Below are positions 1-64,000 of a stretch of DNA of 64,000 nucleotides, in pieces (within the stretch, counting starts at the first letter, position 1; the number at the start of each line of letters is the position of its first letter). The stretch covers positions 4,227 through 68,226 of IMG/VR virus record IMGVR_UViG_3300020577_001581, one strand, 5' to 3'. Source of the stretch: a virus. Its lineage: Duplodnaviria > Caudoviricetes. Position numbers and translations under genes: made by a program. Under the pieces are notes generated by a model. That model had not been told where the DNA came from. It saw only the letters and a program-made list of their open reading frames with translations, and made no database searches.

Positions 1-43
1 CTTACTCAGCTTAGTAAGAGGTAACGTTAAGCGAGTCAATAGG

Positions 44-141
44 ACACAAGGCAACACCTACTCTAATGTTGCCAACAGGTTAGATAAGTATCATTTGGCC
101 TAGTGATGCTATCGAATGAGGTTCGAATCCTCATTTGTGTT
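44..141 (+). ncRNA. tRNA-like structured RNA (acceptor stem + T-arm, non-canonical core)
   Basis: ACACAAG(44-50) pairs with TTTGTGT(134-140); T-arm TGAGG-TTCGAAT-CCTCA (117-133); internal hairpins GGCAACA/TGTTGCC (50-73) and GTATCA/TGATGC (88-109); no canonical anticodon loop. Confidence 0.55.
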
Positions 142-171
142 ATAGTCTACTAACTATATGAGGTAGTTAAC

Positions 172-303
172 ATGTTAGAAGTTTGCTTGATCGTAGTAAC
201 ACTTGCTTTAGTTTATGGATTTTATGTTACCATTAAAGACTTTATTAGTGGTAAGATTGATTCAAGTTTCATGTCTGAGCATGAGATAAAACAGTCTAAA
301 TAA
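172..303 (+). CDS. small membrane protein (43 aa, not in ORF track)
   Basis: GAGGT SD, then MLEVCLIVVTLALVYGFYVTIKDF..., one hydrophobic helix. Confidence 0.5.
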   Translation: MLEVCLIVVTLALVYGFYVTIKDFISGKIDSSFMSEHEIKQSK

Positions 304-342
304 ATTAAATAGGACACATCAAATATGTAGGAGGTTCACGTA

Positions 343-549
343 ATGACGATGAAAGAACGTATCAAACGCATTCATTATCTCTCATGGGGAATTGATCTTT
401 GGATTGATGGAGAGTACAATTGGAAAGGTATGTGTGAGAAAATAGGTATGAAACCATTAGAAAGTAAGAATCTTCGTTCATTGAAGAAAACAGATAATGA
501 GTCAACAAAATTAAGAAAAATTGCAAAAGCTGTTGACTCTACAATCTAA
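343..549 (+). CDS. hypothetical protein
   Basis: AGGAGG SD upstream; 68-aa ORF. Confidence 0.6.
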   Translation: MTMKERIKRIHYLSWGIDLWIDGEYNWKGMCEKIGMKPLESKNLRSLKKTDNESTKLRKIAKAVDSTI

Positions 550-672
550 CTTGATAAGATAGACTACTCAACAGAATTAGATTCTCTTACTTTCCTACTC
601 TTTATAGCGTAGGATTATGAGAGTGATCTACAGTAGATCCTCAAAATAACTTTTTAATGTAGGAGCGATAAG

Positions 673-2001
673 ATGGCTAAGTCTAAGGATATTGTTAAGA
701 GCAAGGTTACTCCTTCTATTGCTGGTGAAGAATTGTATCCCAGCGTTAGTGTGGTTGTTGCTCAAAACGTGGAAGGTAGTAAGCCTATCACTGTTCAAAA
801 GGCTAAGGAACTTTTGGGCGTAGAAGAAACAGAAGGAGCTGATTTTCTTATCAAGTTGGGAGAAAAGAAGTATAAGTGTAAGAACAATATGAAGAATCGG
901 CCTTTGTACCAGAATAATTGTCTTGATTTGGTACAATCGATTCTTAAGAAGCAATGGCATTTTAACGGTGAACCTATCATTGTCGGTAAGAAAGGTTCAC
1001 TATTGAACGGACAACATAGTCTTGTAGCTCTGTTGATGGCCGAACATGAACGTAAAGATGGTCCGAATAGCGAGCATTGGAAGGGTATTTGGCCGGAAGA
1101 ATGTTATATTGAGAAGCTGATTGTCTACGGTATTAGTGAAGATTCGCACGTTGTTGATACTATGGATACGTGCAAGCCGCGTAGTGTTGCAGATATCATC
1201 TTCCGATCTGACTACTTTGCAGATATTCAAAAGCCTAGCGAACGTAAGGCTGTTGCACGAATCGCAGATTTTACTATTCGTACATTGCGTAATCGTACTG
1301 GTGCGGATCGAGACGCATTCTCGCCTCGTAAAACGAATGTTGAAGCTGTCGACTTTGCGGAACGTCACAAGACATTGTTTAAGGCAGTATCGTTTGTCTT
1401 TACTGAAGATCAAGCAAAGGGAGAGGAAGACGAAGCTAAGAAGATTTCGCGATACGTTAGTTTGGGTACAGCTGCTAGTCTCTTGTACTTGATGGCACAA
1501 GCATCCAGTAACGATGAACAGATCGAAGAATATAACACTACTCCTAATGAAAGTAAGCTTGACTTTGGTAATTGGGACAAGGCAGAAGAATATTGGTTGT
1601 TGATCGCCAAAAAGGATCCTTCGGTTTTGGCTGTAACTAAGGCAATTGCTAACCTTGCTGATATCGATACAGGTGTTGCTGGTCGAAGTTCCAAGAAGGA
1701 AATTATCGCACTATTGATCAAGGGATGGGAAGCTTGGTTTAAGAATGAAGTTATTACTGCAGACGATTTGCAGCTCGAATTTGGTACGACGGAAGAGGGT
1801 ATTCGATTCCTTGATGAATACCCTGTTGTTGGTGGTATTGATCAAGATTTGAGCGAAGATATCGAAGATGATGAAGTTACTGTTCCTAACACTGAAATTG
1901 TCGAACAAACTGAAGAAGAAGAGTTCCAGGAACCTGACGGCGAAGAAGTTGAAGAAGAAGAACCTGCCAAGCCTGCAGGAAGGAAAGTTGGAAAAAAGTA
2001 A
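673..2001 (+). CDS. ParB/Srx (DGQHR-like) N-terminal domain protein with acidic tail
   Basis: NRPL...W.FNGEPII...G.LLNGQHSL.A matches the phage ParB-like pattern; Glu/Asp-rich C-terminus; AGGAG SD. Confidence 0.65.
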   Translation: MAKSKDIVKSKVTPSIAGEELYPSVSVVVAQNVEGSKPITVQKAKELLGVEETEGADFLIKLGEKKYKCKNNMKNRPLYQNNCLDLVQSILKKQWHFNGEPIIVGKKGSLLNGQHSLVALLMAEHERKDGPNSEHWKGIWPEECYIEKLIVYGISEDSHVVDTMDTCKPRSVADIIFRSDYFADIQKPSERKAVARIADFTIRTLRNRTGADRDAFSPRKTNVEAVDFAERHKTLFKAVSFVFTEDQAKGEEDEAKKISRYVSLGTAASLLYLMAQASSNDEQIEEYNTTPNESKLDFGNWDKAEEYWLLIAKKDPSVLAVTKAIANLADIDTGVAGRSSKKEIIALLIKGWEAWFKNEVITADDLQLEFGTTEEGIRFLDEYPVVGGIDQDLSEDIEDDEVTVPNTEIVEQTEEEEFQEPDGEEVEEEEPAKPAGRKVGKK

Positions 2002-2010
2002 CTACTTAGG

Positions 2011-2039
2011 TTGACGTCCATCTCCCTCTAGTGTATAAT
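2011..2039 (+). promoter_or_regulatory. sigma70-type promoter overlapping a 10-bp inverted repeat
   Basis: TTGACG-N17-TATAAT; TCTCCCTCTA(2021-2030)/TAGAGGGAGA(2040-2049) flank the -10 box. Confidence 0.75.
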
Positions 2040-2049
2040 TAGAGGGAGA

Positions 2050-2126
2050 AGAGAGTTAGTTTAGTTGGAAAAACAATACTCAATTCACGGGTGAGTATTA
2101 CACTGGTTCGACTCCAGTACTCTCTT
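2050..2126 (+). ncRNA. tRNA-like RNA with elongated anticodon arm
   Basis: Acceptor AGAGAGT/ACTCTCT; D-arm GTTT-AGTTGGAA-AAAC; 7-bp stem ATACTCA/TGAGTAT around 9-nt loop ATTCACGGG; T-arm ACTGG-TTCGACT-CCAGT. Confidence 0.7.
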
Positions 2127-2158
2127 CTGTTCTAACACTAGTATGAGGCGAGTGTATC

Positions 2159-3766
2159 ATGAGTTTCAAAGAATCTATTGCTAAGAAGTCTGTTAATAAG
2201 TTTCCTCCTCATCTTTTCATTGAAGCTAGAGCGGGAACAGGTAAAACTACTACATTAGTAGAAGGTCTAAAGTATATAAAGAATATTCCCACAAAGATTA
2301 TGCCTTCTGATCAACAAAAGGCTATTTGGGATTCTCTCATTCTTTCGAAGGATGCTCGTACAATTGGTTTTGTGGCATTTAATAAATCTATCGCAGATGA
2401 ACTTGCCGTACGCGTACCTGTTGGCTGTTCGGCAATGACTTTGCATAGTTTGGGCAATCGAGCATTATCTAATCAATTCGGACGATTAAAAGTAGAAAGC
2501 TATCGAGTATCAAACCTCATTTCGAAGATTGTAGGGATTGATGGTAGAGCTCTCAAAAAGAATAAGCCTATCGTAATGTCGAATACGGAAGAACTTGTCA
2601 GATTGTGCAAGCTTTCGTTAGTTAATCATGATATTACAGACGATGAATCGTGGGCTACATCATTAAATGAATTGTGCGAATATTATGATATTGAGTTTGA
2701 TAATGACACTCAAAAGAGTGAAGTATATTCTTTAATTCCACGTGTCATAGAAGCTTGTAAAGACGTACAAGCAGACTTACAAATTGATTTTAATGATATG
2801 ATTTGGCTACCTGTTGTACTTAACATCCCTCTTGTTAAGTATGATCTATTGTTAGTAGATGAAGCCCAGGACCTTAATAAGTGTCAACAGGAATTAGTTA
2901 AAAGATGTGGTTCACGATTAGTATTTTGTGGTGATCCACGTCAAGCTATCTATGGGTTTGCAGGAGCTGATTCACGTAGTATGGCACGATTGCAAGAGCA
3001 ATTAGCTAGCCTAGGTCAACAGACGCAAACTCTCAAGTTAACCGAAACTAGGCGATGTGGTAAAGCTATCGTTGTCGAAGCTAACCGTATCGTCGAAGAC
3101 TTTACAGCACATGAAAACAATCCTGCAGGTAAGGTAACCAGTCTTCAATTATCTACTGTATCATATGATGAAAATGGCGAACAATCAAAGAAAAAGTCAT
3201 TCGTCGATGAATTGCAATCAGGTGATATGGTTGTATGTCGGGTCAATGCTCAACTAGTTAATCAGTTTTTCCGTACCATAGCAAAGGGTAAGACATCGCG
3301 AATCATCGGTAGGGATATCGGACAGAACTTGATTAGCATTATCAAGAAGTGTACTAAAGAAAAGGTAATGCCTATCGAAGATCTTTTGATTGAACTTGAC
3401 ATATGGATGAACAAAGCACGTTCTAAGGAACTTGCTAAAACTAATCCATCTGAGAATCGTCTAGATGCTATTGCGGATAAGTATGATTGTCTAGTGATGT
3501 TTTGTCAAGACAAAGATACATCACAAGAAGTTATTGGATTCATCAACGAAGTGTTTAGCGATGACAAGCTTTCAACAGCTATCCGATTTAGCACAATCCA
3601 TAAAGCTAAAGGTCTAGAAGCTAAACGAGTATTCTTTCTCTCTGTTGATACTCAAGGTAACTTTTCATTTGCTGGAAAGTCTAAAGGATGGGGTAGAGAG
3701 CAAGAACATAACCTAGAGTATGTCGCAATTACTAGAGCTATAGAAGATTTATTCTATGTCGGTTAA
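2159..3766 (+). CDS. UvrD/Rep-like superfamily 1 DNA helicase
   Basis: ARAGTGKTT Walker A, AFNKSIA, VDEAQD, GDPRQAIYGF, STIHKAKGLE, YVAITRA. Confidence 0.95.
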   Translation: MSFKESIAKKSVNKFPPHLFIEARAGTGKTTTLVEGLKYIKNIPTKIMPSDQQKAIWDSLILSKDARTIGFVAFNKSIADELAVRVPVGCSAMTLHSLGNRALSNQFGRLKVESYRVSNLISKIVGIDGRALKKNKPIVMSNTEELVRLCKLSLVNHDITDDESWATSLNELCEYYDIEFDNDTQKSEVYSLIPRVIEACKDVQADLQIDFNDMIWLPVVLNIPLVKYDLLLVDEAQDLNKCQQELVKRCGSRLVFCGDPRQAIYGFAGADSRSMARLQEQLASLGQQTQTLKLTETRRCGKAIVVEANRIVEDFTAHENNPAGKVTSLQLSTVSYDENGEQSKKKSFVDELQSGDMVVCRVNAQLVNQFFRTIAKGKTSRIIGRDIGQNLISIIKKCTKEKVMPIEDLLIELDIWMNKARSKELAKTNPSENRLDAIADKYDCLVMFCQDKDTSQEVIGFINEVFSDDKLSTAIRFSTIHKAKGLEAKRVFFLSVDTQGNFSFAGKSKGWGREQEHNLEYVAITRAIEDLFYVG

Positions 3767-4244
3767 AAACATTTATTTGGGTATTGATCCAGGATACTCA
3801 AGCGGACATTTAGCTTTCCTTAATCAAGAGGGAAAGCTTATTCAACTAACTTCTATGCCAAAAATAGAACAGGAGTTAGTTGATTTATTCCATCATTGGA
3901 ATAGACCAGGTATATGGAAAATCTATTCATGTTTAGAAAATGTACATGCTATGCCAGGACAAGGTGTATCCACCATGTTTAAGTTTGGATGTAATTATGG
4001 TATGTTAAAAATGGGAATGATGACAATAGCAGACATTTGGACTATTGTAGATCCTAGAAAATGGCAGAAGTTTTTCGGATTAAAACGTTCTAAATCTTGG
4101 ACAGATAAAGAATGGAAAAAACACATAGCAAATAAAGCAAGGAAAGATTTTCCTACACAATCTAAACAGATAAAAGATTCTGCAGCTGATGCAATCATGC
4201 TAGCTAGGTACTGCTACTTGACAAACAACGGAATGACTGTATAA
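3756..4244 (+). CDS. ruvC: RuvC-like Holliday junction resolvase
   Basis: LGIDPG, ENVHAMPGQGVSTMFKFG, ADAIMLA. Confidence 0.85.
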   Translation: MSVKNIYLGIDPGYSSGHLAFLNQEGKLIQLTSMPKIEQELVDLFHHWNRPGIWKIYSCLENVHAMPGQGVSTMFKFGCNYGMLKMGMMTIADIWTIVDPRKWQKFFGLKRSKSWTDKEWKKHIANKARKDFPTQSKQIKDSAADAIMLARYCYLTNNGMTV

Positions 4245-4245
4245 T
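4218..4245 (+). promoter_or_regulatory. sigma70-type promoter
   Basis: TTGACA-N16-TATAAT immediately before a tRNA-like RNA. Confidence 0.7.
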
Positions 4246-4251
4246 ATAAGT

Positions 4252-4350
4252 GTGCTGGTCTTCTAAATGGTAGGATACTCAACAGATGTAAAGCTTTCGG
4301 CACCAGGCTCCATCGACAGAGTGATGTAGGTTCGATTCCTACCCAGCACA
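4252..4350 (+). ncRNA. tRNA-like RNA with a ~38-nt insert in place of the anticodon loop
   Basis: Acceptor GTGCTGG/CCAGCAC; D-arm TTCT-AAATGGT-AGGA; ACTC/GAGT stem enclosing 4281-4318; T-arm GTAGG-TTCGATT-CCTAC. Confidence 0.7.
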
Positions 4351-4380
4351 ATCTACACATACTTTAAGAGGAAGTATCTC

Positions 4381-4578
4381 ATGTCACTAATTGAAAAAAT
4401 AAAATACTATTGGAAACATTTTAAAGGTAGACTTAGATTAGATCTTAACTTAGTATGTGAACTAAGTAAAGATATGGGAACCTATGACTATCATGATTAT
4501 CCTGATGATGAAATAGGTACTCCATGTCATTTTGTAATACTCAAATGTAAACGATGTGGTAAAGAATTTTACATGTAA
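4381..4578 (+). CDS. small hypothetical protein with Zn-ribbon-like C-terminus
   Basis: GAGG SD; C-terminal CH...CKRCG. Confidence 0.65.
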   Translation: MSLIEKIKYYWKHFKGRLRLDLNLVCELSKDMGTYDYHDYPDDEIGTPCHFVILKCKRCGKEFYM

Positions 4579-4592
4579 ATCATCTAAGAGGG

Positions 4593-5045
4593 ATGAAAAT
4601 GTCATTTGTTACTAAAGATGTTACTATTGTTTGGGAAAAGGGCCACTATCCTACAAAAAAGAGTTACGATAGAGTACATAAAGATTCATTAGTTTACAAA
4701 GAAATATTTGCAATAGTTCTAGTTAATCACTTTCCCCCAGGAAATGTATGGAATGGATACCGTATATATTCCTTACGTACAAAACATTTTGTAACTAAAC
4801 TAGGTTCACAAAACTTAGACACTTTAAAGAAACTTTGTGAATATCTTCTTAAAGATTACTATGGAGTATTCCGACAAGATGATGTAGCAAAGTTTCAAAA
4901 TCAAATGTATGTACGTTATGGAACTACTTCACTTGATCAAATGGAAGAATGGTTAAAGGAATTGACTTTTAAAAATAAACCATTCTATCCTTTGACAATC
5001 AAAGTAACAAAAGAAATTGAGGAAATAGAAGATGAGCAAGAGTAA
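4593..5045 (+). CDS. hypothetical protein
   Basis: 150-aa ORF tightly packed in the operon. Confidence 0.65.
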   Translation: MKMSFVTKDVTIVWEKGHYPTKKSYDRVHKDSLVYKEIFAIVLVNHFPPGNVWNGYRIYSLRTKHFVTKLGSQNLDTLKKLCEYLLKDYYGVFRQDDVAKFQNQMYVRYGTTSLDQMEEWLKELTFKNKPFYPLTIKVTKEIEEIEDEQE

Positions 5046-5610
5046 GCTGCAACTACATCTAGATAATTGGAAAGATTGTACTAGATGCAAACTACATGAG
5101 GTTAGACGTAATGTAGTTTTGCTACGTGGAACAGTACCGTGTGATATCCTGTTCATAGGTGAAGCTCCAGGAGAGTCAGAGAACGCGTTAGGTAAGCCTT
5201 TTAGAGGCCCTGCAGGCAATCTGTTACAAGAGATCATAGAAGTTACTCAGCAGCATACAAAAGGCTACACCTACGCAATGACTAACCTTATCGGATGCAT
5301 ACCCAAAGTAGATGGAGAGAAGCTAACTAGTCCACCGAAAGAATCTGTCACAGCATGCTTTCCACGTATCAACGAACTAGTTGAATTATGTAATCCAAAA
5401 GGATTAATATTAGTTGGAAATGATGCTCAAAAGTTTTTTGAACTACATAACAATAAACTACTACAACAAATAAAATTTATTAAGATTCAACATCCAGCAG
5501 CTATTTTACGTAAACCACAAGTATCATGGGGATTAGATTGTCAAAAAATTGAAATACAAATAACTGACTTTATAGAAGAATTGTACGGAGATAATAATGC
5601 TACTAATTAA
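5032..5610 (+). CDS. family 4 uracil-DNA glycosylase
   Basis: CTRC Fe-S ligands, FIGEAPG motif A, F.GPAG, TNLIGC.P, HPAAILR motif B. Confidence 0.92.
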   Translation: MSKSKLQLHLDNWKDCTRCKLHEVRRNVVLLRGTVPCDILFIGEAPGESENALGKPFRGPAGNLLQEIIEVTQQHTKGYTYAMTNLIGCIPKVDGEKLTSPPKESVTACFPRINELVELCNPKGLILVGNDAQKFFELHNNKLLQQIKFIKIQHPAAILRKPQVSWGLDCQKIEIQITDFIEELYGDNNATN

Positions 5611-5773
5611 TCGTGGAATTAATCAAGAAATTCTTTTATCATTAGAAGGATATAAATTAGGAAGGATTATAGTAACAGAAATTAGTGGTAAAAAAGTAAC
5701 ACTTGGATTTGAATTAGACAAAAATGTTGAAATAAAAAGGAAAGAATTAGATGACAAACAAACTAAAGAGTAA
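5597..5773 (+). CDS. csrA: CsrA/RsmA-like RNA-binding translational regulator (58 aa, missed by ORF track)
   Basis: MLLINRGINQEILL...GRIIVTEISGKKVTLGFELDKNVEIKRKEL fits the CsrA pattern ML.L.R...E.I.I...I.V..I.G..V.LG...P..V.I.R.E; GGAG SD; overlaps both neighbours. Confidence 0.75.
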   Translation: MLLINRGINQEILLSLEGYKLGRIIVTEISGKKVTLGFELDKNVEIKRKELDDKQTKE

Positions 5774-6842
5774 ACTGGAGAAGGTAACTAATCCACATTC
5801 CGGAGTGATCACTAGCTCGTTGTGGAAAGGTCCATACAAAGCTTGCAGTGAATCAGGTGTAACGTTCTCTATGCTCTCTCGATTCCTGATCTGTAGAGAG
5901 CGATTCAGGATAATGTACGTGGAAGGTCTAGGAAAGGAAGAACGGTTTGACGGTAAAATAGAGTTTGGTCAAATGTGGCATTTATGCGAAGAAGCATACA
6001 AACGTAAAGAAGATCATATTCAATTAGTTAGGAAATATGTTACTAACTTAAAGAAAAAATATCAATTGTATCACGAAGCAATTGAGGATGAATATGATAA
6101 ATGTATAGTAACTTTTCCACTATACGTTAAATATTGGGAACATCATCCCGATGAAAAAAATATGCTGAATCTCTTCCAGGAAAAAATATTCGGATATGAA
6201 TACACACTTCCAATATCAGGAAGAAAAATATATCTTAGAGGTAAGATAGATTCAGGAGATAAGATACAAGGGGATGGAATTTACGTAGCAGATAATAAAT
6301 CAAAAGGTAATATCAATTTAATTGAAATTCAAAATCAATTAAATTTTGATTTACAAATGATGATGTATCTACTTGTACTTAAATTAGATCGTACTATTAT
6401 TAAAGATCCTAAACAAATCAAAGGAATACGTTATAATATTGTAAGACATTCATTACATAAACATACTAAAAAAGATGGTACTAGAGAGAAATTTCGAGAC
6501 AGGTTAAAGGGTATAATAGAAGAAGATTTAGCTAGTGAACCTGATAACTGGTTTTCCAGATTCCAAGCTTTGATTAATGAACATGATATGAGTGAATTTC
6601 TTACTACATCATTCAATCCTATTTTAGAACAATTATGTGATTGGTGGGATTGTTTAAATGGTAGTAGAGTAAACGAGAATGCACATAAATACCAGAACTT
6701 TAGATATCCGTATGGTATTTATCATGTTCTTAATCAAGGTGGATCAGGAGAGCTAGATCTGTATTTAAACAAAAAATCTAAAGTAGGATTAATTAAACGA
6801 AAATTATTTAGGGAGCTAAATGCAGATGGCTATAGTGAATAA
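5751..6842 (+). CDS. PD-(D/E)XK exonuclease (Cas4/RecB-like)
   Basis: FSMLSRF..C.ERF, RGKID, ADNKSK, Q..MY. Confidence 0.8.
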   Translation: MTNKLKSKLEKVTNPHSGVITSSLWKGPYKACSESGVTFSMLSRFLICRERFRIMYVEGLGKEERFDGKIEFGQMWHLCEEAYKRKEDHIQLVRKYVTNLKKKYQLYHEAIEDEYDKCIVTFPLYVKYWEHHPDEKNMLNLFQEKIFGYEYTLPISGRKIYLRGKIDSGDKIQGDGIYVADNKSKGNINLIEIQNQLNFDLQMMMYLLVLKLDRTIIKDPKQIKGIRYNIVRHSLHKHTKKDGTREKFRDRLKGIIEEDLASEPDNWFSRFQALINEHDMSEFLTTSFNPILEQLCDWWDCLNGSRVNENAHKYQNFRYPYGIYHVLNQGGSGELDLYLNKKSKVGLIKRKLFRELNADGYSE

Positions 6843-7701
6843 ACAAACAATGCAACCTGCTAAAAAACCGTTCGTACCTATCAAAGGTCAAGTAAACACA
6901 CAACAAAAGAAACCAAAGTCAGCATGGGAATTACCTGAAACTATCAAAATTATGTTATATGGTAGATCAGGTACAGGCAAAACAACATTATGGAGTACGT
7001 TTCCAGGTCCTATTTGTGCATGTATTACAAGTAATATCAAAAGTACAGGAGAATTACGAAGTATAGATACTCCTGAAATGCGTAATAAAATTACTCCTTA
7101 TATCATAAAAGAATCAAGTGAACTTACTTGGATTCTAGAAAATGCAGCATCTGAAGGATTTAAAACTATCGTATTAGATCATGTTACAGGTATGCAGGAT
7201 TTAATTCTTAAAGAAGTAACAGGAGTAGATAAGATACCTGAACAAAAAAACTGGGGAATATTTACCAGAGAGCAATACGGACAAGCTGTAGCACAAGCAA
7301 AGGAATATCTTAGATTAGCTCTTGATTTACCTATGAATACTGTTATAATAGGACAAGAGAGAGTATTCAATAGTAAAGATGAAGGTAGTGATGATGAACA
7401 ATTAAAACCGCTTGTAGGAGCTGATACTTCACCAGCTCTAGGTAGGTGGTTAAATCCTACAGTAGATTATCTACTTCAATGTTTCGTACGTCCTAAGTAT
7501 ATTACAAAAGAAATAGATAATGCAGGTAAAAAAGTTAAAAAGGAGGTAAGAGTAGAAGGAGAAGTAGAATATTGTGTACGTTGTGAACCTCATGAAACTT
7601 TTATGACGAAGTTTCGATCTACTGTTAAGTATGATCAACGTACTAAAGTTATAATCAATCCCGATTATAACAAAATCATGAAAGCAATTAAAGGTAATTA
7701 A
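6820..7701 (+). CDS. AAA ATPase (Sak4/AAA_24-like recombination protein)
   Basis: MLYGRSGTGKTT Walker A, IVLDH Walker B; start may be 6826. Confidence 0.85.
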   Translation: MQMAIVNKQTMQPAKKPFVPIKGQVNTQQKKPKSAWELPETIKIMLYGRSGTGKTTLWSTFPGPICACITSNIKSTGELRSIDTPEMRNKITPYIIKESSELTWILENAASEGFKTIVLDHVTGMQDLILKEVTGVDKIPEQKNWGIFTREQYGQAVAQAKEYLRLALDLPMNTVIIGQERVFNSKDEGSDDEQLKPLVGADTSPALGRWLNPTVDYLLQCFVRPKYITKEIDNAGKKVKKEVRVEGEVEYCVRCEPHETFMTKFRSTVKYDQRTKVIINPDYNKIMKAIKGN

Positions 7702-7742
7702 GTAACTAACTGTTTAACTCATTTTCTTAAAGAGGTTTTACG

Positions 7743-8603
7743 ATGGCTGTTAAGAAGCAATCAGATTTTCTAGCTAAACATGGTAAGAAGTTACAACATG
7801 CACATAGTAAGCATAAAGATGATGCTACTACCTATGGTCCACGTGAAGTTCCAGTAGGTATTAAAAACGGTATTGCTAAACTTCTAACTGTTAGTATTGC
7901 ACAATATAAGCAAGGTGATTTGAAGGACGAATACTACATCAGATTCACTGCATCTGTTGTAGAGCCTAAAGTTCATAATGATATTGCATGTGAAGGAATT
8001 CAATTTAGTTTGATGGAACCGTTGTGCGATACTCCAAAGAGTGAAAAAAATCCTACATTTGAACATCATATCGCTAATGTATACAATGAACTTCGAAAGC
8101 TTGGCGTAGATACTTCTACAATGGAACCATCTGATCTAGAAGAAACTATTGCAGACTTGGAAGCTGTTGGACCTTACTTCACATTTGACTCATGGGCAGG
8201 TAAACCTACAGAGCAATATCCGAATCCACGTACTAACATTAATTGGAATGGTATTGTTGACTATGCTACTGATGTTAATGAAGACGTACAAGATAACACT
8301 GCACCAGCAGAAGAATCTAACTCAGGTTATAGTAAACCTTCTGAAGAAAACATTGTAGAACGTGATACAGAAGAACCTACTGAAGGAGAATCTGAAGAGC
8401 AAGAAGAGTCAGAAGAACAGGAAAAAGAAGGTTTAGCTGTTCATGACGTTGTAGCTTATAAGTCAGCTAAAAATCCTGATGTTAGGCAATATACTATCAT
8501 CGAAATTGACGAAGCTTCTCAAACTGTTAAGATCAAAGAAATTGACAATCCTAAAGCTCCAGTACTTTCCAAGGTTCCTATTGGTAAATTGCTTCTCAAC
8601 TAA
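7743..8603 (+). CDS. putative single-stranded DNA-binding protein
   Basis: Lies after nuclease and AAA genes; beta-rich N-terminus, acidic linker, SH3-like C-terminus. Confidence 0.5.
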   Translation: MAVKKQSDFLAKHGKKLQHAHSKHKDDATTYGPREVPVGIKNGIAKLLTVSIAQYKQGDLKDEYYIRFTASVVEPKVHNDIACEGIQFSLMEPLCDTPKSEKNPTFEHHIANVYNELRKLGVDTSTMEPSDLEETIADLEAVGPYFTFDSWAGKPTEQYPNPRTNINWNGIVDYATDVNEDVQDNTAPAEESNSGYSKPSEENIVERDTEEPTEGESEEQEESEEQEKEGLAVHDVVAYKSAKNPDVRQYTIIEIDEASQTVKIKEIDNPKAPVLSKVPIGKLLLN

Positions 8604-8618
8604 TTACTATTAACGTCT

Positions 8619-8650
8619 AAAGGGGATACGATAAAATCCCCTTTTCTTTT
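8619..8650 (+). terminator. rho-independent terminator
   Basis: AAAGGGGAT/ATCCCCTTT stem followed by T-rich tail. Confidence 0.7.
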
Positions 8651-8674
8651 CACTACTTCCCCCAGGAGTATGTT

Positions 8675-9004
8675 ATGCAAAATGTACCTAAAAACACTTC
8701 ATTATCTGTAACTCATATTGGATTAAGTGATTTTCCAATAGTAGGTTATACTAATTTACCTAATAAAAATCTTTTTAATGAAATAAATGATGAAACAAAA
8801 GAAGTACCATATTCAGAGTTAGAAAAATCAATACTTAATAATATGAATAGTCTACCAAATACATTAGACTATGCTGATGATGAATGTGATACTCCAATTA
8901 TTATAGAAACAAAAGAGGAATTTCCTCCTTTACTAGAACCTTTATTTCATAATGAATGTTATAATGGTCTAAAGGAAGTTATACCTGTTACACGTAAATC
9001 ATAA
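8675..9004 (+). CDS. hypothetical protein
   Basis: CCAGGAG SD; 109 aa. Confidence 0.55.
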   Translation: MQNVPKNTSLSVTHIGLSDFPIVGYTNLPNKNLFNEINDETKEVPYSELEKSILNNMNSLPNTLDYADDECDTPIIIETKEEFPPLLEPLFHNECYNGLKEVIPVTRKS

Positions 9005-9025
9005 CACATAGAAAGGTTTAGCAAC

Positions 9026-11140
9026 ATGTTGGCGATAGATACTGAGACTACTGGAGTAGATTTCTATCATGGTGCTAGACCTTTCTTTGTTAGTATGTGT
9101 AATACAGAAGGTGAAGTTACATATTGGGAATTTGAAGTAAATCCTAAAACACGTCAAGTCATTTACAAAGAAGATGATTTAAAAGACATAGCAAACGTAA
9201 TGAAGCAAGAAAAAGATGGTTACTTGCTTCATAATTGTATATTCGATTATAATGCATTAGCATCTATAGGATTGTGGAAATATATAGACATTAATGAAGT
9301 ATTCGACAAAACACATGATACACTTCTGACTGCACATCTTTTACATAGCAATAAAGAAAAATCATTAGATAATATGTGTCTTCGTTGGCTTAATCTAGAC
9401 ATAACAAAGTATGAAAAAGATCTAGAGAAAGCTGTAAAGTATTGTCGTACACACGCTAAAGATTTAGGATGGAAGATAGCAAAGAAAGATAAAGAAGATG
9501 AAAATAGTATGCCCAGTGCAATAGATAAAACTTGGCAGTATGATTATTGGTTACCTAAAGCATTAGCTAAAAAATTGAATTATCCTGAAGATCATAAGTA
9601 TTACACTGTACTTCAAAAGTATGCATTACCAGACGTAGAAGTACTTAATCATCTTAATAGACGTTTACAAAAAGAAGTACGTCAACGTAAATTAGGAGCT
9701 CTATTAGATGAACGTAGAAAGCTTCTAAAAATTACTTACAATATGCAGCGAACAGGTATTACAGTATCTAGTAAAACGTTAGATAAAGTAAAAAATGAAT
9801 TCATAACAGAATCAACTAACTTAGCTACAAAATGTGTTAACATAGCAAAGTGTTTTAACTATGACTTAGTACTTCCTAAAGGAGGTTCTAACAAGTCATT
9901 AAATAGTTTTATGCTTGATACTCTCAAGTTACCGCCCAGGTACAGTAAAAAAGCTAAAACAAATAAACCATGTCTTGATAAGAATGTAATGTTACATTAT
10001 CAAGAGACATTGCCACAACGTAGTATTAGTTTGTTATTTATTAACAGTCTTCTTAGTAAGCGTGCAAGAGATGTTGCAGTTTCTTACATGAAGAGTTATC
10101 AACGTTTTTGGTTACCTACTGAACATAGTGATTATTTTGTATTACATCCTTCTCTTAATTTAACAGGTACTAATACATTACGTTGTTCATCTTCTCATCC
10201 TAATGAACAGAATATTTCTAAACGAGAAGGATTTAATGTACGTCAATGTTTTGGACCTAAACCTGGAAGAGAGTGGTGGTCATTAGACGGTAAGAATGTG
10301 GAATTGCGTATTCCAGCGTATGAATCAGGACAAAAAGAGTTTGTAGATTTATTTGAAAAACCTGATGAACCTCCTTACTATGGATCGAATCACCTTCTTA
10401 TATTTCATGTGTTATGGCCTGATTTATGGGAAGCTGCCGTAAAAGAAATAGGAGAGGAACAGGCTGGAAACTATTGCAAGAAAAAATACAATAGTACATA
10501 CTACCAATGGACCAAAAATGGAAACTTTGCAATCCAATATGGAGCTGTTGATAGAGAAGATGGAGAAGGTACAGCAGATAGAGCATACCATCAGGTAGGA
10601 GCTCACAGTAAGTTAAAGAAACGATTTACTAAACAAGAGCAGTTAAATCAATACTGGCTTAAGTTTGCTAATAAACATGGTTATGTCGAAACTATACCAG
10701 ACAAGAATGTTGATCCAACCAGAGGGTATCCATTACTTTGTAAACGAACAGATTATGGACGTGTTAAACCTACAATTCCATTGTCTTACCATGTTCAAGG
10801 TACGGCAATGTGGTTAACTGCTAGATGTAAGGTAGAAGTATCTTATAAACTAGAAGACTACCATAAACTAGATGGATTAGATTACTATTTGATTATGGAA
10901 GTACATGATGAAATTGTTTTAGATTTTCCTGCTAAAGGTAAGGAGGCCCTAGAATACGATCTTTCCCAGGAGAAATTAGCTAAGCAGAAAAATACTAAGG
11001 TATTGAATTATCGTTCGAATTTGGGTAAAATTAGAGAACTACAGAAGATAATGGAAAAGTGTGGAGAAGGTTTAAGTATACCTACTCCTTTTGGTGCTGA
11101 GTATCACGAAACAAACTGGGCAAAAGGTATTACAGTATGA
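9026..11140 (+). CDS. polA: family A DNA polymerase with 3'-5' exonuclease, no 5'-3' exonuclease
   Basis: Exo I DTETTG, Exo II HN..FD, Exo III Y...D; motif A DGKNVELR, motif B KNGNFAIQYG, motif C VHDE. Confidence 0.95.
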   Translation: MLAIDTETTGVDFYHGARPFFVSMCNTEGEVTYWEFEVNPKTRQVIYKEDDLKDIANVMKQEKDGYLLHNCIFDYNALASIGLWKYIDINEVFDKTHDTLLTAHLLHSNKEKSLDNMCLRWLNLDITKYEKDLEKAVKYCRTHAKDLGWKIAKKDKEDENSMPSAIDKTWQYDYWLPKALAKKLNYPEDHKYYTVLQKYALPDVEVLNHLNRRLQKEVRQRKLGALLDERRKLLKITYNMQRTGITVSSKTLDKVKNEFITESTNLATKCVNIAKCFNYDLVLPKGGSNKSLNSFMLDTLKLPPRYSKKAKTNKPCLDKNVMLHYQETLPQRSISLLFINSLLSKRARDVAVSYMKSYQRFWLPTEHSDYFVLHPSLNLTGTNTLRCSSSHPNEQNISKREGFNVRQCFGPKPGREWWSLDGKNVELRIPAYESGQKEFVDLFEKPDEPPYYGSNHLLIFHVLWPDLWEAAVKEIGEEQAGNYCKKKYNSTYYQWTKNGNFAIQYGAVDREDGEGTADRAYHQVGAHSKLKKRFTKQEQLNQYWLKFANKHGYVETIPDKNVDPTRGYPLLCKRTDYGRVKPTIPLSYHVQGTAMWLTARCKVEVSYKLEDYHKLDGLDYYLIMEVHDEIVLDFPAKGKEALEYDLSQEKLAKQKNTKVLNYRSNLGKIRELQKIMEKCGEGLSIPTPFGAEYHETNWAKGITV

Positions 11141-11337
11141 ATAATGAAATAGAAAAACTATGTAAAGAATTAGATATCCCAGTAACAATATTTGTATCTA
11201 CACCAGAAACAGAAGATAGTAAAATACTACGTGAACGATTAGAAGCTTTAGAAAAAGCTGATGAAGAAAAAAGAAATTTCTATAAACAAAAGTTAGAAAA
11301 ATTTTATAAAGAAAAATTAAAAAGTATTATGAAATAA
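11137..11337 (+). CDS. hypothetical coiled-coil protein
   Basis: ATGA overlap with polA stop. Confidence 0.6.
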   Translation: MNNEIEKLCKELDIPVTIFVSTPETEDSKILRERLEALEKADEEKRNFYKQKLEKFYKEKLKSIMK

Positions 11338-11365
11338 ATTACTAAACAAGTAATAAGAGGTTACT

Positions 11366-11662
11366 ATGTTACAATTTATGAAGATTGATAATATTGCTAA
11401 TGTAGCTTTAATTGTAGAAGAAGTAATAAGAACATATGATATAGATATAAATAATCCTAATAATTTAGAATCTGTTTATTTAGGTGTTTGTACATCAAAC
11501 AAATTAAAACATCTAGATAAATTTCAAGTAAGACAATTATATTACTTAGGTTGTATGTTACGTCAATCTAAACCATGGATAGCATTCGCTGCTATGTTTG
11601 AAAATTGGGACTATATACATGTCATTAATACGTTAGCTGCTAATGAAAAAGAGAATGTATGA
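11366..11662 (+). CDS. hypothetical protein
   Basis: GAGG SD; ATGA-coupled to next gene. Confidence 0.6.
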   Translation: MLQFMKIDNIANVALIVEEVIRTYDIDINNPNNLESVYLGVCTSNKLKHLDKFQVRQLYYLGCMLRQSKPWIAFAAMFENWDYIHVINTLAANEKENV

Positions 11663-12516
11663 ACATTAATGAAGTTCGTGGATTACCAGTAGAAGAAAGA
11701 TTCTTGTATTGGATTAAAGAACGTGAATCTATACGTAAGAAAAAAGAAGGTGAATTAGCTAGACCTTGGACAGATGATGAAATTCTTCATACGTATAGAT
11801 TTTGTAATGTTCGTAGAATGGATGACAAAGTAAGTAAATGGTTACAAAATAATTGGTATACTCCATATAAAGATAATTATAATATGTTATATGGAGTAGC
11901 AATAGCTCGTTTTATTAACTTACCAAAAACATTAAAACAAATAGAATCTGATATATTTAAAACTAATTATATAAACTATGAAAAACTAGTAGAAAAAATT
12001 AGAAATATAAAAAAGAAACAAGGTGTTATATTTAATGCTGCTTATGTTGTACGTGGAAACGACGGAGCTGATAAAATAGAATCAGTTATCATAGCAAACG
12101 TTAAACCATTACAAACTAAGCGAGTGTTCATTGATACTAGTTCAATGTACTATACCTGGAAAGAATTATGTAATTGTTTTGGTTTTGGTTCATTCATGGC
12201 TGGTCAAGTTACAGCAGACTTGAGACATGCTCTAACAGGTGAATGGAAAGATAAACTATCATGGGCACCAGAAGGTCCAGGCTCACAAAGAGGACTACAA
12301 AGACTTAAGAAACAACCTATTAACGCTATTAATCGTCATTGGTTAAAAGATTTTAGGAGTATAATTCTAAACGGGTTAGCATTAAATCTTCCCCAGGAGA
12401 TTACAGGACGATTAGAGGCACATGATTATCAAAACTGTTTATGTGAATTTGATAAATACGAAAGAATGTTACACGGACAAGGTAGACCTAAACAAAAATA
12501 TAAAAGAGATAAATAA
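11659..12516 (+). CDS. DNA base hypermodification protein, aGPT-Pplase / 5-hmdU DNA kinase helical-domain family
   Basis: ERE.IR.KK......PWTDD.IL..YRFCNV.R.DD, G.F.A.Q...DL, GPGS.RGL, QNCLCEFDKY.R. Confidence 0.8.
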   Translation: MNINEVRGLPVEERFLYWIKERESIRKKKEGELARPWTDDEILHTYRFCNVRRMDDKVSKWLQNNWYTPYKDNYNMLYGVAIARFINLPKTLKQIESDIFKTNYINYEKLVEKIRNIKKKQGVIFNAAYVVRGNDGADKIESVIIANVKPLQTKRVFIDTSSMYYTWKELCNCFGFGSFMAGQVTADLRHALTGEWKDKLSWAPEGPGSQRGLQRLKKQPINAINRHWLKDFRSIILNGLALNLPQEITGRLEAHDYQNCLCEFDKYERMLHGQGRPKQKYKRDK

Positions 12517-12522
12517 TAAACA

Positions 12523-13632
12523 ATGAGAATAGCTTGCATATATTGGTATACTAAAAGTGTAGGAGGTATTGCTACACATTTAAATTCATTACGTTTAGCA
12601 GCTACAGCAAATGGTGATACATTCGACATATTACATAGTAGAAACTGGAAAAATAAAAAACCTTGTTTGTTTCCTAAACGTAAATGGATAAATGGTGGTG
12701 ATACTAAAATATGGGTAGATGGAGAAGTACCACAAACTGAAGAAGCTGCTAAATGGTTAAATAATAACTATGATGCAATCTTTTATGGTTTTATATGTCC
12801 ACACAAAAATAAAGGGTATGAAGAACCACACTTTAAAGTGTTATATCTTGAATGTACATTACCTAAAATAGCTTTTGTAATGGATGGATACTGGGATGAT
12901 TACTCAGACTGGAGTGAACCAGTAGCTAAGTATTGTAGAGCTATCTTTTGTCCGTTAGAATCCTATGCTATGCCATTACGAAACAAAGGTATACCTAGGG
13001 TAAAGATTAGTCCATTTCCATTTATACCTAAAGATAATATAAAATCAGATAGATCAAAAGAACCGTTATTAGTTTGGCCTAATCAATGGAAAGAAATTAA
13101 AGGTACTAATACATTCTTAAAAGTACTTCCACAAATACCACAAGAAGTAAACATAGAAATGTATTCAACAGGAATACAGTATTTTCGTTTACGTAGTACA
13201 AAAGAGTGGAAGAAAGGAGTAGGATTAGACTGTTATGATACTAAATATTCAGGAGATGGTAAGGCTATTTATTATGGTAATGTTGATTTAGATACTATAA
13301 TTAAAGCTTATCAAGAAGCCTGGTTTACTGTTAACTTACAAGGTGTAACATCTAGACGTGATACATATAAAGCAGGAAGTTATAATAACACTGAAGTAGA
13401 AGCATTATATTATGGAGCTATTCCTATATTACATTCTAGTGTATTAAAAACTGATATACCTAAAGAATGTATAGCTACTGTACGCAATGCTTATAAGTTA
13501 CCTGATGTAATTAAAACTCTTATAAGTAATAAAACGATACAAGATCCAGTACGTAGAAAACGAGCTAAAGAATTTGTATTAGATAAACACTTAGCATACA
13601 AAACTTACAAAGATATAAGGAACGTTTTATGA
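12523..13632 (+). CDS. GT-B (GT4-like) glycosyltransferase
   Basis: N-terminal GGIATH loop; LLVWPNQW..IKG; C-terminal EALYYGAIPI. Confidence 0.7.
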   Translation: MRIACIYWYTKSVGGIATHLNSLRLAATANGDTFDILHSRNWKNKKPCLFPKRKWINGGDTKIWVDGEVPQTEEAAKWLNNNYDAIFYGFICPHKNKGYEEPHFKVLYLECTLPKIAFVMDGYWDDYSDWSEPVAKYCRAIFCPLESYAMPLRNKGIPRVKISPFPFIPKDNIKSDRSKEPLLVWPNQWKEIKGTNTFLKVLPQIPQEVNIEMYSTGIQYFRLRSTKEWKKGVGLDCYDTKYSGDGKAIYYGNVDLDTIIKAYQEAWFTVNLQGVTSRRDTYKAGSYNNTEVEALYYGAIPILHSSVLKTDIPKECIATVRNAYKLPDVIKTLISNKTIQDPVRRKRAKEFVLDKHLAYKTYKDIRNVL

Positions 13633-14486
13633 GTTTAGATTACACTATCTACATTCCTACGTGGGGTAGAGAAATTATAGAAACTGTAAAACAATTTACT
13701 ATTCCTATGTTAAACAATACTGTAATAGTAACTACATCAGACTGGAAAGATAAAATAATATTACCTCAAAATAATCAAATAAAACTAGTTACATTTGGAA
13801 GTAATAAAGGAGCATTGTATGCAAAACAAAATATTCTAGATTTTGTTAAACAAAACACTACATCAAAAGTACTTATATTGCTTGATGATGATTTACGTTT
13901 TGTTTATCATAATGGAATATTAGAAGAAGGTAGAAAAAGATTTAAACGAACCAAACCACAAGAACTAGAAGACTGTTTTACTGATATGGTAAACAGAATT
14001 CAATCTGAACCAGATCTAGGATTCATAAGCTTTAGTACTCCATACTTCAATCGATCAAAAGATAAGATAGAGGAATGCTGCTTTCCTAATGCCTCATTCA
14101 TCATAAATCTAGAGGTACAAAAAAAGACAGGAGCTAAGTTCATCGGACATGGTTTACAGACGCGAGAAGATGCTTTATTCGCTCTTACAACGTGGATAGC
14201 AGGTTATCGTAGCGAAACATACACTTGTCACGCAGTAGAGAATAGTGGTAGATCTGACGTAGGTGGAGAATCACTAGTGAATCCAATTGATGGAAAGCTA
14301 TTAGAAGGTAGGATACAGAGAGGAGCTAGAACAGAACAAGCACATAAGAAACTAAAAGAATTGTTTCCTAAATATACTACACTATATGAAAAGAAAAATA
14401 ATAGAATGAAAGAAGTAGGCACTACCGTAGAAATTAAAATCTACGGTAAGAAAGCCTACAAAGAAAATAAGCATAAAGTTAAGTAG
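13629..14486 (+). CDS. GT-A glycosyltransferase, TET-associated (TAGT/GREB1/J-glucosyltransferase-like)
   Basis: IYIPTWGR, LLDDDL.F DxD motif, EDALF, GG..L. Confidence 0.75.
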   Translation: MSLDYTIYIPTWGREIIETVKQFTIPMLNNTVIVTTSDWKDKIILPQNNQIKLVTFGSNKGALYAKQNILDFVKQNTTSKVLILLDDDLRFVYHNGILEEGRKRFKRTKPQELEDCFTDMVNRIQSEPDLGFISFSTPYFNRSKDKIEECCFPNASFIINLEVQKKTGAKFIGHGLQTREDALFALTTWIAGYRSETYTCHAVENSGRSDVGGESLVNPIDGKLLEGRIQRGARTEQAHKKLKELFPKYTTLYEKKNNRMKEVGTTVEIKIYGKKAYKENKHKVK

Positions 14487-14814
14487 TCTTCTTAGCTTCT
14501 GCCTTTTGTTCTTTCTTCTGCTTAGTCTTATAAGCTTTTATGAATTTAACACCTTGACGTGTTAAACATAAAGGCTTATGAATTTCTTCATCTAAAGTAC
14601 GTGCAGTCATACTTGGAGTCATATTTCGAAGGATGTAAATTTGATGTGGAATGTTCCACGTAACTCCTTGTTTACCTAATTCCTTTATAATAATATCTTC
14701 GCTAATATGACTCATGGCATCAATTGCACGATACTTGTAAAGTACTTCCATGATCATAATAAGCTTAGGTGACATGTTGTCAAGTGTTCGCTTCATGTAA
14801 TCTTTAGTTGCCAT
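14479..14814 (-). CDS. basic winged-helix-like DNA-binding protein, antisense to the operon
   Basis: Own promoter and GGAG SD; LT..G wing-like motif; Lys-rich tail. Confidence 0.6.
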   Translation of the reverse strand: MATKDYMKRTLDNMSPKLIMIMEVLYKYRAIDAMSHISEDIIIKELGKQGVTWNIPHQIYILRNMTPSMTARTLDEEIHKPLCLTRQGVKFIKAYKTKQKKEQKAEAKKTT

Positions 14815-14871
14815 CAGCTAAACTCCAGAATTTTAATTAATGACTAGACCAGCTCTAGTCCTACATGTTAT

Positions 14872-14900
14872 ATTATACAAGATACTGGAACAGTAGTCAA
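14872..14900 (-). promoter_or_regulatory. sigma70-type promoter (minus strand)
   Basis: TTGACT-N17-TATAAT upstream of 14479-14814. Confidence 0.7.
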
Positions 14901-14942
14901 ACAAAAAACACCAGAATTCGAAAGATTTTTAAAGAAGATTTT

Positions 14943-15581
14943 ATGAAGAAAAATGATTCAAAAAAAGATATCATAATCATCGAACCTCATTGCGATGATG
15001 CTTTCCTGTCGCTGGGATGGCACATAGAAAAATGGAAAAAAGATTTTAATATAACTATCATTACAGTATTCTGTAATCCAAAACGAGCAATTGAAGCAGC
15101 TAACTATGCAAAATCATTAGATATTAATAGTATTGTAATTAAACCTTTTCTCCAGGAAACAGAAATGTTAGGAGAATATACAATTAATACTATTAATCCT
15201 ATATTAAACTATTTAGTAGACAATTGTTTATACAATAAAAAATATAACATACAAACTATTTTATGTCCTATAGGATTACAACATCCTGATCATAAAAATA
15301 TAAGATTTACTTTAGATAGTGGATTAATTAAATCTAAAGAATTAGTACAATATTACTTAGATACACCTTATCAAAGTAAACAAAAATTAGCTGGTGAATT
15401 ACTTGAAAATGTAAAAGGTTATGTGATAGAATCTATATTATATCCTAATGCTAGGAAATGGAGACATTGTGTAACATTTAAAAGTCAAGCAAAGTTTTTT
15501 CATTTTAACAAAGAACTTAAAGAATCAATATTACCAGAAATTATTATAAGGAGTATAAATGTTAACAACGATACTAATTGA
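14943..15581 (+). CDS. PIG-L/LmbE-family N-acetylhexosamine deacetylase
   Basis: EPHCDD and HPDH metal/catalytic motifs; start moved to 14943 because the upstream part overlaps the reverse promoter. Confidence 0.8.
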   Translation: MKKNDSKKDIIIIEPHCDDAFLSLGWHIEKWKKDFNITIITVFCNPKRAIEAANYAKSLDINSIVIKPFLQETEMLGEYTINTINPILNYLVDNCLYNKKYNIQTILCPIGLQHPDHKNIRFTLDSGLIKSKELVQYYLDTPYQSKQKLAGELLENVKGYVIESILYPNARKWRHCVTFKSQAKFFHFNKELKESILPEIIIRSINVNNDTN

Positions 15582-16164
15582 TATGGATGAAGTGTTAACA
15601 GACTTTGTAGGAGCATATTGTAAATATGTATACGGAATTACCAGACAGAATCTAGAAAAATACTGGGAACCTGGTGAATATGGCATGCAACTTGCTCTAT
15701 CAAAATACACAGGAAAAGAAATAACTGAAGAAGATTTTTATAAAGCTATTGATAATCAAGTAGATTTTTGGGAAAATATGCCATGGACAAATTGGGGTAG
15801 ATTACTTATAGAAGTAATAGAAGGTTACAAAAGATTATACAAAGGGGAAATAGACTGGCATATTGTTACCTCTCCTGTTCATTGTGCCAGTAGTTACGTA
15901 GGTAAAACATTGTGGCTTAAACGAGAGTTTGGTAAAGAATTTAATAACTTTGCCATTACTCCACACAAAGAATTATTTGCTAAACAAGGAACTTATCTTA
16001 TAGATGATAGAGAATATAATGTAAATAAGTTTAGACAATTAGGAGGTAAAGCGTATTTATTTCCTGCTTATCATAATTCACATAAAATGAATTACGAGTA
16101 TATAATTTCTATTAAAGATTATTTACTACAACATCTGTCTGTTAATATTGGAAAGGAACTATAA
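15559..16164 (+). CDS. 5'(3')-deoxyribonucleotidase, HAD family
   Basis: IDMDEVLTDF motif I, TSP motif II, K, LIDD motif IV. Confidence 0.85.
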   Translation: MLTTILIDMDEVLTDFVGAYCKYVYGITRQNLEKYWEPGEYGMQLALSKYTGKEITEEDFYKAIDNQVDFWENMPWTNWGRLLIEVIEGYKRLYKGEIDWHIVTSPVHCASSYVGKTLWLKREFGKEFNNFAITPHKELFAKQGTYLIDDREYNVNKFRQLGGKAYLFPAYHNSHKMNYEYIISIKDYLLQHLSVNIGKEL

Positions 16165-16165
16165 A

Positions 16166-17311
16166 ATGCATTTTCGAACAAAGAATGTTAATACAGCATT
16201 CAAAAAACTGGTTACTTTATTCCATTACAGTAAAGATAGTAATATTGTAAAGGAGCAATCACGTAATGGACCAGTATTAATGTGTGTAGAGCCTGTTACA
16301 CTTACTTACAATAATCCGTTAGAAAGAGTATTATTTAATCCTAAACGTGATTGTAATCCTTTCTTTCATATGTATGAAGCTTTGTGGATGTTAGCTGGAA
16401 GGAATGATGTAAAGTCATTATCTACTTACACTTCCAAGATGGCACAATATTCAGACGATGGCATTACGTTCAATGGAGCATATGGTAAACGATGGTATAA
16501 GTATGTTGCTACTGAAAAGAAAATTACTGAAAATGAAACAACTACTTATCAGTATGAAGTATCTAATCAGCTTACCAGATTAATAAATCATCTAAAAGCT
16601 AATCCTACATCAAGACGTGCAGTCTTACAAATGTGGGATGTTTATGATGATTTAGAAAAAGTAGATACATCTAAGGATGTGTGTTGTAATCTTTCTGTAT
16701 GTTTTAGTATTAGAACAGTTACAGAACCTGATCAAAATTATTTAATCGATTCAAACAAGATGTATAAAACTGTTTCATACCTGGATATGACAGTATTTAA
16801 TCGTAGCAATGATTTGATAAAAGGTATGTTAGGAGCTAACTACGTACATTTTACTTTCCTCCAGGAATATATTGCAGAATGTTTAGAAGTAAAAGTAGGA
16901 AAGTATAATCAGATAAGTAATAATTTACATGTTTATCCAGATGCTATTTGGAAGCCTATTGAATGGTTAAAATGTAATACAGACATGTATGCTACTAAAC
17001 CTTCATTCGATAAACATATTCCACTATTACACAATGTTACTAAATTAGAATTTGATAGAGAATTACAAGATGTTGTAACTATGTGTGGAAATATAAAAAC
17101 TCTTAAAAAAGTAAATCCTAATGATTATAAATCATGTTTTATTAAAACAGTAGCAATACCAATGTTTAAAGCATATGCTTATTATAAAGAACCAGAGTCA
17201 GAAATTAACCATTTAATGTATTCTTGGTTAGATGAAATTAATTTACCTGATTGGAAGCTAGCAGCTACACAATGGATAAATAATAGATTAAATAAACTTC
17301 AAAACAAATAA
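16166..17311 (+). CDS. thymidylate synthase homologue, probable dUMP hydroxymethyltransferase
   Basis: NPFF...EALWMLAGRND, YG.R, SRRAVLQMWD, DVCCN catalytic Cys, RSND...GAN, NNLHVY, C-terminal DW..A..W..R extension. Confidence 0.85.
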   Translation: MHFRTKNVNTAFKKLVTLFHYSKDSNIVKEQSRNGPVLMCVEPVTLTYNNPLERVLFNPKRDCNPFFHMYEALWMLAGRNDVKSLSTYTSKMAQYSDDGITFNGAYGKRWYKYVATEKKITENETTTYQYEVSNQLTRLINHLKANPTSRRAVLQMWDVYDDLEKVDTSKDVCCNLSVCFSIRTVTEPDQNYLIDSNKMYKTVSYLDMTVFNRSNDLIKGMLGANYVHFTFLQEYIAECLEVKVGKYNQISNNLHVYPDAIWKPIEWLKCNTDMYATKPSFDKHIPLLHNVTKLEFDRELQDVVTMCGNIKTLKKVNPNDYKSCFIKTVAIPMFKAYAYYKEPESEINHLMYSWLDEINLPDWKLAATQWINNRLNKLQNK

Positions 17312-17335
17312 CTATTTTAATTCTAAGGAGCTACT

Positions 17336-17968
17336 ATGTCTGAACAAAATTGGGATAATCAAATTGGTGGTAATCATTATCGTACAACAGAAGGTGAACA
17401 ACACTGGGATATGGTAGTGCGATTGTTTGGGTTAGAGGCAGCCAGAGGATACTTAGTCGGATGTGCTACTAAATATATGTTACGAGCTCATGTAAAAGAA
17501 GAAGGTAAGAATGAATTAGCAGATGTTGCAAAAGCTATTCACTATATGAACAAGTGGAAGTCTATTCTTGAAAAAGAAAGTAAAAAAGAATTTAAAACTA
17601 TTGTAATTAAACAAAAAGGATTAGAAGTAAAATATCCTACATCTGTTACATTATCTAATGGTACATATCTATGTGAAGATGTAGTATACTCATACCAGTA
17701 TGAGCAAGGATCTAATATCAGGACTGTATTTAAAGTATGTTCAGGATACTTTACAGCACTATTGAAGAACTTCTATAAACCTGATTTTACAACACTAGAA
17801 TTTAGTTGTGATTTTTGTAATATAACACTTGATAAAAATAATCATATTATAAATATCAATAAACTATATACATATACTACAACAACTATTAAGCAATTAG
17901 AAGCTGCTGACATATATCCAGCTAATGAAATAGAGATAGCAGCATTCGAAAAAGCAATGAAACGATAA
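17336..17968 (+). CDS. DUF3310/SaV-like domain protein
   Basis: QIGGNHY...G...KY..RA..K....D..KA.HY at the N-terminus. Confidence 0.75.
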   Translation: MSEQNWDNQIGGNHYRTTEGEQHWDMVVRLFGLEAARGYLVGCATKYMLRAHVKEEGKNELADVAKAIHYMNKWKSILEKESKKEFKTIVIKQKGLEVKYPTSVTLSNGTYLCEDVVYSYQYEQGSNIRTVFKVCSGYFTALLKNFYKPDFTTLEFSCDFCNITLDKNNHIININKLYTYTTTTIKQLEAADIYPANEIEIAAFEKAMKR

Positions 17969-17973
17969 GTATC

Positions 17974-18002
17974 TTGACATTTTATATAATATTCCTTATA
18001 AT
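17974..18002 (+). promoter_or_regulatory. consensus sigma70 promoter
   Basis: TTGACA-N17-TATAAT before the primase-helicase gene. Confidence 0.8.
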
Positions 18003-18056
18003 ATAAAGTATTGTAAGGAATATTATTTTTGTCTAAACAATCAATAAGGTAGGATA

Positions 18057-20297
18057 ATGTCTGATATACCAGAACCTCTAAAAGCTTTTACATTTCATGG
18101 TATGGATTTAAAAGTAGGTCCTACTCAGTCTACTGGTGAATGTCCGTTTTGTGGTAAGAATAAATTCTATGTATCTAATACATCTACTAAATGGGATTGT
18201 AAAGCTTGCGGTATGGCTGGTAACTCTCTAGAATTTATACGTAAGTTATGGGAAAAGTCTTTACCTGCATCAAAATGTGATGATGTAGAAGAATTCAAAA
18301 AAGATAGAAAATTATTATCTGTAGAGATTTTAGATCTTTGGGGTGTAAGGAAGTCTTTGTTAAATGGACAATGGATTGTACCTGGGTTCGCTCTATTTGG
18401 AAGAAAGCTACAACAGCTTTATCGCTATGCTACCATCAAAGGAGGCAAGCGGGCTCTTTTTGCTACTCCTGGTTTTAAACATGGTATTTTTGGTATGTGT
18501 AATTGGAATAATAAAGCTAAGGAAGTACATGCTTTAGAGGGACCGTGGGATGGAATGGCTTATCATGAAACTATGTTAAGCTTTAGAAAATCAGATACAG
18601 GAATTTCACCTACTAGTAATAAAGCAGTATCATTAGCAAACGATATCAATATTGTTGCATTTCCTGGAGCTAACGTATTCTCTGATGAATGGTCAAATAT
18701 AGGTGAATCACGTAAGCTAGTACTATTCTATGATAATGATCATGCTCGTAAAGAAAACGGTTCTACTATTATGGGAGCTGGTCGAGCAGGTTGTAAGAAG
18801 ACTGTAGAAAAGTTATGGAAAGCAGATAGTCCACCAAACGAGATTCATTATTTACAATGGAAAGAACCTGAAGGCTTTGATGCATCACTACCAAACGGGT
18901 ATGATGTTAGAGATATACTAACTAAAAAAGAACATACTAGTGTATTTCAACGTAAAGATACTCTAAAACTATTGCAATCAAAAATAAAACCTATTCCCCA
19001 GGAATGGATAAAGGGACGTACAACAGCTGCAGCAAAAGCAGGTAAAGTAGAGATATTACCATTAGCCTGTAACGAATGGACTATCTTACGTGAATCTTGG
19101 CGTAAGGCTATGAAATGGCCTGATCCTGGAGAAGGATTAGATTATGCACTAACGGTAATGCTAGCAAGTGTTATTTCTACAGAATCAGCAGGGGATCAAT
19201 TATGGGTTAAGATAATTGGACCAGCTGCATGTGGTAAATCAACATTGTGTGAAGCATTAGCTATTGCAAAGAAATACACAAGCAGTAAATCTACTATTAC
19301 AGGGTTTCATAGTGGATTCAAGACTGATTCTAAGGGACAAGTAGATAATTCTATTGTATCAGGACTATTTAATAAAACACTTATAACTAAGGATGGAGAT
19401 ACTTTACTTCAAGCTCCTAATATCAATCAGATCTTATCAGAAGCTAGAGATATCTATGATAGAGTATCTAGAGCACAATACCGTAATGGTGTATCTAGAG
19501 AATATGATCAAATTAATATGACCTGGATATTGTGTGGTACTTCATCATTACGTACATTAGATAGTTCTGAGTTAGGAGAACGTTTTTTATCTTGTATTAT
19601 TATGGATGGTATTGATGATGATTTTGAATATCAAATAGCAATGAGAGCAGCACAACAAGCAAAAATAGATATAGGTACACAAGCAGGACCAAAGACAGAG
19701 AATCCAGCTAAGATGATGGCACGACAATTAACAGGAGGATATGTAGAATATTTACGAGAGAACAGTATTGAACTTTTATCTAGTATCAATCTACCTGATG
19801 AATACTTAGATAGATGTGTTAGGTATGCAAAATTTGTAGCTATACTTCGTGCTAGACCATCGCTCAAACAAAATGAATCAGTAGAACGTGAATTCTCTAC
19901 ACGTTTAACTACTCAAATAGTAAGACTAGCAACAGCTGTTGCTGCTATATACAATTACAAGGAAGTAAATGAAGAAGTTATGCACATAGTCAAGAAAGTA
20001 GCTATAGATACATCTAAAGGATCAACGTTAGGTATTGTAAAATATCTATTCGAACATGGAGAGAAAGGAGCATCGTGGCAAGCTATTCAAATGAATTGCC
20101 ATTCTGAAGATGAAACACTTAAGGGATTAATTAAATTTCTTATTCGTATTAAAGTAGTAGAATCGTACGAACCGGAAATAATCTCATTCCGTAACAGGAC
20201 TACAAAAGGTCCTAAAAGATATCGTTTACCTCAAAAGATTTACGAACTTTATAAGTTTGTAATGGGTGGTAAAGAAGTGAAATTAACTAATCAATAA
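18057..20297 (+). CDS. primase-helicase (Zn finger + TOPRIM + P-loop ATPase)
   Basis: CPFC...CKAC, EGPWD, YDND, GPAACGKST. Confidence 0.85.
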   Translation: MSDIPEPLKAFTFHGMDLKVGPTQSTGECPFCGKNKFYVSNTSTKWDCKACGMAGNSLEFIRKLWEKSLPASKCDDVEEFKKDRKLLSVEILDLWGVRKSLLNGQWIVPGFALFGRKLQQLYRYATIKGGKRALFATPGFKHGIFGMCNWNNKAKEVHALEGPWDGMAYHETMLSFRKSDTGISPTSNKAVSLANDINIVAFPGANVFSDEWSNIGESRKLVLFYDNDHARKENGSTIMGAGRAGCKKTVEKLWKADSPPNEIHYLQWKEPEGFDASLPNGYDVRDILTKKEHTSVFQRKDTLKLLQSKIKPIPQEWIKGRTTAAAKAGKVEILPLACNEWTILRESWRKAMKWPDPGEGLDYALTVMLASVISTESAGDQLWVKIIGPAACGKSTLCEALAIAKKYTSSKSTITGFHSGFKTDSKGQVDNSIVSGLFNKTLITKDGDTLLQAPNINQILSEARDIYDRVSRAQYRNGVSREYDQINMTWILCGTSSLRTLDSSELGERFLSCIIMDGIDDDFEYQIAMRAAQQAKIDIGTQAGPKTENPAKMMARQLTGGYVEYLRENSIELLSSINLPDEYLDRCVRYAKFVAILRARPSLKQNESVEREFSTRLTTQIVRLATAVAAIYNYKEVNEEVMHIVKKVAIDTSKGSTLGIVKYLFEHGEKGASWQAIQMNCHSEDETLKGLIKFLIRIKVVESYEPEIISFRNRTTKGPKRYRLPQKIYELYKFVMGGKEVKLTNQ

Positions 20298-20325
20298 TAG
20301 AAATAATTTACAAGTAAAGGACAGT

Positions 20326-20862
20326 ATGTCTATATTAACTGGGCCTGAAATACAAAAACAAGTATATTCAGGTAATATAAAAATAGATCCTTTTGTTGTT
20401 GCAAATATTAACCCTAACAGTTATAATCTATCTATAGGAACTAAAATACTGGAGACATGTGGACTAGAGTATTATATAGACAAAAGAGGCAACAAACGAT
20501 ATAAACCTACATTCAAACAATTAGAAATAACAAATAATGGTTTATATCTTTATCCAGGAAAAGGTTATCTTGCTGCTAGCGTAGAAGTAACTAATAGCGG
20601 TAATTATGTTCCTGAAATTGACGGTAGATCAAGTTTAGGAAGATTATTTACATTAGTTCATTGTACAGCAGGATATGGGGATATAGGATTTAATGGTACT
20701 TGGACATATGAAATAGTTCCATTAGTACATGAAATAATTGTATATCCTGGTGATATGTTATGTCAAATACGATTCACTACCAGTATAGGAGATATACTAC
20801 CTTATGATCAAACAGGTAGATATCAAAATCAAATAGATCCTACAGAATCAAAAGGTATATAA
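20326..20862 (+). CDS. dcd: dCTP deaminase
   Basis: INPNSYNLSIG, GRSSLGRL, AGYGDIGFNG..T.E, GRYQNQ..PT.S. Confidence 0.9.
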   Translation: MSILTGPEIQKQVYSGNIKIDPFVVANINPNSYNLSIGTKILETCGLEYYIDKRGNKRYKPTFKQLEITNNGLYLYPGKGYLAASVEVTNSGNYVPEIDGRSSLGRLFTLVHCTAGYGDIGFNGTWTYEIVPLVHEIIVYPGDMLCQIRFTTSIGDILPYDQTGRYQNQIDPTESKGI

Positions 20863-20865
20863 TAA

Positions 20866-21198
20866 ATGCAACAAACTTATGTTACAACTTGGATAAGTTT
20901 ACATGACGATAGTGTAAAAACTAAAACTTATGAACATTTACTAGCTAAGTTAATTACTTTTGAGGGTAAATCAACAAACAAAATAAATGTATTTAGTTCT
21001 TTTGACAATTTAGGTAGTAAAGATGGTATAGCAAGATTTAGAACAGTTATTAGTTTTCGACAAATTAATAAAGATAAGAGTATCAAAGCGAACCAGGTAC
21101 ATGGTATTGCTGATGATATGACTGAAAGTATGCGTATTGCATATATTGCATTCCAAAATGAACTTAAGAATCACCTTAAACAATGGAGTACAAAATGA
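20866..21198 (+). CDS. hypothetical protein
   Basis: 110 aa, ATGA-coupled to next gene. Confidence 0.6.
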   Translation: MQQTYVTTWISLHDDSVKTKTYEHLLAKLITFEGKSTNKINVFSSFDNLGSKDGIARFRTVISFRQINKDKSIKANQVHGIADDMTESMRIAYIAFQNELKNHLKQWSTK

Positions 21199-21401
21199 AT
21201 CCTGAACGTATGTTAGTATGGTTTTCTGAAGAGAATATTGATGATGAATTTCATGGTATGGAAATAATAATGCTTTATAAAAATCTAGCACATACTATTT
21301 GTGATAAGATTAAACCAGGTCCTGAACGTACAGTAGCTTTACGTAAGTTATTAGAATCACGTGATTCAGCTTTACGAGCAAAAGATCGGCCTGGAAATTA
21401 A
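21195..21401 (+). CDS. small helical-hairpin phage protein
   Basis: GPERTVALRKLLESRD..LRA motif, recalled as widespread in phages. Confidence 0.6.
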   Translation: MNPERMLVWFSEENIDDEFHGMEIIMLYKNLAHTICDKIKPGPERTVALRKLLESRDSALRAKDRPGN

Positions 21402-21414
21402 ATAAATTACATAC

Positions 21415-21443
21415 TAGACATTAGATAATAAGTAGTGTATAAT
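21415..21443 (+). promoter_or_regulatory. sigma70-type promoter
   Basis: TAGACA-N17-TATAAT. Confidence 0.65.
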
Positions 21444-21615
21444 GTAACCTTACAGTCGAATTTTAGGTAGTTGCGGATACTATCGTATTGTCGAACCTCT
21501 TTGAAGGTATACTCGAACCAGGAGAAATCATGTAGACTTAATAAACTCAAATAATATATAGTTTAAATATTATGAGTCTAAAGGATTTGGATAACATACA
21601 ATAAAAGAGGTTACA

Positions 21616-22056
21616 ATGAAAAAGTCTATGATGATGTTTGGAATGTTGATTATCGCATTTCTGTTTACTACTGAATACGTTGATGCTGGTTGTCATGGTA
21701 GTAAACGTGTAGGATTGTTTCAACGATTACGAGAAAATCGACAATCCAAACAATCTAATTCGTGTCAGACTTCGGAGAATGTTACCAGTGTAAGTAACTG
21801 TACTAGTTGTAATCAACAATATAATGCAGTTACTTATGTTACTACTGAAAATGGTAATCAGGCAACATCCTCTTGCCCAGGAGGAATTTGTCCGGTAGCA
21901 CCTTCAAACGTAGTTCCGACTAACTATATTCCAGCTCCTGAACCTGCATTACCTACTAAGCCTGTTATTCGAAAGAAGGCTAGTATTGATGTTAATGCAG
22001 CTATTCCAAGTGAAATTACTGTAATGACGAATGCTCAAATTCCTGTTTTAGACTAA
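21616..22056 (+). CDS. secreted Cys/Ser/Pro-rich protein
   Basis: Signal peptide MKKSMMMFGMLIIAFLFTTEYVDA; GCHG, SCTSC, SCPGGICP. Confidence 0.7.
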   Translation: MKKSMMMFGMLIIAFLFTTEYVDAGCHGSKRVGLFQRLRENRQSKQSNSCQTSENVTSVSNCTSCNQQYNAVTYVTTENGNQATSSCPGGICPVAPSNVVPTNYIPAPEPALPTKPVIRKKASIDVNAAIPSEITVMTNAQIPVLD

Positions 22057-22063
22057 ATGAAAT

Positions 22064-22145
22064 TGGTTAGTATAGTATATTGATCACTGAGTGTGTTACT
22101 TAGTGAATAACATGGGTTAAGGTATACTTTATACTATACTAACCA
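22064..22145 (+). other. long intergenic hairpin
   Basis: Perfect 15-bp TGGTTAGTATAGTAT/ATACTATACTAACCA stem followed by a T run. Confidence 0.6.
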
Positions 22146-22168
22146 TTTTTTAAATTAAGGAATTAATT

Positions 22169-22411
22169 ATGCATTATCGAAACGGTCGCGAAGCCAAAAA
22201 CGGCGACAAAATTGTGAAGCTCGAAGGCGGCAAAGTTGTCGCTTACGGCGTTCTTCATAGTGCCGTCCCGGGCAACGATTATTGCAATGGGAATATCGCC
22301 GTGGTCCAGCCTGCCAACGATTACGCTTGCATGTGCGATTGCCTGCATGTGGATGACGTGGCTGAAATTTTAAAATCTAAAGAATTAGATAAACGTCCTA
22401 TAGGTAAATAG
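22169..22411 (+). CDS. conserved hypothetical protein in a GC-richer segment
   Basis: AAGGA SD; C/G-ending codons unlike flanking genes. Confidence 0.75.
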   Translation: MHYRNGREAKNGDKIVKLEGGKVVAYGVLHSAVPGNDYCNGNIAVVQPANDYACMCDCLHVDDVAEILKSKELDKRPIGK

Positions 22412-22484
22412 TACTAATTAGTATTAAGGTCCAGGAGTGTTTTAGGACACGTTAAGGTAACCTTTACCTGGACCTCCTTATATC

Positions 22485-22557
22485 GGGACTATAGCTCAAC
22501 GGTAAGAGCAGGAGACTCATAATCTCTTGGTTCTAGGTTCGAATCCTAGTAGTCCCA
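22485..22557 (+). tRNA. tRNA-Ile2 (CAT anticodon, lysidine type; Met cannot be excluded)
   Basis: Canonical cloverleaf GGGACTA/TAGTCCC; anticodon arm GGAGA-CT-CAT-AA-TCTCT resembles enterobacterial ileX; no encoded CCA. Confidence 0.85.
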
Positions 22558-22579
22558 TTCGATAATACATAGGATAAAT

Positions 22580-23260
22580 ATGTTTAATTATTATGGTAGT
22601 AAATCTAAAATAGTACATAAATATCCTAAACCAAAATATAATCTTATTATTGAACCATTTGCTGGTGCTGCATATTATAGTGTATTACATAATACACATC
22701 AAGTTCATTTAAATGATAAATATAAAACTATTGCAGGTATTTGGCAATTTCTTATAAAAGATGCTACACCGGAACTTATATTAAAATATAGTAAATTTTA
22801 TGTAGGTGATAATATACAAACTCTTAATATAGATAAAAGACATAAAAATTTAATAGGATTTTGTATAAATCATGGAGTGTCTTCTCCAAAATATACTGTT
22901 ACAGAATTTACTGTAGGTAAAAAACAATTTCCTAAATATGCAAGTATAACAAAATTTAGATTAAAAGACATAGCAAATAATTTAGAAAAAATTAGACATT
23001 GGAAAATATCATCTAAAGGGTTTCATGAATTACCTAACATAGAAGCTACTTGGTTTATAGATCCGCCGTATCAAAAAGGTGGACAATTTTATAAACATAA
23101 TAAAATAAATTATAAAATATTAGCTGACTGGTGTAAATCTAGAAAAGGTCAAGTAATTGTTTGTGAAAATAATAGTGCAACTTGGATGGATTTTAAACCA
23201 TTAATAAAAATACAAGGTATAAAACATAAAACGTTAGAATGTATTTGGACAAATGATTAA
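22580..23260 (+). CDS. DNA adenine methyltransferase (Dam/D12-like)
   Basis: Y.GSK, EPFAGAA motif I, IDPPY motif IV. Confidence 0.9.
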   Translation: MFNYYGSKSKIVHKYPKPKYNLIIEPFAGAAYYSVLHNTHQVHLNDKYKTIAGIWQFLIKDATPELILKYSKFYVGDNIQTLNIDKRHKNLIGFCINHGVSSPKYTVTEFTVGKKQFPKYASITKFRLKDIANNLEKIRHWKISSKGFHELPNIEATWFIDPPYQKGGQFYKHNKINYKILADWCKSRKGQVIVCENNSATWMDFKPLIKIQGIKHKTLECIWTND

Positions 23261-23281
23261 TATAAGTTAGAAAGTATTATT

Positions 23282-24040
23282 ATGGCAAAGAATAAACGTC
23301 CATTGAATATGATCCAGCTGAATGCTGAACAAAGGAGAGAAAAAGTAGCTGAATATTATTTAATGGGTTATACGCAACAACAGATTGCCGATAGAATGGA
23401 ATGTAGTCAACCAGCCATATCAAACGATCTAGCAGCTATTAGAAAGATGTGGGCAGAAGCTGCTGTACAAGATTTTAATAGTGCAAAAGCAGAAGTGTTA
23501 CATCGATTGGATATCTTAGAACGTGTCGCATGGAAGGCTTGGCGTAAATCTTGTAAGCCTTTACGTAGCTTAGTTAAACGAATTGAAAAAGTACCTATCG
23601 AAATATATGATAAAGAAAAAGATCAAAACAAAGAACAACCAAAAAGAGGTCCTGGACGTCCTAAAAAGCAACCTGTAAACAATGATAATATTAATTCACC
23701 TGTTCCTGAAGCTAGTAAGAAAGCTAGGGACGTGATTATCAAAGCAATAGACGAGATTAGATCAGTAAGGAAAGAAGGTAATCCTAAATTCTTAGATCGT
23801 ATCGCATGGTGTATTGAACAGCGAATGAAGATATTCGGACTAACGCAACCTGATTTACATGTTCATAATAACGCATTCCTAGATTGGGATTCTATCGCTA
23901 AGCGAATTCGAGAGGAAACTAGAGAGGATCCTATAGCAGCTAGGATAGCTCAAATTGAGGCAATGGAAGTGAAAAGGCTATCTGATGCGCCTAAGCCAAC
24001 AGAATCGGAACAAGAGCATTCTAGCGACGATAATGAGTAA
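23282..24040 (+). CDS. terS: terminase small subunit-like HTH protein
   Basis: RREKVAEYYLMGYTQQQIA....SQ.AIS.DL N-terminal HTH; helical body. Confidence 0.6.
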   Translation: MAKNKRPLNMIQLNAEQRREKVAEYYLMGYTQQQIADRMECSQPAISNDLAAIRKMWAEAAVQDFNSAKAEVLHRLDILERVAWKAWRKSCKPLRSLVKRIEKVPIEIYDKEKDQNKEQPKRGPGRPKKQPVNNDNINSPVPEASKKARDVIIKAIDEIRSVRKEGNPKFLDRIAWCIEQRMKIFGLTQPDLHVHNNAFLDWDSIAKRIREETREDPIAARIAQIEAMEVKRLSDAPKPTESEQEHSSDDNE

Positions 24041-24047
24041 ACTAAAA

Positions 24048-24074
24048 TCCCCTAGGTAACAATAGCCTAGGGGA
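24048..24074. terminator. bidirectional terminator between convergent genes
   Basis: TCCCCTAGG/CCTAGGGGA stem. Confidence 0.65.
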
Positions 24075-24083
24075 AACTTTTAC

Positions 24084-24299
24084 TTACATTTTAGGATCAT
24101 TTTGATAATATTTTGCATCATGTTCCATTTGAAGTTTTAAAGCTTCATCGTCTAACCTTTTAAAGTACTCCGCAAGTTCCTTGCAATCTTGCTCCTGTTC
24201 TAATGTTTCAGTTTCAGTTTCAGTTACAACAGGACGCCATTCACTAAACATGTTTTCGAATTCCTTCGCAGCTACGTCTACCATTTGGTTAACAGTCAT
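24084..24299 (-). CDS. small acidic hypothetical protein
   Basis: GGAG SD and own promoter. Confidence 0.7.
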   Translation of the reverse strand: MTVNQMVDVAAKEFENMFSEWRPVVTETETETLEQEQDCKELAEYFKRLDDEALKLQMEHDAKYYQNDPKM

Positions 24300-24341
24300 C
24301 TAAGGTACTCCACTAAATGTAATTTCGTCTCCACACTACCT

Positions 24342-24369
24342 AGTATATACCTTGTTCCAGTAGAGTCAA
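24342..24369 (-). promoter_or_regulatory. early-type promoter
   Basis: TTGACT-N16-TATACT. Confidence 0.7.
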
Positions 24370-24416
24370 ATAAATTCTCCAGAAAATCTTTTTCCGGAAT
24401 TCTGCAAATACTCAGC

Positions 24417-24444
24417 TTGACTCTACGAATACTGGGTATATATT
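24417..24444 (+). promoter_or_regulatory. early-type promoter (divergent partner)
   Basis: TTGACT-N16-TATATT; shares TTGACTCTAC...GGTATATA with the minus-strand promoter. Confidence 0.7.
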
Positions 24445-24485
24445 AGTGTGTAGGCAACAACAACTAACCAAGTACTGGAGACAAA

Positions 24486-24710
24486 ATGACTGCTGAACTA
24501 AACAACGTGTATGCAGAAGCTAATAAACGATTTGATGAACGAGAAATAATTCTTCTTAAAAAAGGATTTAAAAGAGTTATTGTAAAAGAATATAATGTTG
24601 CTATTTATGTAAATGATACAGATAAATTATTAAGACGTTTTGTTATACAATCAGGATTCATGCTCTATGCTCCTGATGAAGTTTTTAATGAGGCAATTAA
24701 AGGATATTAA
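24486..24710 (+). CDS. hypothetical protein
   Basis: GGAG SD. Confidence 0.65.
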   Translation: MTAELNNVYAEANKRFDEREIILLKKGFKRVIVKEYNVAIYVNDTDKLLRRFVIQSGFMLYAPDEVFNEAIKGY

Positions 24711-24768
24711 TTAGTGAATCTTAATTCCCCTATCGTAGATAGTAGGGGATGTTGAGATATACTAATTC

Positions 24769-24815
24769 AATGTTGACTCTTTTAAGTATTTTGTTATACT
24801 AAAAGAGTCAACATT
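24769..24815 (+). promoter_or_regulatory. promoter enclosed by a perfect 16-bp inverted repeat
   Basis: TTGACT-N16-TATACT (24773-24800) inside AATGTTGACTCTTTTA/TAAAAGAGTCAACATT. Confidence 0.7.
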
Positions 24816-24835
24816 ACCTCCTGCTGGAACGTATC

Positions 24836-25021
24836 ATGGCAAACAAAAACAAAAGTAAGAGTTTCGAACAATGGCTGAAGGAAGTTGATAATGCCTTAAT
24901 TGAAAAATGTTCATTAGGGTATATGGACCTTCCTGATTGCTCATACGCACAATGGTTTGAGGATGGAGTTACTCCGAAACAAGCAGCTGTTAAAGCAATC
25001 AAAAGCGCAAAAGAATCGTAG
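24836..25021 (+). CDS. small conserved phage protein
   Basis: DLPD..Y..WFEDG.TP..AA motif. Confidence 0.65.
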   Translation: MANKNKSKSFEQWLKEVDNALIEKCSLGYMDLPDCSYAQWFEDGVTPKQAAVKAIKSAKES

Positions 25022-25085
25022 AATGTAAACTAATTCCTCTCTATTGTGGAGAGGAATTTTTATCTCTATTTAAGGAACGTTTACT

Positions 25086-25415
25086 ATGGCAAACAATCAA
25101 ATTGATACTATGGACCTTAAAGAACTTAAGGAACAACAGGAATCTAACTATTATATTGCAGGACATCCATACCAGTTTATTCTTACGCATGGCTGGGTAA
25201 TGGTAGGTTATTTCGTTTGCTATCATGATCCTTTGACTATTCGCCTAGCTCATGCAAGCTACTACAATTCAGCAGGCAATCAAACGCATGCAAGCCTAGC
25301 TAGGAATGGTGGTAATGAAAATACATCATGGGAGTATTGTGGAGATAAGCTAATCAACAAAATGCATATCATTCATGTTAACAAGTACTACGGTAAAGTA
25401 CATAAACCTAGTTAA
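25086..25415 (+). CDS. hypothetical beta-rich (Sm-like?) phage protein
   Basis: GWV.VG motif; AAGGA SD. Confidence 0.6.
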   Translation: MANNQIDTMDLKELKEQQESNYYIAGHPYQFILTHGWVMVGYFVCYHDPLTIRLAHASYYNSAGNQTHASLARNGGNENTSWEYCGDKLINKMHIIHVNKYYGKVHKPS

Positions 25416-25440
25416 TTCAAAACAGGCAAAGGATTATACT

Positions 25441-25869
25441 ATGATAATCGATGAAAGAATATCCATGTCTCTAGCTGACAAAGTTGATGTATGGTTAGAT
25501 TTTCTCCAGGAACAATCAAACGATGAAGAGGGGATCGAATATACTAGACTTGTGCTAGAATATGGATGTTCTTTAGTTGATTATCGTTATGAAATACGTA
25601 AACCAAATGAAGCTAATGTAGACGTAGAAGGGGTAGGAAGTAGTTATGATGTAATAGATAGAGTAGGTGATATATTAATAGATTATATAGAAGCTTTAGG
25701 AAATGGAGAATTCTTAGCAGGAAGAATAGATTGTGTAGGAGTAAGAAATATTTATGAACAAAATAAATATAGAAGTATAGGAAATGGATGGCATTACTAT
25801 AATTCTACTAAAATTATAAGAGATAAACATTATAAATTCGGATGGAGGTATCCTATAAATGTTTATTGA
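25441..25869 (+). CDS. Gly/Tyr-rich hypothetical protein, paralogue 1
   Basis: N-terminus IDE.IS..LA.K.D.WLD.LQE.SN....IEYTR.VLEYG shared with next ORF; start set at 25441 (AAGGA SD). Confidence 0.7.
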   Translation: MIIDERISMSLADKVDVWLDFLQEQSNDEEGIEYTRLVLEYGCSLVDYRYEIRKPNEANVDVEGVGSSYDVIDRVGDILIDYIEALGNGEFLAGRIDCVGVRNIYEQNKYRSIGNGWHYYNSTKIIRDKHYKFGWRYPINVY

Positions 25870-26302
25870 TGAAAAAATATCATGTCAATTAGCAGAAAAA
25901 CCTGATATATGGTTAGACTATTTACAAGAAATATCAAACAGTGAAGATGATATAGAGTATACTAGAACAGTATTAGAATATGGATACGGTCCTGAATTTG
26001 GTTGTTTTAGTGATTATCAGTATACAATTATATGTCCTGGTAATGGTATAAAATTTGGATATGGAACATATATTAGATTTGAAAGAAAGTATGATAGAGG
26101 AAATGGATTTAGATATGATTGGATATATAGTATAACAAATCAGTATGGAAATAGTTATCATGGTGAATTATCTTTAGAACATATTAAAGGTGATAGTGAT
26201 TACAGTTCTTGTAATTATAATGGTAATGGATATATGTATGCTTATGATGATGAAAATAATATATGTAATCAAGCATGCGGAAATGGCAAGCTAGGACACT
26301 AA
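25859..26302 (+). CDS. Gly/Tyr/Asn-rich hypothetical protein, paralogue 2
   Basis: Same N-terminal motif; GNG repeats. Confidence 0.7.
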   Translation: MFIDEKISCQLAEKPDIWLDYLQEISNSEDDIEYTRTVLEYGYGPEFGCFSDYQYTIICPGNGIKFGYGTYIRFERKYDRGNGFRYDWIYSITNQYGNSYHGELSLEHIKGDSDYSSCNYNGNGYMYAYDDENNICNQACGNGKLGH

Positions 26303-26400
26303 AATGAATTCTATAACTTTAATAGATTATGAAATATGGTTAGATTGGATAGAAGAAACTTATAACTTTGAGTATGAGGGTAAAGGGTTTAAGGGGCGGT

Positions 26401-26520
26401 TTAGAAGAACATCAAGATGAACTGGGCCACCAGCTGGCAGAACGATGCACACAGCCCGCCGACGGCAGCGGCTTCCAGGATGTCAGCGGCCTTCTCGGTC
26501 CAGGTCGTTTGAGTCTTCAT
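26401..26520 (-). CDS. 39-aa hydrophobic peptide (missed by ORF track)
   Basis: MKTQTTWTEKAADILEAAAVGGLCASFCQLVAQFILMFF; AAGGAG SD; own promoter; GC-rich codons. Confidence 0.7.
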   Translation of the reverse strand: MKTQTTWTEKAADILEAAAVGGLCASFCQLVAQFILMFF

Positions 26521-26568
26521 CGTCGTCTCCTTGGTTCTTGTCCTGTGTCCCGCGTTCGTTACACCCTC

Positions 26569-26596
26569 AATATACCCTGTACGGACACGGAGTCAA
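26569..26596 (-). promoter_or_regulatory. early-type promoter
   Basis: TTGACT-N16-TATATT. Confidence 0.7.
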
Positions 26597-26743
26597 CCAC
26601 AATTTACCCAGTTCGGACAAAATAGTTCATGCCAGAAAATAATTTCAATTATGAGAAATTTCTCATCAATTTCCTGTTGATATTCGATAGCTCTATGCGT
26701 ATATTGAGTAGGTAGAAACAAACTCACTCGCTGGAGAAAATCT

Positions 26744-27160
26744 ATGAAGTACGGTATCACTGATCTGGTGTCTCTGGTCATCTCTCTGGTCAAGCCAGTA
26801 ACCGAATTCCTGCAAGTGGAGCTAGGTAAGCAGAATCACCATAAGCAGCTGACACAAGAGGCACAACCTGTTACAATTACTGTAGTAGAAGAAATTCAGG
26901 TTAAACAAGAAATTACACAAGAACAGGAAATTTCAGTGAATACAATAGTTCATGCCGAACCTGAAAAGATTCAGACGTTCATTCAAACCGATAACCTAGA
27001 AAACGCCAAAGTCATCGATAGTTCCGACCTACCTAAATTAACAGTTAAGGTATTGAAAGATCTTTGTAAGGAACTGGAAATTCCAGTAACTACCAAACAT
27101 AAGAAGAAAGATATTATCGATATCCTCAAAGTCACAGCTGTATTTCCTCTCCTTGTCTAA
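26744..27160 (+). CDS. protein with C-terminal Rho-N/SAP/HeH-like nucleic-acid-binding motif
   Basis: LTVKVLKDLCKELEIP....K.DII..L. Confidence 0.65.
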   Translation: MKYGITDLVSLVISLVKPVTEFLQVELGKQNHHKQLTQEAQPVTITVVEEIQVKQEITQEQEISVNTIVHAEPEKIQTFIQTDNLENAKVIDSSDLPKLTVKVLKDLCKELEIPVTTKHKKKDIIDILKVTAVFPLLV

Positions 27161-27316
27161 TTCATCTCAGACGATAGTTAGGCTGGCCTAAAAGGTTAGC
27201 CTAACTTAATCATACCTAACTTAGTCTCGACTAATTGATGCCCAGCATGAAATGGACTATTTTACCCAACATGAAAAAGAATTCCCTGAATTCCGACAAT
27301 TCCAAGCTAGGTAGCG

Positions 27317-27344
27317 TTGACTCTGTCCTAAACCATGCTAAAAT
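27317..27344 (+). promoter_or_regulatory. early-type promoter
   Basis: TTGACT-N16-TAAAAT with TGn extended -10. Confidence 0.65.
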
Positions 27345-27385
27345 GATAATGTCGAAAACGAAACACACGAAACAAGGGAAATGAA

Positions 27386-27604
27386 ATGGCTGCTACGAAT
27401 ATCGCAATCAAACCGGTTTACGATCGCAAAAATAAGAGCTACAAAATCGAAGCTGAGTATAACATTCATTCGCTTGGTTATTACTGCTCAAACGGTTACA
27501 TGGTGTTTAATTGCGTTGAAACTGCTCTCAAGAGCATTGATACGTTAGGATGGAACGAAGCCAAAATGACAGCTGCTAAAGAATGGCTTAACAATCACCG
27601 ATAA
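27386..27604 (+). CDS. hypothetical protein
   Basis: Own promoter and terminator. Confidence 0.7.
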   Translation: MAATNIAIKPVYDRKNKSYKIEAEYNIHSLGYYCSNGYMVFNCVETALKSIDTLGWNEAKMTAAKEWLNNHR

Positions 27605-27616
27605 TTAAGCTGACAC

Positions 27617-27641
27617 AAAAGAGGGAAAATTTCCCTCTTTT
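27617..27641 (+). terminator. rho-independent terminator
   Basis: AAAAGAGGGAA/TTCCCTCTTTT. Confidence 0.7.
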
Positions 27642-27693
27642 ACTGAGTCAAATTATGTTCCAGCACGAAATATATTAAAACTAATTTCACCGG

Positions 27694-27721
27694 TTGAATC
27701 TTTCCGAATACCTGCTAGAAT
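27694..27721 (+). promoter_or_regulatory. early-type promoter
   Basis: TTGAAT-N16-TAGAAT with TGn extended -10. Confidence 0.6.
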
Positions 27722-27767
27722 CCTAATGTATTCAACGAACTACATCACAACTAACAAGGAATGAGCC

Positions 27768-28217
27768 ATGTTAAGCAAAGAATTCATAACAGCAGGCAAA
27801 GCAACTTTCACAATAGAGATTCCCGAAAGCTTACGTGATACTGAACACAAAGCGCATTACACGTCCCGAAGCACAAAAAAGGAAGCTAGCGAGCAATGCA
27901 AGGAATGCTATTTTGTTAGCATGCTGACAGGTAGCGATAACGAATCAGACTATACATATATGGGAATGTTAGATGCCGAATCAGGCAAGCTGATCCTAAC
28001 TAAGAAATCTGCATATCCGCAAGAGTCTTATCCCGTACGTCTTCTCTCCAGGACATTAGTACGAGTGTGGGCAAATGAGCAACAGGCAGTTATCACAGCA
28101 GGATTCAAACTTCACCATGAAGGTAGGTGTGGTCGTTGCAATCGCCTATTGACCACTCCGGAGAGCTGCGAAACAGGAATAGGACCGGAATGCCGGAAAC
28201 GATTATTGTCTGCCTAA
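27768..28217 (+). CDS. DUF6011-domain Zn-finger protein
   Basis: C-terminal GRCGRCNR.LT.PES...GIGPEC. Confidence 0.75.
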   Translation: MLSKEFITAGKATFTIEIPESLRDTEHKAHYTSRSTKKEASEQCKECYFVSMLTGSDNESDYTYMGMLDAESGKLILTKKSAYPQESYPVRLLSRTLVRVWANEQQAVITAGFKLHHEGRCGRCNRLLTTPESCETGIGPECRKRLLSA

Positions 28218-28288
28218 TGCGTTCCTAGATGCCTTAAAATGGATTCGGAAAAACTGGATCCATTTTGCCATTTTTCATAAAAATAATT

Positions 28289-28316
28289 TTGACTTCTAGC
28301 GAACTAGGTATATACT
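28289..28316 (+). promoter_or_regulatory. early-type promoter
   Basis: TTGACT-N16-TATACT. Confidence 0.7.
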
Positions 28317-28352
28317 TAGGGTGTAGTCGATCACCAAACAGGAGCAAGTAGG

Positions 28353-28541
28353 ATGAAGACATTTAACTATGTTGCCACGGAACAGAAGCCTAGCAAGGGA
28401 ACAATCGAAGCTAACTCACTAAAAGAAGCTTTTGAAAAACTCAAGCCGCGTCCATTCGAACTAGACAACGGTGCTTTTACTGTTGTAACTGATCCTGAAA
28501 CAGGTGAGAAGATGGAGATATACGGCAGTAACATAGTATAA
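28353..28541 (+). CDS. hypothetical protein
   Basis: Own promoter, SD and terminator. Confidence 0.7.
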   Translation: MKTFNYVATEQKPSKGTIEANSLKEAFEKLKPRPFELDNGAFTVVTDPETGEKMEIYGSNIV

Positions 28542-28554
28542 AAGAAAGTACTAT

Positions 28555-28586
28555 AATCCTCTCTAGACTTACTAGAGAGGATTTTT
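28555..28586 (+). terminator. rho-independent terminator
   Basis: AATCCTCTCTAG/CTAGAGAGGATT followed by T run. Confidence 0.7.
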
Positions 28587-28615
28587 CACGTGTACAAAAT
28601 CTAAGAAAGGTATAT

Positions 28616-28840
28616 ATGTTACCTGAAAATGTATCTGATCCTACTACATGTGATGTAGGCTGGGATAAAAAAGTATCAAGTGAATTAAGAAAACAAGGGT
28701 TAAATCAAGAACAGATAGGTGTAGTATTAGGAATATTGGTAGAGCATAGAGAAAAACGATATCAAATAGGTTATAGTTTTGGATTCGAAACAGGTTACAA
28801 TAAAGCAATAACAAAAACTCAAACAATCAATAAGGAGTAA
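28616..28840 (+). CDS. hypothetical protein
   Basis: AAAGG SD. Confidence 0.6.
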   Translation: MLPENVSDPTTCDVGWDKKVSSELRKQGLNQEQIGVVLGILVEHREKRYQIGYSFGFETGYNKAITKTQTINKE

Positions 28841-29031
28841 TTGTACTAGAGATACATCAAATTCCCTAGTTTTCTAGATGAATTTATAAGGTAGGAATAC
28901 GTCAACGAATAGCGGATATAGCTTGACTATGCATAACAAAAATGCATAGAATGAGCTAATTCCGTTATTCGTTTTGTAGTTTATTCATCAAAGATTTTTA
29001 GTAATATATTATCAAACTAGGATTTGAGTGT

Positions 29032-30600
29032 ATGAGTGAACCATTGCACATAATGTCATTACCAGCAAAAGATCCTTTGTTTTTAAAACGGTTATTATGG
29101 CCTGATGTAACATTTTACGATAAGCAAATCGAAATTATAAAAAGTGTGTATGATAATGATGAAACATATGTGCCTGCTGGTAATGAATTGGGTAAAGACT
29201 TCGTAGCAGGTTATATTGCTCTCAATACATTCTTATCTAGAACACCGTGTAGAGTAGTTACAACATCTGCTAAAGATGATCACCTTAGAGTGTTATGGGG
29301 AGAAATTAATAGGTTCATACAAACCAGTAAGTATCCATTAACTGCTGACAAAGGTGGACCTTTAATAGTAAACCATCAAGAGATCAAAAGAATAGATCAG
29401 AAGACAGGTGAATTAGATCCTATCTCTTATATTATTGGTATGGTTGCAGCTCCTGATAAGATGGCAGCTATGCAAGGCCACCATGCTAATCCTATGAGTA
29501 TAGAAGATAATGTAAAAGGAATGTGGTATACATTATTTATATCAGACGAATCTTCTAGTGTGCCTGATGATTATCTTAAGATGGCAGAAACATGGGCAAA
29601 GAGGAAGTTGATACTGGGTAACTGCTGGGAGTGTGACAACTTTTTTAAGAAAGGAGTAGAAGGAGGAGATGTAAAACGATTGTTTGGTGGTGGATACTCA
29701 AAAAAGATTATTAGGATTAAAGCAGAAGATAGTCCTAATGTTATAGTAAACCAAATGTTACAAGATAGAGGGTATGAACCTACAGATGAAGTAGTAGTAC
29801 CTGGAGTTAAGAAATATAGTAAGTATGTACAACAAAGAGCTGAATTAGATCCGATGGATGCAGCTGTAATATTGGATGCTACATTCTACGCAGGTAAAGA
29901 AGTTAAACTATTTTATAAGAAGATATTACAAGAGGCAGTACGTAGAAATAGAGAATTGAAACAACGTAAGAAAGCATTATCGTTAGGTTGTGATCCTGGA
30001 GAAGGTGGAGATAATACTTGTATATGTGTTGGAGATTTTGATGGTTTGATAAATATGCATTCTGAGAAAACACCAGATACAAGTGATATTGCAGATATAA
30101 TCATTACTATGGGAAATAGTTATAGTGTACCATCTGATAAGTGGTTGATAGATAGAGGTGGTGGCGGTAAACAGATATCAGATGCATTACGTAAAAGAGG
30201 ATACTATTGTAGAACTATAGGATTTGGCGAATCTGCTACACGTATTAATATGGGAAGGTTATCATTTCCCACCAGGGTTAATCAACATGAGGATAAGACG
30301 TATTACAAAAATAGACGCACACAAATGTATTTTGAAGCTAGAGAGATGTTAACAAGAGAACAGGGATACGGTATTCCAGAAGTTTATACTGAATTGATAA
30401 GACAGTTATCTCTTATTCCAAAACTGAGAGGTAGCGAAGGAGAAATGGCGATACCTCCTAAAAATAAAAGGAATGAGAAGGACAAAAGTAGGACACTTAT
30501 TGATATAATAGGTAATAGTCCTGATGAAGCTGATGCATTCGTACTTATGATTCATGGATTACTGCATGATGATTACGTTAAGGCTGGAGTACTCAAATGA
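29032..30600 (+). CDS. terL: terminase large subunit
   Basis: AGNELGKD Walker A-like, FISDES Walker B, LGCDPGEGGD RNase H-fold nuclease, SPDEADA. Confidence 0.85.
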   Translation: MSEPLHIMSLPAKDPLFLKRLLWPDVTFYDKQIEIIKSVYDNDETYVPAGNELGKDFVAGYIALNTFLSRTPCRVVTTSAKDDHLRVLWGEINRFIQTSKYPLTADKGGPLIVNHQEIKRIDQKTGELDPISYIIGMVAAPDKMAAMQGHHANPMSIEDNVKGMWYTLFISDESSSVPDDYLKMAETWAKRKLILGNCWECDNFFKKGVEGGDVKRLFGGGYSKKIIRIKAEDSPNVIVNQMLQDRGYEPTDEVVVPGVKKYSKYVQQRAELDPMDAAVILDATFYAGKEVKLFYKKILQEAVRRNRELKQRKKALSLGCDPGEGGDNTCICVGDFDGLINMHSEKTPDTSDIADIIITMGNSYSVPSDKWLIDRGGGGKQISDALRKRGYYCRTIGFGESATRINMGRLSFPTRVNQHEDKTYYKNRRTQMYFEAREMLTREQGYGIPEVYTELIRQLSLIPKLRGSEGEMAIPPKNKRNEKDKSRTLIDIIGNSPDEADAFVLMIHGLLHDDYVKAGVLK

Positions 30601-30719
30601 TAAGTATGTCTGATGAAGACTTTGAATTATGGGTGATTGGAATGTACATACTACTAACAATAAACATGATCAAAAATATAATTGAAGATAACGAACCATA
30701 AACCAGTAATGAGGAACGT

Positions 30720-31052
30720 ATGAAAAAGATTGCTACTATTCAATTAATTGGTTATACACCTAAAATATGTTTTAATGCTAACAAGGTAACGGTATTATCA
30801 GTTCAAACAATCAATAATATACCTTATGCTTTTATTATGCATGAGAATGAAGACTGGTTACCTTACCTTCTTGATAACGATTTAAAAATAAAACCTATCA
30901 AAACAATATTAGTACGATTTTACATCTGTCAAAATAACGATATTCTACCAGTAGATATTGATATGTATAAGTATTGTGGTACAATAACAAATATAGAAAA
31001 TAATGCAATTACTGCTTATCATGTATTTGTAACTCAACATGTTATCAAATAA
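30720..31052 (+). CDS. conserved phage protein (DUF7352-like)
   Basis: VLSVQ...R.....Y.GT......HVF pattern, recalled from memory. Confidence 0.45.
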   Translation: MKKIATIQLIGYTPKICFNANKVTVLSVQTINNIPYAFIMHENEDWLPYLLDNDLKIKPIKTILVRFYICQNNDILPVDIDMYKYCGTITNIENNAITAYHVFVTQHVIK

Positions 31053-31083
31053 CTAAACAAATGTATTAAACCAGGAGCATTGT

Positions 31084-31263
31084 ATGGATATCGTACACTA
31101 TATTTTCTTGTTTGCTATAGCAATCTTTTCTTATTTGTATTATGATAAATATAAAGAATGTGAATATTTAAAAGAAAGAAATAAAATATATAGTGATGCA
31201 TTAGATAAAATTGCTGAGCAAGAAACTGAACATGATGAACCAGGAACATCTTATGGAAAATGA
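31084..31263 (+). CDS. small membrane-anchored protein (59 aa, not in ORF track)
   Basis: CCAGGAG SD; MDIVHYIFLFAIAIFSYLYY hydrophobic start. Confidence 0.55.
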   Translation: MDIVHYIFLFAIAIFSYLYYDKYKECEYLKERNKIYSDALDKIAEQETEHDEPGTSYGK

Positions 31264-31483
31264 AACAACATATAAAGTATTAAGTTATCTACTAATAATA
31301 CTGTCTGGTATGTTAATTGTACTATACTACAATACGTCTGTAGAATGTACAAGATTAAATCGTATAGTTAGTATGCAAAAAGAAGCATTAGATAGTTTCT
31401 GGGTTAGTATGGATAATCTAAAAGAACTAACAATAGAACTACTAGCTAAAGAGAAGGAGAAAAATCATGCAAAAGAAATCTGA
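31211..31483 (+). CDS. membrane-anchored coiled-coil protein
   Basis: TM segment VLSYLLIILSGMLIVLYY; true start may be downstream. Confidence 0.55.
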   Translation: MLSKKLNMMNQEHLMENETTYKVLSYLLIILSGMLIVLYYNTSVECTRLNRIVSMQKEALDSFWVSMDNLKELTIELLAKEKEKNHAKEI

Positions 31484-31706
31484 TAAATTTAAACATAGGA
31501 AAGAATGTAAAGCCGGTTATAAAAGACGTCAACAATATAGAAAGCTTATTAATGCGATAGATCATATAGACTGGTCTATAAATTGGTGGAAACATAGTTT
31601 AGTTGATATGCCTAAATTTAAAATGAATGTATTATTTAAAGATTTAATAGATAAAGGGCCTGTAATTATAGAACCATCTAATGTAGTAATAGGTGAGATA
31701 AAATAA
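31467..31706 (+). CDS. basic hypothetical protein
   Basis: AAGGAG SD. Confidence 0.55.
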   Translation: MQKKSDKFKHRKECKAGYKRRQQYRKLINAIDHIDWSINWWKHSLVDMPKFKMNVLFKDLIDKGPVIIEPSNVVIGEIK

Positions 31707-31743
31707 TAGTACAATCATTTGAAACACTGGTTGGTACAGAAAA

Positions 31744-32001
31744 ATGAACTACATATTAAAACAATTTACTATTGCTAAAAAACATCATAGAGGTAAAATA
31801 ATACTATTCGATAATGGTGATTTCTTTGAATTGTTTAAAAGTGATGCAATAATAGTATCAAAGATACTTAATTTACCATTAACCGAACATAGTACAACAC
31901 AAATAGTAATGACCGGTTTTCCTAAATCAAAAGCAGAATATTATATGAAAAAACTATTACAAGGTAAACATAAGATAGCGATATATCAACTAAAGAAATA
32001 A
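31744..32001 (+). CDS. stand-alone MutS domain I (mismatch-recognition domain)
   Basis: K..H...IILF..GDFFELF..DA...SKIL.L.LT......M.GFP....E.Y..KLL....K.AI. Confidence 0.8.
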   Translation: MNYILKQFTIAKKHHRGKIILFDNGDFFELFKSDAIIVSKILNLPLTEHSTTQIVMTGFPKSKAEYYMKKLLQGKHKIAIYQLKK

Positions 32002-32039
32002 TAGTACAATCGGGCTATCAATCTTCCCCAGGATATATC

Positions 32040-32747
32040 ATGATAACATTTGGTTCATTATTTAGTGGTATAGGTGGATTAGATTTAGGTTTTGAGAGAG
32101 CAGGATTTAAATGTATTTTTCAAGTAGAAAAAAATCCGTATTGTAGAAAGATACTTAAAAAACACTGGCCTAATACTTTACAATTTAATGATGTTAAGAC
32201 TTTTTTAAAAGGAGATGATAATTGGAAAATCCAGATATCCTCATTGGAGGATTCCCCTGTCAAGACGTTTCAATGGCAGGAAAAAGAAAAGGTATTACAG
32301 GCGATAGATCTGGCTTGTGGAAAGAATTTTATAGGATCATTTGCACGATTAGACCAAAGTACATTGTTGTGGAAAACGTGCATGGCTTGTTGGTTTCAGA
32401 GAAAAAGACTAGGACACAAGCACCGATTGGAACAGTTCTTGCAGACATTTCCCAGTCAGGGTATGATGCGGAATGGTGTACTTTATCAGCGAAAGATGTG
32501 GGAGCAACCCACAAACGAGCAAGAATATTTATTATTGCCTACTCCAACATTGTCAGCAAGAGACTGGCGTTCGACCAGGTATTGCGAAAAGGTATGGAAA
32601 AGAAAAAATTACAGGCCATTAAACGAGTTTGTATACAAGATGACAAACAAAAGCCTTTATTCGAAGGTTTCGGCTTCTGGGGTATTAAATCCGAACTGGT
32701 GCCAATGGTATATGGGATTCCCCCCAAATTGGTTAAAAATCAAATAA
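32040..32747 (+). CDS. C5 cytosine methyltransferase polypeptide A (motifs I-III fused to TRD/motif IX)
   Basis: SLFSGIGG, VE, D at the N-terminus; LPTP..RD and LNPNWCQWYMGFP at the C-terminus. Confidence 0.75.
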   Translation: MITFGSLFSGIGGLDLGFERAGFKCIFQVEKNPYCRKILKKHWPNTLQFNDVKTFLKGDDNWKIQISSLEDSPVKTFQWQEKEKVLQAIDLACGKNFIGSFARLDQSTLLWKTCMACWFQRKRLGHKHRLEQFLQTFPSQGMMRNGVLYQRKMWEQPTNEQEYLLLPTPTLSARDWRSTRYCEKVWKRKNYRPLNEFVYKMTNKSLYSKVSASGVLNPNWCQWYMGFPPNWLKIK

Positions 32748-32851
32748 CAGCACTAGGAAACGCTGTTGTACCACAAGTAGCAGAAGTTATTGCAAACAGG
32801 TTAAAATATATCATAGAAATAGATAAGATGTATGAAAATAAGATAAAGTAG
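32222..32851 (+). CDS. C5 cytosine methyltransferase polypeptide B (motifs IV, VI, VIII, X), overlapping in the -1 frame
   Basis: GFPCQD, ENV, H.RARIF, LGNAVVP; AAGGAG SD 7 nt before TTG start. Confidence 0.8.
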   Translation: MENPDILIGGFPCQDVSMAGKRKGITGDRSGLWKEFYRIICTIRPKYIVVENVHGLLVSEKKTRTQAPIGTVLADISQSGYDAEWCTLSAKDVGATHKRARIFIIAYSNIVSKRLAFDQVLRKGMEKKKLQAIKRVCIQDDKQKPLFEGFGFWGIKSELVPMVYGIPPKLVKNQITALGNAVVPQVAEVIANRLKYIIEIDKMYENKIK

Positions 32852-32885
32852 TATTAAATCTTCCCCAGGAAATTATGAGGATATC

Positions 32886-33089
32886 ATGGAAAGACAAAAC
32901 ATTACAGACATACATAAATGTCCTAAATGTAATATAAAACTAACTACAACTTACAATGATTATCACTATAAAGTTCATTGTGGTATGTGTAAGTTTAAGG
33001 GACCGTCTGTAGGGAATAAGTATAAAGCTGTTATACTCTTTCATTATAAGATAGAACACTATACTATGGATTTTAGTGTGATACGATGA
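32886..33089 (+). CDS. Lar-like Zn-ribbon protein
   Basis: CPKC...V.C..C. Confidence 0.5.
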   Translation: MERQNITDIHKCPKCNIKLTTTYNDYHYKVHCGMCKFKGPSVGNKYKAVILFHYKIEHYTMDFSVIR

Positions 33090-33316
33090 GAGAACAATAT
33101 ATCTACGATAGTACTGTTATGGATGATATCATTTGTACGGATACAGGAGTTAAGATGTTACTGGTAACGTTATTCATTGTTGCATTAGCATTATGTGTTA
33201 TGTTGTATATTCTATTAGTTACTATGATAGGATTCTTTCTTTATATAAATAAACAAAATAATCAAACAAACGTTAATGAACCAGCACAACATAAAGATGA
33301 TGAAGTATGTCATTAG
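33086..33316 (+). CDS. small membrane protein
   Basis: Long hydrophobic stretch; ATGA overlap. Confidence 0.55.
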   Translation: MREQYIYDSTVMDDIICTDTGVKMLLVTLFIVALALCVMLYILLVTMIGFFLYINKQNNQTNVNEPAQHKDDEVCH

Positions 33317-33489
33317 ATGAACTAAAATTTGAGTACACTATAGCTAATATCTGTGTAGGATTATGTTATACATTATTGATATGTCAAGGATTATTAGGTA
33401 TGATATTCTTTATACTAATGATCAAACAAAATCTACGTAATAAACGTTATGAAAGACGTAATAATGTTAGAAAAAATAACTTGCCCTAA
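33307..33489 (+). CDS. small membrane protein
   Basis: Hydrophobic helix, basic tail. Confidence 0.5.
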   Translation: MSLDELKFEYTIANICVGLCYTLLICQGLLGMIFFILMIKQNLRNKRYERRNNVRKNNLP

Positions 33490-33649
33490 GTGTAATAGAG
33501 AGTACCAGGATATAGAAGATATTATAAAATGTAACATACGTTTATGTTATTGTGGTACTAAATTTACCTGGGTTAAACATTACATAACTAAACCTGTTAC
33601 ATATGATCAAACAAACACTACATCATTGTATGAAATGAAAGAACTATAA
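33449..33649 (+). CDS. Zn-ribbon protein
   Basis: CPKC...CYCG. Confidence 0.55.
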   Translation: MKDVIMLEKITCPKCNREYQDIEDIIKCNIRLCYCGTKFTWVKHYITKPVTYDQTNTTSLYEMKEL

Positions 33650-33650
33650 T

Positions 33651-33875
33651 ATGATGAAACAGCCTGCTTGTATTTGTGGTAATAGAGCACAAGTATATAA
33701 GAATAAAGAAAATCAATATTATGTACAATGTAATACATGTGGTAGAATTTCTGTCTGTAGAAATGAACTATCACAAGTATTATTTAGCTGGTATGATAAA
33801 CTAGCTAGTGAATATTCTCTTATGACAATTATAGAAATAGATGATAAATGTATTGAAGTTGTAAAAGATTCATGA
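33651..33875 (+). CDS. Lar-like Zn-ribbon protein
   Basis: C.CG...YYVQC..CG...W. Confidence 0.55.
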   Translation: MMKQPACICGNRAQVYKNKENQYYVQCNTCGRISVCRNELSQVLFSWYDKLASEYSLMTIIEIDDKCIEVVKDS

Positions 33876-33891
33876 TATAATAAGGATTAGT

Positions 33892-34122
33892 ATGAAAGAT
33901 GGACCAGACTGTTATTGTGGTAAGACTGCTACAATATGTACTAATTATGATGGAAATTATTACATAGAATGTTTTGAATGTAAAAAAAGAAGTAAATTAT
34001 ACTGTAGTACTTTATTAGCATTATCTGACTGGTATTTAGAACTTAGTAAATTACTTGCAGAAGATCATAAAACATACGTACAAACACTTATACTTAATGC
34101 ACATAAGAGTATAATAAAATGA
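33892..34122 (+). CDS. Lar-like Zn-ribbon protein, paralogue of the previous ORF
   Basis: C.CG...YYIEC..C...WY. Confidence 0.55.
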   Translation: MKDGPDCYCGKTATICTNYDGNYYIECFECKKRSKLYCSTLLALSDWYLELSKLLAEDHKTYVQTLILNAHKSIIK

Positions 34123-34319
34123 AAACTATGAATGCTCTGGGTAAGAAACTTGAACCTAGGAGAGATAGTGAACCTAAGCTGGTTCGATTTACGTATTGTC
34201 TAAATAAATTATTTAATGAAGACTTGATTACTCAAGCGGAATATGATAAAATAAAGGTACGAATGGAAAAAAAGTATACAGAATATACACCAGCTGTACG
34301 TAGGATGAAGCTAAAATGA
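34119..34319 (+). CDS. hypothetical protein
   Basis: ATGA-coupled; LITQAEYD.IK short-C-like motif. Confidence 0.55.
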   Translation: MKTMNALGKKLEPRRDSEPKLVRFTYCLNKLFNEDLITQAEYDKIKVRMEKKYTEYTPAVRRMKLK

Positions 34320-34579
34320 AATATTATAGATTTGATACATTTGTTAGTTTTAGTGAACTAGGTGAAGAAGGTGAACATGATATAGAAGATGTAGAATTAA
34401 ACCATGAAAATGCACAACCATTTGGAGAAGACTTTCCTACAGGTATACGTTTTCCAGACGAATATCGATACTATGTTCATTATGAAACTAAAGAAGCTGC
34501 TAAGAAAGCATTAATCAAATGGATACAAGATGTTATAGAAATATTTAACAAACGTATTAAAGAGATAGAAAAACTATGA
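34316..34579 (+). CDS. hypothetical protein
   Basis: ATGA-coupled. Confidence 0.6.
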   Translation: MKYYRFDTFVSFSELGEEGEHDIEDVELNHENAQPFGEDFPTGIRFPDEYRYYVHYETKEAAKKALIKWIQDVIEIFNKRIKEIEKL

Positions 34580-34842
34580 AAACATACTATGGATTTAAAG
34601 AAGATAGTAAAGAATTACATAAAGAACCTACACTATGTAGACAATTTGAAGATTCTGATGTAGAATATGTTTTCTATACAAAGTACGTAACTCGTTATCA
34701 TCCAGAATATGAAGGTTATATATGGTTTTTAAATGAACCTCAATGTATAATGAGATTAGTAGAATTACTTAAATCACGAAATAATGAAATAACAAAAAGA
34801 ATTGAACAATTAAAAGTTAATGGATTAATAATCGATGAATAA
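34576..34842 (+). CDS. hypothetical protein
   Basis: ATGA-coupled. Confidence 0.6.
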   Translation: MKTYYGFKEDSKELHKEPTLCRQFEDSDVEYVFYTKYVTRYHPEYEGYIWFLNEPQCIMRLVELLKSRNNEITKRIEQLKVNGLIIDE

Positions 34843-35113
34843 TCTACCTTTAATGTTAATGTTAATGAACCAGCAACAACAATTAGAACAAACTTGTACA
34901 TGTGGACATAAACCTCTAACAGTAGCCGGAGCAATTGTAGGAATACTTTTAGCATTTACTTTAGTTTATATTGTAATATCATTACTTAATACATTATTTT
35001 ATATTCAAGAAACAGAAAAGAAAGAACAAACTTTAAAAGGAATATGTAATAATTTCTTATGGCCACTAAATTTTATCAAACATATAATCGATGTAGCAAA
35101 ACAAAGTAAGTAA
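34835..35113 (+). CDS. membrane protein
   Basis: TM segment GAIVGILLAFTLVYIVISLL. Confidence 0.55.
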   Translation: MNNLPLMLMLMNQQQQLEQTCTCGHKPLTVAGAIVGILLAFTLVYIVISLLNTLFYIQETEKKEQTLKGICNNFLWPLNFIKHIIDVAKQSK

Positions 35114-35119
35114 GTATAA

Positions 35120-35203
35120 GCGGGATTGGTGGAACTGGCAGACACAATAGACTTAAAATCTATCGATCGTAAGATCATATGGGTTCAAATCCCATATCCC
35201 GCA
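35120..35203 (+). tRNA. tRNA-Leu (TAA)
   Basis: GCGGGAT/ATCCCGC acceptor; ATAGA-CT-TAA-AA-TCTAT; long variable arm; T-arm GGTTCAAATCC; no encoded CCA. Confidence 0.92.
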
Positions 35204-35351
35204 TTGTTAAATAGTCATGTCATTATCAAATCAGTGTAACAGGTACTAGATTTATGTACTTCCTTTCTGTACAATCATTACAAGAGATAATTGTTATTTG
35301 TATAGTGTTATGTTTATTCATACTAATGATTGTAGATGAAAGGATTTCCAA

Positions 35352-37052
35352 ATGGCTAAGTCACAAAAGATCAAAGAAGAGTTAGTAGAAACTCCTAAAC
35401 TAATTCTTGATCCTGTAGCAATTAATAACCAGCGATTGCTTAACGATCTTACAGTATTTGCAGAAGAACAAACGTTAACTAATACTAGTCCACGTTTCAA
35501 AAGCATGATACATGATATCATAGCTAACGTTACATCATTAAGAGAATATGCCTTACGTCGATCCATGTCAGGTGATCCAAGACGTGATATAGATGATGAA
35601 TGTGGATTAACAAAATCTCCTACTCCTCAATATCTGTTTGAGTTATTCCGTAGTAATCCATTTGCTAATAGAGCTGTAGAAGTACTCCCGAAAGAATCCT
35701 GGGAAGTACAACCTGATATTCATGAAGACAAAGATAATACTACGTTCACACAATTTGAACAGGCATTACTTGATTTAGATCAAGAGCTATCGCCTGAAAA
35801 ATCGTACTATGCAGAACAAAAAGGATCTAAGATATTTGAGATCTTAGAACGTCTAGATATTTTATCTCAAGCAGGTTCATATGGTGTATTATTCTTTGGT
35901 CTAGACGATGCTAATAATCTTGATCTTAGCAAACCTGTTAAAGTAAGTAAAGGTAGGAAGATAAACCTACGCTATCTTACAGTATTACCTGAAGCCTTTG
36001 CAATGATTACTAAATGGGATACTAATCAGCAATCACCTAGGTACGGTAAACCACTAGAATACTTATTAACGTTTAATGCTCCAGGTGCTACTAGCTCTAC
36101 ATCATATCTAGGACTAGGAACTAGTGCAATTAGTGTACATTATACACGTGTATTACATATAGCTCCTAACGTGTATTCGAATGAATCACTAGGTAATTCT
36201 ATCTTATACGCTATCTCACGTATTATAGAATCATTCCCTAAAATATTGTATGCAGGAGCAGAATCATATTATAAAGGTGGTTTTCCAGGTATAGCATTAG
36301 AGACACAACCTCAAGCAGCTGGAGTACCTGTTGACTGGAGTAAGATCAAAGATGAAGCTGAGAATTATATGAATGGGCTACAACGATATATTGGCCTTCA
36401 GAATATGACAGCTAAGACACTAGAACCTAACCTTACAGATCCTAGTCCGTATGTTAAAATACTAGTTGAAGCATTATGTGTATATCTTGCAATACCTGTA
36501 CGTATTTTCATGGGTAGTGAACGGGGACAACTAGCTTCTTCCCAGGATGATAGTACGTGGAATGATCGTAAGAAACACCGTCAACAGAAATATATAACAC
36601 CTAAAATCATTGTACCTTTTATCGACAAATGTATTAATTTGAATATACTACCTGTTCCTAAGAAGAGCTATTGTATAGAATGGCCTTCTGTTGAAACAGA
36701 AAACGCTCTAACAAAAGCACAAGTAGCACAGCTTATGACTCAAGCTATGTCTACATATGTTCAATCTGGTTTAAATACTTTGATTGATCCTATAACGTAC
36801 TTTACTACTGTATGGGGGTTTGATCAAGAAACTGCTCTATCAATACAAGAGCAATTGAATGACTATCAATTAGAAAATCCAGATGAATATGCTAATGATG
36901 ATGAATTAGATGATGCTAAAACTATTGATGATAAACAAGTTGATGATAAGTCAGACAAACAAAAAGGAGATAAACAGGATGTAAAAGATAAAGGAACTTT
37001 AAAAGGTAAGCCTAAATCAACTAATCCTAAGTCATCTAAAAAGGTTAAATAA
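35352..37052 (+). CDS. portal protein (DUF1073-type)
   Basis: First gene of head operon; A.RAVE..P.E.W, G...L.FG, IP.RI.MG.E.G.LAS..D...W. Confidence 0.8.
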   Translation: MAKSQKIKEELVETPKLILDPVAINNQRLLNDLTVFAEEQTLTNTSPRFKSMIHDIIANVTSLREYALRRSMSGDPRRDIDDECGLTKSPTPQYLFELFRSNPFANRAVEVLPKESWEVQPDIHEDKDNTTFTQFEQALLDLDQELSPEKSYYAEQKGSKIFEILERLDILSQAGSYGVLFFGLDDANNLDLSKPVKVSKGRKINLRYLTVLPEAFAMITKWDTNQQSPRYGKPLEYLLTFNAPGATSSTSYLGLGTSAISVHYTRVLHIAPNVYSNESLGNSILYAISRIIESFPKILYAGAESYYKGGFPGIALETQPQAAGVPVDWSKIKDEAENYMNGLQRYIGLQNMTAKTLEPNLTDPSPYVKILVEALCVYLAIPVRIFMGSERGQLASSQDDSTWNDRKKHRQQKYITPKIIVPFIDKCINLNILPVPKKSYCIEWPSVETENALTKAQVAQLMTQAMSTYVQSGLNTLIDPITYFTTVWGFDQETALSIQEQLNDYQLENPDEYANDDELDDAKTIDDKQVDDKSDKQKGDKQDVKDKGTLKGKPKSTNPKSSKKVK

Positions 37053-37288
37053 TGTCAAAAGTAAAAGATTTATTCTTTATTAAATGCAAGAATTGTAATA
37101 CTGGAACATTCGTTGATTCTAGCAAAGTATCATTGTGTGAAGGATGTAAGCATGCTAAGATTGTATGCAAACGATGCTTTAATAATAGGATAGGACCTTT
37201 TAAAGAACACAAACTCTTATCATTCTGTAGTAAATGTTATACTGAAGAATTAAAGAGGGAAAATGATCAAGCGTGTACAATCTATTGA
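37052..37288 (+). CDS. Cys-rich Zn-finger protein
   Basis: Four CxxC pairs. Confidence 0.6.
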   Translation: MSKVKDLFFIKCKNCNTGTFVDSSKVSLCEGCKHAKIVCKRCFNNRIGPFKEHKLLSFCSKCYTEELKRENDQACTIY

Positions 37289-38087
37289 TCCTTCTAGGAC
37301 AGCACTATTACGAGCTCACTTTAAACGTGAATTACTCAAACGAGTAAAAACTATTAAACTAGAGTTACGTAAGTTACTGTTAGAACGTGATATACTAGGC
37401 TTTAAACAGTCTATTACATTTAATAATGACTGGCTTGATACCAAAGTTAAACAAGTACAATCGTTATTAAGTTGGGTTAGACAGAAGTTCAAAGAAGCAT
37501 TATTAGGTTCAGAAGATAAATCATTGTGGGAACGTATTGTATCAGAAGCTTTTAAAAGAGGTATAGCTAGATCTTATGATGATTCTAGTAAAGTAATGAA
37601 AGGAGTTAGCAAGGAAGCTGATATTTATCAAGAAGGTAAACGAGAAGAATTCATAAGAAGTACGTTTGCTAGTAAAGCTGAGCAGGAAAAAGTTAAGTTA
37701 TTATCACAACGTGTTTATACTGATATAGAAGGAGTAAACGAAGCAACATCTGTAAAGTTAGCTAGGTCATTATCTGATGGGTTAGCTAAAGGTAAGACTA
37801 TTAACCAGATAGCTAATGATCTCTCTAAAGACATTACAGATATAAGTGAAGCTAGATTAACTCTTATTGCTCAAACTGAGATAATAAGAGCTCATGCAGA
37901 AGGTCAATTATCTGCACTAGAAAAGATGGGAGCAGATGAAGTAGGTATATTGGCTGAATGGACAGTAGGAAAAGGGAACGTATGTAGGAGATGTGAAACG
38001 TATGCAGGTAGGAAATTTACATTAGAAGCAGCTTCAGGTATGATACCTCTTCATCCCAGATGTAAGTGTATTTGGCGGATTATTTAA
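37263..38087 (+). CDS. minor head protein (Mu gpF/SPP1 gp7-like)
   Basis: IAQTE..RA..EG, C..C, P.HP.CKC. Confidence 0.85.
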   Translation: MIKRVQSIDPSRTALLRAHFKRELLKRVKTIKLELRKLLLERDILGFKQSITFNNDWLDTKVKQVQSLLSWVRQKFKEALLGSEDKSLWERIVSEAFKRGIARSYDDSSKVMKGVSKEADIYQEGKREEFIRSTFASKAEQEKVKLLSQRVYTDIEGVNEATSVKLARSLSDGLAKGKTINQIANDLSKDITDISEARLTLIAQTEIIRAHAEGQLSALEKMGADEVGILAEWTVGKGNVCRRCETYAGRKFTLEAASGMIPLHPRCKCIWRII

Positions 38088-38112
38088 TCACTATAAAAAA
38101 GGAGCATATGTT

Positions 38113-38388
38113 ATGTTGGATTGGCGTAATATACGTTTAAGTAATGCTAGTCGAGTACTTATGACAGTATTAGAAGATGGTAATAATCATACTAGGAAAG
38201 AACTACTAACTAAATTACGTGAACATAATAAAAACGTATCACTTAATCATCTTACTACATATTTATCTGCTACTAGATTAATTATTGAACCGCATGGTTA
38301 TAGTATTTTATTTACTAAACAATACAACTTAGGTTATTATAGACTAGTACGTCTGGTTAATTCTGCATCATCAAATAATCAAGAATAA
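38113..38388 (+). CDS. winged-helix-like protein
   Basis: L..G..H.R.EL...L...L..Y.S..R...GY.I...GYY.L. Confidence 0.55.
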   Translation: MLDWRNIRLSNASRVLMTVLEDGNNHTRKELLTKLREHNKNVSLNHLTTYLSATRLIIEPHGYSILFTKQYNLGYYRLVRLVNSASSNNQE

Positions 38389-38466
38389 CAATATGTTATC
38401 AAAAGGTCCTATCCTATAAAAATTGTCACATTTTGCCTTTCTATAGCTCTCCATACATCATAGTAT

Positions 38467-40251
38467 GTGATCATGAGAGCTAAACTCACTTTCACAAAAC
38501 GTAATTTCTTCGTTAATTCGTCTCCTCGTATTGAGAAGATGAATGGACGATCGTATTATGTTTTGCCTATGACAATTTTAAAAGAAGGTATACTAGCTGG
38601 CTCTCAAGGTCCTATATTCTATCCTGAGAAAGAGAATAAGAAATCTCCTCAAATCTGGAATGGTATGCCTTTAGTTGTATATCATCCTATGGTAGGAAAT
38701 AGGTACGTTAGTGCTAGAAATCCTGAGATACTTAATAAATATGGTATAGGATTCAATTTTAATACACAACATGATGATAATACTAAGAAGGTTGTATCTG
38801 AAGGCTGGTTCGATATTAAACGGGTACAACGTTTTGATAGTGTAATGTTAAAAGAAAATCCTACTTGGGATCCAATCCTTCCCAGGATTAAAACAGGGGA
38901 CAAGATAGAACTAAGTACAGGGTTATTTGCTAATAATATACCATCAGAAGGTCAAACATATAAAGGTAGAGGATATAAGTACGTAGCTAAAGATTATCGT
39001 CCTGATCATATTGCTATTTTACCTGATCAAACTGGAGCATGTAGTGTCCAGGATGGATGTGGAGTAAATAACACAAAACATAAGTACGATGAATATTATA
39101 CTTATGCCAAGTCATTACCATCTATAACTGCAAACAAACGAATAAGTAAACTTCTTCCACAACTAAAACAAAAGAAAGATAATAAAAAGTTTGCTACACT
39201 ATTAGGGTTATTAACTAACTCTACAATTATCTATAAAACTACCTTAGATAATACTGCTCATTTGATAGATAGTGAATTATATCAAACTGTAAGAGATTTT
39301 ATTAAGTCTTCAAAAGGAGGTAAGTTTACTTTTAATACAAACAGTACACTAGAAGATATAAATAGTGTATTCGTTAGACTAGCTATAGTAAATAAAGATG
39401 AAGAACCTCATTTGAATAGACTTTTACAAGCTTACTCCTCTATTATTCCTAAAAGGAAAAACGGTATGACTCGCGAACAAACTGTTAACTTTATTACTAC
39501 TAATTGTGATTGCTGGAAGAATCCTTCCGATAAAGCTGTATTGAATAAAATGTCTCCTGAAGGTTTAAAGAACCTGAAGAAAAGCATTGAAGAACGTATG
39601 AAGAAAGATAAGAAGTTTGATGCTATTGCAAATAAGTTCGAAGAAATTACTGATAATAAGCTTGAAGAACTTGAAGCAGATGATGCTTTTGATGTGTTAG
39701 CTAATGCTATGAAAGAAACTAACGAAGAAAAGAAGAACGATAAGAAGGGAGCAGCTGACTCATCTTCTGATAATCTTAAGGATAAAAAGAAAACTCCTGT
39801 TACAAATAAAAAGAAGTCTACTCCAGTAGTCAATGAAGACACTGAAGAAGATGAAGAAGTAGTTTCTAATAAAGGTGAGATGGTGCAAATTTCCAAAGAA
39901 GATTATAAGACGTTTATTCAGATTACTAATAGCTTCAAGAAAGAACAAGAAGCTAAGAAAATGAAGCTGATTCAAACTCTTATAGGCAATACTACAGGTA
40001 TTAGTAAGAAGGTCATTACTGAAAAGGTTACTAAGTACTCTAAGTATGACATTCCTACTCTTGAAGAAATGGTAGAACTTAAGGCTAATAGTGAGAAAGA
40101 ATCTTACTTTCCGAATGGTGGAGACGAAACAGACTTTATCAAACGAGCGACTAACTTTATTGGTGCTGCTGGAGCAGGTATTACTGGAAATAACGTCGCT
40201 ACGGATGAAGAACCGTTAGTTGCTCCTACTGTTAATTGGGCAGAAAAGTAA
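38467..40251 (+). CDS. prohead protease/scaffold (DUF2213-like)
   Basis: W.G.P....HP, ELSTG, PDHIAILPDQ.GAC; long charged C-terminal scaffold region. Confidence 0.8.
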   Translation: MIMRAKLTFTKRNFFVNSSPRIEKMNGRSYYVLPMTILKEGILAGSQGPIFYPEKENKKSPQIWNGMPLVVYHPMVGNRYVSARNPEILNKYGIGFNFNTQHDDNTKKVVSEGWFDIKRVQRFDSVMLKENPTWDPILPRIKTGDKIELSTGLFANNIPSEGQTYKGRGYKYVAKDYRPDHIAILPDQTGACSVQDGCGVNNTKHKYDEYYTYAKSLPSITANKRISKLLPQLKQKKDNKKFATLLGLLTNSTIIYKTTLDNTAHLIDSELYQTVRDFIKSSKGGKFTFNTNSTLEDINSVFVRLAIVNKDEEPHLNRLLQAYSSIIPKRKNGMTREQTVNFITTNCDCWKNPSDKAVLNKMSPEGLKNLKKSIEERMKKDKKFDAIANKFEEITDNKLEELEADDAFDVLANAMKETNEEKKNDKKGAADSSSDNLKDKKKTPVTNKKKSTPVVNEDTEEDEEVVSNKGEMVQISKEDYKTFIQITNSFKKEQEAKKMKLIQTLIGNTTGISKKVITEKVTKYSKYDIPTLEEMVELKANSEKESYFPNGGDETDFIKRATNFIGAAGAGITGNNVATDEEPLVAPTVNWAEK

Positions 40252-40405
40252 TACAAATAGGGGAACATTTGTTCTCCGATGGGAGCTCCGTAGTAGAATA
40301 GGTTGATGCTCCTACCTATAAACTACCTAAACTATATTCACTTATTCGTTTAGTCCCACGGTCAAAATTTTATTCTAACTATATTACATATAAAGGAAAT
40401 TACAT

Positions 40406-40900
40406 ATGGCTCGTGGTAATCAAATTATTGTGTCTTCGGGTATGTCTCCGAAGGGACATTATGAAACAGCTATCATCAGCGGTACTCCTAAACCAGGTAT
40501 GCTGCTTGAGTTAGTTCCGCAGACTGCTTTAGCAACCGGTCAAACTGTCGGATTAAATCAATATCGTGCAGCTTCACGGACTACAGGATCTAAAGGTCCT
40601 ATCATCATTTTAGATGTTGATGATTTGCAAGGTAAAGGTCCGACGGATGCATATGTGTCAGGTACTCCTGGACGTGTGTATTTCCCAGCTGCTGGTGAAG
40701 AGTTTAATCTGTTGTTAGGCGATGTGGCAGGTACTGCAGACGTTGTAAATGTCGGTGACTTGTTTGGTGTTTCAAATGCAGGAAAGTTAATTGCTAACTC
40801 TTCTTACACTGCAACACCTTTCCAAGCATTAGAACCAGTTTCCACAGCTCTAACTGCAGATACTTTGATTTATGTTAAGTATTTAGGTGATCAAGCGTAA
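40406..40900 (+). CDS. head decoration/cement protein
   Basis: Between scaffold and major capsid genes; small and beta-rich. Confidence 0.65.
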   Translation: MARGNQIIVSSGMSPKGHYETAIISGTPKPGMLLELVPQTALATGQTVGLNQYRAASRTTGSKGPIIILDVDDLQGKGPTDAYVSGTPGRVYFPAAGEEFNLLLGDVAGTADVVNVGDLFGVSNAGKLIANSSYTATPFQALEPVSTALTADTLIYVKYLGDQA

Positions 40901-40954
40901 TAAATTAACTTTTAATACTATATTTTACATAAACAATCTAAAGGAAAATAAACT

Positions 40955-42136
40955 ATGTTTTCTGATTATGTTTTAAATGGACAAGGTCACGGTCAAGTCG
41001 GTGAATATATGTCTCAATGTCGATTTGAGACTGGCTTGCTCCGACCATGGATTAGTGATAAAGACGGTAAAAAGTATGTCAGTATTCGTACTGGCCGCTG
41101 GACCGTTAATAAAGGTCAACGCGTTCAACTAATTGAGAATGTTCGTGTTAATCAATTAGGTGAAAAATATGACCTTGAATGTCCTGTTGCGAACAGTACT
41201 AGCCTACGTAAGGAACAATGGTTAGAACTTGATCAGATTGTTATTAAAGCTGCTCGTTTGCGTTTACGAGCATGGGCAGATCTTGCAGCCGGACCAGGTA
41301 CCTATAGTGGTTTCGATGGTATGGCCAAAACCATACTTGAACATGAAACCATGTCGGATCCTGGCGAAGCGATTATGGACATGGACGGAATGACTGAAGG
41401 CCGTTCTGATATGCCATTGTTCCAGCTGCAAGGCTTGCCTCTTCCTATCACTCACTCTAGCTTTTACTTTAGTCAGCGTAAGCTGTCTATTAGTCAAAAT
41501 GGCAATATGCCGTTAGATAGTGTGATGGCAGAAGCAGCTGGTCGCCGTATTGCTGAAATGATTGAAAAAGTAACTATTGGTGTTCAAACCGGGCTTACTT
41601 ATGGTGGTAACTCCACACAAGTTGGCGGTTATGGACGTAATAGCACGGTTTATGGATACACCAATTTCCCTAATCGTCTTATTAAAACTAATATGACAGC
41701 TCCTACAGGTTCTAATCCTGATGTTACTTTAGGAGACGTGTTAGCTGCTCGCGATCAATTGTATTACAATCGATTCTATGGTCCGTTTATGATTTACCAT
41801 AGTACAGATTGGGATAAATATCTTGATAATGACTATGCTCGTTTAGGTGGTAATAATCCTTCACAAAGCTTACGTCAACGTATTCGAGCGATTGATGGTA
41901 TTACTGACGTTCGCCGTCTGGATTACCTTGATCAATCTACTAATCCGTTTACTATGATTTTCGTTCAACAAACACCTGATGTTGCACGTGCAGTCATTGG
42001 AATGAACATTACTACCCTTCGCTGGCCTAGCATGGGTGGTATGCGTCAAAACTTTAAGACTATGTGTATCATGGTTCCCCAGCTGCGAGCAGATTACAAC
42101 AGCCGATGTGGTATTCTGCAAGCAACTACTGCGTAA
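40955..42136 (+). CDS. major capsid protein (HK97 fold, linocin/encapsulin-like)
   Basis: W..LD..V..AAR.RL...ADL, P.P.....F....R.L; position; high-expression codon usage. Confidence 0.85.
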   Translation: MFSDYVLNGQGHGQVGEYMSQCRFETGLLRPWISDKDGKKYVSIRTGRWTVNKGQRVQLIENVRVNQLGEKYDLECPVANSTSLRKEQWLELDQIVIKAARLRLRAWADLAAGPGTYSGFDGMAKTILEHETMSDPGEAIMDMDGMTEGRSDMPLFQLQGLPLPITHSSFYFSQRKLSISQNGNMPLDSVMAEAAGRRIAEMIEKVTIGVQTGLTYGGNSTQVGGYGRNSTVYGYTNFPNRLIKTNMTAPTGSNPDVTLGDVLAARDQLYYNRFYGPFMIYHSTDWDKYLDNDYARLGGNNPSQSLRQRIRAIDGITDVRRLDYLDQSTNPFTMIFVQQTPDVARAVIGMNITTLRWPSMGGMRQNFKTMCIMVPQLRADYNSRCGILQATTA

Positions 42137-42184
42137 TATTAACTAACCCCTATTTACTCTAACGTATTATCGCCTAAAAGGAGC

Positions 42185-42643
42185 ATGTATTTTATGCCTA
42201 AGTTCGAAAAAAATATGATATTCTTGTACAAAATCGGTGGTCCGATTGTACGACAAGATGGTCGAATGTTTGAAATGGGTGACAAGTTTGAAGATAACAT
42301 CGATTGGGTAGCACGATTTGGAGCTGATAAGTTCGATCGATTGCCTGATCGTACGAAGATACCTCCTGAAAATCGTTTAGGAGCTCCTGCACCGGTTAAG
42401 AAGATTGAACCTCTTCCACCCAGGAGCGGAGATTTGGACTATGAAGAAGATAATCAAATTAACAGTGATTTAGACTTTGATCCTGACGTAAAATCTACTC
42501 TAGAAGCAATGGATATTAACCAGCTTAAAGAGTATGGATTAAAAGATCTAAGCCTTAATCCTGAATTCATCAATAAATTCAAAACTAAGAAAGCATTACT
42601 TGAAGCTTTGTTAGTTGAAACTAATAAATCTGATATCGAATAA
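42185..42643 (+). CDS. head-associated protein with C-terminal HeH-like motif
   Basis: Follows capsid gene; L..M....LK......K.ALL.ALL. Confidence 0.55.
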   Translation: MYFMPKFEKNMIFLYKIGGPIVRQDGRMFEMGDKFEDNIDWVARFGADKFDRLPDRTKIPPENRLGAPAPVKKIEPLPPRSGDLDYEEDNQINSDLDFDPDVKSTLEAMDINQLKEYGLKDLSLNPEFINKFKTKKALLEALLVETNKSDIE

Positions 42644-42654
42644 TAAGGAATACA

Positions 42655-43083
42655 ATGGCTAGGACTACTCCTGACTCAGTAAAAAGCATATTAATGCTAG
42701 ATTATGATAGCAAGAGAAATCCTAGTCTTACTCCTTTTATTACTGCAGCTAACAATCTAACTAACGTAGTACAAACCTGGGCAGCAAAAGCTAACTTAGG
42801 ATTAGATAGTACAACCTTAACTACGATAGAAACTTGGTTAGCTGCTCATTTTTATTGTATGTCAGATCAACCATATGAATTACGTTCTACTAATGGAGCT
42901 ATGGGAAAGTTCCAAGGTAAAACAGATATGGGATTAAAAGCAACTAAGTATGGACAATCTGCTATTAATATGGACTGGTCTAATACTCTCAATGCAATTA
43001 ATGAAGGTAAGTTAGGTAATACTGGAATGACTTGGATAGGTAAACCTCCTTCCAGTCAAATACCTTATGAAGATAGATCATAA
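42655..43083 (+). CDS. head-tail adaptor
   Basis: Position; WLAAHF...T.YGQ.A...D. Confidence 0.7.
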   Translation: MARTTPDSVKSILMLDYDSKRNPSLTPFITAANNLTNVVQTWAAKANLGLDSTTLTTIETWLAAHFYCMSDQPYELRSTNGAMGKFQGKTDMGLKATKYGQSAINMDWSNTLNAINEGKLGNTGMTWIGKPPSSQIPYEDRS

Positions 43084-43104
43084 TTACTTTAGAGCATAAC
43101 AATC

Positions 43105-43488
43105 ATGCCTCCTTTTGAAGATAAAGACTTAGAAAGTTATGCTGTATTTTGGAATTATCTAGGAAAAGATAGAGAAGGTGAATTACTATTAGATAATGCA
43201 TGTGAAATACCTGTACGTTGGGTAGATAAGTTAGCTTTAAGCATAACTCCTCAAACTACAGTTATTCAATATGATGCAATAGTACATGTTGATGAATCAG
43301 TTAATATAGTTGCACAATCAGTTATCTGGAACGGACAATACGCTGATTTAGATTTAACTAGTACAAGTATGCAATTATATCAAGTATCTAAGATATCTTA
43401 TGCTACTGATTTAAAGGGACGAACAGGCAATAAGATATTAGGACTAATGCGTTATAAAGGTCAACTTCCTCCAGGAACTAGTACATAG
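43105..43488 (+). CDS. head closure protein
   Basis: Position and size; beta-rich. Confidence 0.6.
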   Translation: MPPFEDKDLESYAVFWNYLGKDREGELLLDNACEIPVRWVDKLALSITPQTTVIQYDAIVHVDESVNIVAQSVIWNGQYADLDLTSTSMQLYQVSKISYATDLKGRTGNKILGLMRYKGQLPPGTST

Positions 43489-43521
43489 GAACGGAAGTTA
43501 TGACAAACATAAAAGGAATTT

Positions 43522-43896
43522 ATGGCAACTACTAAACCAACAGTAAGTATAAATACTAGTGCTGTAATGAATGCACTAAAAACTAAAGTAGTAAGTATAA
43601 CTAAAACTAAAAAGATGAATATAGAAATGGGGTATGAGGCTCCTTATGCTGTTATACAACATGAAAATCTTCAATTTAATCACCCAAATGGTGGTCAAGC
43701 TAAATATCTAGAACAACCAGCACATGAGTATGCTAATGTAATGAGACAAATAATAGTTGATGGAGTAACAAAGAAAAAGAAAAGTTTGAATGATGCAACA
43801 CAGGATGCATTAATATTCTTACTTAAAAAGAGTCAAGAGTTAGTTCCTGTTGATACAGGCGAATTACGCGATAGTGCATATATTAAAGTGAACTAA
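43522..43896 (+). CDS. neck/tail-completion protein (HK97 gp10-like)
   Basis: GY.APYA..QHE, AKYLE.P, VPVDTG.LR.S. Confidence 0.7.
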   Translation: MATTKPTVSINTSAVMNALKTKVVSITKTKKMNIEMGYEAPYAVIQHENLQFNHPNGGQAKYLEQPAHEYANVMRQIIVDGVTKKKKSLNDATQDALIFLLKKSQELVPVDTGELRDSAYIKVN

Positions 43897-43897
43897 T

Positions 43898-44308
43898 ATG
43901 AATACTAAAATAAATGGTAGATTAGAATCAATATATAAAGGTGGTCCATTAAACATCTATATATCTGTATCTAATACACAAGCTTCACAAGCAGGAATAG
44001 ATTTTTTAAATAATCCTACAACTCTTGTACTAGATAAAGAAAATTTTAGAGTACAATTACCTTTTAATGTTGTAGGTACTGGAACTAACTATGCTAATGA
44101 ACATGCCTATTATGCTAATGATGGTACTAATCAATCAGTAGTATTTAATAGAGATGGTAATTGGACTAAAGACGATAACAATCTTCCAGCAGGTATTTAT
44201 GATATGTACTTTTATTTAAAAACAAATAATAACGATGATGCTTTAGTAATACCTGCAGGTAAATTAAATGTTTTAATGCCACAATATGGAACACCGTTAC
44301 AAGTGTAA
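43898..44308 (+). CDS. virion accessory protein (beta-rich)
   Basis: Precedes fibre genes; P.G.Y...F...G...V pattern. Confidence 0.5.
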   Translation: MNTKINGRLESIYKGGPLNIYISVSNTQASQAGIDFLNNPTTLVLDKENFRVQLPFNVVGTGTNYANEHAYYANDGTNQSVVFNRDGNWTKDDNNLPAGIYDMYFYLKTNNNDDALVIPAGKLNVLMPQYGTPLQV

Positions 44309-44314
44309 TTATAT

Positions 44315-44629
44315 ATGTCTACTTCTGTAATAAATTTTACTGTAGGAATAACTAATGGTACTGTTACAGTAAGTGTAGGCACTGGTCTTCAAGGTCCACC
44401 AGGTCCACAAGGTCCTGCAGGATCAGGTTCTGGTGATTTAAATTATGTACACAATCAAGCAATAGCTGCATCTACTTGGACAATAAATCATAATTTAAAT
44501 AAGTATCCATCTGTCACTATTATAGATAGTGCAGGAGATTATGTTTTTGGTTTACCTTCTTATACAAACACAAATACTTTAATTCTTACATTTAGTGCAG
44601 CATTCACTGGAATAGCTTATCTTAATTAA
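44315..44629 (+). CDS. small fibre-associated protein with short collagen-like repeat
   Basis: [13 protein letters not shown]; YVHNQ...S.WTI.HNL. Confidence 0.65.
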
Positions 44630-44640
44630 TAAGGAATATT

Positions 44641-46008
44641 ATGGCATCTCCTAAATTTTTATATCATGTAGACTTTGCAAAAAATGAAGTACAAAATGCT
44701 GTAATACAAAATTTAGCATCTGCTCCATCTAGTCCTGTTAAAGGTCAATTCTATTTTGATACTACTAGTAATCACTTATATGTTTATAACGGTTCTGGTT
44801 GGGAACAGGCTTCTGGTGGTGGTGGTTCAGGTACTGTAACATCAGTCAGTGTAACATCTGCAAACGGTTTTACAGGTACAGTAGCAAACGCAACTAGTAC
44901 TCCTGCAATCACATTAACAACTAGTATTACGGGTATATTAAAAGGTAATGGTACAGCTATTTCAGCTGCTACTAGTGGTACTGATTACGCTCCAGCTACT
45001 AGTGGAACATCTGCACTAAAGGGTAATGGTTCAGGTGGATTCTCTAACGCTACATTAAATGATGTAGGAGCAGCTACAGCAGCTTATAGTTTAAACAGTC
45101 AAAGGATTACTAATTTAGCTGATCCTACTTCCGCCCAGGATGCTGTTACAAAGAGTTATGTTGATGCTACTATACAAGGATTAAAACCTAAAGGTACAGC
45201 AACAGTAGCAACTTCAGGATTTCTTCCTACATGTACATATTCTAACGGTTCTAGCGGTGTAGGAGCTACATTAACGGGTAGTGCAAACGGTGTTTTAACT
45301 GTAAACGATTATAATGTATTACTTAATGATACAGTTTTAGTTAAAAATGAAATATCTTCTTTTAGAAATGGATTATATGTATGCACTACTGAAGGTACAG
45401 CAGGAGTACCATTTGTATTAACACGTTCTAATATAATGGATGTTACTACAGAATTTGTAGGAGCATTCATAGCAGTAGGAACGTCAGGTACTACAAATGC
45501 TAATAGTTTATGGTTATGTAGTAATACTACTGATCCTGTAATCGGTACAGATAGTATTACATTTTCACAATTAAATGGAGCAACACAATTAATAGCAAGT
45601 ACAGGTATTAATATTAGTGGTAACACTATATTAATTTCAACATCCTGGACTGGTCAAACTGCAATAACAACACTTGGAACAATCACAACAGGAACATGGA
45701 ACGGTACAACTATAGCTGTAGCTAATGGTGGTACTGGAGCAACCACGGCAGCAGCTGCTAGAACTAACTTAGGAGCTAAAGGTAGTTATACTGCATTAAT
45801 AGGCGATGGTACTAGTACAGCTATTGCAATCGCACAAGGTACACATGGTTTAGCATCAAACGGTAATCTTACTACTCAAATATTTGATGCTAGTACAGGT
45901 GATCAAGTACGTCCTGCTGTTAATATAAATAATAGTAACGGAACAGTTACATATACGTTTTCTGTTGCTCCTGCTAGTAATGCGTATCGTATTGTAATTC
46001 AAGGCTAA
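44641..46008 (+). CDS. tail/side fibre protein
   Basis: Gly/Thr/Ser-rich; [14 protein letters not shown]...DA.TK.YVD, GGTGA...AARTNLG fibre motifs. Confidence 0.75.
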
Positions 46009-46047
46009 TACTAATTGCCATAATAAACAAATATGGATTAATATAAA

Positions 46048-47142
46048 ATGGCAAGTACTAAATTATTATTTCCTGAAAATGTACCATCATTAGCATCTGC
46101 TCCAGGATCGCCAACAAATGGTATGTCTTACTACGATACTACATTAAATGCTTACAGGGTATATTCTAATTCAGCTTGGATAAATGTAGGATCAGGCGGT
46201 AGTGGAGATATCGTATCTACATTAGTTAATGCAGAAGTATCAATAACTACTACTACAACAGCTACAATCAATAAGATGCATGTATGTTCAGGTACATCAG
46301 CTAACTATACAGTAAGTTTACCATCTCCATCAGGAAATACAGGTAAGCCTTTAGGTTTACGTATGTCTACTGATTTAACTAAACTTGTAACTATTGATGC
46401 AGGAGCAGGAGTTACAATCAATGGTAAATCTACAACATTAAACGGTTCTATTACTAATGTAGCAACTACTCTAACAGTTAATTCAGCTGCTGGATTTCCA
46501 TCTTCTAATCAATTTGCTATTCAAATAGATAGTGAATTATTAGTAGTTACTGCAGGAATGGGAACTACTACTTGGACAGTTAGACGTGGAGTTAATGGTA
46601 CAACAGCAGTAAGTCATAGTAATGCAGCTATAGTAGATTGGAATCGTACACGTGTAATGTGGGCTAATGAAGCAGTAACATTACTATGTGACGGTTCTAA
46701 TTGGTATAAATTGGCAAGTAATAATGTACCTATGCAATGTAATATGGCTAGGGCAAGTTTTCTTAGTGCTGGATCCGGATTAGTTAATATTCCTATGGAT
46801 ACAACTATTTCTGATCCTACTGGAATTATGGCAGATCCAACAACTAATAAGGGGATTATTGTAGCTAGGACAGGTACGTATTTACTTATTGGAACAGCTA
46901 GTTATTCATTAGCTGCAAATATGACAAATGCACAAGCTAAATTAATAATTAATGGAACAGCTGTTAGAAATAAAGCTGATAATGGATTAAGTGGTGGTAA
47001 TATTACACCACAATGTGTACATACTGCTATTCTTGCAGCAGGAGATGTATTTACATTAGCTACGTACATGAGTTCTGCCTCTTACTCATTCTACGTTACA
47101 GCTCCTTACGAAAATCAAATCAGTCTACAGGAGTTACCATAA
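46048..47142 (+). CDS. fibre/receptor-binding protein
   Basis: N-terminal module shared with previous ORF; V.RG..GT.A..H; C1q-like C-terminus. Confidence 0.65.
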   Translation: MASTKLLFPENVPSLASAPGSPTNGMSYYDTTLNAYRVYSNSAWINVGSGGSGDIVSTLVNAEVSITTTTTATINKMHVCSGTSANYTVSLPSPSGNTGKPLGLRMSTDLTKLVTIDAGAGVTINGKSTTLNGSITNVATTLTVNSAAGFPSSNQFAIQIDSELLVVTAGMGTTTWTVRRGVNGTTAVSHSNAAIVDWNRTRVMWANEAVTLLCDGSNWYKLASNNVPMQCNMARASFLSAGSGLVNIPMDTTISDPTGIMADPTTNKGIIVARTGTYLLIGTASYSLAANMTNAQAKLIINGTAVRNKADNGLSGGNITPQCVHTAILAAGDVFTLATYMSSASYSFYVTAPYENQISLQELP

Positions 47143-47696
47143 TGTTAGTATCTTTAGAAGATGCAATATTCTTTTATCATCCAACAGCACAACAACCAAT
47201 AGACTTTTTATTACATAACAAAAACTTAGGTGAAGGTCCATATATACTAGAATGGAATGTTAAAGTTAATGGTGTATTAGTACCGCAACCCACACCAGAA
47301 CAGTTAGAAGCTGTTACACAAGAACAAGTAGATGCATTAAAGTTATCAATTATACAAACTGAAGCATCTAAAGCAGCTTTATTGTCTACTAATCCTGTTG
47401 ATATGGCTAACCGTACAGATGCTAACTTACAATGGTCTAGAATAAATGATGAAGCAGAAATAACAAGTTATATATTAGATACTATAGGAATTAATAAAGA
47501 TAAATTTATTACCGATATAACTAATAGACGTAAAGCATTTTTAGCTATTCCTGGTAATAAGTTTGAACAAACACCTACTGATCCTGAGGTAATGTATAAT
47601 CAGTTAGTACGTTTACCACAATCATATATAGTAAACATTATTATAAAAGCAATCCAAGCAGGTATAGGTGATCCAATAATCCTTCCTCCAGGATAA
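47142..47696 (+). CDS. fibre assembly protein (XkdW-like)
   Basis: I.EW.......PQPT.EQL; start set at 47142 (AGGAG SD, stop-start overlap). Confidence 0.55.
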   Translation: MLVSLEDAIFFYHPTAQQPIDFLLHNKNLGEGPYILEWNVKVNGVLVPQPTPEQLEAVTQEQVDALKLSIIQTEASKAALLSTNPVDMANRTDANLQWSRINDEAEITSYILDTIGINKDKFITDITNRRKAFLAIPGNKFEQTPTDPEVMYNQLVRLPQSYIVNIIIKAIQAGIGDPIILPPG

Positions 47697-47864
47697 TTAT
47701 CATGCATTTAGGATTTTATTTAAGTTTACATTCTCGTAAGACTGCTAAAATAAAACTTAGTACGTTACCACCAACTAATATAAATGATAACAAACAAAAT
47801 GATAAACCTGTAACTAAACCAGAATCTAAACAATCAAAGTAACTTGTATTTAAAGGAGCATCTA

Positions 47865-48158
47865 ATGGAAGAAACATCAGGCATAAAATACTTACCATAT
47901 ACAATAACTATATGTATATTTGTAGGTCTATTAGTATTAAATTTAGTAGTAAACATTCGTATACTTTTAAATATACGTAATGCTAATGCTAAAAGATGCT
48001 CTTGCGGAATAGATATAGCTAATATTAAATTAATTATATCTAAATGGGATAGAACATTACAAAAACATGAAAGTATTTTAGATCCTATAATTAAAAGAAA
48101 AAGTGAATACATTACTACAAAGGATTATGAAACAATAAAAGAAGTTGTTACTAAATAA
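47865..48158 (+). CDS. membrane protein (holin-like)
   Basis: AAGGAG SD; one TM helix. Confidence 0.5.
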   Translation: MEETSGIKYLPYTITICIFVGLLVLNLVVNIRILLNIRNANAKRCSCGIDIANIKLIISKWDRTLQKHESILDPIIKRKSEYITTKDYETIKEVVTK

Positions 48159-48171
48159 AAGGAATGTTTAA

Positions 48172-48798
48172 ATGGATTGGAATACAGTATTAATTACCTT
48201 AGTAACTGCTATGATATCAGCAATTACTGGTATATTAATTACTACATCTGGAGGAATGAAACAATTAATAGAAGTTTATTTTAAAAAGAAAAGTAGACAA
48301 ATACTAAAAGACGTACATGCAGGAGGATTACAATCATTAGGCGAATACATGTACGTACTTGACAAGCTTATGAGGTTTAGTTATGTTGACAGAGTTATTA
48401 TCTTTAGTGGACAAAATGGTGGTGGCAAACCACAAGTAGGCAAACCATATACTATTCGTGCTTTGTATGGTTACTCTAAAAATGGTGATGATGTCTATAA
48501 ACGATATGATTTTGATATCCCTATAGACAAAGATTACTATTTTATGATAGCTGATCTAATACAAAAAGAATCGATAGTTAATATAGTAAGCGAAATGAAA
48601 GATGGATCAATTTTAAAAGCTTACTATACACAAGAAAAAGTAATGTCTTCTGTTTTGTATCTATTACACATATATGAGGATGATAACGCAATACACTATA
48701 TAAATATTGGAAGTTACACACAAGTATTTACCAGAGAGCAATTAATACCGATAGAACTAGAAATAGCAAGATTACGTGGGCTACACAACAAAGATTAA
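48172..48798 (+). CDS. membrane-anchored protein
   Basis: N-terminal TM helix, then alpha/beta (GAF-like?) domain. Confidence 0.5.
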   Translation: MDWNTVLITLVTAMISAITGILITTSGGMKQLIEVYFKKKSRQILKDVHAGGLQSLGEYMYVLDKLMRFSYVDRVIIFSGQNGGGKPQVGKPYTIRALYGYSKNGDDVYKRYDFDIPIDKDYYFMIADLIQKESIVNIVSEMKDGSILKAYYTQEKVMSSVLYLLHIYEDDNAIHYINIGSYTQVFTREQLIPIELEIARLRGLHNKD

Positions 48799-48819
48799 TA
48801 TACTCAAACGGAGCAAAAA

Positions 48820-49638
48820 GTGAAACATAAGTTAATCAAATTGTTTTCAATTCTTAGTTTAGCACTACTAATGACATGTAGTGTTAATGCAACAGATAAT
48901 CCTGGATGGATACACTTTCCTAAGCAACAAAAAGATCAAACGCCTACACCTGTAGTTATTGATACTACTAAAATTGGTGCTGATCAATTGTATGTTGTTG
49001 ATTGTGATCTGGACGTAGAAGCAGACGTATTTCCTCCAGGAATTGCATTACTATCTACAGACAAAGGTCCTATCAAAATACGTGGAAAATTTGTTGATAG
49101 TACTTTAAGTAAATCTGAAACACGTACATATAACGGCAAAACTGTATTAACTATTGAACCGATTCAATCAGGTACAGTAACTTTACTTATCGTACCTACA
49201 GGAAAAGGTAAAGCAGATTGGATTAAGAAAAATCTAACTATTAACATTGGTGAAATACCTGACGTTAATCCTAATCCTAAACCTACACCTAAGCCTACTC
49301 CTGATCCTGTTGTAGTAACTGATCAAAAGCTTTTTATAGTGTACGTAGAATCGGATGGAAACTTTGTTAATAATCGTGGAGTGTTTATATCTAGTCCAGA
49401 GATTGTAGCACGAATTAAAGATAAAGGTCACAAAGTACGAATAGTAGATAAAGATGTAATAGGTATTGATGGTCAACCTCCTAAAGATGTTAAACGATTT
49501 CTTGATGCATGCGTAGGTAAAGACTATCCACAATTGTTTATTGTCGATCAAAAAGGAGCTACACTAAAACAATTTGACTGGAGTAATGATAAACAACCTA
49601 CTGACTTGATTAACATTCTTAAATCCTTTGGAGGTTAA
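48820..49638 (+). CDS. secreted protein with Pro-rich linker and thioredoxin-like C-terminal domain
   Basis: Signal peptide; PNPKPTPKPTPDP; YPQLFIVD..G. Confidence 0.6.
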   Translation: MKHKLIKLFSILSLALLMTCSVNATDNPGWIHFPKQQKDQTPTPVVIDTTKIGADQLYVVDCDLDVEADVFPPGIALLSTDKGPIKIRGKFVDSTLSKSETRTYNGKTVLTIEPIQSGTVTLLIVPTGKGKADWIKKNLTINIGEIPDVNPNPKPTPKPTPDPVVVTDQKLFIVYVESDGNFVNNRGVFISSPEIVARIKDKGHKVRIVDKDVIGIDGQPPKDVKRFLDACVGKDYPQLFIVDQKGATLKQFDWSNDKQPTDLINILKSFGG

Positions 49639-49644
49639 TATAAT

Positions 49645-50481
49645 ATGTCTTTTGCATTAACTACTACTTTACCTGATGGATATATTGTTCGTTTAGGTAA
49701 TAATCCTCCAGATGAAAACAAAGTAAAACTTAAATTACCGTTATACGGTAGTGTTCCTAGTGCTCCATTGATTCCAGAAACAGAATGGAAACGATTAATT
49801 GATCTTATGGGAAATGATTTTAATCATCCTCATTTGCCATATGTTCATGATCAAGATGGTATCGGACAATGTAATTGTGATGCTGGAGCAGCTGCAATAG
49901 AGTCAGAACGTATAGCACAAGGCTTACCTCCTGTTGTTCTTTCTGCAGCTGATTTATATGATCGTATTAATGGCGGTAGGGATGATGGCAGTACCTTAGA
50001 AGATGCATTATCTGAACTTATGTCTAATGGTATAGGTACTAAAGAAGATTGTGGTACTACTTTATGGACTAGAGGATTTAAACGAGCTACATCTGAACAA
50101 AGAGCTAAGTATAAGATTACTAAAGCTTTCTTGTGTCCTGATGTAAATCATATTATCTCTGCTGTATTATCTGGATTTAAACTTGTATCGGGTATATGGT
50201 GGTATGATAGTTACTCTTCTCCAGGAAGTGATGGATGGTTACCTAATCCTAGAGGAGGGAGAGGAGGGCATGCAGTATTTGGTTATAAAGCAAACTATCG
50301 TATGATAGGTAATCAAATACAATACGGTGTTGTACATCAAAATAGTTGGCGTCCAACATGGGGAATTAATGGTAGATGTGTATTCCCGACTACTGTTTAC
50401 CAGCAAGGTGGAATCGGTGGATGGTATGCTGTTAAAGGTGTTACGGATGAAGGTGGGATAATTCCTACGCCTGCAGCGTAA
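49645..50481 (+). CDS. papain-like (C1) cysteine peptidase
   Basis: DQ..IGQC (Gln, Cys), GGHAV (His), QNSW...WG..G (Asn). Confidence 0.8.
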   Translation: MSFALTTTLPDGYIVRLGNNPPDENKVKLKLPLYGSVPSAPLIPETEWKRLIDLMGNDFNHPHLPYVHDQDGIGQCNCDAGAAAIESERIAQGLPPVVLSAADLYDRINGGRDDGSTLEDALSELMSNGIGTKEDCGTTLWTRGFKRATSEQRAKYKITKAFLCPDVNHIISAVLSGFKLVSGIWWYDSYSSPGSDGWLPNPRGGRGGHAVFGYKANYRMIGNQIQYGVVHQNSWRPTWGINGRCVFPTTVYQQGGIGGWYAVKGVTDEGGIIPTPAA

Positions 50482-50533
50482 CTTTACTAAACATTACTCT
50501 AACTGTTTTTAAAAACTTTCTAAGGAGTATTTT

Positions 50534-50962
50534 ATGTTTCGTGCTTTACTCAATTTACGTAGTGCATTGTCTTCACGTGATTTTGCTGGAATTATCGAAG
50601 CTGCTAAAAAACTTGCAGATTTAGTAGGGTTAGGTAATGAATGTAGTGAATTGATTGGATTAGTTACAGCATGTCAAAATGGTAATTATAGTGCAGCATT
50701 AGAACAAGCTGCATTATTCTTACATGATGTAGCTAAATACATTCAAGGATTTAAGACTAGTGTAATGGCTCCTCATGCTGATAATTGTTTAGCTTTCCTT
50801 GAATCAGCAGAAAAGGGTAATGTGGATGAACATTGGTTAACAGCTAATAACCGATCCAAGATTCTTGATCCATTTACTATGAACTTGATTATTCAAGCTT
50901 CATTACAACTATCACAATGGATTATTGAACGTATTGCCGCACGTAGGAATGCTGGTAACTAA
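50534..50962 (+). CDS. amphipathic helical protein (possible lysis accessory)
   Basis: AAGGAG SD; ends the cassette before a terminator-like hairpin at about 51009-51050. Confidence 0.5.
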   Translation: MFRALLNLRSALSSRDFAGIIEAAKKLADLVGLGNECSELIGLVTACQNGNYSAALEQAALFLHDVAKYIQGFKTSVMAPHADNCLAFLESAEKGNVDEHWLTANNRSKILDPFTMNLIIQASLQLSQWIIERIAARRNAGN

Positions 50963-51050
50963 ATAATAAACAATTGTTGAAAGATCGGTTTTAACAATAC
51001 TAACATTTCACTAGAATCATAAATAGAGATATTGTGGTTCTAGTGATTTT

Positions 51051-51530
51051 TTGTTTAATAATAAATACAATAAAACAATGGCAAATACTTTAAATAATTC
51101 TACTGCAGAAATCATCGGACAAATGCTAGTAGATCTAGGTATTTGTTCAGACTCTAATCAATCTAACTGGCAATTGTATATAGGGAATGAAGAAGATAAC
51201 CCAGATAATTGTATAACTGTTTATGATACATCATCATTAGATCAAGGTTACTTAATGATTGATGGAAGTAAACAAGGTCCTAATGGAGTACAAATACGTA
51301 TTAGAGGAATCAATCGTAAAACATCTTACCAGAAATCTGATGAGATTTTTACAGCTCTCTCTAAGAACATTAAAGCAGGAGCATATGATAGAACGATACG
51401 TATAGGAGATAATTCTTATAAATTTCGTTCAATAAGTTCTATAAGTAATGTAATATCATTAGGAAAGGAGACAAATACTAATAGATATTTACACACTATA
51501 AACACACAAGTTAATCTAAAAGCAATTTAA
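51051..51530 (+). CDS. tail terminator protein
   Basis: PDN.I.VYDT, VQIR.RG; directly before tail tube. Confidence 0.7.
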   Translation: MFNNKYNKTMANTLNNSTAEIIGQMLVDLGICSDSNQSNWQLYIGNEEDNPDNCITVYDTSSLDQGYLMIDGSKQGPNGVQIRIRGINRKTSYQKSDEIFTALSKNIKAGAYDRTIRIGDNSYKFRSISSISNVISLGKETNTNRYLHTINTQVNLKAI

Positions 51531-51574
51531 TTTAACTTTTTAACAAAAGTAATTTTTAACAAAAGGATAATATA

Positions 51575-52057
51575 ATGGCTGTTCCTACGCCGACTACTCG
51601 TGTAGATCCGTCTACCCTTGGTATTATGTTAACTGAAGGTTATCAATCTTTAGTTACATTTGCTGCTAATCCAAGCGTTTTATTGTGGGAAATTTCGATT
51701 ACTCCGTCTGGTCGTGATGGTGGAGAATTAATCGATTGTACTACTCAATTTGCACAACGTACATTAGTCAAACGTCCTCAAAAACTTTACGAAGTTACTG
51801 ATATGACGTTTACTTGTGGATACGATCCAGCAGCAATAGCACAAGTTGAAAATCTTGTTAATAAAGAAACTACTATTACTGTTACATTACCTGATGGTAG
51901 TAACGAAGCTTATTTTGGTTGTATGACTAAATTTGAACGTGGAGCACACGAACATGGTACCCTTGCAACAGGTACTGTGACAATCGGATTCACCAACTGG
52001 GATGTTGCTACTCATACTCAACAACAACCTCAATACGTTAACGTTCCAGGTACGTAA
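51575..52057 (+). CDS. major tail tube protein
   Basis: I.P.G......ID.T, YDPA, T.TLPDG...F.G.......TI. Confidence 0.75.
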   Translation: MAVPTPTTRVDPSTLGIMLTEGYQSLVTFAANPSVLLWEISITPSGRDGGELIDCTTQFAQRTLVKRPQKLYEVTDMTFTCGYDPAAIAQVENLVNKETTITVTLPDGSNEAYFGCMTKFERGAHEHGTLATGTVTIGFTNWDVATHTQQQPQYVNVPGT

Positions 52058-52118
52058 TTTAACCATTAACTCTAACAGTGATTTATTTTAAAAGTGATTT
52101 ATTATAAAGGAGCATTTT

Positions 52119-52556
52119 ATGTCTAACGAAGTTATGGATTTCTCAAACGAAGAAATTCAAATTGTAGAAGTTAACTTTCCTCCTAAGATTAGTGATAAAA
52201 AACACTATCTTAAGCCTGCTGATGGAAATGCTGAAATAGCTCACCGACGATTAATGCTTTCCGCGGCTAAGATCGGATCAGATGGACGCCCTACACAATT
52301 AGGAGAAGACATTACTAAACTAGCTCCTACGTTAGTTGGTATGTGTTTATTCTGTGAAAACAATACTAATCCAGTAGGTATGATTTGGGCAAGTAAATTA
52401 CCTGCTACACTTCTTGCTAAGTTGTATGAAAAAGCAACTATTATATCAGGCATCAAAAAGAACGAAGATAGGTTAACCAAAGAAGAACGTATAGCTAAAC
52501 TAAAAGAAGAATTAGCTAACTTAGAATCTTTGGAGAATGAAGCAAAAAAAGATTAG
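52119..52556 (+). CDS. tail assembly chaperone (gpG-like)
   Basis: Between tube and tape measure genes; ends in slippery A AAA AAA. Confidence 0.75.
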   Translation: MSNEVMDFSNEEIQIVEVNFPPKISDKKHYLKPADGNAEIAHRRLMLSAAKIGSDGRPTQLGEDITKLAPTLVGMCLFCENNTNPVGMIWASKLPATLLAKLYEKATIISGIKKNEDRLTKEERIAKLKEELANLESLENEAKKD

Positions 52557-52570
52557 ATCTGTACAGATCT
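52544..52570 (+). other. -1 programmed frameshift signal
   Basis: A AAA AAA at 52544-52550; perfect palindrome AGATCTGTACAGATCT at 52555-52570; -1 frame open into 52574 ORF. Confidence 0.75.
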
Positions 52571-52573
52571 TGG

Positions 52574-52912
52574 ATGTATCTATCTTTAAGACTAGGAATT
52601 TCCTTAGAAGAAACGTTAAAACTTTCTTTTAAGGAATTTCTTTTATGGCAAGATTATTTTAAAGAAGAATGGAATACACCAAATCGTACAGACCATTATC
52701 TCATGCAAGTTGCTTTAAAAATAATTGAAACAAATACTAAAAATTCAAAAACTAAATTGAATGATCTCAAGATACCATTTAAAGAGGCAAAGAAAAAACC
52801 TGGTAAGTTTGTACATACAAAACAATCAATTGAGGCAACAAAAAGTAGATGGAGAGCAGCCGCTGGTTATGATCCAATAACTCTTCCCCAGGAAGAATCG
52901 CAGGAACAGTAA
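52574..52912 (+). CDS. tail assembly chaperone extension (gpT-like)
   Basis: -1 frame relative to gpG; L.L.LG.S..E.....S..EF..W. Confidence 0.7.
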   Translation: MYLSLRLGISLEETLKLSFKEFLLWQDYFKEEWNTPNRTDHYLMQVALKIIETNTKNSKTKLNDLKIPFKEAKKKPGKFVHTKQSIEATKSRWRAAAGYDPITLPQEESQEQ

Positions 52913-52913
52913 T

Positions 52914-55106
52914 ATGAATGAAGTTGAACTAGAGAGAATGATAGTTAGAATTATAGGAGATAATAGCTTATATCTATCTTCTCTAGTTCAATCTATGTCT
53001 GCTACTACTAGATTTGAATCAGGCATTAAATCAAGTACTAATGCAATTGGAGCATTCTATAATCAAGTTCAGATGTATAGTAGTCAAGTTACTGCTGGCT
53101 TAAATGCTATGTTAGGTACTACATCTGTAGTAACTAGTTTGTTTAAATCTATTAAGTTATCTTCAGAAATGGAGCAAACACAGATAGCTTTTACAACTTT
53201 ACTACAATCAGCAGATCAAGCTAAAGAATTGATTTCACAGTTAGTTAAATTTGCTGATTTAACTCCTTTTGAACCTGATGAAGTTGTTAAAGCTTCTAGA
53301 GTCTTATTAGCGTTTGGTACAGGAGCTAAAGATATAATCCCTACTATGACAAAATTAGGGGATTTAGCTTCAGGTTTACATACTCCTCTTAATGATCTAG
53401 TACTTATATACGCTAAAATGAAGAACATGGGGAAAGTATATCTTCATGATCTTAACCAGTTTGGTGAGAGAGGTATTAATATATGGGATGAATTAGCTAA
53501 AGAAACAGGTAAGAATATAGAACAATTAAGAGAAATGGTACACCATGGGCAAGTAAGTTTTCCTATGGTAGAAAAAGCATTAAACAATCTTACCAAAGCA
53601 GGAGGTATGTTTGCTGGTGGAATGGAGGCACAAAGTAAATCTTTAGGAGGTTTATATAGTACACTTAAAGGATACTTTGATGGTGTATTAAGAGAAACAG
53701 GAACTCTTATCACAGAAACATTATATCTCAAAGAAGTTGTAGATTATGTAGGTCAAGCATTCGCAAAAGCACAAGATTATATAAAGGAATTATCTCCTGA
53801 AGCTAAAGCTATATTTTCAGCAGTTACTATAGCTGTTGCTAGTTTACTTACTTTAGGAGCTACATGGTCTATTTTAGGTAGTACCATTACAGCTTCATTA
53901 ACTCCTATTCTTGCTATCATACGTCTGTTTATGGGACCTATTGGATGGTTAATAGGAGCAGCTGCCTTAGTAGCAAACTCCTGGGCAGAAAGCTTAGGAG
54001 GCTGGAGTAACTTATGGATATTAGTACAATATCATGCTAAAGAATATTGGTATTATATAGAAGATAAATTTAATTCATTTATTAGTTGGGTTACTCCTAT
54101 ATGGATTGCTTTTGTTTCTTTAGCAAATACAGTATGGGAAGAAGTTAAAGCGATAGTAGTAGATGTATGGACAGTTATAGTAGAGTCTGTACAAGAAAAT
54201 ATAGAATTTATAACAGGATTGTTTGGAGCAATAGCAGATGAAAACGGTATTACATGGGATACAGTACGTAATGCTATTAGAGATGCTTTAATATTTGCTG
54301 AATTTTATATAAAGCATTTTTCAGAATTCATGCAATTATCATGGTTACAAGGTCAATTAGCATTTGAACAATTTACTAATGATATATTATATTTCTTTAC
54401 AGATGAAATACCTGTAGTAGTAGAATGGTTAGGAGAAGCTATAATACAGACTTTCACTAATTCACTAGAAAATTCTTTAATACTATTTAAAAATTTTGGT
54501 GAAAATATTATAGCTATATTTACTAATCTTCCAGGCTTAATAGCAGGTACAACTAAATGGGATGATATTTGGAAGCCATTAACTACAGGTATGAAGGATT
54601 TAGTATTAGCTGATATTATGTTACCTGAACGTGAAGCTACACAAGCAGAAACAGACCTTAAAAAACGTATAGATAAAATGTCAGAAGATTTAGGACAAGA
54701 ATGGAATAAATTTCATAAAGAAAAAACTGATACACCTTTTGATGTTACACCTGATGAAGAAGTATTTTATGAAAATGAAGCAACAGAATTAGGATCAAAA
54801 GTAGGTAGGGATTATGGTGGAGCTGTTGCAAAAGAAATACATAAGTTAGATGCTGTTGCCTTTGGATCAGCAGAAGCTTTATCTCGTTTAGCTGCTTATG
54901 CAGACAGTTTTAATAAGGATAATTCTACATCAGGTACACCTAAATCAGGAAACATGGAAGCAAGTTTGACAGCTTCTAATACTGGTTCACCTGATGCTCT
55001 CTCTAAACAAGATAAACAAATAGACTTACTAGCACAAATTCGTGATGCTGTAAAGATAGGTAATAATGATGCTGTTCAATTAAAAGCTGCTAACATCAAC
55101 GGTTAA
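52914..55106 (+). CDS. tape measure protein
   Basis: F.TLL.SA..A, TPF....V, QF.ERG, G..STL; Trp-periodic helical repeats. Confidence 0.9.
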   Translation: MNEVELERMIVRIIGDNSLYLSSLVQSMSATTRFESGIKSSTNAIGAFYNQVQMYSSQVTAGLNAMLGTTSVVTSLFKSIKLSSEMEQTQIAFTTLLQSADQAKELISQLVKFADLTPFEPDEVVKASRVLLAFGTGAKDIIPTMTKLGDLASGLHTPLNDLVLIYAKMKNMGKVYLHDLNQFGERGINIWDELAKETGKNIEQLREMVHHGQVSFPMVEKALNNLTKAGGMFAGGMEAQSKSLGGLYSTLKGYFDGVLRETGTLITETLYLKEVVDYVGQAFAKAQDYIKELSPEAKAIFSAVTIAVASLLTLGATWSILGSTITASLTPILAIIRLFMGPIGWLIGAAALVANSWAESLGGWSNLWILVQYHAKEYWYYIEDKFNSFISWVTPIWIAFVSLANTVWEEVKAIVVDVWTVIVESVQENIEFITGLFGAIADENGITWDTVRNAIRDALIFAEFYIKHFSEFMQLSWLQGQLAFEQFTNDILYFFTDEIPVVVEWLGEAIIQTFTNSLENSLILFKNFGENIIAIFTNLPGLIAGTTKWDDIWKPLTTGMKDLVLADIMLPEREATQAETDLKKRIDKMSEDLGQEWNKFHKEKTDTPFDVTPDEEVFYENEATELGSKVGRDYGGAVAKEIHKLDAVAFGSAEALSRLAAYADSFNKDNSTSGTPKSGNMEASLTASNTGSPDALSKQDKQIDLLAQIRDAVKIGNNDAVQLKAANING

Positions 55107-55121
55107 TGGAGATATAAATAT

Positions 55122-56189
55122 ATGTCCTGTTATATGCTTCCTGGTCCATCCTCTTACACTCTTAAATCCGATAATGATGGATATCGTACGTATTCAGTAA
55201 AGTTTAAAGTATATTCTGATTCTACTTATCCTTATATGGATGGTCCATTAACAGCTGCCAGATGTCCAGGCTTACCTCAATATGGTGACATATGGTCATT
55301 TGGAAGTGAAATAGACCCATGGGTATGGTGTTATCCTGAATTCGATGTAGCAGCAGCTCCTGAATTTAAAGAAGGTAGACCAGTTTTCGTATGGATCATT
55401 ACTAAAACATTTTCTAATAAACCATTAGGAAAGAAATGTCAAGACAGTGAAATACAAGATCCATTATTAATACCTCAAAAAGTATCAGGTAAGTTTAATA
55501 AAGTACGTATCGAAGCTACACGCGATAGATTTAATGAACCTATACAAAATAGTGCATTCGAAGTTATTAGAGGAAGTGAAATAGAATTTGATGCTGGTAA
55601 TCCTACAATAAAAATAGAACAGAATGTACCATTACTCGAATTTAATTTAGTATCTGCTTTAATGCATACTGTTAATGATTTTTATTTATGGGGATTCCCT
55701 CCTAGATGTATTAAATTGTCTAGCTTTGATTGGGAAAAAGTATATTACGGTACTTGTTACTACTATTATAAACGTACTTTTGAATTCGAAGTTAATACTA
55801 AAGCTATTACTGTATTAGATTCTGTAACTAATGCAACAATAGGAGCATACATTGTTAGTGGCTGGGATAAAGATTTACTTGATGAAGGAACCAAAGTAGT
55901 AAGAGGACAATGGGATAAAAATCCTTCTTCTCCTACATACAAAGCATATAAACCTGATCCTAGTGCAACATTTAGTTCACTTACTAACTCTTACACTAAC
56001 CCTAAAGATTTTGTACGCTTTCAAGATTGGAACGGTAATTATTCAAAAGTTATTTTGGATGGACATGGAAGGCCATGGGATCCAGATAATCTAACAACAG
56101 GTACATCAGACGATAATCCTGGTAATAATCACGTAGAATATTATCAAGAAAGTAATTTCTTTTTACTAAACATACCATCAGTTATATAA
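55122..56189 (+). CDS. tail tip protein (distal tail/hub-like)
   Basis: Directly after tape measure; beta-rich. Confidence 0.55.
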   Translation: MSCYMLPGPSSYTLKSDNDGYRTYSVKFKVYSDSTYPYMDGPLTAARCPGLPQYGDIWSFGSEIDPWVWCYPEFDVAAAPEFKEGRPVFVWIITKTFSNKPLGKKCQDSEIQDPLLIPQKVSGKFNKVRIEATRDRFNEPIQNSAFEVIRGSEIEFDAGNPTIKIEQNVPLLEFNLVSALMHTVNDFYLWGFPPRCIKLSSFDWEKVYYGTCYYYYKRTFEFEVNTKAITVLDSVTNATIGAYIVSGWDKDLLDEGTKVVRGQWDKNPSSPTYKAYKPDPSATFSSLTNSYTNPKDFVRFQDWNGNYSKVILDGHGRPWDPDNLTTGTSDDNPGNNHVEYYQESNFFLLNIPSVI

Positions 56190-56204
56190 TAATGGAGAAA
56201 TACA

Positions 56205-56627
56205 ATGGCAGGTGAAATTCGTATAACATCTAATTATCAAATAAACAAAACTCCCTTAGTTGTATATTCACAACCAGGATCATTCATAGCTACATTAAAT
56301 GGTAATAAGGGACCTTCTCCTGGTGTTTTATCTGTACCTATTACAGGCTTAAACGTTGATTTATCTAAACTTACTCAACCCGGTATATGTCGAATAGTTA
56401 ACCTTGATGCTACTAATTATTTGACTGCAGGTATATGGGACCCTGATACATCATTGTTTTATCCATTCATGGAAATATTACCTGGAGAATTCTTCGTATT
56501 TAGGTTATCACGTAGTATCTTAAACAGTGAAACAGGAGCAGGTACTACAGTATTAACAGATAAGTCATTGCGTTTACTTGCAAATAGTGCTACAATTAAT
56601 TGTATCGTAGAAGCGTTTGATAGTTAA
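56205..56627 (+). CDS. tail-associated protein
   Basis: Position; small jelly-roll-like pattern. Confidence 0.5.
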   Translation: MAGEIRITSNYQINKTPLVVYSQPGSFIATLNGNKGPSPGVLSVPITGLNVDLSKLTQPGICRIVNLDATNYLTAGIWDPDTSLFYPFMEILPGEFFVFRLSRSILNSETGAGTTVLTDKSLRLLANSATINCIVEAFDS

Positions 56628-56677
56628 ATATTATTAACTGTCAACAACTTCTTCCCAGGAATTTTAAGGAGCATGTA

Positions 56678-57169
56678 ATGTCGAATTTAACAGATGAACA
56701 AATAAAATATATTAATGCTATTGAAGAAGGTAAAAAACCTAAAACTATTACATATAGTGAACTAAACGCTAAAAACTTAAATAGACATCAAGGTCGTTTT
56801 GTTCTTATTGAGAATTTATATTTTCATACTAAAGGTAATGAACCTTTACACATACAAGAAGCTTACGAAAAATGGTTAGATAAAATTACAGAAGAACCAT
56901 ACATACGTAAAATTTCTGTTACGGTAGAACATAAAGAATTAGATCTAGGATGGATGACTAATTTAGCTTCTCATGTAATTATTTTAAACTTAGAATCTTC
57001 TTCTAATATTACTTTGTATGCTAGAAACAATGAAGGGATTAAAATACCTTTTGCTAAAATACATGCTAAACAATCATTACGTTATCGTCCTCTTAATGAT
57101 TCACAATATAAAATTTATATAAATGCAGACGGTTATGCAAATATTCGTATTATTGCTCTCCCTGAATAA
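56678..57169 (+). CDS. tail-associated protein
   Basis: Position; AAGGAG SD. Confidence 0.5.
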   Translation: MSNLTDEQIKYINAIEEGKKPKTITYSELNAKNLNRHQGRFVLIENLYFHTKGNEPLHIQEAYEKWLDKITEEPYIRKISVTVEHKELDLGWMTNLASHVIILNLESSSNITLYARNNEGIKIPFAKIHAKQSLRYRPLNDSQYKIYINADGYANIRIIALPE

Positions 57170-57193
57170 CATATATATAAGTGAGATAACGTA

Positions 57194-57931
57194 ATGGCAG
57201 AAGATTTATATGCTTTAACTCTTGATGATGTTAATACATTCAAAGAGTTAGTTGCTGAATATAAAAATCGTAAAACTACTCGACCAGTTTATGAATCAGA
57301 TGTAGACGATTATGCAGGTACAGCTCCACAAACTTACATAGTTAGAGCTCCTAAAGGTGGTATAGCAGGTATCAATCAAAATACTACAGGTACTGGAACA
57401 CCTGCATTATGGGATGATTCTATATCTGATGCTGAATGTCAAGTATATTATAAAGATGTATTTACAGGTGTTTTACATCCAGTAGAAGGAAAAACTTTAA
57501 TAGTAAATAATCCTTCACTTAATAGTATTCCTGAATATTCATGGGTATTAGTAACTCGTGATGCATACAATGATTGGTATGCTATTAGTGTTGTTGGTGG
57601 ATCTAGTAGTTTTCCTACTTCTCATATTGATATTACCTATGTTTCTGATTGGTCTGCTACAGGTTGTACAATATACTTACAAAAAACTACTGCTACAATA
57701 GGTATTAATTCTTTAGGACAATTAACTTTATCTACTTCTAATGCTACTACTAATCCTGCTTTTGGTCCATTACCTATAACAGGTAGTTTATCGTTTACTG
57801 TTCCTATTCCTTCTCAGTCTGGTTCATTTAGTGGTACTGTTGGATCATGTTCATATAGTGGTACTCTCTCAACAGATGCAACTAGTGAACTTATTAGTAT
57901 TACTGATTTTTCAGGTATTCATACTTGTTAA
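57194..57931 (+). CDS. tail tip/fibre-like protein
   Basis: Ser/Thr/Gly-rich C-terminus with Cys. Confidence 0.5.
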   Translation: MAEDLYALTLDDVNTFKELVAEYKNRKTTRPVYESDVDDYAGTAPQTYIVRAPKGGIAGINQNTTGTGTPALWDDSISDAECQVYYKDVFTGVLHPVEGKTLIVNNPSLNSIPEYSWVLVTRDAYNDWYAISVVGGSSSFPTSHIDITYVSDWSATGCTIYLQKTTATIGINSLGQLTLSTSNATTNPAFGPLPITGSLSFTVPIPSQSGSFSGTVGSCSYSGTLSTDATSELISITDFSGIHTC

Positions 57932-57948
57932 TATACTAAGGTGATATT

Positions 57949-58428
57949 TTGACTATTCATGCTACATTTGGTTTATCACCTTCTGATTGTCCAAGTTGTG
58001 GCTGTAATATATCTACATGCCCGTGTGATAAAACAGCTATAAATAATACTCTAACTGTAACTATAGTTTCATTTACTGGAGCAGGTGGATACACTTGTCC
58101 TAGTTTACCTGGAACTACTTTTACTATCCATCATACATTAGTTGGTGATCCATGGTTACAAAACAGTTTTAGTGGTGATTGTGCACCATTTAGTACTACA
58201 TTCGATTGTACTGATGGTAATTTTACCATAACTATAGTTTTTGCTGCTGACTTAGTTGCATCAGGATCAATATCATCTGCTGTACAATGTACTCCTACAT
58301 TAGAAGTAGATTTTACTCTTACGTTAGTATGGTCAGGCTTTAATGGTACTACTACATGTTGCGGATTCTCACCAGATACATTTACTGCAACAACAGTAGG
58401 AACGATATTAGTTAAGGTTACTGGATAA
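57949..58428 (+). CDS. Cys-rich virion protein
   Basis: CPSCGC...CPC, CCG. Confidence 0.5.
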   Translation: MTIHATFGLSPSDCPSCGCNISTCPCDKTAINNTLTVTIVSFTGAGGYTCPSLPGTTFTIHHTLVGDPWLQNSFSGDCAPFSTTFDCTDGNFTITIVFAADLVASGSISSAVQCTPTLEVDFTLTLVWSGFNGTTTCCGFSPDTFTATTVGTILVKVTG

Positions 58429-58432
58429 TATT

Positions 58433-59638
58433 ATGGGATTAACTTATATACCTGAGATAGATAAATACCTTAGTCATATAGAATTAGATATATGGGAAGG
58501 TAAATCTATATTACATCCTAACCTAGTTAAATACTATAAAGATTTATGGACTAAGGAATTTTATGATAAACATCCTGAATTTAAACATACTATTAACATC
58601 ACTGTAGGAAGTAATCATAACGCAACAGGTACGAGTATACAAGAGTCTACAAAATTATCTTCTAAATCATTTACTGAAGCTGATACTAAAATAGTTCCAG
58701 AATCTGTTGATATCAAACGTAAGTTAAAACTTATTACATCATGCTCCTATCGTATTCCTGGAGAGAATATAACATGTGGCTGTAACCACTATTGTACACT
58801 AAAAGCATTACCTGCACAATCAATGTTATGTTTATCTTGTGTAGAAAATAAATTATCTAAAATGTCAAAAGATGACATTACTAAATTAGATGAACAAAAA
58901 GGATATATGAGCAGAATTAAACGTCCTCTTTTTTGGGCTTATGGTGTAACTACTGTTCCTGGAAGAAGATCTAATACTCTCCCACGTACATTAGCTTCAT
59001 TACGTTTGGCAGGATTCTATGAACCTCGTTTGTTTATAGATGGTTGTTCTGCTATGGGAGCTGATTCATACGAAAAAGAATTCAAGTTACCTGTTACGTC
59101 CAGGGATAAAAACATACGTACTTTTGGTAATTGGTATCTAGCACTACATGAGTTATTTATACGTAATCCATTAGCTAATAGGTATGCAATATTCCAAGAT
59201 GATTTAGTTACTTATCGTAATTTACGTGGATACTTAGATGAATCACCGTATCCAGATAAAGGGTATCTAAATCTTTTTACCTTCCCTGTAAATCAAGAAA
59301 TCAACAAAAAAGAGAATGGTGATAAGCAAGGATGGTTTAAAAGTAACCAGATGGGAAAGGGAGCTGTTGCTCTAGTGTTCGATAGAGATGCAACATTAGC
59401 TCTTTTATCATCATTTCATATGGCTGAACGTCCTACAGATCAAACTAGAGGACATAGAGCAGTAGATGGAGCCATCGTTACAGCACTAAAACAAGTAAGT
59501 ATTTCAGAGTACTGCCATAATCCTAGTCTGGTTTATCACATAGGTGATATATCGAGTATGAATAATCCCAAACATCCTAATACACAATGTTTCTTAGGTG
59601 AAGAATTCGACGCAACTAACCTTTTAGAAAAAATGTAG
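58433..59638 (+). CDS. Cys-cluster protein fused to a C-terminal GT-A glycosyltransferase
   Basis: C..R...CGC..YC.LK...C..C, then VTTVP.R...L..TL.SL..AG, FQDD, HIGD.S. Confidence 0.65.
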   Translation: MGLTYIPEIDKYLSHIELDIWEGKSILHPNLVKYYKDLWTKEFYDKHPEFKHTINITVGSNHNATGTSIQESTKLSSKSFTEADTKIVPESVDIKRKLKLITSCSYRIPGENITCGCNHYCTLKALPAQSMLCLSCVENKLSKMSKDDITKLDEQKGYMSRIKRPLFWAYGVTTVPGRRSNTLPRTLASLRLAGFYEPRLFIDGCSAMGADSYEKEFKLPVTSRDKNIRTFGNWYLALHELFIRNPLANRYAIFQDDLVTYRNLRGYLDESPYPDKGYLNLFTFPVNQEINKKENGDKQGWFKSNQMGKGAVALVFDRDATLALLSSFHMAERPTDQTRGHRAVDGAIVTALKQVSISEYCHNPSLVYHIGDISSMNNPKHPNTQCFLGEEFDATNLLEKM

Positions 59639-59793
59639 TTCTTTTTTAAATAAAGGTATCTGCCGAGCGAACAATAGACAGGTACCCAAAATAAAACATG
59701 GGTAAGGTTTTGGAAAAACACAGGTAAGAATTCCAAGAAGGGTGTATATTTCGCATTGAGTACATACCCTCATTCTCTCCAGGAGTAGTAGAC

Positions 59794-60150
59794 ATGATCA
59801 AGCTAAATCAAATGTATGGTAAGGAAAATTCACGTGTACGAAAACAAAATAGGATATCTGAAAATGTAATCAGGTATAAACGGTATGGCTTCATCTACAG
59901 AACAATACTAGCTATCCTCAGCTTCCTATGTATCAATTTAATGACTTTGGTTATACCGTTTTTGTTTCCTCTCTGGTTCATTTGTTCTATCATTAGTGTA
60001 TTCCAATCTTACAAACTCAAAGGAGAGTTTAAGTGTACGTATTGCCGAAAGGTAGTTACTGTAACACAAGAAAGAACGTGTACATGTAAAAACTGTAAGA
60101 GTGTTTATGAGAGACTATCTAACAGAGATAATACTATAACACCCATTTGA
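59794..60150 (+). CDS. membrane protein with Zn ribbon
   Basis: Two TM segments, then CTYC...CKNC. Confidence 0.6.
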   Translation: MIKLNQMYGKENSRVRKQNRISENVIRYKRYGFIYRTILAILSFLCINLMTLVIPFLFPLWFICSIISVFQSYKLKGEFKCTYCRKVVTVTQERTCTCKNCKSVYERLSNRDNTITPI

Positions 60151-60522
60151 TGATTATTTCATTAGAACTCCTAAAACGCTATTAGACGCATCCTAAGCCC
60201 TAGATGGAATAAGACTCACCTAAAGAGCGATAGTCGAAATTAGGGGTATCCTGTAATCGGGAAACAGGCATCTAGAGAACTATGGAACTAGAGGTACAGA
60301 GAATGAGGTAGGTAGAGAGATGAGTAGAGAGATAGGTAGGGAATACTCTAATTATCGTATTATATAATATACCCCTATATAGTAATAATATATATATATA
60401 TTATTATATAAATAGAGTATCCCGTCTAAATATCTTATCAGTTTTCAGGATTAGACGCAAGTGAGAAAATAAAAAATCCCCTAGAGGAATACTCTAGAGG
60501 ATACTATATATTCTTATAAATA

Positions 60523-60777
60523 TTACTTGATATAACTAGGTATATATCTCCCAAAGAATTCATGAGATTTTTTATCGATTGCAGTAACAATAACTTTTAC
60601 ATTACACTTTTTCTTTTCATCATATACGCTAATCACTTCACCAACACAAACTAACATCCAATGATTATCAACAGGATCATACATATTACCGTAGTACTTC
60701 TTAAAGTCTTCTGAAAGTACTTTACCACTGGATACATACTTCATTACGTCTGCTAAGGTATTCAGATCAGCTACCAT
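60523..60777 (-). CDS. hypothetical protein
   Basis: GGGAGAG SD. Confidence 0.65.
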   Translation of the reverse strand: MVADLNTLADVMKYVSSGKVLSEDFKKYYGNMYDPVDNHWMLVCVGEVISVYDEKKKCNVKVIVTAIDKKSHEFFGRYIPSYIK

Positions 60778-60951
60778 AACTCTCTCCCAGGAATGTTTTC
60801 GACTACACTACTATATACGTCCAAAACTGGAAATAGTTTCAATAATTCTGGAAAGAATCTCGAATTATTTTCTGGTATGAATTTTTGAGGTACTAGAATA
60901 TGAGACATAGATATGATATAATAACTTTCGCTAAGACCGTGTGTAGGCACG

Positions 60952-60990
60952 ATATCCCCTATATAGCTTAATTGTTGTATAGGGGATATT
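60952..60990. terminator. terminator-like hairpin
   Basis: ATATCCCCTATA/TATAGGGGATAT followed by T run; ends approximate. Confidence 0.55.
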
Positions 60991-60995
60991 TTATT

Positions 60996-61229
60996 TTACT
61001 GGTTATTCAACTTCTTAATAAATTTAGTACGTTCTTTATGTATATACTTAAAATACTTCATAGTCTTTCTAAGCATTTTAAAATGTGTTTCTCCTAAACA
61101 ATAATAATGTTCGTCATAAAGTATTTCAGTAATTAAATTATGTAAATCTCCTATCGTTCCTTTATAAATAGATGTATCTGGATCAATTAATTCTAATAAC
61201 ACATTTCTTAACATCAAATCAGGCTTCAT
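60996..61229 (-). CDS. hypothetical protein, paralogue A
   Basis: MKPDL.L.NV N-terminus shared with neighbour. Confidence 0.65.
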   Translation of the reverse strand: MKPDLMLRNVLLELIDPDTSIYKGTIGDLHNLITEILYDEHYYCLGETHFKMLRKTMKYFKYIHKERTKFIKKLNNQ

Positions 61230-61445
61230 TTATTTACTCCTTTTATATTTCTTGTAAAAATTATTAACATCTTTTTTCATAGTATAAAAATACTTTTTAA
61301 GTAACCTTTTATATCTAAAATATCTCCATGATTGTTTAAAATTATAATATAATCCATACTCTGGATAAGTTTTTCTATTAGATATTCCTTTTATAATATC
61401 TAATATATCTTCTACTACATTTCCAAGTTCTAAATCAGGTTTCAT
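61230..61445 (-). CDS. hypothetical protein, paralogue B
   Basis: MKPDL.L.NV N-terminus. Confidence 0.65.
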   Translation of the reverse strand: MKPDLELGNVVEDILDIIKGISNRKTYPEYGLYYNFKQSWRYFRYKRLLKKYFYTMKKDVNNFYKKYKRSK

Positions 61446-61477
61446 AACTCTTCTCCAGGAAAATAGTAGAACAGGAA

Positions 61478-61951
61478 CTAGGAACAGGAATATCTACCTT
61501 CTGCATACATTTGAGCAGCTTCTAGGCTGGGTAATTCAATAACATATGCTTCTTCTTGTCCATCTGATCTTGTAATATACCTATAATCAGTAAGAACATA
61601 AGATTTACCAGTTTTCTTTTTAGCTAACTTTTTATCAAACGAAATACCAAATCTACCATCCCTAGAACTCCATATTTTAATATCACTATTACTAACTTCT
61701 TCTACATCCCATAATAGCTTACATATGTTAGGTACTCTCCTCCATTTCAGACTATCAACGTATGCTAGAGCATCTTTCAAAACAGGAAATATTTTTACTT
61801 CATTAGATGCTTTACCGTTTTTATCAATTACATAGTATTTCTCTTGAGGCATCTGCCATATAATAGTGAATACACCGTCTGGATCAATCCATAAGGTACG
61901 TTCACCATTGTCTAGATTAATCTTACGCCATTTAATAGTTGATTCGAGCAT
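61478..61951 (-). CDS. hypothetical protein with internal tandem duplication
   Basis: Two KWR...W...DG.F.I...Y...F/L..L..A..Y units; start set at 61951. Confidence 0.65.
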   Translation of the reverse strand: MLESTIKWRKINLDNGERTLWIDPDGVFTIIWQMPQEKYYVIDKNGKASNEVKIFPVLKDALAYVDSLKWRRVPNICKLLWDVEEVSNSDIKIWSSRDGRFGISFDKKLAKKKTGKSYVLTDYRYITRSDGQEEAYVIELPSLEAAQMYAEGRYSCS

Positions 61952-62084
61952 GTAAATCTTTCCCAGGAATAGTAAGGTGGAACTAGGTAAAGTATAGCAG
62001 AAATAAGAATATTTTTCACTACTACAAATTATACTAGGTATGTGATATATTAGATTATATGACAAATACTCACTGGAGGATAAA

Positions 62085-62405
62085 ATGAGTGTATTTGATG
62101 ATTTACATAAAGCTTATAAAAAGCAAGAAAAAGATGTAATCAAATATAAAAATAAGGAGAATATAATAGACCCTCAAACATGGATACCTATTGTAGAAGC
62201 TCCTAAAGACGGTACACATATATTATTACGTTTAGTGGTTAATGAAAAAGTATTGATGTGTGTAGGATACTGGAAAGAAGAACCATTACCTAAAGTAAGT
62301 AAATTTGTATTTAAAAGTTTATTAGATAATAAAGAGTATCTTGTTAATCCTTATCAAGTTGGTGAAATAACACACTTTCAATTGTTACCTGATACGGACG
62401 TATAA
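62085..62405 (+). CDS. hypothetical protein (DUF551-like W.P...APKDGT motif)
   Basis: WIPIVEAPKDGT.ILL...THF..LP; GGAGG SD. Confidence 0.65.
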   Translation: MSVFDDLHKAYKKQEKDVIKYKNKENIIDPQTWIPIVEAPKDGTHILLRLVVNEKVLMCVGYWKEEPLPKVSKFVFKSLLDNKEYLVNPYQVGEITHFQLLPDTDV

Positions 62406-62426
62406 CTCTTTCCCAGGAATATACAA

Positions 62427-62612
62427 ATGATAGCTATAGGAATGGAAGTATATAAAGTAGAAGGAAGTACAATAATAAAAGGTATTGTAGAAAATGTTGT
62501 AAAATCGAATTTTGTATTAGGTAATATACAAGAATTAGATTGTACTATATCAAATCCTACTCATTGGTGTAAGATACCAGAACCTCCTAAGAAAGAAACA
62601 AACGTACAATGA
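62427..62612 (+). CDS. hypothetical protein
   Basis: PTHW..IP.PP C-terminus. Confidence 0.55.
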   Translation: MIAIGMEVYKVEGSTIIKGIVENVVKSNFVLGNIQELDCTISNPTHWCKIPEPPKKETNVQ

Positions 62613-62735
62613 AGCTTTTGATAATGCTATTAATAAAATTAATAAAGAACAAAGTAATCTACATACCAGATTTGTATAAATTATGAAACGTAAAAAAGAA
62701 TTTGAAAAAGAAATTAATCAACAGGAAGTAAAATA

Positions 62736-63002
62736 ATGTATAAACAAGTTTATACTATAAATGATAATAATTTTATAGAAGAATGGTATACTCACCAATT
62801 TCTTAATCCTAATTATACTTGTACGTTATTTATACAAATACCTGGAGAATGGAAATATAAATTATCTCATGTAGTAGATCCTAAAGTAGTTTATCATAGT
62901 AAAGAAGAAGCATTAATGGAATGTGTTAAACGAATAAATGAAAATATAATTAGGTTACATAAAGATATTGTAGCTCTTGTTATGGAAAAACAGGATAAGT
63001 AA
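62736..63002 (+). CDS. hypothetical protein
   Basis: 88-aa ORF abutting next gene. Confidence 0.55.
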   Translation: MYKQVYTINDNNFIEEWYTHQFLNPNYTCTLFIQIPGEWKYKLSHVVDPKVVYHSKEEALMECVKRINENIIRLHKDIVALVMEKQDK

Positions 63003-63704
63003 ATGGGAAGGTCTATAAAACGTTTATCACTTAATAAATTATACAAAGTACCAGACCTTCCCATTCCTATTGATGATACATTCTCTTATCATAGAGAAGT
63101 ATTATACAAAATGGGAATGAAGCTTATTACTGATTTTTGTGACTTGAATAATGTAAAATGTCCTAATGTTACTTTGTATAATGATGGCTGGCCATTCTCT
63201 GAAGTATGTGCATTTTATAGACCCGATACACAAGATATTAAACAATGGAATCGGCCTTCATTTCCTCCAGGAATATGTATATACTTGCCTAAGTGTGCAT
63301 TTCCTTGTACTAATCTAACTGTTAGACAATGGAGCTGGCCTGCATCAGATATAGATAAAACACCTTATGGAGTGTTAGCTCATGAGTTAGGACATCATTT
63401 TGATTATGAATCAGGAAAGATAAAAGGAACATTCTATAGTGAATATAGCATTGAAGTATACAAAGAAAGTAAAGAACGTAGAATAACAAACTATGGTACT
63501 AGTCCAGCAGAATGGTTTGCTGAGATGTTCAGAGTGTATGTGACTAATCCTAATTTGTTGCTTAACCTAAAACCGAAAACTTATGTTATAATAAATCGTA
63601 GGTGGAAGCATTTACCTAAAAGATATTGGAGAGATGAATTAGGTAAAAATGTTCCCGATAAAATAGTAAACAATCTAATTAAAAAAGGAGCTAGACTACG
63701 ATGA
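63003..63704 (+). CDS. zincin-like metallopeptidase
   Basis: AHELGHHFD (HExxH), Y...SPAEWFAE.F. Confidence 0.75.
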   Translation: MGRSIKRLSLNKLYKVPDLPIPIDDTFSYHREVLYKMGMKLITDFCDLNNVKCPNVTLYNDGWPFSEVCAFYRPDTQDIKQWNRPSFPPGICIYLPKCAFPCTNLTVRQWSWPASDIDKTPYGVLAHELGHHFDYESGKIKGTFYSEYSIEVYKESKERRITNYGTSPAEWFAEMFRVYVTNPNLLLNLKPKTYVIINRRWKHLPKRYWRDELGKNVPDKIVNNLIKKGARLR

Positions 63705-64000
63705 TTCAACCAGGTAAAACAAAGTTTGTAGTGTATGGTAGTGAAGGAGTAGTAGGAAAATGTACACGAATGATATTACGTCATTTAGGATTTGATGTAT
63801 TTAGAATTGATCCTAAATTATATAATATGATTAATATTCATATAAACTCACCTAAATGGAATGAAATTCATGAAAATATATTTTCAATGTTTAATTTAAA
63901 TGAAGAAGGATATATACCTAAAGAAGATTTAATTTTTATTATTTGTATTCCTACTAATCTTGATCCTAAAACAGCTACATTAGATACTAATAAAATATTT
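63701..64000 (+). CDS. Rossmann-fold protein resembling the N-terminus of UDP-glucose/GDP-mannose dehydrogenase (truncated by window end; not in ORF track)
   Basis: AAGGAG SD; VVYGSEGVVG dinucleotide-binding loop, RID, FIICIPT......D. Confidence 0.55.
   Translation, partial: MIQPGKTKFVVYGSEGVVGKCTRMILRHLGFDVFRIDPKLYNMINIHINSPKWNEIHENIFSMFNLNEEGYIPKEDLIFIICIPTNLDPKTATLDTNKIF

Follow-up and report, generated by a model that had tools for sequence, protein, structure and literature searches.

This study concerned a phage locus at which a tRNA-shaped sequence stands between a promoter-like site and a helicase gene, and the question that it raises is whether such an element is a working tRNA, the remnant of one, or an RNA with another task. 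The window, that is, the whole stretch of 64,000 nucleotides that was analyzed, comprises positions 4227-68226 of a 68-kb IMG/VR record that is approximately 95% complete. An earlier note on this DNA had described the element, termed tL1 here (2050..2126, plus strand), as a promoter-proximal tRNA mimic with an over-long anticodon arm, and had suggested that it may be a decoy for anticodon nucleases or tRNA-sensing defenses, a processing signal for RNase P and RNase Z, or a frameshift-suppressor-like tRNA.

Structure and setting of tL1

ARAGORN called a tRNA at 2050-2127 and labeled it 'Glu ttc'; the 'Glu' label is an artifact of tolerant loop handling. The Rfam tRNA model (RF00005) matched 2050-2126 with 45.4 bits (gathering score, 29; E 1.9e-6) under permissive filters, and the default filters missed tL1 despite this 45-bit score. 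The default filters may be one reason that such elements stay unannotated, and routine annotation may under-report them.

The predicted fold and the comparison with relatives likewise revealed a tRNA-derived cloverleaf. The acceptor stem (AGAGAGU/ACUCUCU, 7 bp) is followed by U8 and A9, the D arm reads GUUU-AGUUGGAA-AAAC and carries G18 G19, and the T arm reads ACUGG-UUCGACU-CCAGU; the canonical tertiary positions U8, A14, and G18 G19, the UUCGA T loop, and the G15-C48 pair are present. The acceptor and T stems form a 7+5 bp coaxial stack that, together with the G18 G19/UUCGA elbow, has the geometry of an RNase P/Z signal. The discriminator U73 is followed by CUG, and CCA is not encoded; such a CCA-free 3' side, which is permissive for RNase Z, was found both in tL1 and in the sister element tL2 described below. 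The anticodon stem comprises seven Watson-Crick pairs (2076-2082 with 2092-2098) in addition to A2075-U2099 (the 26-44 pair), and it closes a 9-nt loop, AUUCACGGG. The variable region is abnormal, with 3 nt (UAC) and one deletion relative to the Rfam model. The cloverleaf, the conserved nucleotides, the score above the cut-off, and the covariation reported below place tL1 structurally within RF00005.

The structural statements of the earlier note (canonical acceptor, D, and T arms, a 7-bp stem, and a 9-nt loop) all held, and ARAGORN and the Rfam model, the kinds of scoring that it had named as a check, both recognized the element. We also considered a tmRNA or a YrlA-type domain and rejected both: ARAGORN called no tmRNA in the window and no tag frame, Rfam gave no match, and the acceptor ends are open and tRNA-like. 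No ribozyme family matched the window, or genome positions 1-4500, up to an E value of 10.

A sigma-70-type promoter-like site lies upstream of tL1 (2011..2039, plus strand), with TTGACG at 2011-2016, a 17-nt spacer, and TATAAT at 2034-2039. It matches 11 of the 12 consensus positions and is among only four matches to TTGAC-N15-19-TATAAT in the 64 kb. Transcription from this site is expected to start at approximately 2046. The -10 box is conserved in all relatives, and the -35 sequence in the near relative L025 is TTAATG. A perfect 10-bp inverted repeat (2021..2049, plus strand; TCTCCCTCTA / TAGAGGGAGA) brackets the -10 box and ends immediately before the first base of tL1. A repeated operator was ruled out, the palindrome being unique in the window. 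Its variants, a C to T change in the left arm in L025 and an A to G change in the right arm in L028, both retain G-U pairing in the plus-strand RNA, and the palindrome may be an operator or the 3' hairpin of the upstream message.

Downstream of tL1, a 32-nt spacer (2127..2158, plus strand) in which a Shine-Dalgarno sequence, GAGG (2146-2149), can be read leads to the ATG of a UvrD/SF1 helicase gene (2159..3766, plus strand; Pfam PF00580, 1.4e-20, with PF13245 and PF13361), the first gene after tL1. This spacer would be the entire 5' UTR of the helicase if a cut falls after the discriminator, and comparable spacers of 15-32 nt are found behind the sister elements, the tRNA-Met, and the ribozymes of relatives. 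The promoter-proximal position (10 nt past the TATAAT of TTGACG-N17-TATAAT) and the place at the head of the helicase operon, both asserted in the earlier note, were thus borne out. The best protein matches of the helicase are approximately 33% identical, and the only RNA contig over the region lies at 3086-3307, within the helicase gene.

Other promoter-like sites were observed in the window. At 17974-18035, an 11-bp inverted repeat (AATATTCCTTA / TAAGGAATATT) that is followed by a T run contains the -10 box of the fourth consensus promoter, the layout of a terminator-like hairpin overlapping a promoter and compact like the tL1 site. An extended -35 motif, TTGACTCT, with TAnnnT at 16-17 nt, is present at window positions 533, 24342 (minus strand), 24417, 24773, 27317, and 28289 and at position 4112 of the phage's own genome. 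These sites are probably the main promoter class of the phage, and not all of the copies precede a tRNA-like element.

Selection on the tRNA body and plasticity of the anticodon arm

Near relatives were obtained through protein searches of other assemblies, namely L025 (70 kb), L028 (21.8 kb), and L027 (1.8 kb), and these phages are approximately 96% identical in protein. Helicase homologues with 36-54% identity delimited a large family of uncultured phages, in many of which the helicase gene follows a homologue of the 442-aa upstream gene, in the same order as in the window. A megablast search against isolated phages revealed no close DNA relative, and exact-pattern scans of IMG/VR with tL1 and tL2 returned the source record only. 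A scan of bacterial genomes with the 3' half of tL2 gave no match that would point to a host or to a parental host tRNA. In the phage K1F reference genome (NC_007456), no match to RF00005 was found.

As a neutral yardstick, the two flanking genes were compared between the window and L025, L027, and L028 at the third positions of codons whose amino acid is the same. The results revealed that these synonymous positions were 16-23% different, whereas tL1 showed a single difference over its 77 nt in L025, likewise one over 77 nt in L028, and two over the 58 nt that lie outside the anticodon arm in L027 (binomial P values of 1e-7, 4e-6, and 7e-5 against the neutral divergence). The cloverleaf was retained in the three near relatives and in one distant element, L116. 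In the covariation alignment, which comprised only five sequences (window, L025, L027, L028, and L116) and owed most of its double changes to L116, 94% of the cells were paired compared with 41-58% in slid controls, 13 pairs had changed on both sides, and none of 500 shuffles reached the observed values. Judged from these sequence comparisons, the selection on the tRNA mimics appears to be about as strong as that on proteins.

These findings bear on the possibility that tL1 is a decaying, functionless tRNA pseudogene at a tRNA-prone spot. Real tRNAs do stand 5' of the helicase gene in distant relatives, and the anticodon arm looks damaged; however, a single change in 77 nt against such neutral divergence contradicts decay, as do the compensatory substitutions, the paired insertions in the anticodon stem, and the presence of three elements of the same architecture in one genome. 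Because tL1 is under selection and covaries while synonymous positions have diverged by 16-23%, we consider a decaying pseudogene extremely unlikely. The earlier note had named a decayed pseudogene without compensatory changes in relatives as the outcome that would tell against it, and the comparison across related phages that it had proposed instead yielded compensatory changes together with strong purifying selection.

We lowered our confidence in L116 as a strict orthologue, since the D arm that it has in common with tL1 (UAGUUUARUUGGAAAAAC) serves as a scaffold in many real tRNAs, among them Val, Trp, and Gly tRNAs of Bacteroidota genomes. The same scaffold was observed in L129-L145 (Bacteroidota genomes and one Alkanindiges MAG) within tRNA arrays whose anticodons are unusual (Asp-atc, Gly-acc, SeC-tca, Val-tac, and Trp-cca), and these arrays resemble tRNA clusters of mobile elements or prophages.

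Among the window, L025, L027, and L028, tL1 is plastic in its anticodon arm only. In the window and L028, the stem has 7 bp and the loop 9 nt. In L025, a U2092C change breaks the closing pair and leaves a 6-bp stem with an 11-nt loop, and in L027, 10 perfect base pairs (ATATATCTAA/TTAGATATAT) close a 7-nt loop, AUCACAG. The L027 stem originated when a C-G pair was replaced by A-U in a compensatory change and both strands gained matching insertions; the paired insertions of this L027-type stem were first detected in sequencing run X4, one of the runs (X1-X4) from riverine and freshwater samples that contain this phage. All five tL1-type sequences carry the same triplet, UCA, in the loop, and this constancy is not accounted for by a pure processing signal.

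A working decoder, whether a tRNA-Val(CAC), a tRNA-Glu(UUC), or a UGA or frameshift suppressor with an expanded anticodon arm, would agree with the anticodon assigned by ARAGORN, with the well-formed 7-mer loop of L027, and with a D arm that serves as the scaffold of real Val, Trp, and Gly tRNAs in Bacteroidota. However, with stems of 6, 7, or 10 bp the distance between loop and acceptor end changes by up to approximately 5 bp, a variable region of 3 nt is abnormal, the tL2 of the window has no anticodon loop at all, and translation of the window genes under code 11 is normal and calls for no suppression. A decoding tRNA needs a fixed distance between anticodon and acceptor; because the arm of tL1 varies in length, we consider the probability of a decoding role to be next to nil. 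tL1 has neither a stem of at most 5-6 bp with a 7-nt loop (U33, purine 37) at a fixed acceptor distance nor a variable region of 4-5 nt or a long variable arm. The 8-nt loop on a normal stem that marks a frameshift suppressor was likewise not found, the loops of 9, 11, and 7 nt standing on stems of 7, 6, and 10 bp, and the frameshift-suppressor-like tRNA suggested earlier is excluded in practice.

Sister elements and the occupants of the helicase gap

A second consensus promoter-like site (4218..4245, plus strand; TTGACA, a 16-nt spacer, and TATAAT) matches all 12 consensus positions, overlaps the stop codon of a 162-aa gene, and is retained in L025 and L028. tL2, a 99-nt tRNA mimic (4252..4350, plus strand) identified by its fold and by the Rfam tRNA model (37.1 bits), lies 6 nt past the -10 box of this site and 30 nt ahead of the ATG at 4381. 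An irregular 48-nt hairpin takes the place of its anticodon arm, with 38 nt where the Rfam model has 11, and its discriminator A73 is followed by AUC. The length of tL2 is 99 nt in the window, 101 nt in L025, where the arm has two additional bases, and 72 nt in L028 (4179-4250); these near-identical phages thus have exchanged the entire anticodon arm, and the acceptor, D, and T arms are conserved. The L028 version has an arm of ordinary size and is labeled Leu-taa by ARAGORN, although it carries A33 and an A-A mismatch and lacks a long variable arm. The reading of the tL2 insert as an intron was rejected, since the 99-nt and 72-nt versions do not have the same flanks and A33 and the A-A mismatch persist in the shorter one.

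A looser four-way junction, tL0 (43..141, plus strand; 4269-4367 in the phage's own genome), carries the canonical T loop GGTTCGAATCC and has a fold z-score of -3.7. Its 7-bp acceptor-like stem is stacked on a 6-bp T stem, it lies 30 nt before the ATG at 172 of the first small ORF, and it has no Rfam match. The tL0 of L025 (7880-7985) is conserved and stands 10 nt past TTGACT-N17-TAAGAT; the loop of the first hairpin has 10 versus 14 nt, and the stems are conserved. In the window genome, an extra 120-nt structured leader, which is missing in L025, follows the promoter upstream of tL0. Three consecutive early units are therefore each composed of a promoter, a tRNA-shaped RNA, and a short RBS-bearing spacer.

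The phage also carries a genuine tRNA-Met (22485-22557), 22 nt before an ATG, and CCA is not encoded in either of its two real tRNAs. CCA-less tRNAs are matured by RNase Z and the CCA-adding enzyme; because the real tRNAs of the phage are CCA-less, the host must use the RNase Z route.

Matches to the tRNA model with abnormal anticodon regions were also observed in relatives, at L021:1501-1621, L112:1501-1587, L119:1501-1638, L115:1501-1567, L117:1501-1589, and L118:1501-1565. Their abnormalities are inserts of 19-77 nt, a loop reduced to 2 nt, or a truncated D arm, and some of these elements lie 13-38 nt before a start codon and others do not. A small ORF (5597-5773) is flanked by the UDG and exonuclease genes and shares an operon with the tRNA mimics; its counterparts, L025:13450-13644 and L028:5497-5691, have precomputed CsrA (PF02599) matches, and on these matches the ORF encodes a putative CsrA-like RNA-binding protein of the phage.

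The gap 5' of the helicase gene was then compared across relatives. In L012, a type II hammerhead (47.7 bits, above the cut-off) stands directly 5' of the helicase, with the ATG 15 nt later. In L033, a twister (58.9 bits, E 4e-14), in which the conserved blocks UAAUGCG, CAAGCCCG, and GCAGAG were all found, lies 7 nt after a TATACT box, and L065 has a probable twister (38.4 bits) in the gap; both twister scores are below the Rfam curated cut-off of 67.2 bits. Rfam at the gathering threshold gave no match in the loci of 17 relatives, and searches for pistol, twister-sister, and hatchet ribozymes in 30 records gave none in the records and none in the controls. A total of 10 ribozyme matches were found in 29 relatives, and 3 of the 10 lie in the helicase gap (P 2e-4 to 4e-3, assuming a landing chance of 1/80 to 1/30 for each); the ribozyme parallel concerns 3 of approximately 14 relatives with the shared gene order. 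The ribozymes of L005 and L006 lie 15-25 nt before an RBS and ATG, no more than 2.5 kb upstream of the helicase. All three tRNA mimics and all ribozymes above or near the Rfam cut-off are located 13-32 nt before an RBS and ATG.

In a more distant clade, a real tRNA-Leu(UAA), with or without a tRNA-Met, occupies the helicase gap (L051, L053, and L054) or lies further upstream of the helicase (L066). The real tRNAs in the gap would also fit with a plain tRNA-gene location. A conserved hairpin of approximately 90 nt, GGGGAAGG ... CCTTCCCC, which has no Rfam name, was observed in the same genomes (L053:2343-2445, L054:2361-2463, L051:2133-2240, and L066:1492-1590) between the tRNA-Leu/Met and the next gene, which is the helicase in L053 and L054. 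The helicase genes themselves are interrupted or enlarged in some relatives, namely L015 (match split into 1471-2103 and 3001-3882), L065 (a 1042-aa ORF), L083, and P0037; the protein P0037 has intein and endonuclease Pfam domains, which suggests that inteins may be present in the helicase family.

A precedent for a ribozyme at this position comes from the haloviruses HF1 and HF2, in which a hammerhead precedes the helicase, the first gene of an early polycistronic transcript, and the mapped 5' end of the transcript lies within 3 nt of the hammerhead cleavage site (PMC3088659). The occupants found in the relatives support the view that the helicase slot may need an RNA that gets cut.

These occupants also bear on whether tL1 could be a promoter-proximal regulatory RNA, such as a put-like antitermination element or a tRNA-mimicking operator for a protein. 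The put RNA of HK022 is a cis-acting phage leader RNA, and the mimics, like such leaders, stand after early promoters and ahead of long operons; the unique palindrome around the -10 box would also suit this role. Nevertheless, no regulatory RNA family of Rfam matched at tL1, the conserved nucleotides are generic tRNA tertiary positions, and ribozymes and genuine tRNAs in the same slot are at odds with antitermination. We therefore regard a regulatory role of this kind as very unlikely.

A proposed role at the 5' end of the helicase message

To the proposal that tL1 is a cis-acting leader recognized by the host RNase P and RNase Z, which would set the mRNA 5' end in the way that the ribozymes do, we assign about an even chance. 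RNase P and RNase Z read the acceptor/T stack, the elbow, and the CCA-free 3' side of their substrates and ignore the anticodon arm. The processing-signal reading is favored because the conserved parts of tL1 are those read by these enzymes and because ribozymes and tRNAs share the slot. Among the roles suggested in the earlier note, that of an RNase P/Z signal is accordingly the one favored by the comparative evidence (the conserved parts, the lack of CCA, and the slot occupancy), and from this evidence we infer the cleavage of tL1, the enzymes involved, and the effect on expression.

In this proposal, tL1 would be a derivative of a tRNA gene that has lost decoding and has been kept at the 5' end of the helicase-operon transcript. 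In transcripts from the adjacent promoter or from upstream read-through, RNase P would cut at 2049/2050 and RNase Z just past the discriminator, at 2126/2127. The two cuts would separate the helicase message from upstream RNA and leave it with a defined leader of approximately 32 nt that carries the RBS only. If RNase P alone acted, the message would retain a base-paired, tRNA-shaped 5' end. In the relatives, hammerhead or twister ribozymes or real tRNAs would do the equivalent job at the helicase gap. The possible benefits of cutting may include a message insulated from upstream RNA, a 5' end without the triphosphate, and stability. When the promoters are used, the 5' leader to be removed would be approximately 4 nt for tL1 and 0-1 nt for tL2, and RNase P would then matter mainly for read-through.

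This short distance is also an argument for an uncut structural cap, in which the acceptor stem would bury the 5' end, shield the message from decay by RppH, RNase E, or RNase J, and perhaps tune ribosome access. The predicted start lies 0-4 nt before the first acceptor base in tL1 and tL2, and the tL0 of L025 begins 10 nt past its -10 box. A twister has its self-cleavage site near its 5' end and, after self-cleavage, would likewise persist as a folded 5' end. However, a simple hairpin would suffice for such a cap, which leaves the elbow, the exact 7+5 bp stack, and the CCA-less 3' side unaccounted for, and the host RNase Z, which the CCA-less tRNAs of the phage require, would be expected to cut tL1 as well. 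We consider an uncut cap quite unlikely.

The main product of the promoter could instead be the small RNA itself. According to this alternative, tL1, tL2, and tL0 would be stable non-decoding RNAs acting in trans as decoys for factors that read the acceptor, the T arm, or the elbow, and the suggested targets are acceptor-end-modifying toxins, tRNA-sensing defense proteins, and processing or modification enzymes. The two best sigma-70 matches of the first 12 kb drive tL1 and tL2 directly, as is typical of stable RNA genes; conservation is limited to the tRNA body; several such elements are present per genome; and the aberrant tRNA-like elements of relatives are not always near gene starts. Nevertheless, a trans decoy fails to explain the ribozymes that substitute at the helicase gap and the constant distance of 15-32 nt to the RBS, and no defense or toxin partner was identified. 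Of the decoy role put forward in the earlier note, the part concerning anticodon nucleases is disfavored, since the anticodon arm varies and is the least conserved part of tL1, and possible targets would be factors that read the acceptor, T arm, or elbow. Overall, trans decoys of this sort, including the targets named, appear unlikely but merit serious consideration.

Returning to the processing-signal proposal, comparison with known systems indicates where tL1 would belong. It shares with phage tRNA genes (RF00005) the fold, the tertiary nucleotides, and a score above the cut-off, and it precedes a protein gene on its transcript; the operon-embedded tRNAs of the E. coli thrU-tyrU-glyT-thrT-tufB operon are likewise cotranscribed with an mRNA. 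Unlike phage tRNA genes, tL1 is unannotated and has an anticodon stem of 6-10 bp, loops of 7-11 nt, and a 3-nt variable region, with which it cannot decode. Non-decoding tRNA-like processing signals that are cut by RNase P and RNase Z include the mascRNA of MALAT1, the tRNA-miRNA (TMER) units of MHV68, and the 'tRNA punctuation' of mitochondria. tL1 resembles them in being a tRNA shape without decoding inside a longer transcript, in which it would be cut; they are eukaryotic or organellar, whereas tL1 is the leader of a bacteriophage operon after a sigma-70-type promoter.

The hammerhead of HF1/HF2 and the ribozymes of L012, L033, and L065 share with tL1 the slot 5' of the helicase RBS, sometimes after a promoter-like site, and in each case a processed 5' end near the start codon would be expected. 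In contrast to the ribozymes, tL1 has no catalytic core and would rely on host enzymes, which would leave 5'-phosphate rather than 5'-hydroxyl ends. RNase III hairpins between the genes of phage T7 cut the polycistronic RNA and shape mRNA stability, and they resemble tL1 as host-nuclease sites within phage intergenic leaders. The nuclease and the fold are different, however, and a classical RNase III site would need a longer stem than the 10 bp beside tL1. Our literature searches found no conserved non-decoding tRNA mimics described as bacteriophage operon leaders.

More broadly, the RNA before the helicase RBS may be an interchangeable '5'-end cassette', filled by a host-dependent tRNA mimic, a genuine tRNA, or a self-cleaving ribozyme with a shared job at the 5' end. 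We advance this generalization tentatively and place its probability somewhat below one half. The natural swap of mimic and ribozyme suggests that both help to define the mRNA 5' end. To our knowledge, most self-cleaving ribozymes carried by phages have no established biological role, and the cassette reading, if true, would provide a concrete and testable function for phage hammerhead and twister ribozymes and would reveal a class of non-decoding tRNA mimics that standard annotation has overlooked. ARAGORN miscalls (tRNA-Glu and tRNA-Leu) or Rfam misses can distort phage tRNA counts and arguments from codon usage. The tRNA mimics would also be natural counterparts of the ribozyme insulators and tRNA-processing cassettes of synthetic biology.

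Follow-up and report, generated by a model that had tools for sequence, protein, structure and literature searches.

The window analysed here, a stretch of 64,000 nt, is most of a 68,226-bp IMG/VR virus record, which CheckV places at 95% completeness. At positions 4252-4350 of its plus strand lies a tRNA-shaped RNA gene of 99 nt, for which E2 is used as a working name. The element is intergenic, starting 7 nt past the stop codon of a RuvC-like resolvase gene (3756-4244, +) and ending 30 nt ahead of the next ATG. It is directly preceded by a sigma-70-type promoter (TTGACA-16 nt-TATAAT, 4218-4245, +) that matches the consensus at 12 of 12 positions, is contained within the last codons and the stop of the resolvase gene and overlaps the stop codon TAA itself (4242-4244). 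The gap between the end of the promoter and the start of E2 is only about 6-7 nt, and the predicted transcription start falls at approximately G4252, namely at tRNA position +1. An earlier note, made from the letters of this DNA, had E2 begin a few nucleotides after a TTGACA/TATAAT promoter, as is indeed the case with the perfect site ending at 4245.

Downstream of E2, a 30-nt spacer (4351-4380, +) contains the Shine-Dalgarno sequence GAGGA (approx. 4369-4373) inside a hairpin, AUACUUU/GAAGUAU, at 4359-4377, as identified from sequence and fold. The operon headed by E2 (4381-7701, +), delineated from the ORF list and from PHROGs and Pfam matches, encodes, all on the plus strand, a 65-aa ORF (4381-4578), a 150-aa ORF located between the latter and the following gene, a UDG-family protein (5032-5610), a CsrA homologue (5597-5773), an exonuclease (5751-6842) and a Sak4-like annealing protein (6820-7701). 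No terminator-like site was found between E2 and the downstream ORFs. The CsrA assignment of the 58-aa ORF at 5597-5773 (+) stems from a Pfam score of 30.5 bits against a cut-off of 27 (E 3.4e-7), and the hairpin at 4359-4377 that holds the Shine-Dalgarno sequence of the first ORF has a GGA at the loop edge, so that it could be a CsrA-type site. A role of E2 as a CsrA sponge was rejected, the sole GGA of the element being part of the D stem and not of a hairpin loop.

A genome-wide scan of the 68-kb genome revealed only two promoters with a 12/12 match on the plus strand, at 4218-4245 and at 17974-18002. The latter (TTGACA-17-TATAAT, +) is found in the gap before the gene of a 746-aa zinc-ribbon (primase-like) protein, with no structured RNA behind it. 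The same scan returned three sites matching at 11 of 12 positions, one of which (TTGACG-17-TATAAT, 2011-2039, +) adjoins a sister element, E1, a tRNA-shaped RNA with a 13-nt anticodon loop (2050-2126, +). E1 sits 31 nt ahead of the helicase start, with the same layout as E2, and the proposal of two promoter-leading mimics holds for both elements, each being directly behind its promoter. The two normal tRNAs of the genome, Met-CAU and Leu-UAA, are also found between co-directional genes, and the genuine tRNA-Met (22485-22557) precedes a gene start by 22 nt.

The Rfam tRNA model (RF00005) covers E2 end to end (4252-4350, +) with a score of 37.1 bits against a cut-off of 29 and E-values of 3.5e-4 (all families over the whole window) and 8.7e-8 (single family over the genome). 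The acceptor stem GUGCUGG/CCAGCAC (4252-4258/4343-4349) is Watson-Crick paired at all seven positions and is followed by the discriminator base A4350, corresponding to A73, with no CCA encoded at the 3' end. The T arm (4326-4342; GUAGG-UUCGAUU-CCUAC) has a fully paired stem (5/5) and a canonical T loop. The D arm (4261-4276; UUCU-AAAUGGUA-GGAU) has a weak stem with one U-U and one G-U pair. Thus, the earlier description of a tRNA mimic with a perfect 7-bp acceptor stem, a D arm and a T arm was correct, the D stem being its weak part. The nucleotides engaged in tertiary contacts in tRNA are also intact, and an L-shaped body is plausible for E2 because U8, A14, G18G19, the A15-U48 Levitt pair, U54-A58 and G53-C61 are all present. 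With its three arms, its conserved loop nucleotides and a score above the gathering threshold, E2 has what defines a tRNA fold. ARAGORN run with default settings calls no tRNA at this position, and no other Rfam family matches the 4235-4385 region at E values up to 10. The latter result eliminated the small self-cleaving ribozymes (hammerhead, twister, pistol, hatchet and HDV-like) as candidates for E2, and none was found anywhere in the window at E values up to 0.5. A tmRNA was discarded as well, since neither ARAGORN nor the Rfam scan identified one.

The part of E2 that departs from tRNA is the enlarged anticodon arm (4278-4321, +), in which, according to both the cmscan alignment and the folds, a 3-bp remnant of the stem, CUC (4278-4280) paired with GAG (4319-4321), surrounds an insert of 38 nt (4281-4318, +). 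The cmscan alignment gives exactly the coordinates that had been proposed for the enclosed segment, and the 38 nt occupy the place of 11 positions of the RF00005 model. In the minimum free energy (MFE) fold the insert consists of a 4 x 4 internal loop (AACA/GACA), a GAUG/CAUC helix (4285-4288/4311-4314), a 3-nt bulge, an AGCUU/AGGCU helix (4292-4296/4305-4309) and an apical loop of 8 nt, UCGGCACC (4297-4304). Readings of the internal loop as a kink-turn or a loop E motif were ruled out by inspection. The pairings noticed at first are therefore part of the MFE fold; the stability of the arm, in contrast, is no better than that of 10-21 of 200 shuffled sequences (5-10%, z −1.3 to −1.7), so that the description of a 'structured insert' is only weakly supported. 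A decoding tRNA has a 5-bp anticodon stem, a 7-nt loop, U33 and a purine at position 37. E2 cannot decode because the 7-nt anticodon loop and U33 are absent and the anticodon stem, around its 38 nt, is just 3 bp long; its apical loop UCGGCACC also has no U at position 2. Considering the insert as the long variable arm of a class II tRNA did not help, as no anticodon arm of the 5/7/5 type can be fitted.

If an endonuclease and a ligase, both proteins, excised the insert and joined the ends, as proposed for the Lak phage introns called 'enigmatic' or for archaeal bulge-helix-bulge introns, E2 could give rise to a working tRNA. When introns are allowed, a relaxed ARAGORN run does call a tRNA-Arg(UCG) with a 29-nt intron at position 31/32, albeit with a 4-bp stem and an A33 loop, and inserts other than group I introns have been described in phage tRNA genes, namely as the 'enigmatic' introns of Lak megaphages (Devoto et al. 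2019, PMC6784885). Like the latter, E2 has a short non-group-I insert in the anticodon region of a phage tRNA; however, tRNA type and anticodon can be assigned for the Lak genes once the insert is removed (PMC6784885), whereas for E2 an exhaustive enumeration of the single excisions in the anticodon region yielded none that combines a 5-bp stem with Y32, U33 and R37. The best score was 6 out of 8, the best candidates being ACUCA-CAUCGAC-AGAGU, in which an A-A mismatch leaves four stem pairs and the loop has A33, and a perfect stem around the non-canonical loop ACAGAUG. That the insert does not restore a YU-NNN-R loop in an obvious way had been anticipated, and the enumeration extends this statement to every single excision. 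The bulge-helix-bulge option was also rejected by inspection: the helices and bulges of E2 are arranged as 4 nt/4 bp/3 nt on the 5' strand and 1 nt/4 bp/4 nt on the 3' strand, and not in the canonical 3-4-3 layout, in which a 4-bp helix has a 3-nt bulge at either end, one on each strand. Neither a splicing endonuclease nor an RNA ligase emerged among the 20 proteins scanned with PHROGs or Pfam, which are a minority of the ORFs. A group I intron was excluded as initially argued, given that 38 nt cannot accommodate a core of approximately 200 nt or more (P3-P8), and no Rfam intron matched at E values up to 10. By taking into account these results, the removal of the insert to yield a functional tRNA is improbable. 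Since no single excision restores a normal anticodon arm, E2 qualifies neither as a tRNA that decodes nor as one with a simple intron; it is a tRNA-shaped, non-decoding RNA gene.

Orthologues of E2 were sought by several routes. None was found among cultured phages with megablast and blastn, and these phages are distant, with helicase identities of 33% or less. Searching viral contigs with the resolvase protein did not return an E2 orthologue, nor did searching genome contigs with a resolvase alignment; with the same type of alignment, the best match among metagenome contigs was 35% identical and had no tRNA-like element nearby. Three DNA patterns, built on E2 or on the features common to E1 and E2 and used against viral contigs (two of them) or genome contigs (one), also led to no orthologue. 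An 86%-identical resolvase, P0002, is encoded on a 21.8-kb contig. Its differences from the resolvase of the window (3756-4244, +) are unevenly distributed, 21 being in the first 94 residues and one in the last 68, and the latter stretch spans the embedded promoter, a pattern that suggests a recombination boundary or an additional constraint acting on the DNA. The claim that the two mimics reflect design rather than decay was not substantiated, the fold of the insert being no better than chance and the orthologue searches being empty.

A broader comparison was made possible by relatives gathered through their helicase (31-52% identity), whose entire records were scanned with RF00005. In none of them does a tRNA adjoin the helicase gene. 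Five or six further tRNA-model matches with anticodon regions of 18-77 nt were detected, in L051, L054, L138, L140, L141 (a weak match) and the distant L159. That in L140 (1501-1638, −) is 138 nt long, has the form CUC[77]GAG and is found beside a normal tRNA with the anticodon CUA; in the 89-nt element of L138, 36 nt replace the arm; the 121-nt element of L054 combines a 28-nt loop with a long variable arm and has a promoter-like site upstream; the 79-nt element of L051 has an 18-nt anticodon region and a D arm resembling that of E1; the 89-nt element of L141 scores 20.7 bits, which is below the cut-off; and that of the more distant relative L159 (1501-1596, −) is 96 nt long. In the last, the anticodon stem has 4 bp, the loop 5 nt and the variable region approximately 30 nt; this element directly follows a terminator-like hairpin, 20 nt before a 493-aa ORF. 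The normal tRNA of L140 (1323-1396, −), approximately 100 nt downstream of the 138-nt mimic, is an amber suppressor that may point to TAG recoding; L140 itself is an 81.7-kb record with terminal repeats. A specific homology between E2 and the L140 element was discarded because, besides CUC/GAG, they have in common only the universal tRNA positions, and a DNA pattern derived from the L140 element matched L140 itself only.

The enlarged regions of these relatives do not have a common sequence, length or fold, and the tRNA bodies are canonical. Only the L140 arm, taken alone, is clearly structured (z −3.8), and in none of the six analogous elements does a single excision give a canonical arm, which also weighs against the intron-based reading of E2. 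A constant body with a variable anticodon region is the pattern to be expected if only the body is used. Most such elements, as well as the ribozymes and the real tRNAs, are found in short gaps, the following start codon being at most 60 nt away.

The same comparison bears on whether E2 is simply the functionless remnant of a once-functional phage tRNA that suffered an insertion in the anticodon arm. The wrecked arm, with its 3-bp stem and no U33 loop, the U-U mismatch in the D stem and the unremarkable fold of the insert are what decay would produce. Against decay, the acceptor stem (7/7), the T stem (5/5) and all of the elbow nucleotides are intact, and the element is exactly placed, with a perfect promoter ending 6 nt upstream and a start codon 30 nt downstream, in a layout that E1 repeats. 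Furthermore, in our tally the enlarged kind makes up approximately six of the 16 tRNA-model matches in the closer relatives, as opposed to approximately two of 60 in the distant set. We consider a decaying tRNA gene quite unlikely. The case for a function of E2 is indirect, and is built on the intact tRNA body, the adjacency to the promoter, the distance of approximately 30 nt from the start codon, the similar oddities in relatives and the presence of ribozymes in the same slots.

With respect to the latter, Hammerhead_II (RF02276) was identified in the relatives L003, L004 and L010, and Twister-P5 (RF02684) in L003. In L010, Hammerhead_II ends 17 nt before the Shine-Dalgarno sequence and ATG of the helicase gene, which is exactly the slot of E1. 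In L003, a 90-aa ORF precedes the gap that contains Twister-P5, and a Shine-Dalgarno sequence and ATG directly follow the ribozyme; on a larger scale, the helicase module lies on one side of it and a UDG-like gene on the other, with small ORFs intervening, an arrangement that parallels the slot of E2. As the small ORFs next to them are not homologous, the slot of this ribozyme and that of E2 are equivalent in gene order alone. E2 has no sequence or fold relationship with hammerhead or twister ribozymes. Like the intergenic ribozymes of phages, it is found in a short gap between co-directional genes, a few tens of nucleotides before a Shine-Dalgarno sequence and ATG; unlike these ribozymes, which self-cleave leaving a 5'-OH, a tRNA mimic would need the host RNase P and RNase Z, leaving a 5'-phosphate. 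The function of hammerhead and twister ribozymes that are genomically encoded in phages is still open, and a participation of bacterial and phage ribozymes in the processing of polycistronic mRNAs has been suggested, but not shown (PMC6765202).

Other observations were made on these records. The UDG-like gene of L003 (7015-7839, +) matches the UDG of the window in two pieces, and the extra segment, which hits phrog_464, may be an inserted domain. The helicase gene of L013 (2471-3103 and 4001-4882) is split by approximately 900 nt between query residues 235 and 231, and an intron, an intein or an inserted gene may be the cause. An int-alpA RNA (RF02996) is also present in L013 (8753-8819).

The strength of the promoter invites the consideration that E2 may act in trans, as a small RNA built on a tRNA scaffold, with the downstream genes being merely co-transcribed. 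One of the two strongest promoter matches of the genome would fire at approximately tRNA +1, leading to an abundant and stable CCA-tailed look-alike, whose body or insert could titrate or act as a decoy for a host factor, for instance an RNA-binding protein, an enzyme that processes or modifies tRNAs or a defence nuclease directed against them. RNAs are known to be stabilized by a tRNA scaffold, and two such genes, E1 and E2, are present in one small genome. Indeed, a start at tRNA +1 is no less compatible with a highly expressed RNA acting in trans, or with a 5' structure that protects the message, than with simple punctuation. However, a k-mer search for antisense targets of the insert in the phage genome gave longest matches of 11 nt, which is the chance level, and its fold is no better than that of shuffled sequences; the analogous elements of relatives have no insert motif in common; and E2 does not present the mimic of an anticodon loop that a decoy for an anticodon nuclease would need. 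No terminator follows E2 and, therefore, it is not a stand-alone gene. On balance, an action in trans is unlikely.

A particular form of trans-acting RNA would be a Y-RNA-like partner of a Ro60-type protein, in which the anticodon loop of a tRNA mimic in normal order has given way to a handle that binds the protein. The YrlA-type Y RNAs that work with Ro60/Rsr are reportedly circularly permuted and endowed with a Ro-binding helix, as Chen et al. are said to have described in 2014. E2 resembles YrlA in having a tRNA-like body with the anticodon side replaced by another module; it differs in its normal order, in the missing handle motif and in belonging to a phage with no Ro60-like gene. The ACAGCAA motif is absent from E2, its two copies in the window being both elsewhere; no TROVE (PF05731) or DUF2828 (PF11443) gene is present in the 95%-complete genome; and neither YrlA nor any other Rfam family matches at E values up to 10. 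Such an identity is largely refuted, and we would find it very surprising.

The best explanation, which we place at about the balance of probability, is that E2 is a cis-acting, non-decoding, tRNA-shaped leader that is recognized by RNase P and RNase Z in a manner resembling the t-elements of plant mitochondria, and that marks a site where the message is cut or capped. The fold, the promoter, the position, the missing decodable anticodon and the ribozymes of the relatives are what speaks for it, and from these its transcription, its cleavage by RNase P and RNase Z and its effect on the mRNA would follow as predictions. What RNase P, RNase Z and the CCA-adding enzyme recognize in a tRNA is the elbow and the half formed by acceptor and T arm, and the anticodon arm is not needed by RNase P and RNase Z. 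E2 would be at the extreme 5' end of the transcript of an early or middle phage operon, and its acceptor/T-arm/elbow body would make it a substrate for the tRNA-end enzymes of the host. RNase Z or RNase E would cut just past A4350, while, on transcripts reading through from the helicase-resolvase operon, cleavage by RNase P would occur before G4252. In this manner, E2 would separate the cistrons and the downstream mRNA would acquire a defined short leader of 30 nt, with a stable tRNA-like by-product of approximately 100 nt left over. As long as it remains attached, E2 would provide the primary transcript with a 5' end that is fully base-paired and folded as a tRNA. The anticodon region would be dispensable for processing, and its idiosyncratic extension would also keep the RNA from translation. 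In the equivalent slots of related phages, hammerhead and twister ribozymes would achieve an equivalent cut independently of host enzymes. It should be considered that a cut defining the 5' end is unnecessary for the transcript from the promoter because transcription starts at tRNA +1.

Precedents for the single features of this cis-acting leader are available. For the t-elements of plant mitochondria, which are tRNA-like folds, it has been demonstrated that they set the ends of mRNAs (Forner et al. 2007, PMC1920247): both the 5' and the 3' ends of mRNAs arise from cleavage by RNase Z and RNase P on either side of such an element, and the excised t-element can persist and receive non-templated C or CA (PMC1920247). 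In phages, C4 RNA and M3 RNA are known non-tRNA substrates of RNase P (PMC11143913). As in t-elements, whose T arm has the conserved sequence GGTTCRANYCC, a non-canonical tRNA-like fold is found in E2 beside an mRNA end, abutting it on the same strand. Unlike the t-elements, which belong to an organelle, E2 is encoded by a bacteriophage directly behind a consensus promoter, so as to head the primary transcript, and it retains a full D arm and elbow along with the 38-nt extension of the anticodon arm, its cleavage being a prediction. With the tRNA genes embedded in phage and bacterial operons, E2 has in common a cloverleaf body scoring above the RF00005 threshold and a probable co-transcription with protein genes, but it differs from them for the absence of a 7-nt anticodon loop and of U33 and for the 3-bp stem.

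Taken more broadly, and only tentatively, E2 may belong to a clade-wide class of 'anticodon-less' tRNA mimics of phages, interchangeable with hammerhead and twister ribozymes for the shaping of mRNA ends, which might also be released as abundant CCA-tailed, non-decoding tRNAs that engage the tRNA enzymes of the host or defences directed at tRNAs. Processing signals of tRNA-like shape are already known, as are phage tRNAs within operons. The novelty consists in a mimic that has a full tRNA body, carries a 38-nt extension of the arm and directly follows a consensus promoter, in its recurrence across a clade of phages and in the apparent interchange with ribozymes. For annotation, the present case is a warning that a match to a tRNA model in a phage genome is not always a tRNA that decodes, and elements of this type may supply synthetic operons with compact, naturally occurring modules for RNA processing. 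If the proposed role is correct, bacteriophages would punctuate or cap their messages with tRNA look-alikes, as plant mitochondria do with t-elements. The swap of such mimics for self-cleaving ribozymes at the same slots would then represent evidence, from a natural experiment, on the purpose of phage ribozymes, which has been called unresolved (PMC6765202), and a clade-wide class of mimics would offer a direct genetic handle on the role of the self-cleaving ribozymes of phages.

Follow-up and report, generated by a model that had tools for sequence, protein, structure and literature searches.

The window analysed here is a 64,000-nt stretch of the 68-kb genome of an uncultured Caudoviricetes phage (G000), a contig assembled from a metagenome, with a GC content of 33%. 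The phage encodes recombination-type genes (a PD-(D/E)XK exonuclease, an AAA_24 protein, a RuvC-like resolvase and a UvrD-like helicase), a CsrA homologue and genes for hmU hypermodification. The modified DNA, together with the fact that no integrase was detected, suggests that the phage is virulent. A scan of genome contigs returned matches of only 26-27% identity. Dispersed through the window is an asymmetric word with a consensus of about 17 nt, TAAM-TYTYYY-CCAGGA-A, in which a pyrimidine run is followed by CCAGGA; its conserved span extends from -10 to +6 relative to CCAGGA, and the pyrimidine run is degenerate. We found 31 copies on the + strand and 5-8 on the - strand (Table 1), with a density in this phage of about one copy per 2 kb. 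All 16 + strand copies listed in the preliminary description of this DNA, and the single reverse copy that it reported near 35698, are present to within 1-2 nt, and 15 further + strand copies were found.

Table 1. Copies of the word in the window and the associated non-coding region ("CCAGGA from" is the coordinate of the first C of CCAGGA)
Feature	Position	CCAGGA from	Strand	Remark
Copy	4731..4742		+	Within ORF 4593-5045
Copy in PD-(D/E)XK nuclease gene	6170..6181	6176	+	Codes N-L-F-Q-E
Copy past terminator hairpin	8656..8667		+	AGGA 7 nt 5' of ATG 8675
Exact copy, PolA gene	10960..10971		+
Exact copy, HMUDK-like gene	12387..12398		+
Intragenic copy	15146..15157	15152	+
Copy in thymidylate-synthase homologue	16855..16866	16861	+	Conserved peptide F-L-Q-E; aligned with G002 copy
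Copy, primase-helicase gene	18992..19003		+
Intragenic copy, weaker	20548..20559	20554	+
Intragenic copy	21871..21882	21877	+
Intragenic copy	25500..25511	25506	+
Intragenic copy	28042..28053	28048	+
Exact copy, left flank of C5 methyltransferase gene	32022..32033		+	AGGA 6 nt 5' of its ATG
Exact copy, right flank of C5 methyltransferase gene, directly adjoining	32859..32870		+	15 nt 5' of ATG 32886
Copy in gene 35352-37052	36536..36547		+	Conserved peptide S-S-Q-D; aligned with G002 copy
Intragenic copy	38876..38887		+
Intragenic copy	42414..42425	42420	+
Copy close to gene end	43465..43476	43471	+
Intragenic copy	45129..45140	45135	+
Intragenic copy, weaker	46096..46107	46102	+
Gene-junction copy	47682..47693	47688	+	AGGA 8 nt 5' of ATG 47702
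Intragenic copy	49030..49041	49036	+
Intragenic copy	50215..50226	50221	+
Exact copy	52882..52893		+	20 nt 5' of ATG 52914
Intergenic copy	56649..56660		+	17 nt 5' of ATG 56678 (gene with own AAGGAG)
Copy	59773..59784		+	AGGA 9 nt 5' of ATG 59794
Copy at minus-strand gene	60781..60792		+	3 nt from start codon 60777; complement GGGAGAGAG is its Shine-Dalgarno
Copy at minus-strand gene	61449..61460		+	3 nt from start codon 61445
Exact copy at minus-strand gene	61957..61968		+	5 nt from ATG 61951
Exact copy	62407..62418		+	Between stop 62405 and ATG 62427 (8 nt)
Intragenic copy	63261..63272	63267	+
Inverse copy	58756..58767		-	Far end of late operon
Inverse copy	58957..58968		-	Far end of late operon
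Inverse copy	35697..35708		-	Spotted in preliminary description
Inverse copy	29994..30005		-
Inverse copy	19124..19135		-
Non-coding A+T-rich region, 372 bp	60151..60522			Palindrome and direct repeats; + late operon and minus operon converge

The word is strongly over-represented. CCCAGGA ranks as the top over-represented 7-mer of the 68-kb genome (19 occurrences against 2.7 expected, with 2 on the other strand), and YTYYYCCAGGA occurs 21 times on the + strand, where 0.48 are expected, and three times on the - strand, where 0.83 are expected. CCAGGA alone is found 46 times on + and 20 times on -, with asymmetric flanks. Allowing up to two mismatches, TCTTYCCCAGGA gave 30 matches, compared with 4.9 in dinucleotide shuffles (shuffle maximum 11). 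Codon-permutation and synonymous-codon shuffles reduced the 22 occurrences of TYYYCCAGGA to 6.4-7.0, and these residual 6-7 are the intergenic copies, which were left unshuffled. Thus, with protein sequence and codon usage held constant, about 16 intragenic copies stand against about one expected, and therefore the nucleotides themselves are under selection. This bears out, against a codon-aware null and strand by strand, the preliminary claim that the recurrence exceeds chance, and an excess that persists after correction for composition and codon usage is a property of Chi-type words. The copies in G000 are also spaced more evenly than random (CV 0.65, P ~0.01).

The same word was found in two distant relatives, G001 and G002 (GC contents of 49% and 54%; core-protein identity 35-58%), and it was absent from 55 other relatives, so that its occurrence is patchy. 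An intragenic excess over the codon-preserving expectation was again observed in both, and the majority of their copies lie deep in long genes. The antisense strand of G002 carries 18 copies, where 4-6 are expected and none of 200 shuffles exceeded 12, and its sense strand carries 23; opposite-strand copies come as close as 49 bp to each other. Only two of about 20 copies coincide when G000 and G002 are aligned, and both fall on peptides conserved in all relatives (S-S-Q-D and F-L-Q-E), where a single synonymous substitution creates the word. Copy positions turn over, and therefore selection maintains how many copies there are and how they are oriented, not where they lie. The three word-bearing genomes do not form a clade and have no gene private to them, which would fit a reader supplied by the host. 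Likewise, BLAST, whose sensitivity is limited here, found no small gene common to the three.

The preliminary description placed many copies 5-25 nt from a start codon. This is true of eight of the 31 + copies, which lie 6-20 nt from downstream starts, and of three copies at minus-strand genes, but not of the 20 that lie deep inside genes. At these gene starts, ~8 on the + strand and three on the minus strand, the word is a ribosome-binding site or adjoins one: the AGGA of the word lies 6-9 nt 5' of the ATG in five genes, and the three minus-strand genes (starts 60777, 61445 and 61951) use its exact reverse complement. Given the AGGA in the word and a purine run such as GGAGAAGAG in its complement, cheap intergenic copies can double as ribosome-binding sites on either strand, and this would account for both the near-start copies and the + orientation retained at minus-strand genes.

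The same starts raise the question of whether the word acts in RNA, as an extended ribosome-binding site, a phage CsrA site or an RNA-processing site. Start-associated sequences (SAS elements) provide a precedent, being 13-bp asymmetric words with AGGAG that lie 3-7 bp 5' of start codons in one orientation (PMC3203893). The sense strand is favoured in G000 and G001, the phage has its own CsrA, and a second GGA follows 7-25 nt downstream of 14 of 28 G000 copies, compared with a background of 22%. However, the near-universal placement 3-7 bp before starts is not seen, the mRNAs of the minus-strand genes carry the complement of the word, and the antisense strand is enriched in G002. The second GGA was not seen in G001 or G002. 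Moreover, the predicted fold pairs the GGA with the pyrimidine run and leaves the loop at CCA, and CsrA is also found above cut-off in the word-free relatives G003, G050 and G014. We therefore consider an RNA-level element very unlikely, and these observations, together with the mostly intragenic location of the copies, lend no support to the CsrA site suggested earlier. Internal ribosome-binding sites were likewise not supported, as there was no excess of start codons downstream of intragenic copies. A promoter was also considered and not supported: we found no conserved downstream block and no RNA polymerase-sized unknown gene among the annotated proteins, and the copies of G001 and G002 are mostly deep in long genes.

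Within the minus operon of G000, the copies keep the + orientation despite the direction of the genes. The preliminary description inferred from the three minus-strand starts listed above, all of which indeed have a + oriented copy, that the word is polar on the DNA and not on the mRNA, and we agree. This DNA-set bias, as is typical of Chi, is evident in G000 (28 to 5), less marked in G001 (15 to 7) and lacking in G002 (23 to 18); a consensus restricted to one strand was similarly seen in G000, partly in G001 and not in G002. In a landmark analysis that was conceived post hoc, the final 10 kb of the late operon contained 2, 3 and 7 inverse copies in the three genomes, compared with 0.5, 0.6 and 1.4 in synonymous shuffles. 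In addition, five co-oriented copies of G000 lie within 2.8 kb, immediately past the origin-like non-coding region of Table 1. This region is a candidate for the landmark, either an origin or a genome end, around which the orientation of the word is arranged.

Polar sites may also be bound by a sequence-specific protein that acts as a roadblock or regulator in the manner of stoperators, shutting off the leftward early operon and suppressing antisense transcription. Stoperators occur in large numbers, are asymmetric and for the most part face the same way with respect to transcription (PMC6550527, PMC9283540). The asymmetry of the word, its length of 13-17 bp and its ~30 copies per genome agree with this, the divergent early region holds four copies within 1.6 kb, and at three minus-strand genes the start region is occupied by a copy. 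However, the word is not reversed along with transcription in the minus operon, G002 is enriched on both strands, 20 of 31 copies are deep in genes, and copy positions turn over. No cognate repressor was recognised in the word-bearing genomes by BLAST, within its limited sensitivity, nor any common small DNA-binding gene, and the phage appears virulent. The operator of a phage regulator proposed earlier can still be entertained in this form, but no candidate protein was recognised for it, no ParB_N domain was found in this phage or in five relatives, and we regard such sites as unlikely.

We also considered that the word may mark localized nick sites of the kind found in T5, phiKMV-like phages and tf. 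In this reading, a site-specific nickase would recognise the word and cut a single strand there, in DNA that is packaged or replicating. In phage tf, a 9-nt word occurs 14 times in 46 kb, always on the top strand and always nicked, and the genes form two convergent blocks (PMC3517423). The geometry of G000, with a ratio of 28 to 5 and the + orientation retained in the minus operon, is similar. In contrast, G002 has the word on both strands, with the close opposite-strand pairs noted above, and the positions are not conserved among the relatives studied here, whereas they are similar within the tf/LUZ24 group (PMC3517423). Taken together, these observations make nick sites unlikely. The word-bearing genomes also share no private nuclease gene. 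To our knowledge, the nickases of T5, phiKMV and tf are themselves unidentified, so a missing candidate gene counts for little.

The preliminary description further noted that the core contains CCWGG, a Dcm-type site, and the word could accordingly be the target of a C5 methyltransferase, or of sequence-directed hmU hypermodification in the pyrimidine run. CCAGG does lie within the core, the C5 methyltransferase gene has an exact copy on either side, and the phage has the hypermodification genes. However, CCWGG is a symmetric site, whereas the word is distributed 19 to 2 by strand and its flanks are conserved. Moreover, a homologue of the methyltransferase is missing from both G001 and G002, and HMUDK-like genes occur in the word-free relatives G050, G014, G018 and G017, so that the hypermodification target was not supported. 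We know of no reason why the target sites of a modification enzyme should be enriched 20-40-fold, and either kind of modification target seems exceedingly improbable.

Among the four functions offered in the preliminary description, then, a Chi/KOPS-like polar signal fits best; the operator keeps some standing, and the methyltransferase target and the CsrA site do not. Our leading, although tentative, proposal is a polar DNA word that is read by a translocating enzyme in a Chi-like way. The word would be a recognition sequence of ~12-17 nt on double-stranded or unwound DNA, kept by selection in number and orientation, with a copy roughly every 2 kb, and free in position, and it would give a direction-dependent signal to an enzyme travelling on DNA, as Chi does. 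The reader may be a host helicase-nuclease of the RecBCD/AddAB type, or the UvrD-like helicase of the phage together with its PD-(D/E)XK nuclease. Upon meeting the word from one side, the enzyme would cease degradation in favour of recombination or sparing, and the phage DNA would consequently be handled as self.

Several features stand against a Chi-like reading. Known Chi words consist of 5-8 fixed bases, whereas the present one exceeds that length and includes a degenerate pyrimidine run. The phage carries recombination genes of its own, phages of 33%, 49% and 54% GC would require hosts whose enzymes recognise an identical word, and G002 is nearly symmetric between sense and antisense. The landmark analysis, as mentioned, was post hoc. 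A more doubtful possibility is a clade-spanning 'self' word of phages of 33-54% GC, oriented about an origin- or end-like landmark. Its reader would be a polar DNA enzyme system not yet described, perhaps a helicase and nuclease encoded by the phage for which the word is the Chi site; here too, either strand would be usable as a ribosome-binding site.

Comparison with known systems places these features in context. The start-associated sequences of cluster K phages (PMC3203893) are likewise asymmetric words that include a Shine-Dalgarno core and lie a few bases 5' of the starts of a subset of genes. In our phage, however, only about a quarter of the + copies (8/31) precede starts, and the word is genome-wide, including structural genes, and its orientation on the DNA is unchanged where genes lie on the minus strand. 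Cluster A mycobacteriophage stoperators (PMC6550527, PMC9283540) share the asymmetric 13-bp-class site, the ~30 copies per genome and an orientation bias, but they follow the direction of transcription and need a cognate repressor, in temperate phages; the word ignores gene direction and is mostly intragenic, and no repressor was seen. The interruption sites of T5, phiKMV-like phages and tf (PMC3517423) are also short asymmetric words with tens of copies, (nearly) all on one strand even against gene direction; in contrast, the word described here does not hold its positions among relatives, and in G002 it occupies both strands. Compared with Chi, a fixed 5-8-mer, the word is 12-17 nt long with its degenerate run, and one relative shows the enrichment on both strands. 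Chi-rich lambdoid phages lack a recombination module of their own (PMC12315714), unlike this phage. Nevertheless, the Chi-rich phages (lambdoid LLS, P1; PMC12315714) agree with G000 in having the word as the top over-represented oligomer, with a copy roughly every 2 kb and ~85% of copies in one orientation whatever the gene direction; for the lambdoid phages, 23 Chi sites at a density of one per 1.86 kb are given, of which 20 are co-oriented (PMC12315714). There, as here, the copies sit at cheap positions within coding sequence and come and go, and reading the word would require no phage gene. The word is also plentiful in certain phages but missing from their close relatives, as is Chi among lambdoid phages (PMC12315714).

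Every copy listed in the preliminary description, which had reported a dispersed, strand-biased motif at gene starts and within genes, was present, and we found 15 further copies on the + strand; the finding is real and larger than first noticed. Conservation around CCAGGA spans positions -10 to +6 and yields the consensus TAAM-TYTYYY-CCAGGA-A (hereafter 'the word'), with no G in the seven positions ahead of the CCAGGA core. CCCAGGA is the top 7-mer of the genome, with 19 copies on the + strand against 2.7 expected and two on the - strand, and YTYYYCCAGGA occurs 21 times on the + strand against 0.48 expected and three times on the - strand against 0.83. We also shuffled the codons of each gene, either permuting them or exchanging only synonymous codons. 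Of 22 observed occurrences of TYYYCCAGGA, 6-7 remained after either shuffle, and these are the unshuffled intergenic copies; therefore, the intragenic excess is about 16 copies against about one. The word is thus enriched under both the Markov model and the codon-aware shuffles, and chance and codon usage are ruled out. The refuting condition set in the preliminary description, counts that equal the Markov expectation, did not hold. As for a protein motif, the frame xxC-CAG-GAx (L/F/S/P-Q-E/D) is preferred, yet all three frames occur (29/15/7 across three genomes) and the word is lost under synonymous shuffles, which rules out this explanation as well. In other words, it is the nucleotide sequence that is under selection, rather than proteins or codon usage, and the word is very probably a selected recognition sequence at the DNA level.

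Of the 31 + strand copies, 20 are well inside genes and eight are 6-20 nt ahead of + strand start codons, five of them with AGGA at the normal Shine-Dalgarno distance (6-9 nt). Internal ribosome-binding sites were rejected, as start codons 4-11 nt after intragenic copies are no commoner than background. The copies are spaced more evenly than random (CV 0.65, P about 0.01). Three copies adjoin minus-strand genes at their start codons (60777, 61445 and 61951) and retain the + orientation; therefore, what appears in the mRNAs of these genes is the exact complement, TTCCTGG-purine run-TTA(C)ATG, and its purine run acts as the Shine-Dalgarno sequence. The three genes are not mutual paralogues, so that duplication of a leader does not explain the element they share. 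The finding matters for annotation too: a subset of the 'Shine-Dalgarno' sequences in these genomes is shaped by a DNA-level constraint. The gene of a C5 methyltransferase is flanked exactly by two perfect copies, together resembling a cassette bounded by direct repeats, and other copies within 59.8-62.4 kb likewise lie exactly at gene boundaries. Four structural-gene copies have GATCC(A/T)A 13-18 nt upstream, with D-P in frame. Two further words are over-represented on the + strand, CTGATCCT (10 against 1.2 expected) and AAGGTCCTA (7 against 0.6).

The window covers bases 4227-68226 of a 68,226-bp viral contig of 33% GC, with an estimated completeness of 95%. The + strand carries about 100 genes and the minus strand a small operon. 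PolA, a primase-helicase, a UvrD-like helicase, a PD-(D/E)XK nuclease, an AAA_24 protein, a RuvC-like resolvase and a UDG-like protein are encoded; judged by its genes, the genome fits a tailed phage that encodes a replication and recombination module of its own. Genes for hmU hypermodification (HMUDK-like, a thymidylate-synthase homologue and glycosyltransferases), two DNA methyltransferases and a CsrA homologue are also present. No close cultured phage was found, the major capsid protein being at most 30% identical to any, and a search for closer relatives returned best protein matches about 50% identical over one third of the protein. A search for the host through an aminotransferase gene gave matches only 26-27% identical. 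Near-consensus TTGAC(A/G/T) / TATAAT-like promoters occur between genes in the early half, and none comparable was found in the late half (35-60 kb). A 252-aa protein, whose N-terminus gave weak Pfam hits to a helix-turn-helix like that of sigma-70 region 4 and which also matches a PHROG family annotated as 'RNase E', is present only in this phage and two relatives (G002 and G003). In the tail region, one ORF overlaps the end of another by 130 nt in a different frame; a frameshift, a later start codon or a true overlap could each account for this. In the minus operon, whose proteins matched no Pfam family and gave one weak PHROG match (a family of unknown function), two adjacent genes both start with M-K-P-D-L and look like tandem paralogues.

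Coordinates of features in the phage of the window and in related phages
Feature	Sequence	Position	Remark
Near-consensus intergenic promoters, early half	window	2002-2158; 17969-18056; 24711-24813; 28218-28352; 28841-29031	
CsrA homologue	window	5597-5773	inside replication module; Pfam 30.5 bits (cut-off 27)
252-aa protein	window	23282-24040	
C5 methyltransferase gene with flanking copies	window	32022-32870	gene 32040-32851; copies 32022-32033 and 32859-32870
Structural-gene copies preceded by GATCC(A/T)A	window	38860-38887; 45115-45140; 47665-47693; 52865-52893	
Overlapping ORFs	window	46048-47696	46048-47142 and 47013-47696
A+T-rich non-coding stretch	window	60151-60522	372 bp
Minus-strand operon	window	60523-62065	
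M-K-P-D-L genes	window	60996-61445	minus strand; 77 and 71 aa
CsrA homologue	G001	65995-66153	Pfam match
CsrA homologue	G002	61224-61379	Pfam match
CsrA homologue	G003	64505-64669	Pfam match
CsrA homologue	G050	10564-10701	Pfam match
CsrA homologue	G014	55285-55416	Pfam match
Hairpin repeat array	L101 (G050)	13420-15036	about ten 50-110-bp units

Among 80 related viral loci retrieved by alignment of a head protein, the word was seen in only three records: G001 (66.8 kb, 49% GC), a fragment of it (L042) that gives no independent information because it is 99.98% identical, and G002 (66.4 kb, 54% GC), whose genes lie on the other strand. Core proteins of the phage of the window (G000) and these two relatives are 35-58% identical. 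Against a codon-aware null, G001 has 15 sense copies (null 4-6) and seven antisense copies (about 3), and G002 has 23 sense copies (7-9) and 18 antisense copies (4-6, with a maximum of 12 in 200 shuffles). Enrichment on the antisense strand of G002 and the copies at the minus operon of G000 place the function on DNA. An unbiased search for 6-mers flanked by conserved sequence ranked the word first in G000 and G001, and the same search of five equally related complete genomes showed nothing comparable. Words in excess in those five genomes could be explained otherwise. Candidate words of other lineages were rejected: AGTCCTC in G014 is the complement of its Shine-Dalgarno sequence, GAAACCT in G019 lacks conserved flanks, and TCGGTTACA in G050 belongs to a local array of hairpin repeats, in which hairpin-like inverted repeats surround it in a mostly non-coding stretch. 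In G001, TAGATCCTA is over-represented (7 against 0.5 expected, none on the other strand). No gene private to the three word-bearing genomes was found by tblastn or blastp, within BLAST sensitivity, and four poorly resolved single-protein trees do not support these genomes as a clade. The same long word thus persists in phages 20 percentage points apart in base composition, while equally related phages do without it, and its reader is therefore experimentally tractable. Dispersed polar DNA words such as Chi, KOPS, nick sites and stoperators give a rare view of how DNA-moving enzymes tell self from non-self. To our knowledge, most such words in phages are unexplained, and the nicks of T5 and tf have been without a known function for decades.

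We also considered an element acting at the RNA level, including the CsrA site proposed earlier. A second GGA lies 7-25 nt downstream of 14 of 28 copies in G000, against a background of 22%; however, no such excess was found in G001 or G002. Folding shows only the word's own small hairpin, in which the pyrimidine run pairs with GGAA around a loop at CCA, so that the GGA is predicted in the stem, unlike in CsrA sites. In addition, a CsrA homologue occurs within the replication module in all five relatives tested (43-75 bits), word-free ones included. A CsrA site was rejected on these grounds, and we regard any RNA-level element as very improbable. A literature search for phage-encoded CsrA, as a phrase, found no paper. 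The suggestion of a methyltransferase target is likewise not supported: neither G001 nor G002 has a homologue of the methyltransferases. A link to hmU hypermodification was rejected because HMUDK-like genes also occur in relatives without the word, a promoter because the word lacks a downstream block and G000 yielded no phage RNA polymerase, and a ParB-guided system because no ParB_N domain was found in G000 or five relatives. Complementarity to 16S rRNA around CCUGGGGAG and likeness to boxA, Noc-binding sites and KOPS/SRS would each account for only part of the word's variants.

Only two aligned copies are common to G000 and G002. Both sites code for peptides conserved in every relative, S-S-Q-D (gene 35352-37052) and F-L-Q-E (the thymidylate-synthase homologue), and there the word-free relatives differ by one synonymous base, TCT for TCC or CTT for CTC. 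Thus, the word is written wherever the protein allows it cheaply. Such placement bears the mark of selection for copy number and orientation.

The three genomes are organized alike: a long + operon, with early and replication genes first and tail genes last, and a short minus block converge. In G000, the two meet at an A+T-rich non-coding stretch that contains a palindrome with 27-nt arms flanking a TA run, the direct repeats AGAGA..GGTAGG (two copies) and a terminator hairpin; by these features it is a candidate for an origin or an end of the genome. The 'direct terminal repeats' of the G001, G002 and G004 IMG/VR records (23, 127 and 123 bp) were rejected as markers of genome ends: they lie in ordinary sequence, are uninformative on physical ends and look like circular-assembly overlaps. 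In a post hoc analysis, whose region was chosen after seeing the data and which is a lead rather than a test, the last 10 kb of the late operon held two of five inverse copies in G000, three of seven in G001 and seven of 18 in G002, against 0.5, 0.6 and 1.4 in the synonymous-shuffle null. Five co-oriented copies lie within 2.8 kb just past the landmark in G000. Such an arrangement is what one would expect of a signal whose reading enzyme travels either toward a single point or away from it.

We tentatively propose that a translocating enzyme may read the word as a polar signal, in the manner of Chi, and that at gene junctions the word also serves as a ribosome-binding site for genes of either strand. 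That it is a site where a bound protein acts as a roadblock seems unlikely. Stoperators (PMC6550527) and start-associated sequences (PMC3203893) match part of the pattern of the word and fail on orientation or placement. Phage tf, in which a 9-mer occurs 14 times, each time nicked and on the top strand (PMC3517423), shares the single-strand pattern independent of gene direction and is the closest precedent for it. However, G002 is enriched on two strands and the positions of the word turn over, and we consider a nick site distinctly unlikely. Returning to the Chi-like signal, Chi-rich lambdoid phages carry 23 Chi sites, one per 1.86 kb and 20 in one orientation, and no octamer is more frequent in them than Chi, which abounds in some phages and is missing from relatives (PMC12315714). 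Although the word is long and degenerate and G000 has its own recombination genes, the population pattern of these lambdoid phages is the best match to that of the word.

Follow-up and report, generated by a model that had tools for sequence, protein, structure and literature searches.

A cassette in a 68-kb IMG/VR phage contig, lying in the interval from polA to the primase gene, appears, on balance and with slightly better than even confidence, to encode a new type of thymidine hypermodification, in which 5-hydroxymethyluracil (hmU) in DNA would be O-glycosylated with an N-acetylhexosamine (HexNAc) and then de-N-acetylated to a cationic hexosamine, sometimes with a second sugar. The stretch analysed, referred to here as the window, comprises 64,000 nucleotides (positions 4,227-68,226 of record IMGVR_UViG_3300020577_001581, Caudoviricetes). 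All of the genes named in an initial annotation of this DNA were recovered by ORF calling, on the forward strand and where it had placed them (Table 1). The cluster does follow polA, though not directly, as two small ORFs (11137-11337 and 11366-11662) intervene; likewise, a gene is present where a primase had been named beyond the cluster, but the matches supporting its identity are weak. PolA is 41-44% identical to PolA of sister contigs, and the putative primase gene 39-43% identical to its counterpart in loci L003 and L004. The reverse-strand ORF inside the cassette has no match in Pfam or PHROG, and in sister loci the same slot holds reverse-strand genes unrelated to it. The phage is uncultured, and its setting is freshwater and wastewater.

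Table 1. Features of the cassette and associated genes, in window coordinates
Feature	Coordinates	Strand	Evidence or remark
Uracil-DNA glycosylase (UDG), encoded in trans	5032..5610	+	PF03167 1e-21
Family A DNA polymerase (PolA) with 3'-5' exonuclease domain	9026..11140	+	PF00476 6.8e-25; PF01612 2.3e-06
Clade-1 aGPT-Pplase / HMUDK_hel helical protein	11659..12516	+	PF18723 1.9e-39
GT-B glycosyltransferase, GT4-like, retaining-type	12523..13632	+	AF2 model, Foldseek, VIA
TAGT-family GT-A glycosyltransferase, DDD motif	13629..14486	+	PF20691 5.5e-06; phrog_842 7.8e-13
111-aa ORF inside cassette	14479..14814	-	interrupts cluster
PIG-L/LmbE-family zinc deacetylase	14943..15581	+	relatives with PF02585; conserved zinc motifs
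HAD/NT5C 5'-deoxyribonucleotidase	15559..16164	+	PF06941 6.7e-06; phrog_2643 2.3e-14
Thymidylate-synthase (TS) homologue, dUMP hydroxymethylase signature	16166..17311	+	PF00303 1.6e-18; phrog_5131 5.9e-95
DUF3310 protein	17336..17968	+	PF11753 2e-05
Putative primase(-helicase), 746 aa	18057..20297	+	zinc-ribbon matches; phrog_47 DNA primase 3e-07
dCTP deaminase	20326..20862	+	PF22769 3.1e-29; phrog_1663 3.6e-34

The supply of hmU can be read from family signatures. Scored at diagnostic positions taken from PMC13326640, the TS homologue has Asp where E. coli ThyA has L143 (L143->D) and retains C146, D169 and N177; its identity to the M6/YuA-type enzymes is 37%, M6/YuA-like hmU phages hold its best cultured relatives, and MilA is its closest solved structure. 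The protein thus reads as the dUMP hydroxymethylase that had been supposed, and the retained N177 points to a uracil-derived rather than a cytosine-derived base. Its reading frame opens at TTG 16148, and ATG 16166 is probably the start. The NT5C protein, whose gene precedes TS in L003, L011, L012 and L013, is possibly a dTMP-depleting phosphatase, and the UDG likely serves to exclude dU from DNA while dUMP/dUTP pools are high; in phages with modified T, UDG is described either as a trans-encoded protein or as a PolA fusion (PMC13697223). The DUF3310 protein was rejected as a nucleotide kinase, given that its PHROG 'nucleotide kinase' matches span the DUF3310 part only and it contains no kinase domain. 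The contig yielded no identifiable dUTPase, MazG, dNMP kinase or dTTP-exclusion enzyme, and the lack of the first and the last two makes full replacement of T uncertain.

The GT-B protein has no match in Pfam or PHROG. Its AF2 model (pLDDT 95.4, pTM 0.91) adopts a GT-B/GT4 fold, and Foldseek retrieves glycogen synthase, T4 alpha-glucosyltransferase (AGT), BshA and MshA (E 1e-12 to 1e-9), bearing out the identity first assigned to it. VIA ranks T4 AGT at the top (1xv5, Z 27.0, rmsd 4.0, 338-342 residues aligned, the most of any), tied with BshA, MshA, HepE and PimA. The rank of T4 AGT speaks for action on DNA, and BshA and MshA are GlcNAc transferases partnered by LmbE-family deacetylases, which fits the proposed two steps. 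Given the tie with BshA, HepE and PimA, the fold does not separate DNA from small-molecule GT4 enzymes. Residues G14-G15, K193 and E293 are invariant among 75 relatives, and the enzyme is proposed to start the glycosylation of hmU in DNA, with HexNAc as the probable first sugar. The GT-A enzyme scores 26.9 bits against PF20691, 0.6 bit below the cut-off; its TAGT-like identity is nonetheless confirmed by its relatives, 20 of 22 of which match TAGT (best 6e-22), and by the invariance of D86-D87-D88, the DDD motif, among them. Similarly, the window copy of the deacetylase (ORF opening at 14865; start probably at 14943, which matches the 212-aa database call) reaches 11 bits against PF02585, below the Pfam threshold. 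Its assignment to PIG-L stands on the 68 relatives, many with PF02585 (15 of 21 tested match it), on a match of the family profile to teicoplanin GlcNAc deacetylases in the PDB (2.4e-08, spanning the N-terminal motif only), and on the HxDD and HPDH motifs, in which H16, D18, D19 and H117 are invariant and H114 is kept in at least 90%. Its proposed role is de-N-acetylation of DNA-bound HexNAc.

Seven contexts of the GT4 gene were examined: the window, L003, L004/5, L006/7, L010, L011 and the P0047 contig. The genes for HMUDK_hel, GT4 and the TS homologue are adjacent in all seven, in varying order and on two phage backbones, L010 representing the different one. PIG-L is found in five, adjoining GT4 with reading frames that often overlap or abut, and 19 contig sizes are common to the lists of GT4 and PIG-L relatives; TAGT, present in three, is an optional second glycosyltransferase. 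A strain about 96% identical, from an activated-sludge run of another study, carries the whole cassette collinear. Independent metagenome contigs repeat the same set, and chance therefore does not explain the arrangement. In L006/L007, GT4 is present with no detectable PIG-L, so that deacetylation is not obligatory for the family. This observation is also consistent with glycosylation of hmU by a neutral hexose, as a base-J- or T4-like glucosyl-hmU, such that no amino-sugar base would form and PIG-L would have another substrate, such as a host envelope glycan, a nucleotide sugar or a non-N-acetyl amide. Such an arrangement fits the structural ranking of GT4, in which T4 AGT and several glucosyltransferases stand near the top, the inclusion of the base-J glucosyltransferase family among TAGT relatives, and the weakness of the window PIG-L against Pfam. 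It is nevertheless rather unlikely in light of the close linkage of PIG-L to GT4 and the conservation of its zinc and catalytic motifs; moreover, the PIG-L/LmbE enzymes that have been characterised remove an N-acyl group, by hydrolysis, from GlcNAc-type substrates that a partner glycosyltransferase has built.

In sister phages with the same backbone, whose HMUDK_hel is 51-56% identical to that of the window, the same slot holds an amino-acid:DNA transferase (AADT), a PLP enzyme and a P-loop kinase whose identity to PaMx11 gp49, a proven 5-HMUDK, is 34-37%, and GT4 is absent. The GT4 loci examined have neither kinase nor AADT, and the whole 68-kb contig contains no 5-hmU DNA kinase and no AADT. 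Occupation of one slot by either set implies that GT4/PIG-L(/TAGT) is a swapped-in alternative cassette, which adds support to the sugar modification first suggested. Whether these enzymes act on DNA at all must be weighed as well, since bacillithiol and mycothiol synthesis both begin with a GT4 enzyme followed by a PIG-L enzyme. Together with the structural proximity of BshA and MshA to the window GT4 and the action of TarP-type phage GT-A relatives on teichoic acid (bioRxiv 10.1101/2023.12.21.572611), this would fit auxiliary genes for remodelling the surface glycans of the host (teichoic acid, LPS or capsule) or for making a small molecule such as a bacillithiol/mycothiol-like GlcN conjugate. 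Such a role is improbable: the genes lie within a replication and nucleotide-metabolism module, they stay beside HMUDK_hel and the hydroxymethylase through several gene orders and two backbones, and they share their slot with a proven DNA-modifying kinase/AADT set, while neither a third enzyme of a thiol pathway nor any membrane or secretion feature was detected.

The helical protein does belong to the aGPT-Pplase/5-HMUDK-helical family, as first annotated, but to clade 1 and not to the characterised transferases. It is an orthologue of PaMx11 gp50 (32% identity, 2e-40) and has no sequence similarity to gp46, and was on these grounds rejected as an amino-acid:DNA transferase. Its AF2 model (pLDDT 93.3) has an HhH-glycosylase-like fold, the closest structure being gp46 (8z2n, Z 11.6, rmsd 4.2, 224 residues aligned), although for an all-helical protein this Z is under the safe level for fold matches. 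Cys262-Glu263 is invariant in 42 sequences, and the Cys aligns with an EVExxLC motif that occurs in gp50 and, in gp46, at the catalytic-Cys region. A predicted complex of GT4 with HMUDK_hel scores 0.59 (best of three controls, 0.00), the runs agreeing in at least 95% of contacts with partner pLDDT of at least 86. Of 80 solved complexes 58 attain the mark for such scores, as do 2 of 110 mismatched pairs, and 7 of the 80 solved complexes, as well as both mismatches, pass at 0.60 or less; the prediction thus lends weak support to a contact. The invariant Cys, the gp46 resemblance and the predicted contact would accommodate a group-transfer role for this protein, in which, by way of the Cys as in the clade-2 transferase, the hexosamine amine would be joined, N-linked, to the C5-methylene, with GT4 and PIG-L supplying or pre-positioning the nucleophile rather than making the final O-glycoside. 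This is very doubtful, given that the contig has no kinase and thus no phosphate leaving group, that the M6 clade-1 paralogue is dispensable for transfer in vitro (PMC8989533), and that the same protein serves kinase-type cassettes. Indeed, the window copy is as near to kinase-locus copies (51-56% identity) as to GT4-locus copies (28-51%), which counts against a GT4-specific partnership. The clade-1 protein constantly accompanies the hydroxymethylase, irrespective of the chemistry that follows, and most likely it handles hmU in DNA through recognition or base flipping, possibly with Cys-dependent chemistry, rather than serving the sugar step in particular.

In the pathway proposed here, dCTP deaminase would provide dU nucleotides, the TS homologue would convert dUMP to 5-hydroxymethyl-dUMP, NT5C and UDG would help exclude dT and dU, and hmdU would be built into DNA, replacing T wholly or in part. 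The steps proposed to follow replication draw on fold, motifs and gene linkage: GT4 would move an N-acetylhexosamine from a nucleotide sugar to the 5-CH2-OH of hmU in DNA, in parallel with T4 AGT on hmC, and PIG-L would strip the acetyl group to leave a protonatable hexosamine. Where present, as in the window, TAGT would add a further sugar, with either the first one or other hmU residues as acceptor, and none of this would need a kinase or phosphate activation. The overall interpretation in the initial annotation gains partial support from the gene identities, the hydroxymethylase signature, the absent amino-acid route, the shared slot and the GT4 and PIG-L parallels. What is shown here are the gene identities and their conserved arrangement, from which the chemistry is inferred.

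The closest precedents are instructive in both likeness and difference. Glucosyl-hydroxymethylcytosine in T4 is made by a dCMP hydroxymethylase and alpha/beta-glucosyltransferases, and the window would share this division into pre-replicative hydroxymethylation by a TS homologue and post-replicative glycosylation of DNA; however, the T4 base is cytosine-derived, GT4 has no detectable sequence similarity to AGT, and the additional deacetylase implies an amino sugar. In kinetoplastids, base J (beta-D-glucosyl-hydroxymethyluracil) is made by a JBP dioxygenase and JGT, of the TAGT family. A glycosyl-hmU would likewise be the product type here and a TAGT-family enzyme is present, but hmU would arise in the nucleotide pool, no Tet/JBP dioxygenase is encoded on the contig, and among window relatives GT4 is constant and TAGT optional. 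MshA/MshB, BshA/BshB and PIG-A/PIG-L also combine a GT4-fold transferase with a PIG-L-family zinc hydrolase bearing HxDD and HxxH motifs, and the same two steps, GlcNAc attachment and freeing of the amine, would operate here on a DNA nucleobase rather than on inositol, malate or phosphatidylinositol, without later pathway enzymes such as a Cys ligase. The phage 5hmC glycans, built by C5-MT, TET/5mYOX and GT-A/GT-B enzymes, likewise combine TAGT/JGT-like GT-A with GT-B, and the sugars that these attach to a hydroxymethyl pyrimidine of DNA include hexose and HexNAc; metagenome GT-B matches are frequently near ThyS (PMC8256090, bioRxiv 10.1101/2023.12.21.572611). Those enzymes act on cytosine after TET oxidation, and term searches of these texts returned neither a deacetylase nor a clade-1 helical protein.

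The M6/PaMx11/ViI/PhiW-14 route comprises a dUMP hydroxymethylase, 5-HMUDK, a clade 2 aGPT-Pplase acting as amino-acid:DNA transferase, and tailoring enzymes (PMC5889632, PMC8989533). The window shares with it the TS-type hydroxymethylase, the adjoining clade-1 paralogue, the genomic slot seen in sister phages and, as far as the genes tell, post-replicative action on hmU in DNA. In place of kinase, transferase, PLP, rSAM and FAD enzymes it has two glycosyltransferases and a deacetylase, which would effect direct O-glycosylation rather than phosphate displacement. A further precedent is the oligosaccharide-modified thymidine of SP-15, YerA41 and Carin-5 (PMC12686479, PMC13697223). The initial remark that such a thymine modification is not known in phages requires amendment, since HexNAc-bearing thymidines beside a deacetylase gene have been reported there (PMC12686479), although in unrelated large phages and on a pentyl-type linker. 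These phages have dCTP deaminase, a TS homologue and a gene block with glycosyltransferases and a predicted GlcNAc deacetylase, and the window would share thymidine sugars including HexNAc. They differ in size (145-220 kb), in a UDG-fused PolA, in a sugar carried on a hydroxypentyl-type linker with phosphate, and in a deacetylase annotated as polysaccharide deacetylase, not PIG-L. Further, their DNA resists sequencing, whereas the window phage and its relatives assemble from ordinary shotgun libraries, so that any modification here is not sequencing-blocking as that of Carin-5 is (PMC12686479), a point against the proposed reading. A literature search found no paper on the present cassette; the nearest precedents are SP-15/Carin-5, base J, T4 and the phage 5hmC glycans. 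If the proposed pathway is true, its product would be an amino-sugar DNA base so far undescribed.

The gene cluster that the initial annotation had placed in this phage was confirmed by ORF, Pfam, and PHROGs checks, with each ORF lying where it had been assigned, and the NT5C nucleotidase, the thymidylate synthase (TS) homologue, the DUF3310 protein, and dCTP deaminase (dcd) were all identified by Pfam and PHROGs. Its placement directly after polA holds less strictly, as the cluster does follow polA but two short ORFs intervene. The source IMG/VR record is 68,226 bp long and about 95% complete by CheckV; the window covers its bases 4227-68226, has a GC content of about 32%, and carries nearly all genes on the + strand. 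Metagenomes of several studies, drawn from activated sludge, wastewater, rivers, and fresh water, contain near-identical sequence, and none of the public sequencing runs listed with this sequence in the search was of RNA. Beyond the cluster, the window holds three tRNA genes, a D12-class N6-adenine methyltransferase gene, and a C5-cytosine methyltransferase fragment; given the last two, the phage DNA may bear several kinds of modification.

Features of the window, with the evidence or remark attached to each
Feature	Position	Strand	Basis or remark
tRNA-Glu (TTC)	2050-2127		
UDG	5032-5610		separate gene, unfused to PolA
polA	9026-11140		Pfam/PHROGs; 704 aa, exonuclease and polymerase domains only
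HMUDK_hel (helical protein)	11659-12516		Pfam, 1.9e-39
GT4 glycosyltransferase	12523-13632		369 aa; no family-model match; structure model
TAGT	13629-14486		PF20691 just under cut-off; relatives match
Reverse-strand ORF	14479-14814	-	111 aa; inside cluster, no family match
PIG-L	14943-15581		probable start 14943 (corrected)
TS homologue	start 16166		probable start (corrected)
dCTP deaminase	20326-20862		Pfam/PHROGs
tRNA-Met (CAT)	22485-22557		
D12-class N6-adenine methyltransferase	22580-23260		3e-08
C5-cytosine methyltransferase fragment	32040-32851		4.6e-12; motifs I-III only
tRNA-Leu (TAA)	35120-35203		

The base on which such a cassette might act is suggested by the TS homologue. An alignment to E. 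coli ThyA, PaMx11 gp51, and homologues from related contigs shows that C146, D169, and N177 are retained in it and that the residue at the L143 position is Asp. Given that N177 specifies a dUMP substrate and an acidic residue at 143 a hydroxymethyl product (PMC13326640), the protein reads as a dUMP hydroxymethylase, and its best cultured relatives are those of M6/YuA-like phages (37%, full length). A 5-hydroxycytosine synthase or a dCMP hydroxymethylase is ruled out by D169 and N177, the 5-hydroxy-dCMP synthase branch being marked by D169N plus N177D (PMC13326640). The window thus shares the hydroxymethylase of the M6/PaMx11 pathway but neither its 5-hydroxymethyluracil (hmU) DNA kinase nor its amino-acid:DNA transferase (AADT). 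Searches for the kinase with PF18748, AAA_33, and the kinases of sister phages found no match on the 68-kb contig, and the same queries detected the kinase in three sister phages (L012, L013, and L014) and in PaMx11; PF18724, the AADT family, had no match on the whole contig. The DUF3310 protein was considered as the missing kinase and rejected, since its PHROG 'nucleotide kinase' matches span the DUF3310 part alone. Likewise, no Tet/JBP Fe(II)/2-oxoglutarate thymine dioxygenase (PF12851) was matched on the contig, which separates the window from the JBP/TET-dependent base J pathway. Nor was a dUTPase or MazG matched anywhere on the contig, the dCTP deaminase notwithstanding. MazG stands in place of dcd in the sister phages L003 and L004, the deaminase of locus L010 carries a faint dUTPase signal, and the window's own dcd may be bifunctional.

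The GT4 protein has 75 relatives at 38-59% identity, all supplied by the protein database; IMG/VR pattern searches with the GT4 and PIG-L proteins returned zero relatives, neither a nucleotide search with the cluster nor tblastn with the GT4 protein found a match among 50,697 phage records, and a PDB-chain sequence search with the GT4, TAGT, and HMUDK_hel proteins gave no useful match. A model built on the relatives (pLDDT 95.4) has a GT-B/GT4 glycosyltransferase fold, and its two Rossmann domains, together with a conserved N-terminal Gly-Gly loop, Lys, and Glu, bear out the original GT-B assignment. G14, G15, K193, and E293 are invariant in the family and, by analogy with GT4 enzymes at large, the G14-G15 loop, K193, and C-terminal E293 are probably donor-site residues. 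T4 alpha-glucosyltransferase (AGT) ranks first against the model by VIA-align (1xv5: Z 27.0, rmsd 4.0, 338 aligned), with HepE, BshA, PimA, and MshA within one Z unit of it and many GT4 enzymes at Z 25-27. Fold likeness, in which AGT is top but tied, and gene context together suggest that GT4 may, like T4 AGT, glycosylate a hydroxymethyl pyrimidine in DNA.

The two remaining enzymes of the cassette are clearer as families than as single proteins. Of the relatives of the TAGT-like GT-A enzyme, 20 of 22 match PF20691 (best 6e-22), and the DDD motif is invariant, which makes the family a TAGT member; this copy itself, at 26.9 bits against a cut-off of 27.5, falls 0.6 bit short. Similarly, the PIG-L copy is weak by itself (11 bits against PF02585), although 15 of 21 relatives match PF02585, the family profile finds teicoplanin GlcNAc deacetylases in the PDB (2.4e-08), and every PDB match to the copy itself (E 0.0095-0.75) is an LmbE-family deacetylase. 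The expected zinc and catalytic motifs are also present: H16, D18, and D19 of the N-terminal EPHCDDA motif (HxDD type) are invariant in the family, as is H117 of the HPDH (HxxH) motif, in which H114 is kept in at least 90% of sequences. GT4 GlcNAc transferases pair with LmbE-family deacetylases in MshA/MshB, BshA/BshB, and PIG-A/PIG-L. It is from the deacetylase alone, by analogy with this pairing, that the sugar transferred by GT4 would be a HexNAc.

That the glycosyltransferases and the deacetylase target hmU in DNA is argued most strongly by a comparison of related loci, and specifically by a cassette swap. HMUDK_hel and the TS homologue lie within a few genes of GT4 in all seven GT4-family contexts examined, and by tblastn over the loci GT4 is present in all seven, with PIG-L in five of them and TAGT in three. 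The gene orders (hel, helical protein; MT, methyltransferase; x, another gene) are hel-GT4-PIGL in L003, hel-MT-GT4-PIGL in L004 and L005, GT4-hel-TS in L006 and L007, GT4-PIGL-hel-TS in L010, hel-x-GT4-PIGL-TAGT in L011, and hel-TAGT-GT4 on the P0047 contig. The backbone of L010 differs, with SNF2 and Pam3-like genes, and profile comparison of two neighbouring ORFs in L006 found no PIG-L. The lists of GT4 and PIG-L relatives have 19 contig sizes in common. Neither kinase nor AADT was found in any of the six GT4 contexts searched by tblastn, including with the L012 AADT as query, or among the called genes of the P0047 contig. The methyltransferase of L004 (9465-10010) and L005 (5538-6083) is SAM-dependent (Methyltransf_23, 3e-06) and could perform a further tailoring step, for example on the freed amine. 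The closest HMUDK_hel relatives (51-56% identical) come from contigs of 57-76 kb whose backbone matches that of the window, namely UDG, PD-(D/E)XK nuclease, AAA_24, CsrA, PolA, and HMUDK_hel, followed further on by NT5C and TS. In L012 and L013, the stretch between HMUDK_hel and NT5C-TS holds a P-loop kinase, an AADT, and a PLP enzyme, joined in L012 by a weak radical-SAM-like gene and an amidoligase. Only the kinase is seen in L014, whose locus ends at the contig edge. In comparison with PaMx11, these kinases share 34-37% identity with gp49 and the L012 AADT shares 37% with gp46; none of the three loci contains GT4. Because the same locus is filled either by GT4/PIG-L (with or without TAGT) or by kinase/AADT/PLP enzyme, the two sets are alternative cassettes around a constant hydroxymethylase and helical protein.

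Several smaller features of these loci vary as well. At the position of the 471-aa weak radical-SAM-like gene of L012, the gene of L013 (8821-11244) is 807 aa long and contains an intein (PF14890). Just upstream of NT5C-TS lie reverse-strand genes without a family match, in the window, in L003 (9655-10077), and in L011 (12744-13576), and in the same slot of the kinase-type sisters L012 (13056-13676) and L013 (13001-13798); given that their proteins are mutually unrelated, this looks like a variable slot in an otherwise one-directional replication module. In an activated-sludge run from a different study, a 70-kb contig spans window positions 11525-17590 as a single collinear block that differs by about 4%, and the cassette is thus intact in a diverged strain. 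That approximately 96%-identical strain lacks orf66 (window 11137-11349), with five letters instead, and has the C-terminal part of DUF3310 replaced by 546 other letters (window 17590-18066).

The helical protein was correctly placed in the aGPT-Pplase/HMUDK_hel family, but the paralogue is of clade 1, the gp50 type, and not the clade-2 transferase. Current Pfam divides the two as PF18723 (HMUDK_hel, formerly clade 1) and PF18724 (ADDT, the amino-acid:DNA transferase, clade 2). Over its full length, the window protein matches PF18723 (136 bits, cut-off 25), its close relatives are labelled 'clade 1' by JGI, and it is 32% identical (2e-40) to PaMx11 gp50, which is encoded between kinase gp49 and TS homologue gp51. 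To gp46, the proven glycine:DNA transferase of PaMx11, it shows no detectable sequence similarity. In the M6 system, gp51 (clade 2) and the kinase gp54 were sufficient in vitro and gp55 was dispensable (Lee et al., PMC8989533). The model of the helical protein (pLDDT 93.3) is all-helical with an HhH-glycosylase-like fold. Foldseek alone found no significant match to it, and only VIA re-alignment placed gp46 first (8z2n: Z 11.6, rmsd 4.2, 224 aligned), followed by HhH DNA glycosylases at Z of about 8; Z values of this size are unsafe alone for helical proteins, but the gp46 match leads by three units and covers the chain from end to end. In 42 helical-protein sequences, Cys262-Glu263 is invariant, and Cys262 aligns with the (R/Q)EVExxLC motif common to gp50 and gp46, in the region that holds the clade-2 catalytic Cys (PMC8989533, PMC13458397). 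Given this alignment, the clade-1 protein may be catalytic, an enzyme beyond a DNA binder. The residues around it, 253-266 of the window protein, form an invariant clade-1 block, E..D..QNxLCEFDKY. A predicted complex of GT4 with the helical protein has weak support: it scores 0.59, against 0.00 for the best of three controls, with at least 95% contact agreement between runs and partner pLDDT of at least 86. Of 80 solved complexes, 58 passed the mark, as did 2 of 110 mismatched pairs, but passing scores of 0.60 or less came from only seven of the 80 solved complexes and from both passing mismatches. The helical protein is just as similar to copies beside kinases, which counts against its being a specific partner of GT4.

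The original reading of a glycosylated and deacetylated hmU is thus supported in part, by the gene identities, the hydroxymethylase residues, and the cassette swap. From family signatures, dCTP deaminase would feed a dU pool from which the TS homologue would make hmdUMP for incorporation into DNA; from fold, motifs, and linkage, GT4 would then place a HexNAc on the 5-CH2-OH of hmU in DNA, PIG-L would free the amine, and TAGT, in genomes having it, would attach another sugar. The cassette is likely to serve DNA-directed hmU glycosylation. A de-N-acetylated amino sugar as its product is only slightly favored, and the fullest version remains tentative: a kinase-free route to a cationic amino-sugar base, 5-(hexosaminyl-oxymethyl)uracil, sometimes with a second sugar, in which the clade-1 protein serves as a general hmU-DNA handling subunit for kinase or glycosyltransferase.

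The present cassette differs from each of its nearest known systems in at least one defining part. Literature searches for phage hmU combined with a glycosyltransferase and a deacetylase/LmbE protein, with Iyer et al. 2013 outside their scope, found no description of it. Closest are phage 5hmC glycans made via TET and GT-A/GT-B enzymes, for which metagenome GT-B matches often lie near ThyS (bioRxiv 10.1101/2023.12.21.572611). Next are SP-15, YerA41, and Carin-5, which have linker-borne oligosaccharides including HexNAc and a deacetylase gene (PMC12686479; PMC13697223); their A-family polymerase exceeds 900 aa with a fused N-terminal UDG, whereas the window's UDG is separate from its shorter PolA. 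Glycosylated 5-hydroxycytosine follows (PMC13326640), and base J and T4 also rank after the 5hmC glycans and the SP-15 group.

The potential implications extend beyond a single phage. Known thymidine hypermodifications comprise two groups, the amines and amino acids attached via phosphorylated hmU and the linker-sugar bases of SP-15-like phages, and hmU that is glycosylated directly and carries a freed amine would constitute a third route. Such a base would join T4-type sugar bulk to a positive charge like that of putrescinyl or aminoethyl bases, and both block restriction and CRISPR nucleases. If true, DNA would have its first amino-sugar nucleobase and viruses their first pool-derived, base-J-like glycosyl-hmU, and the clade-1 aGPT-Pplase, unexplained since 2013, would gain a role. 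The cassette enzymes are small and look soluble, and they could become 5hmU-labelling tools. More broadly, the family is present in wastewater, river, and freshwater metagenomes of several studies, and the swap at one locus is a natural experiment on clade-1 aGPT-Pplase function, showing phages trading DNA-modification chemistries while the hydroxymethylase and helical protein are retained.
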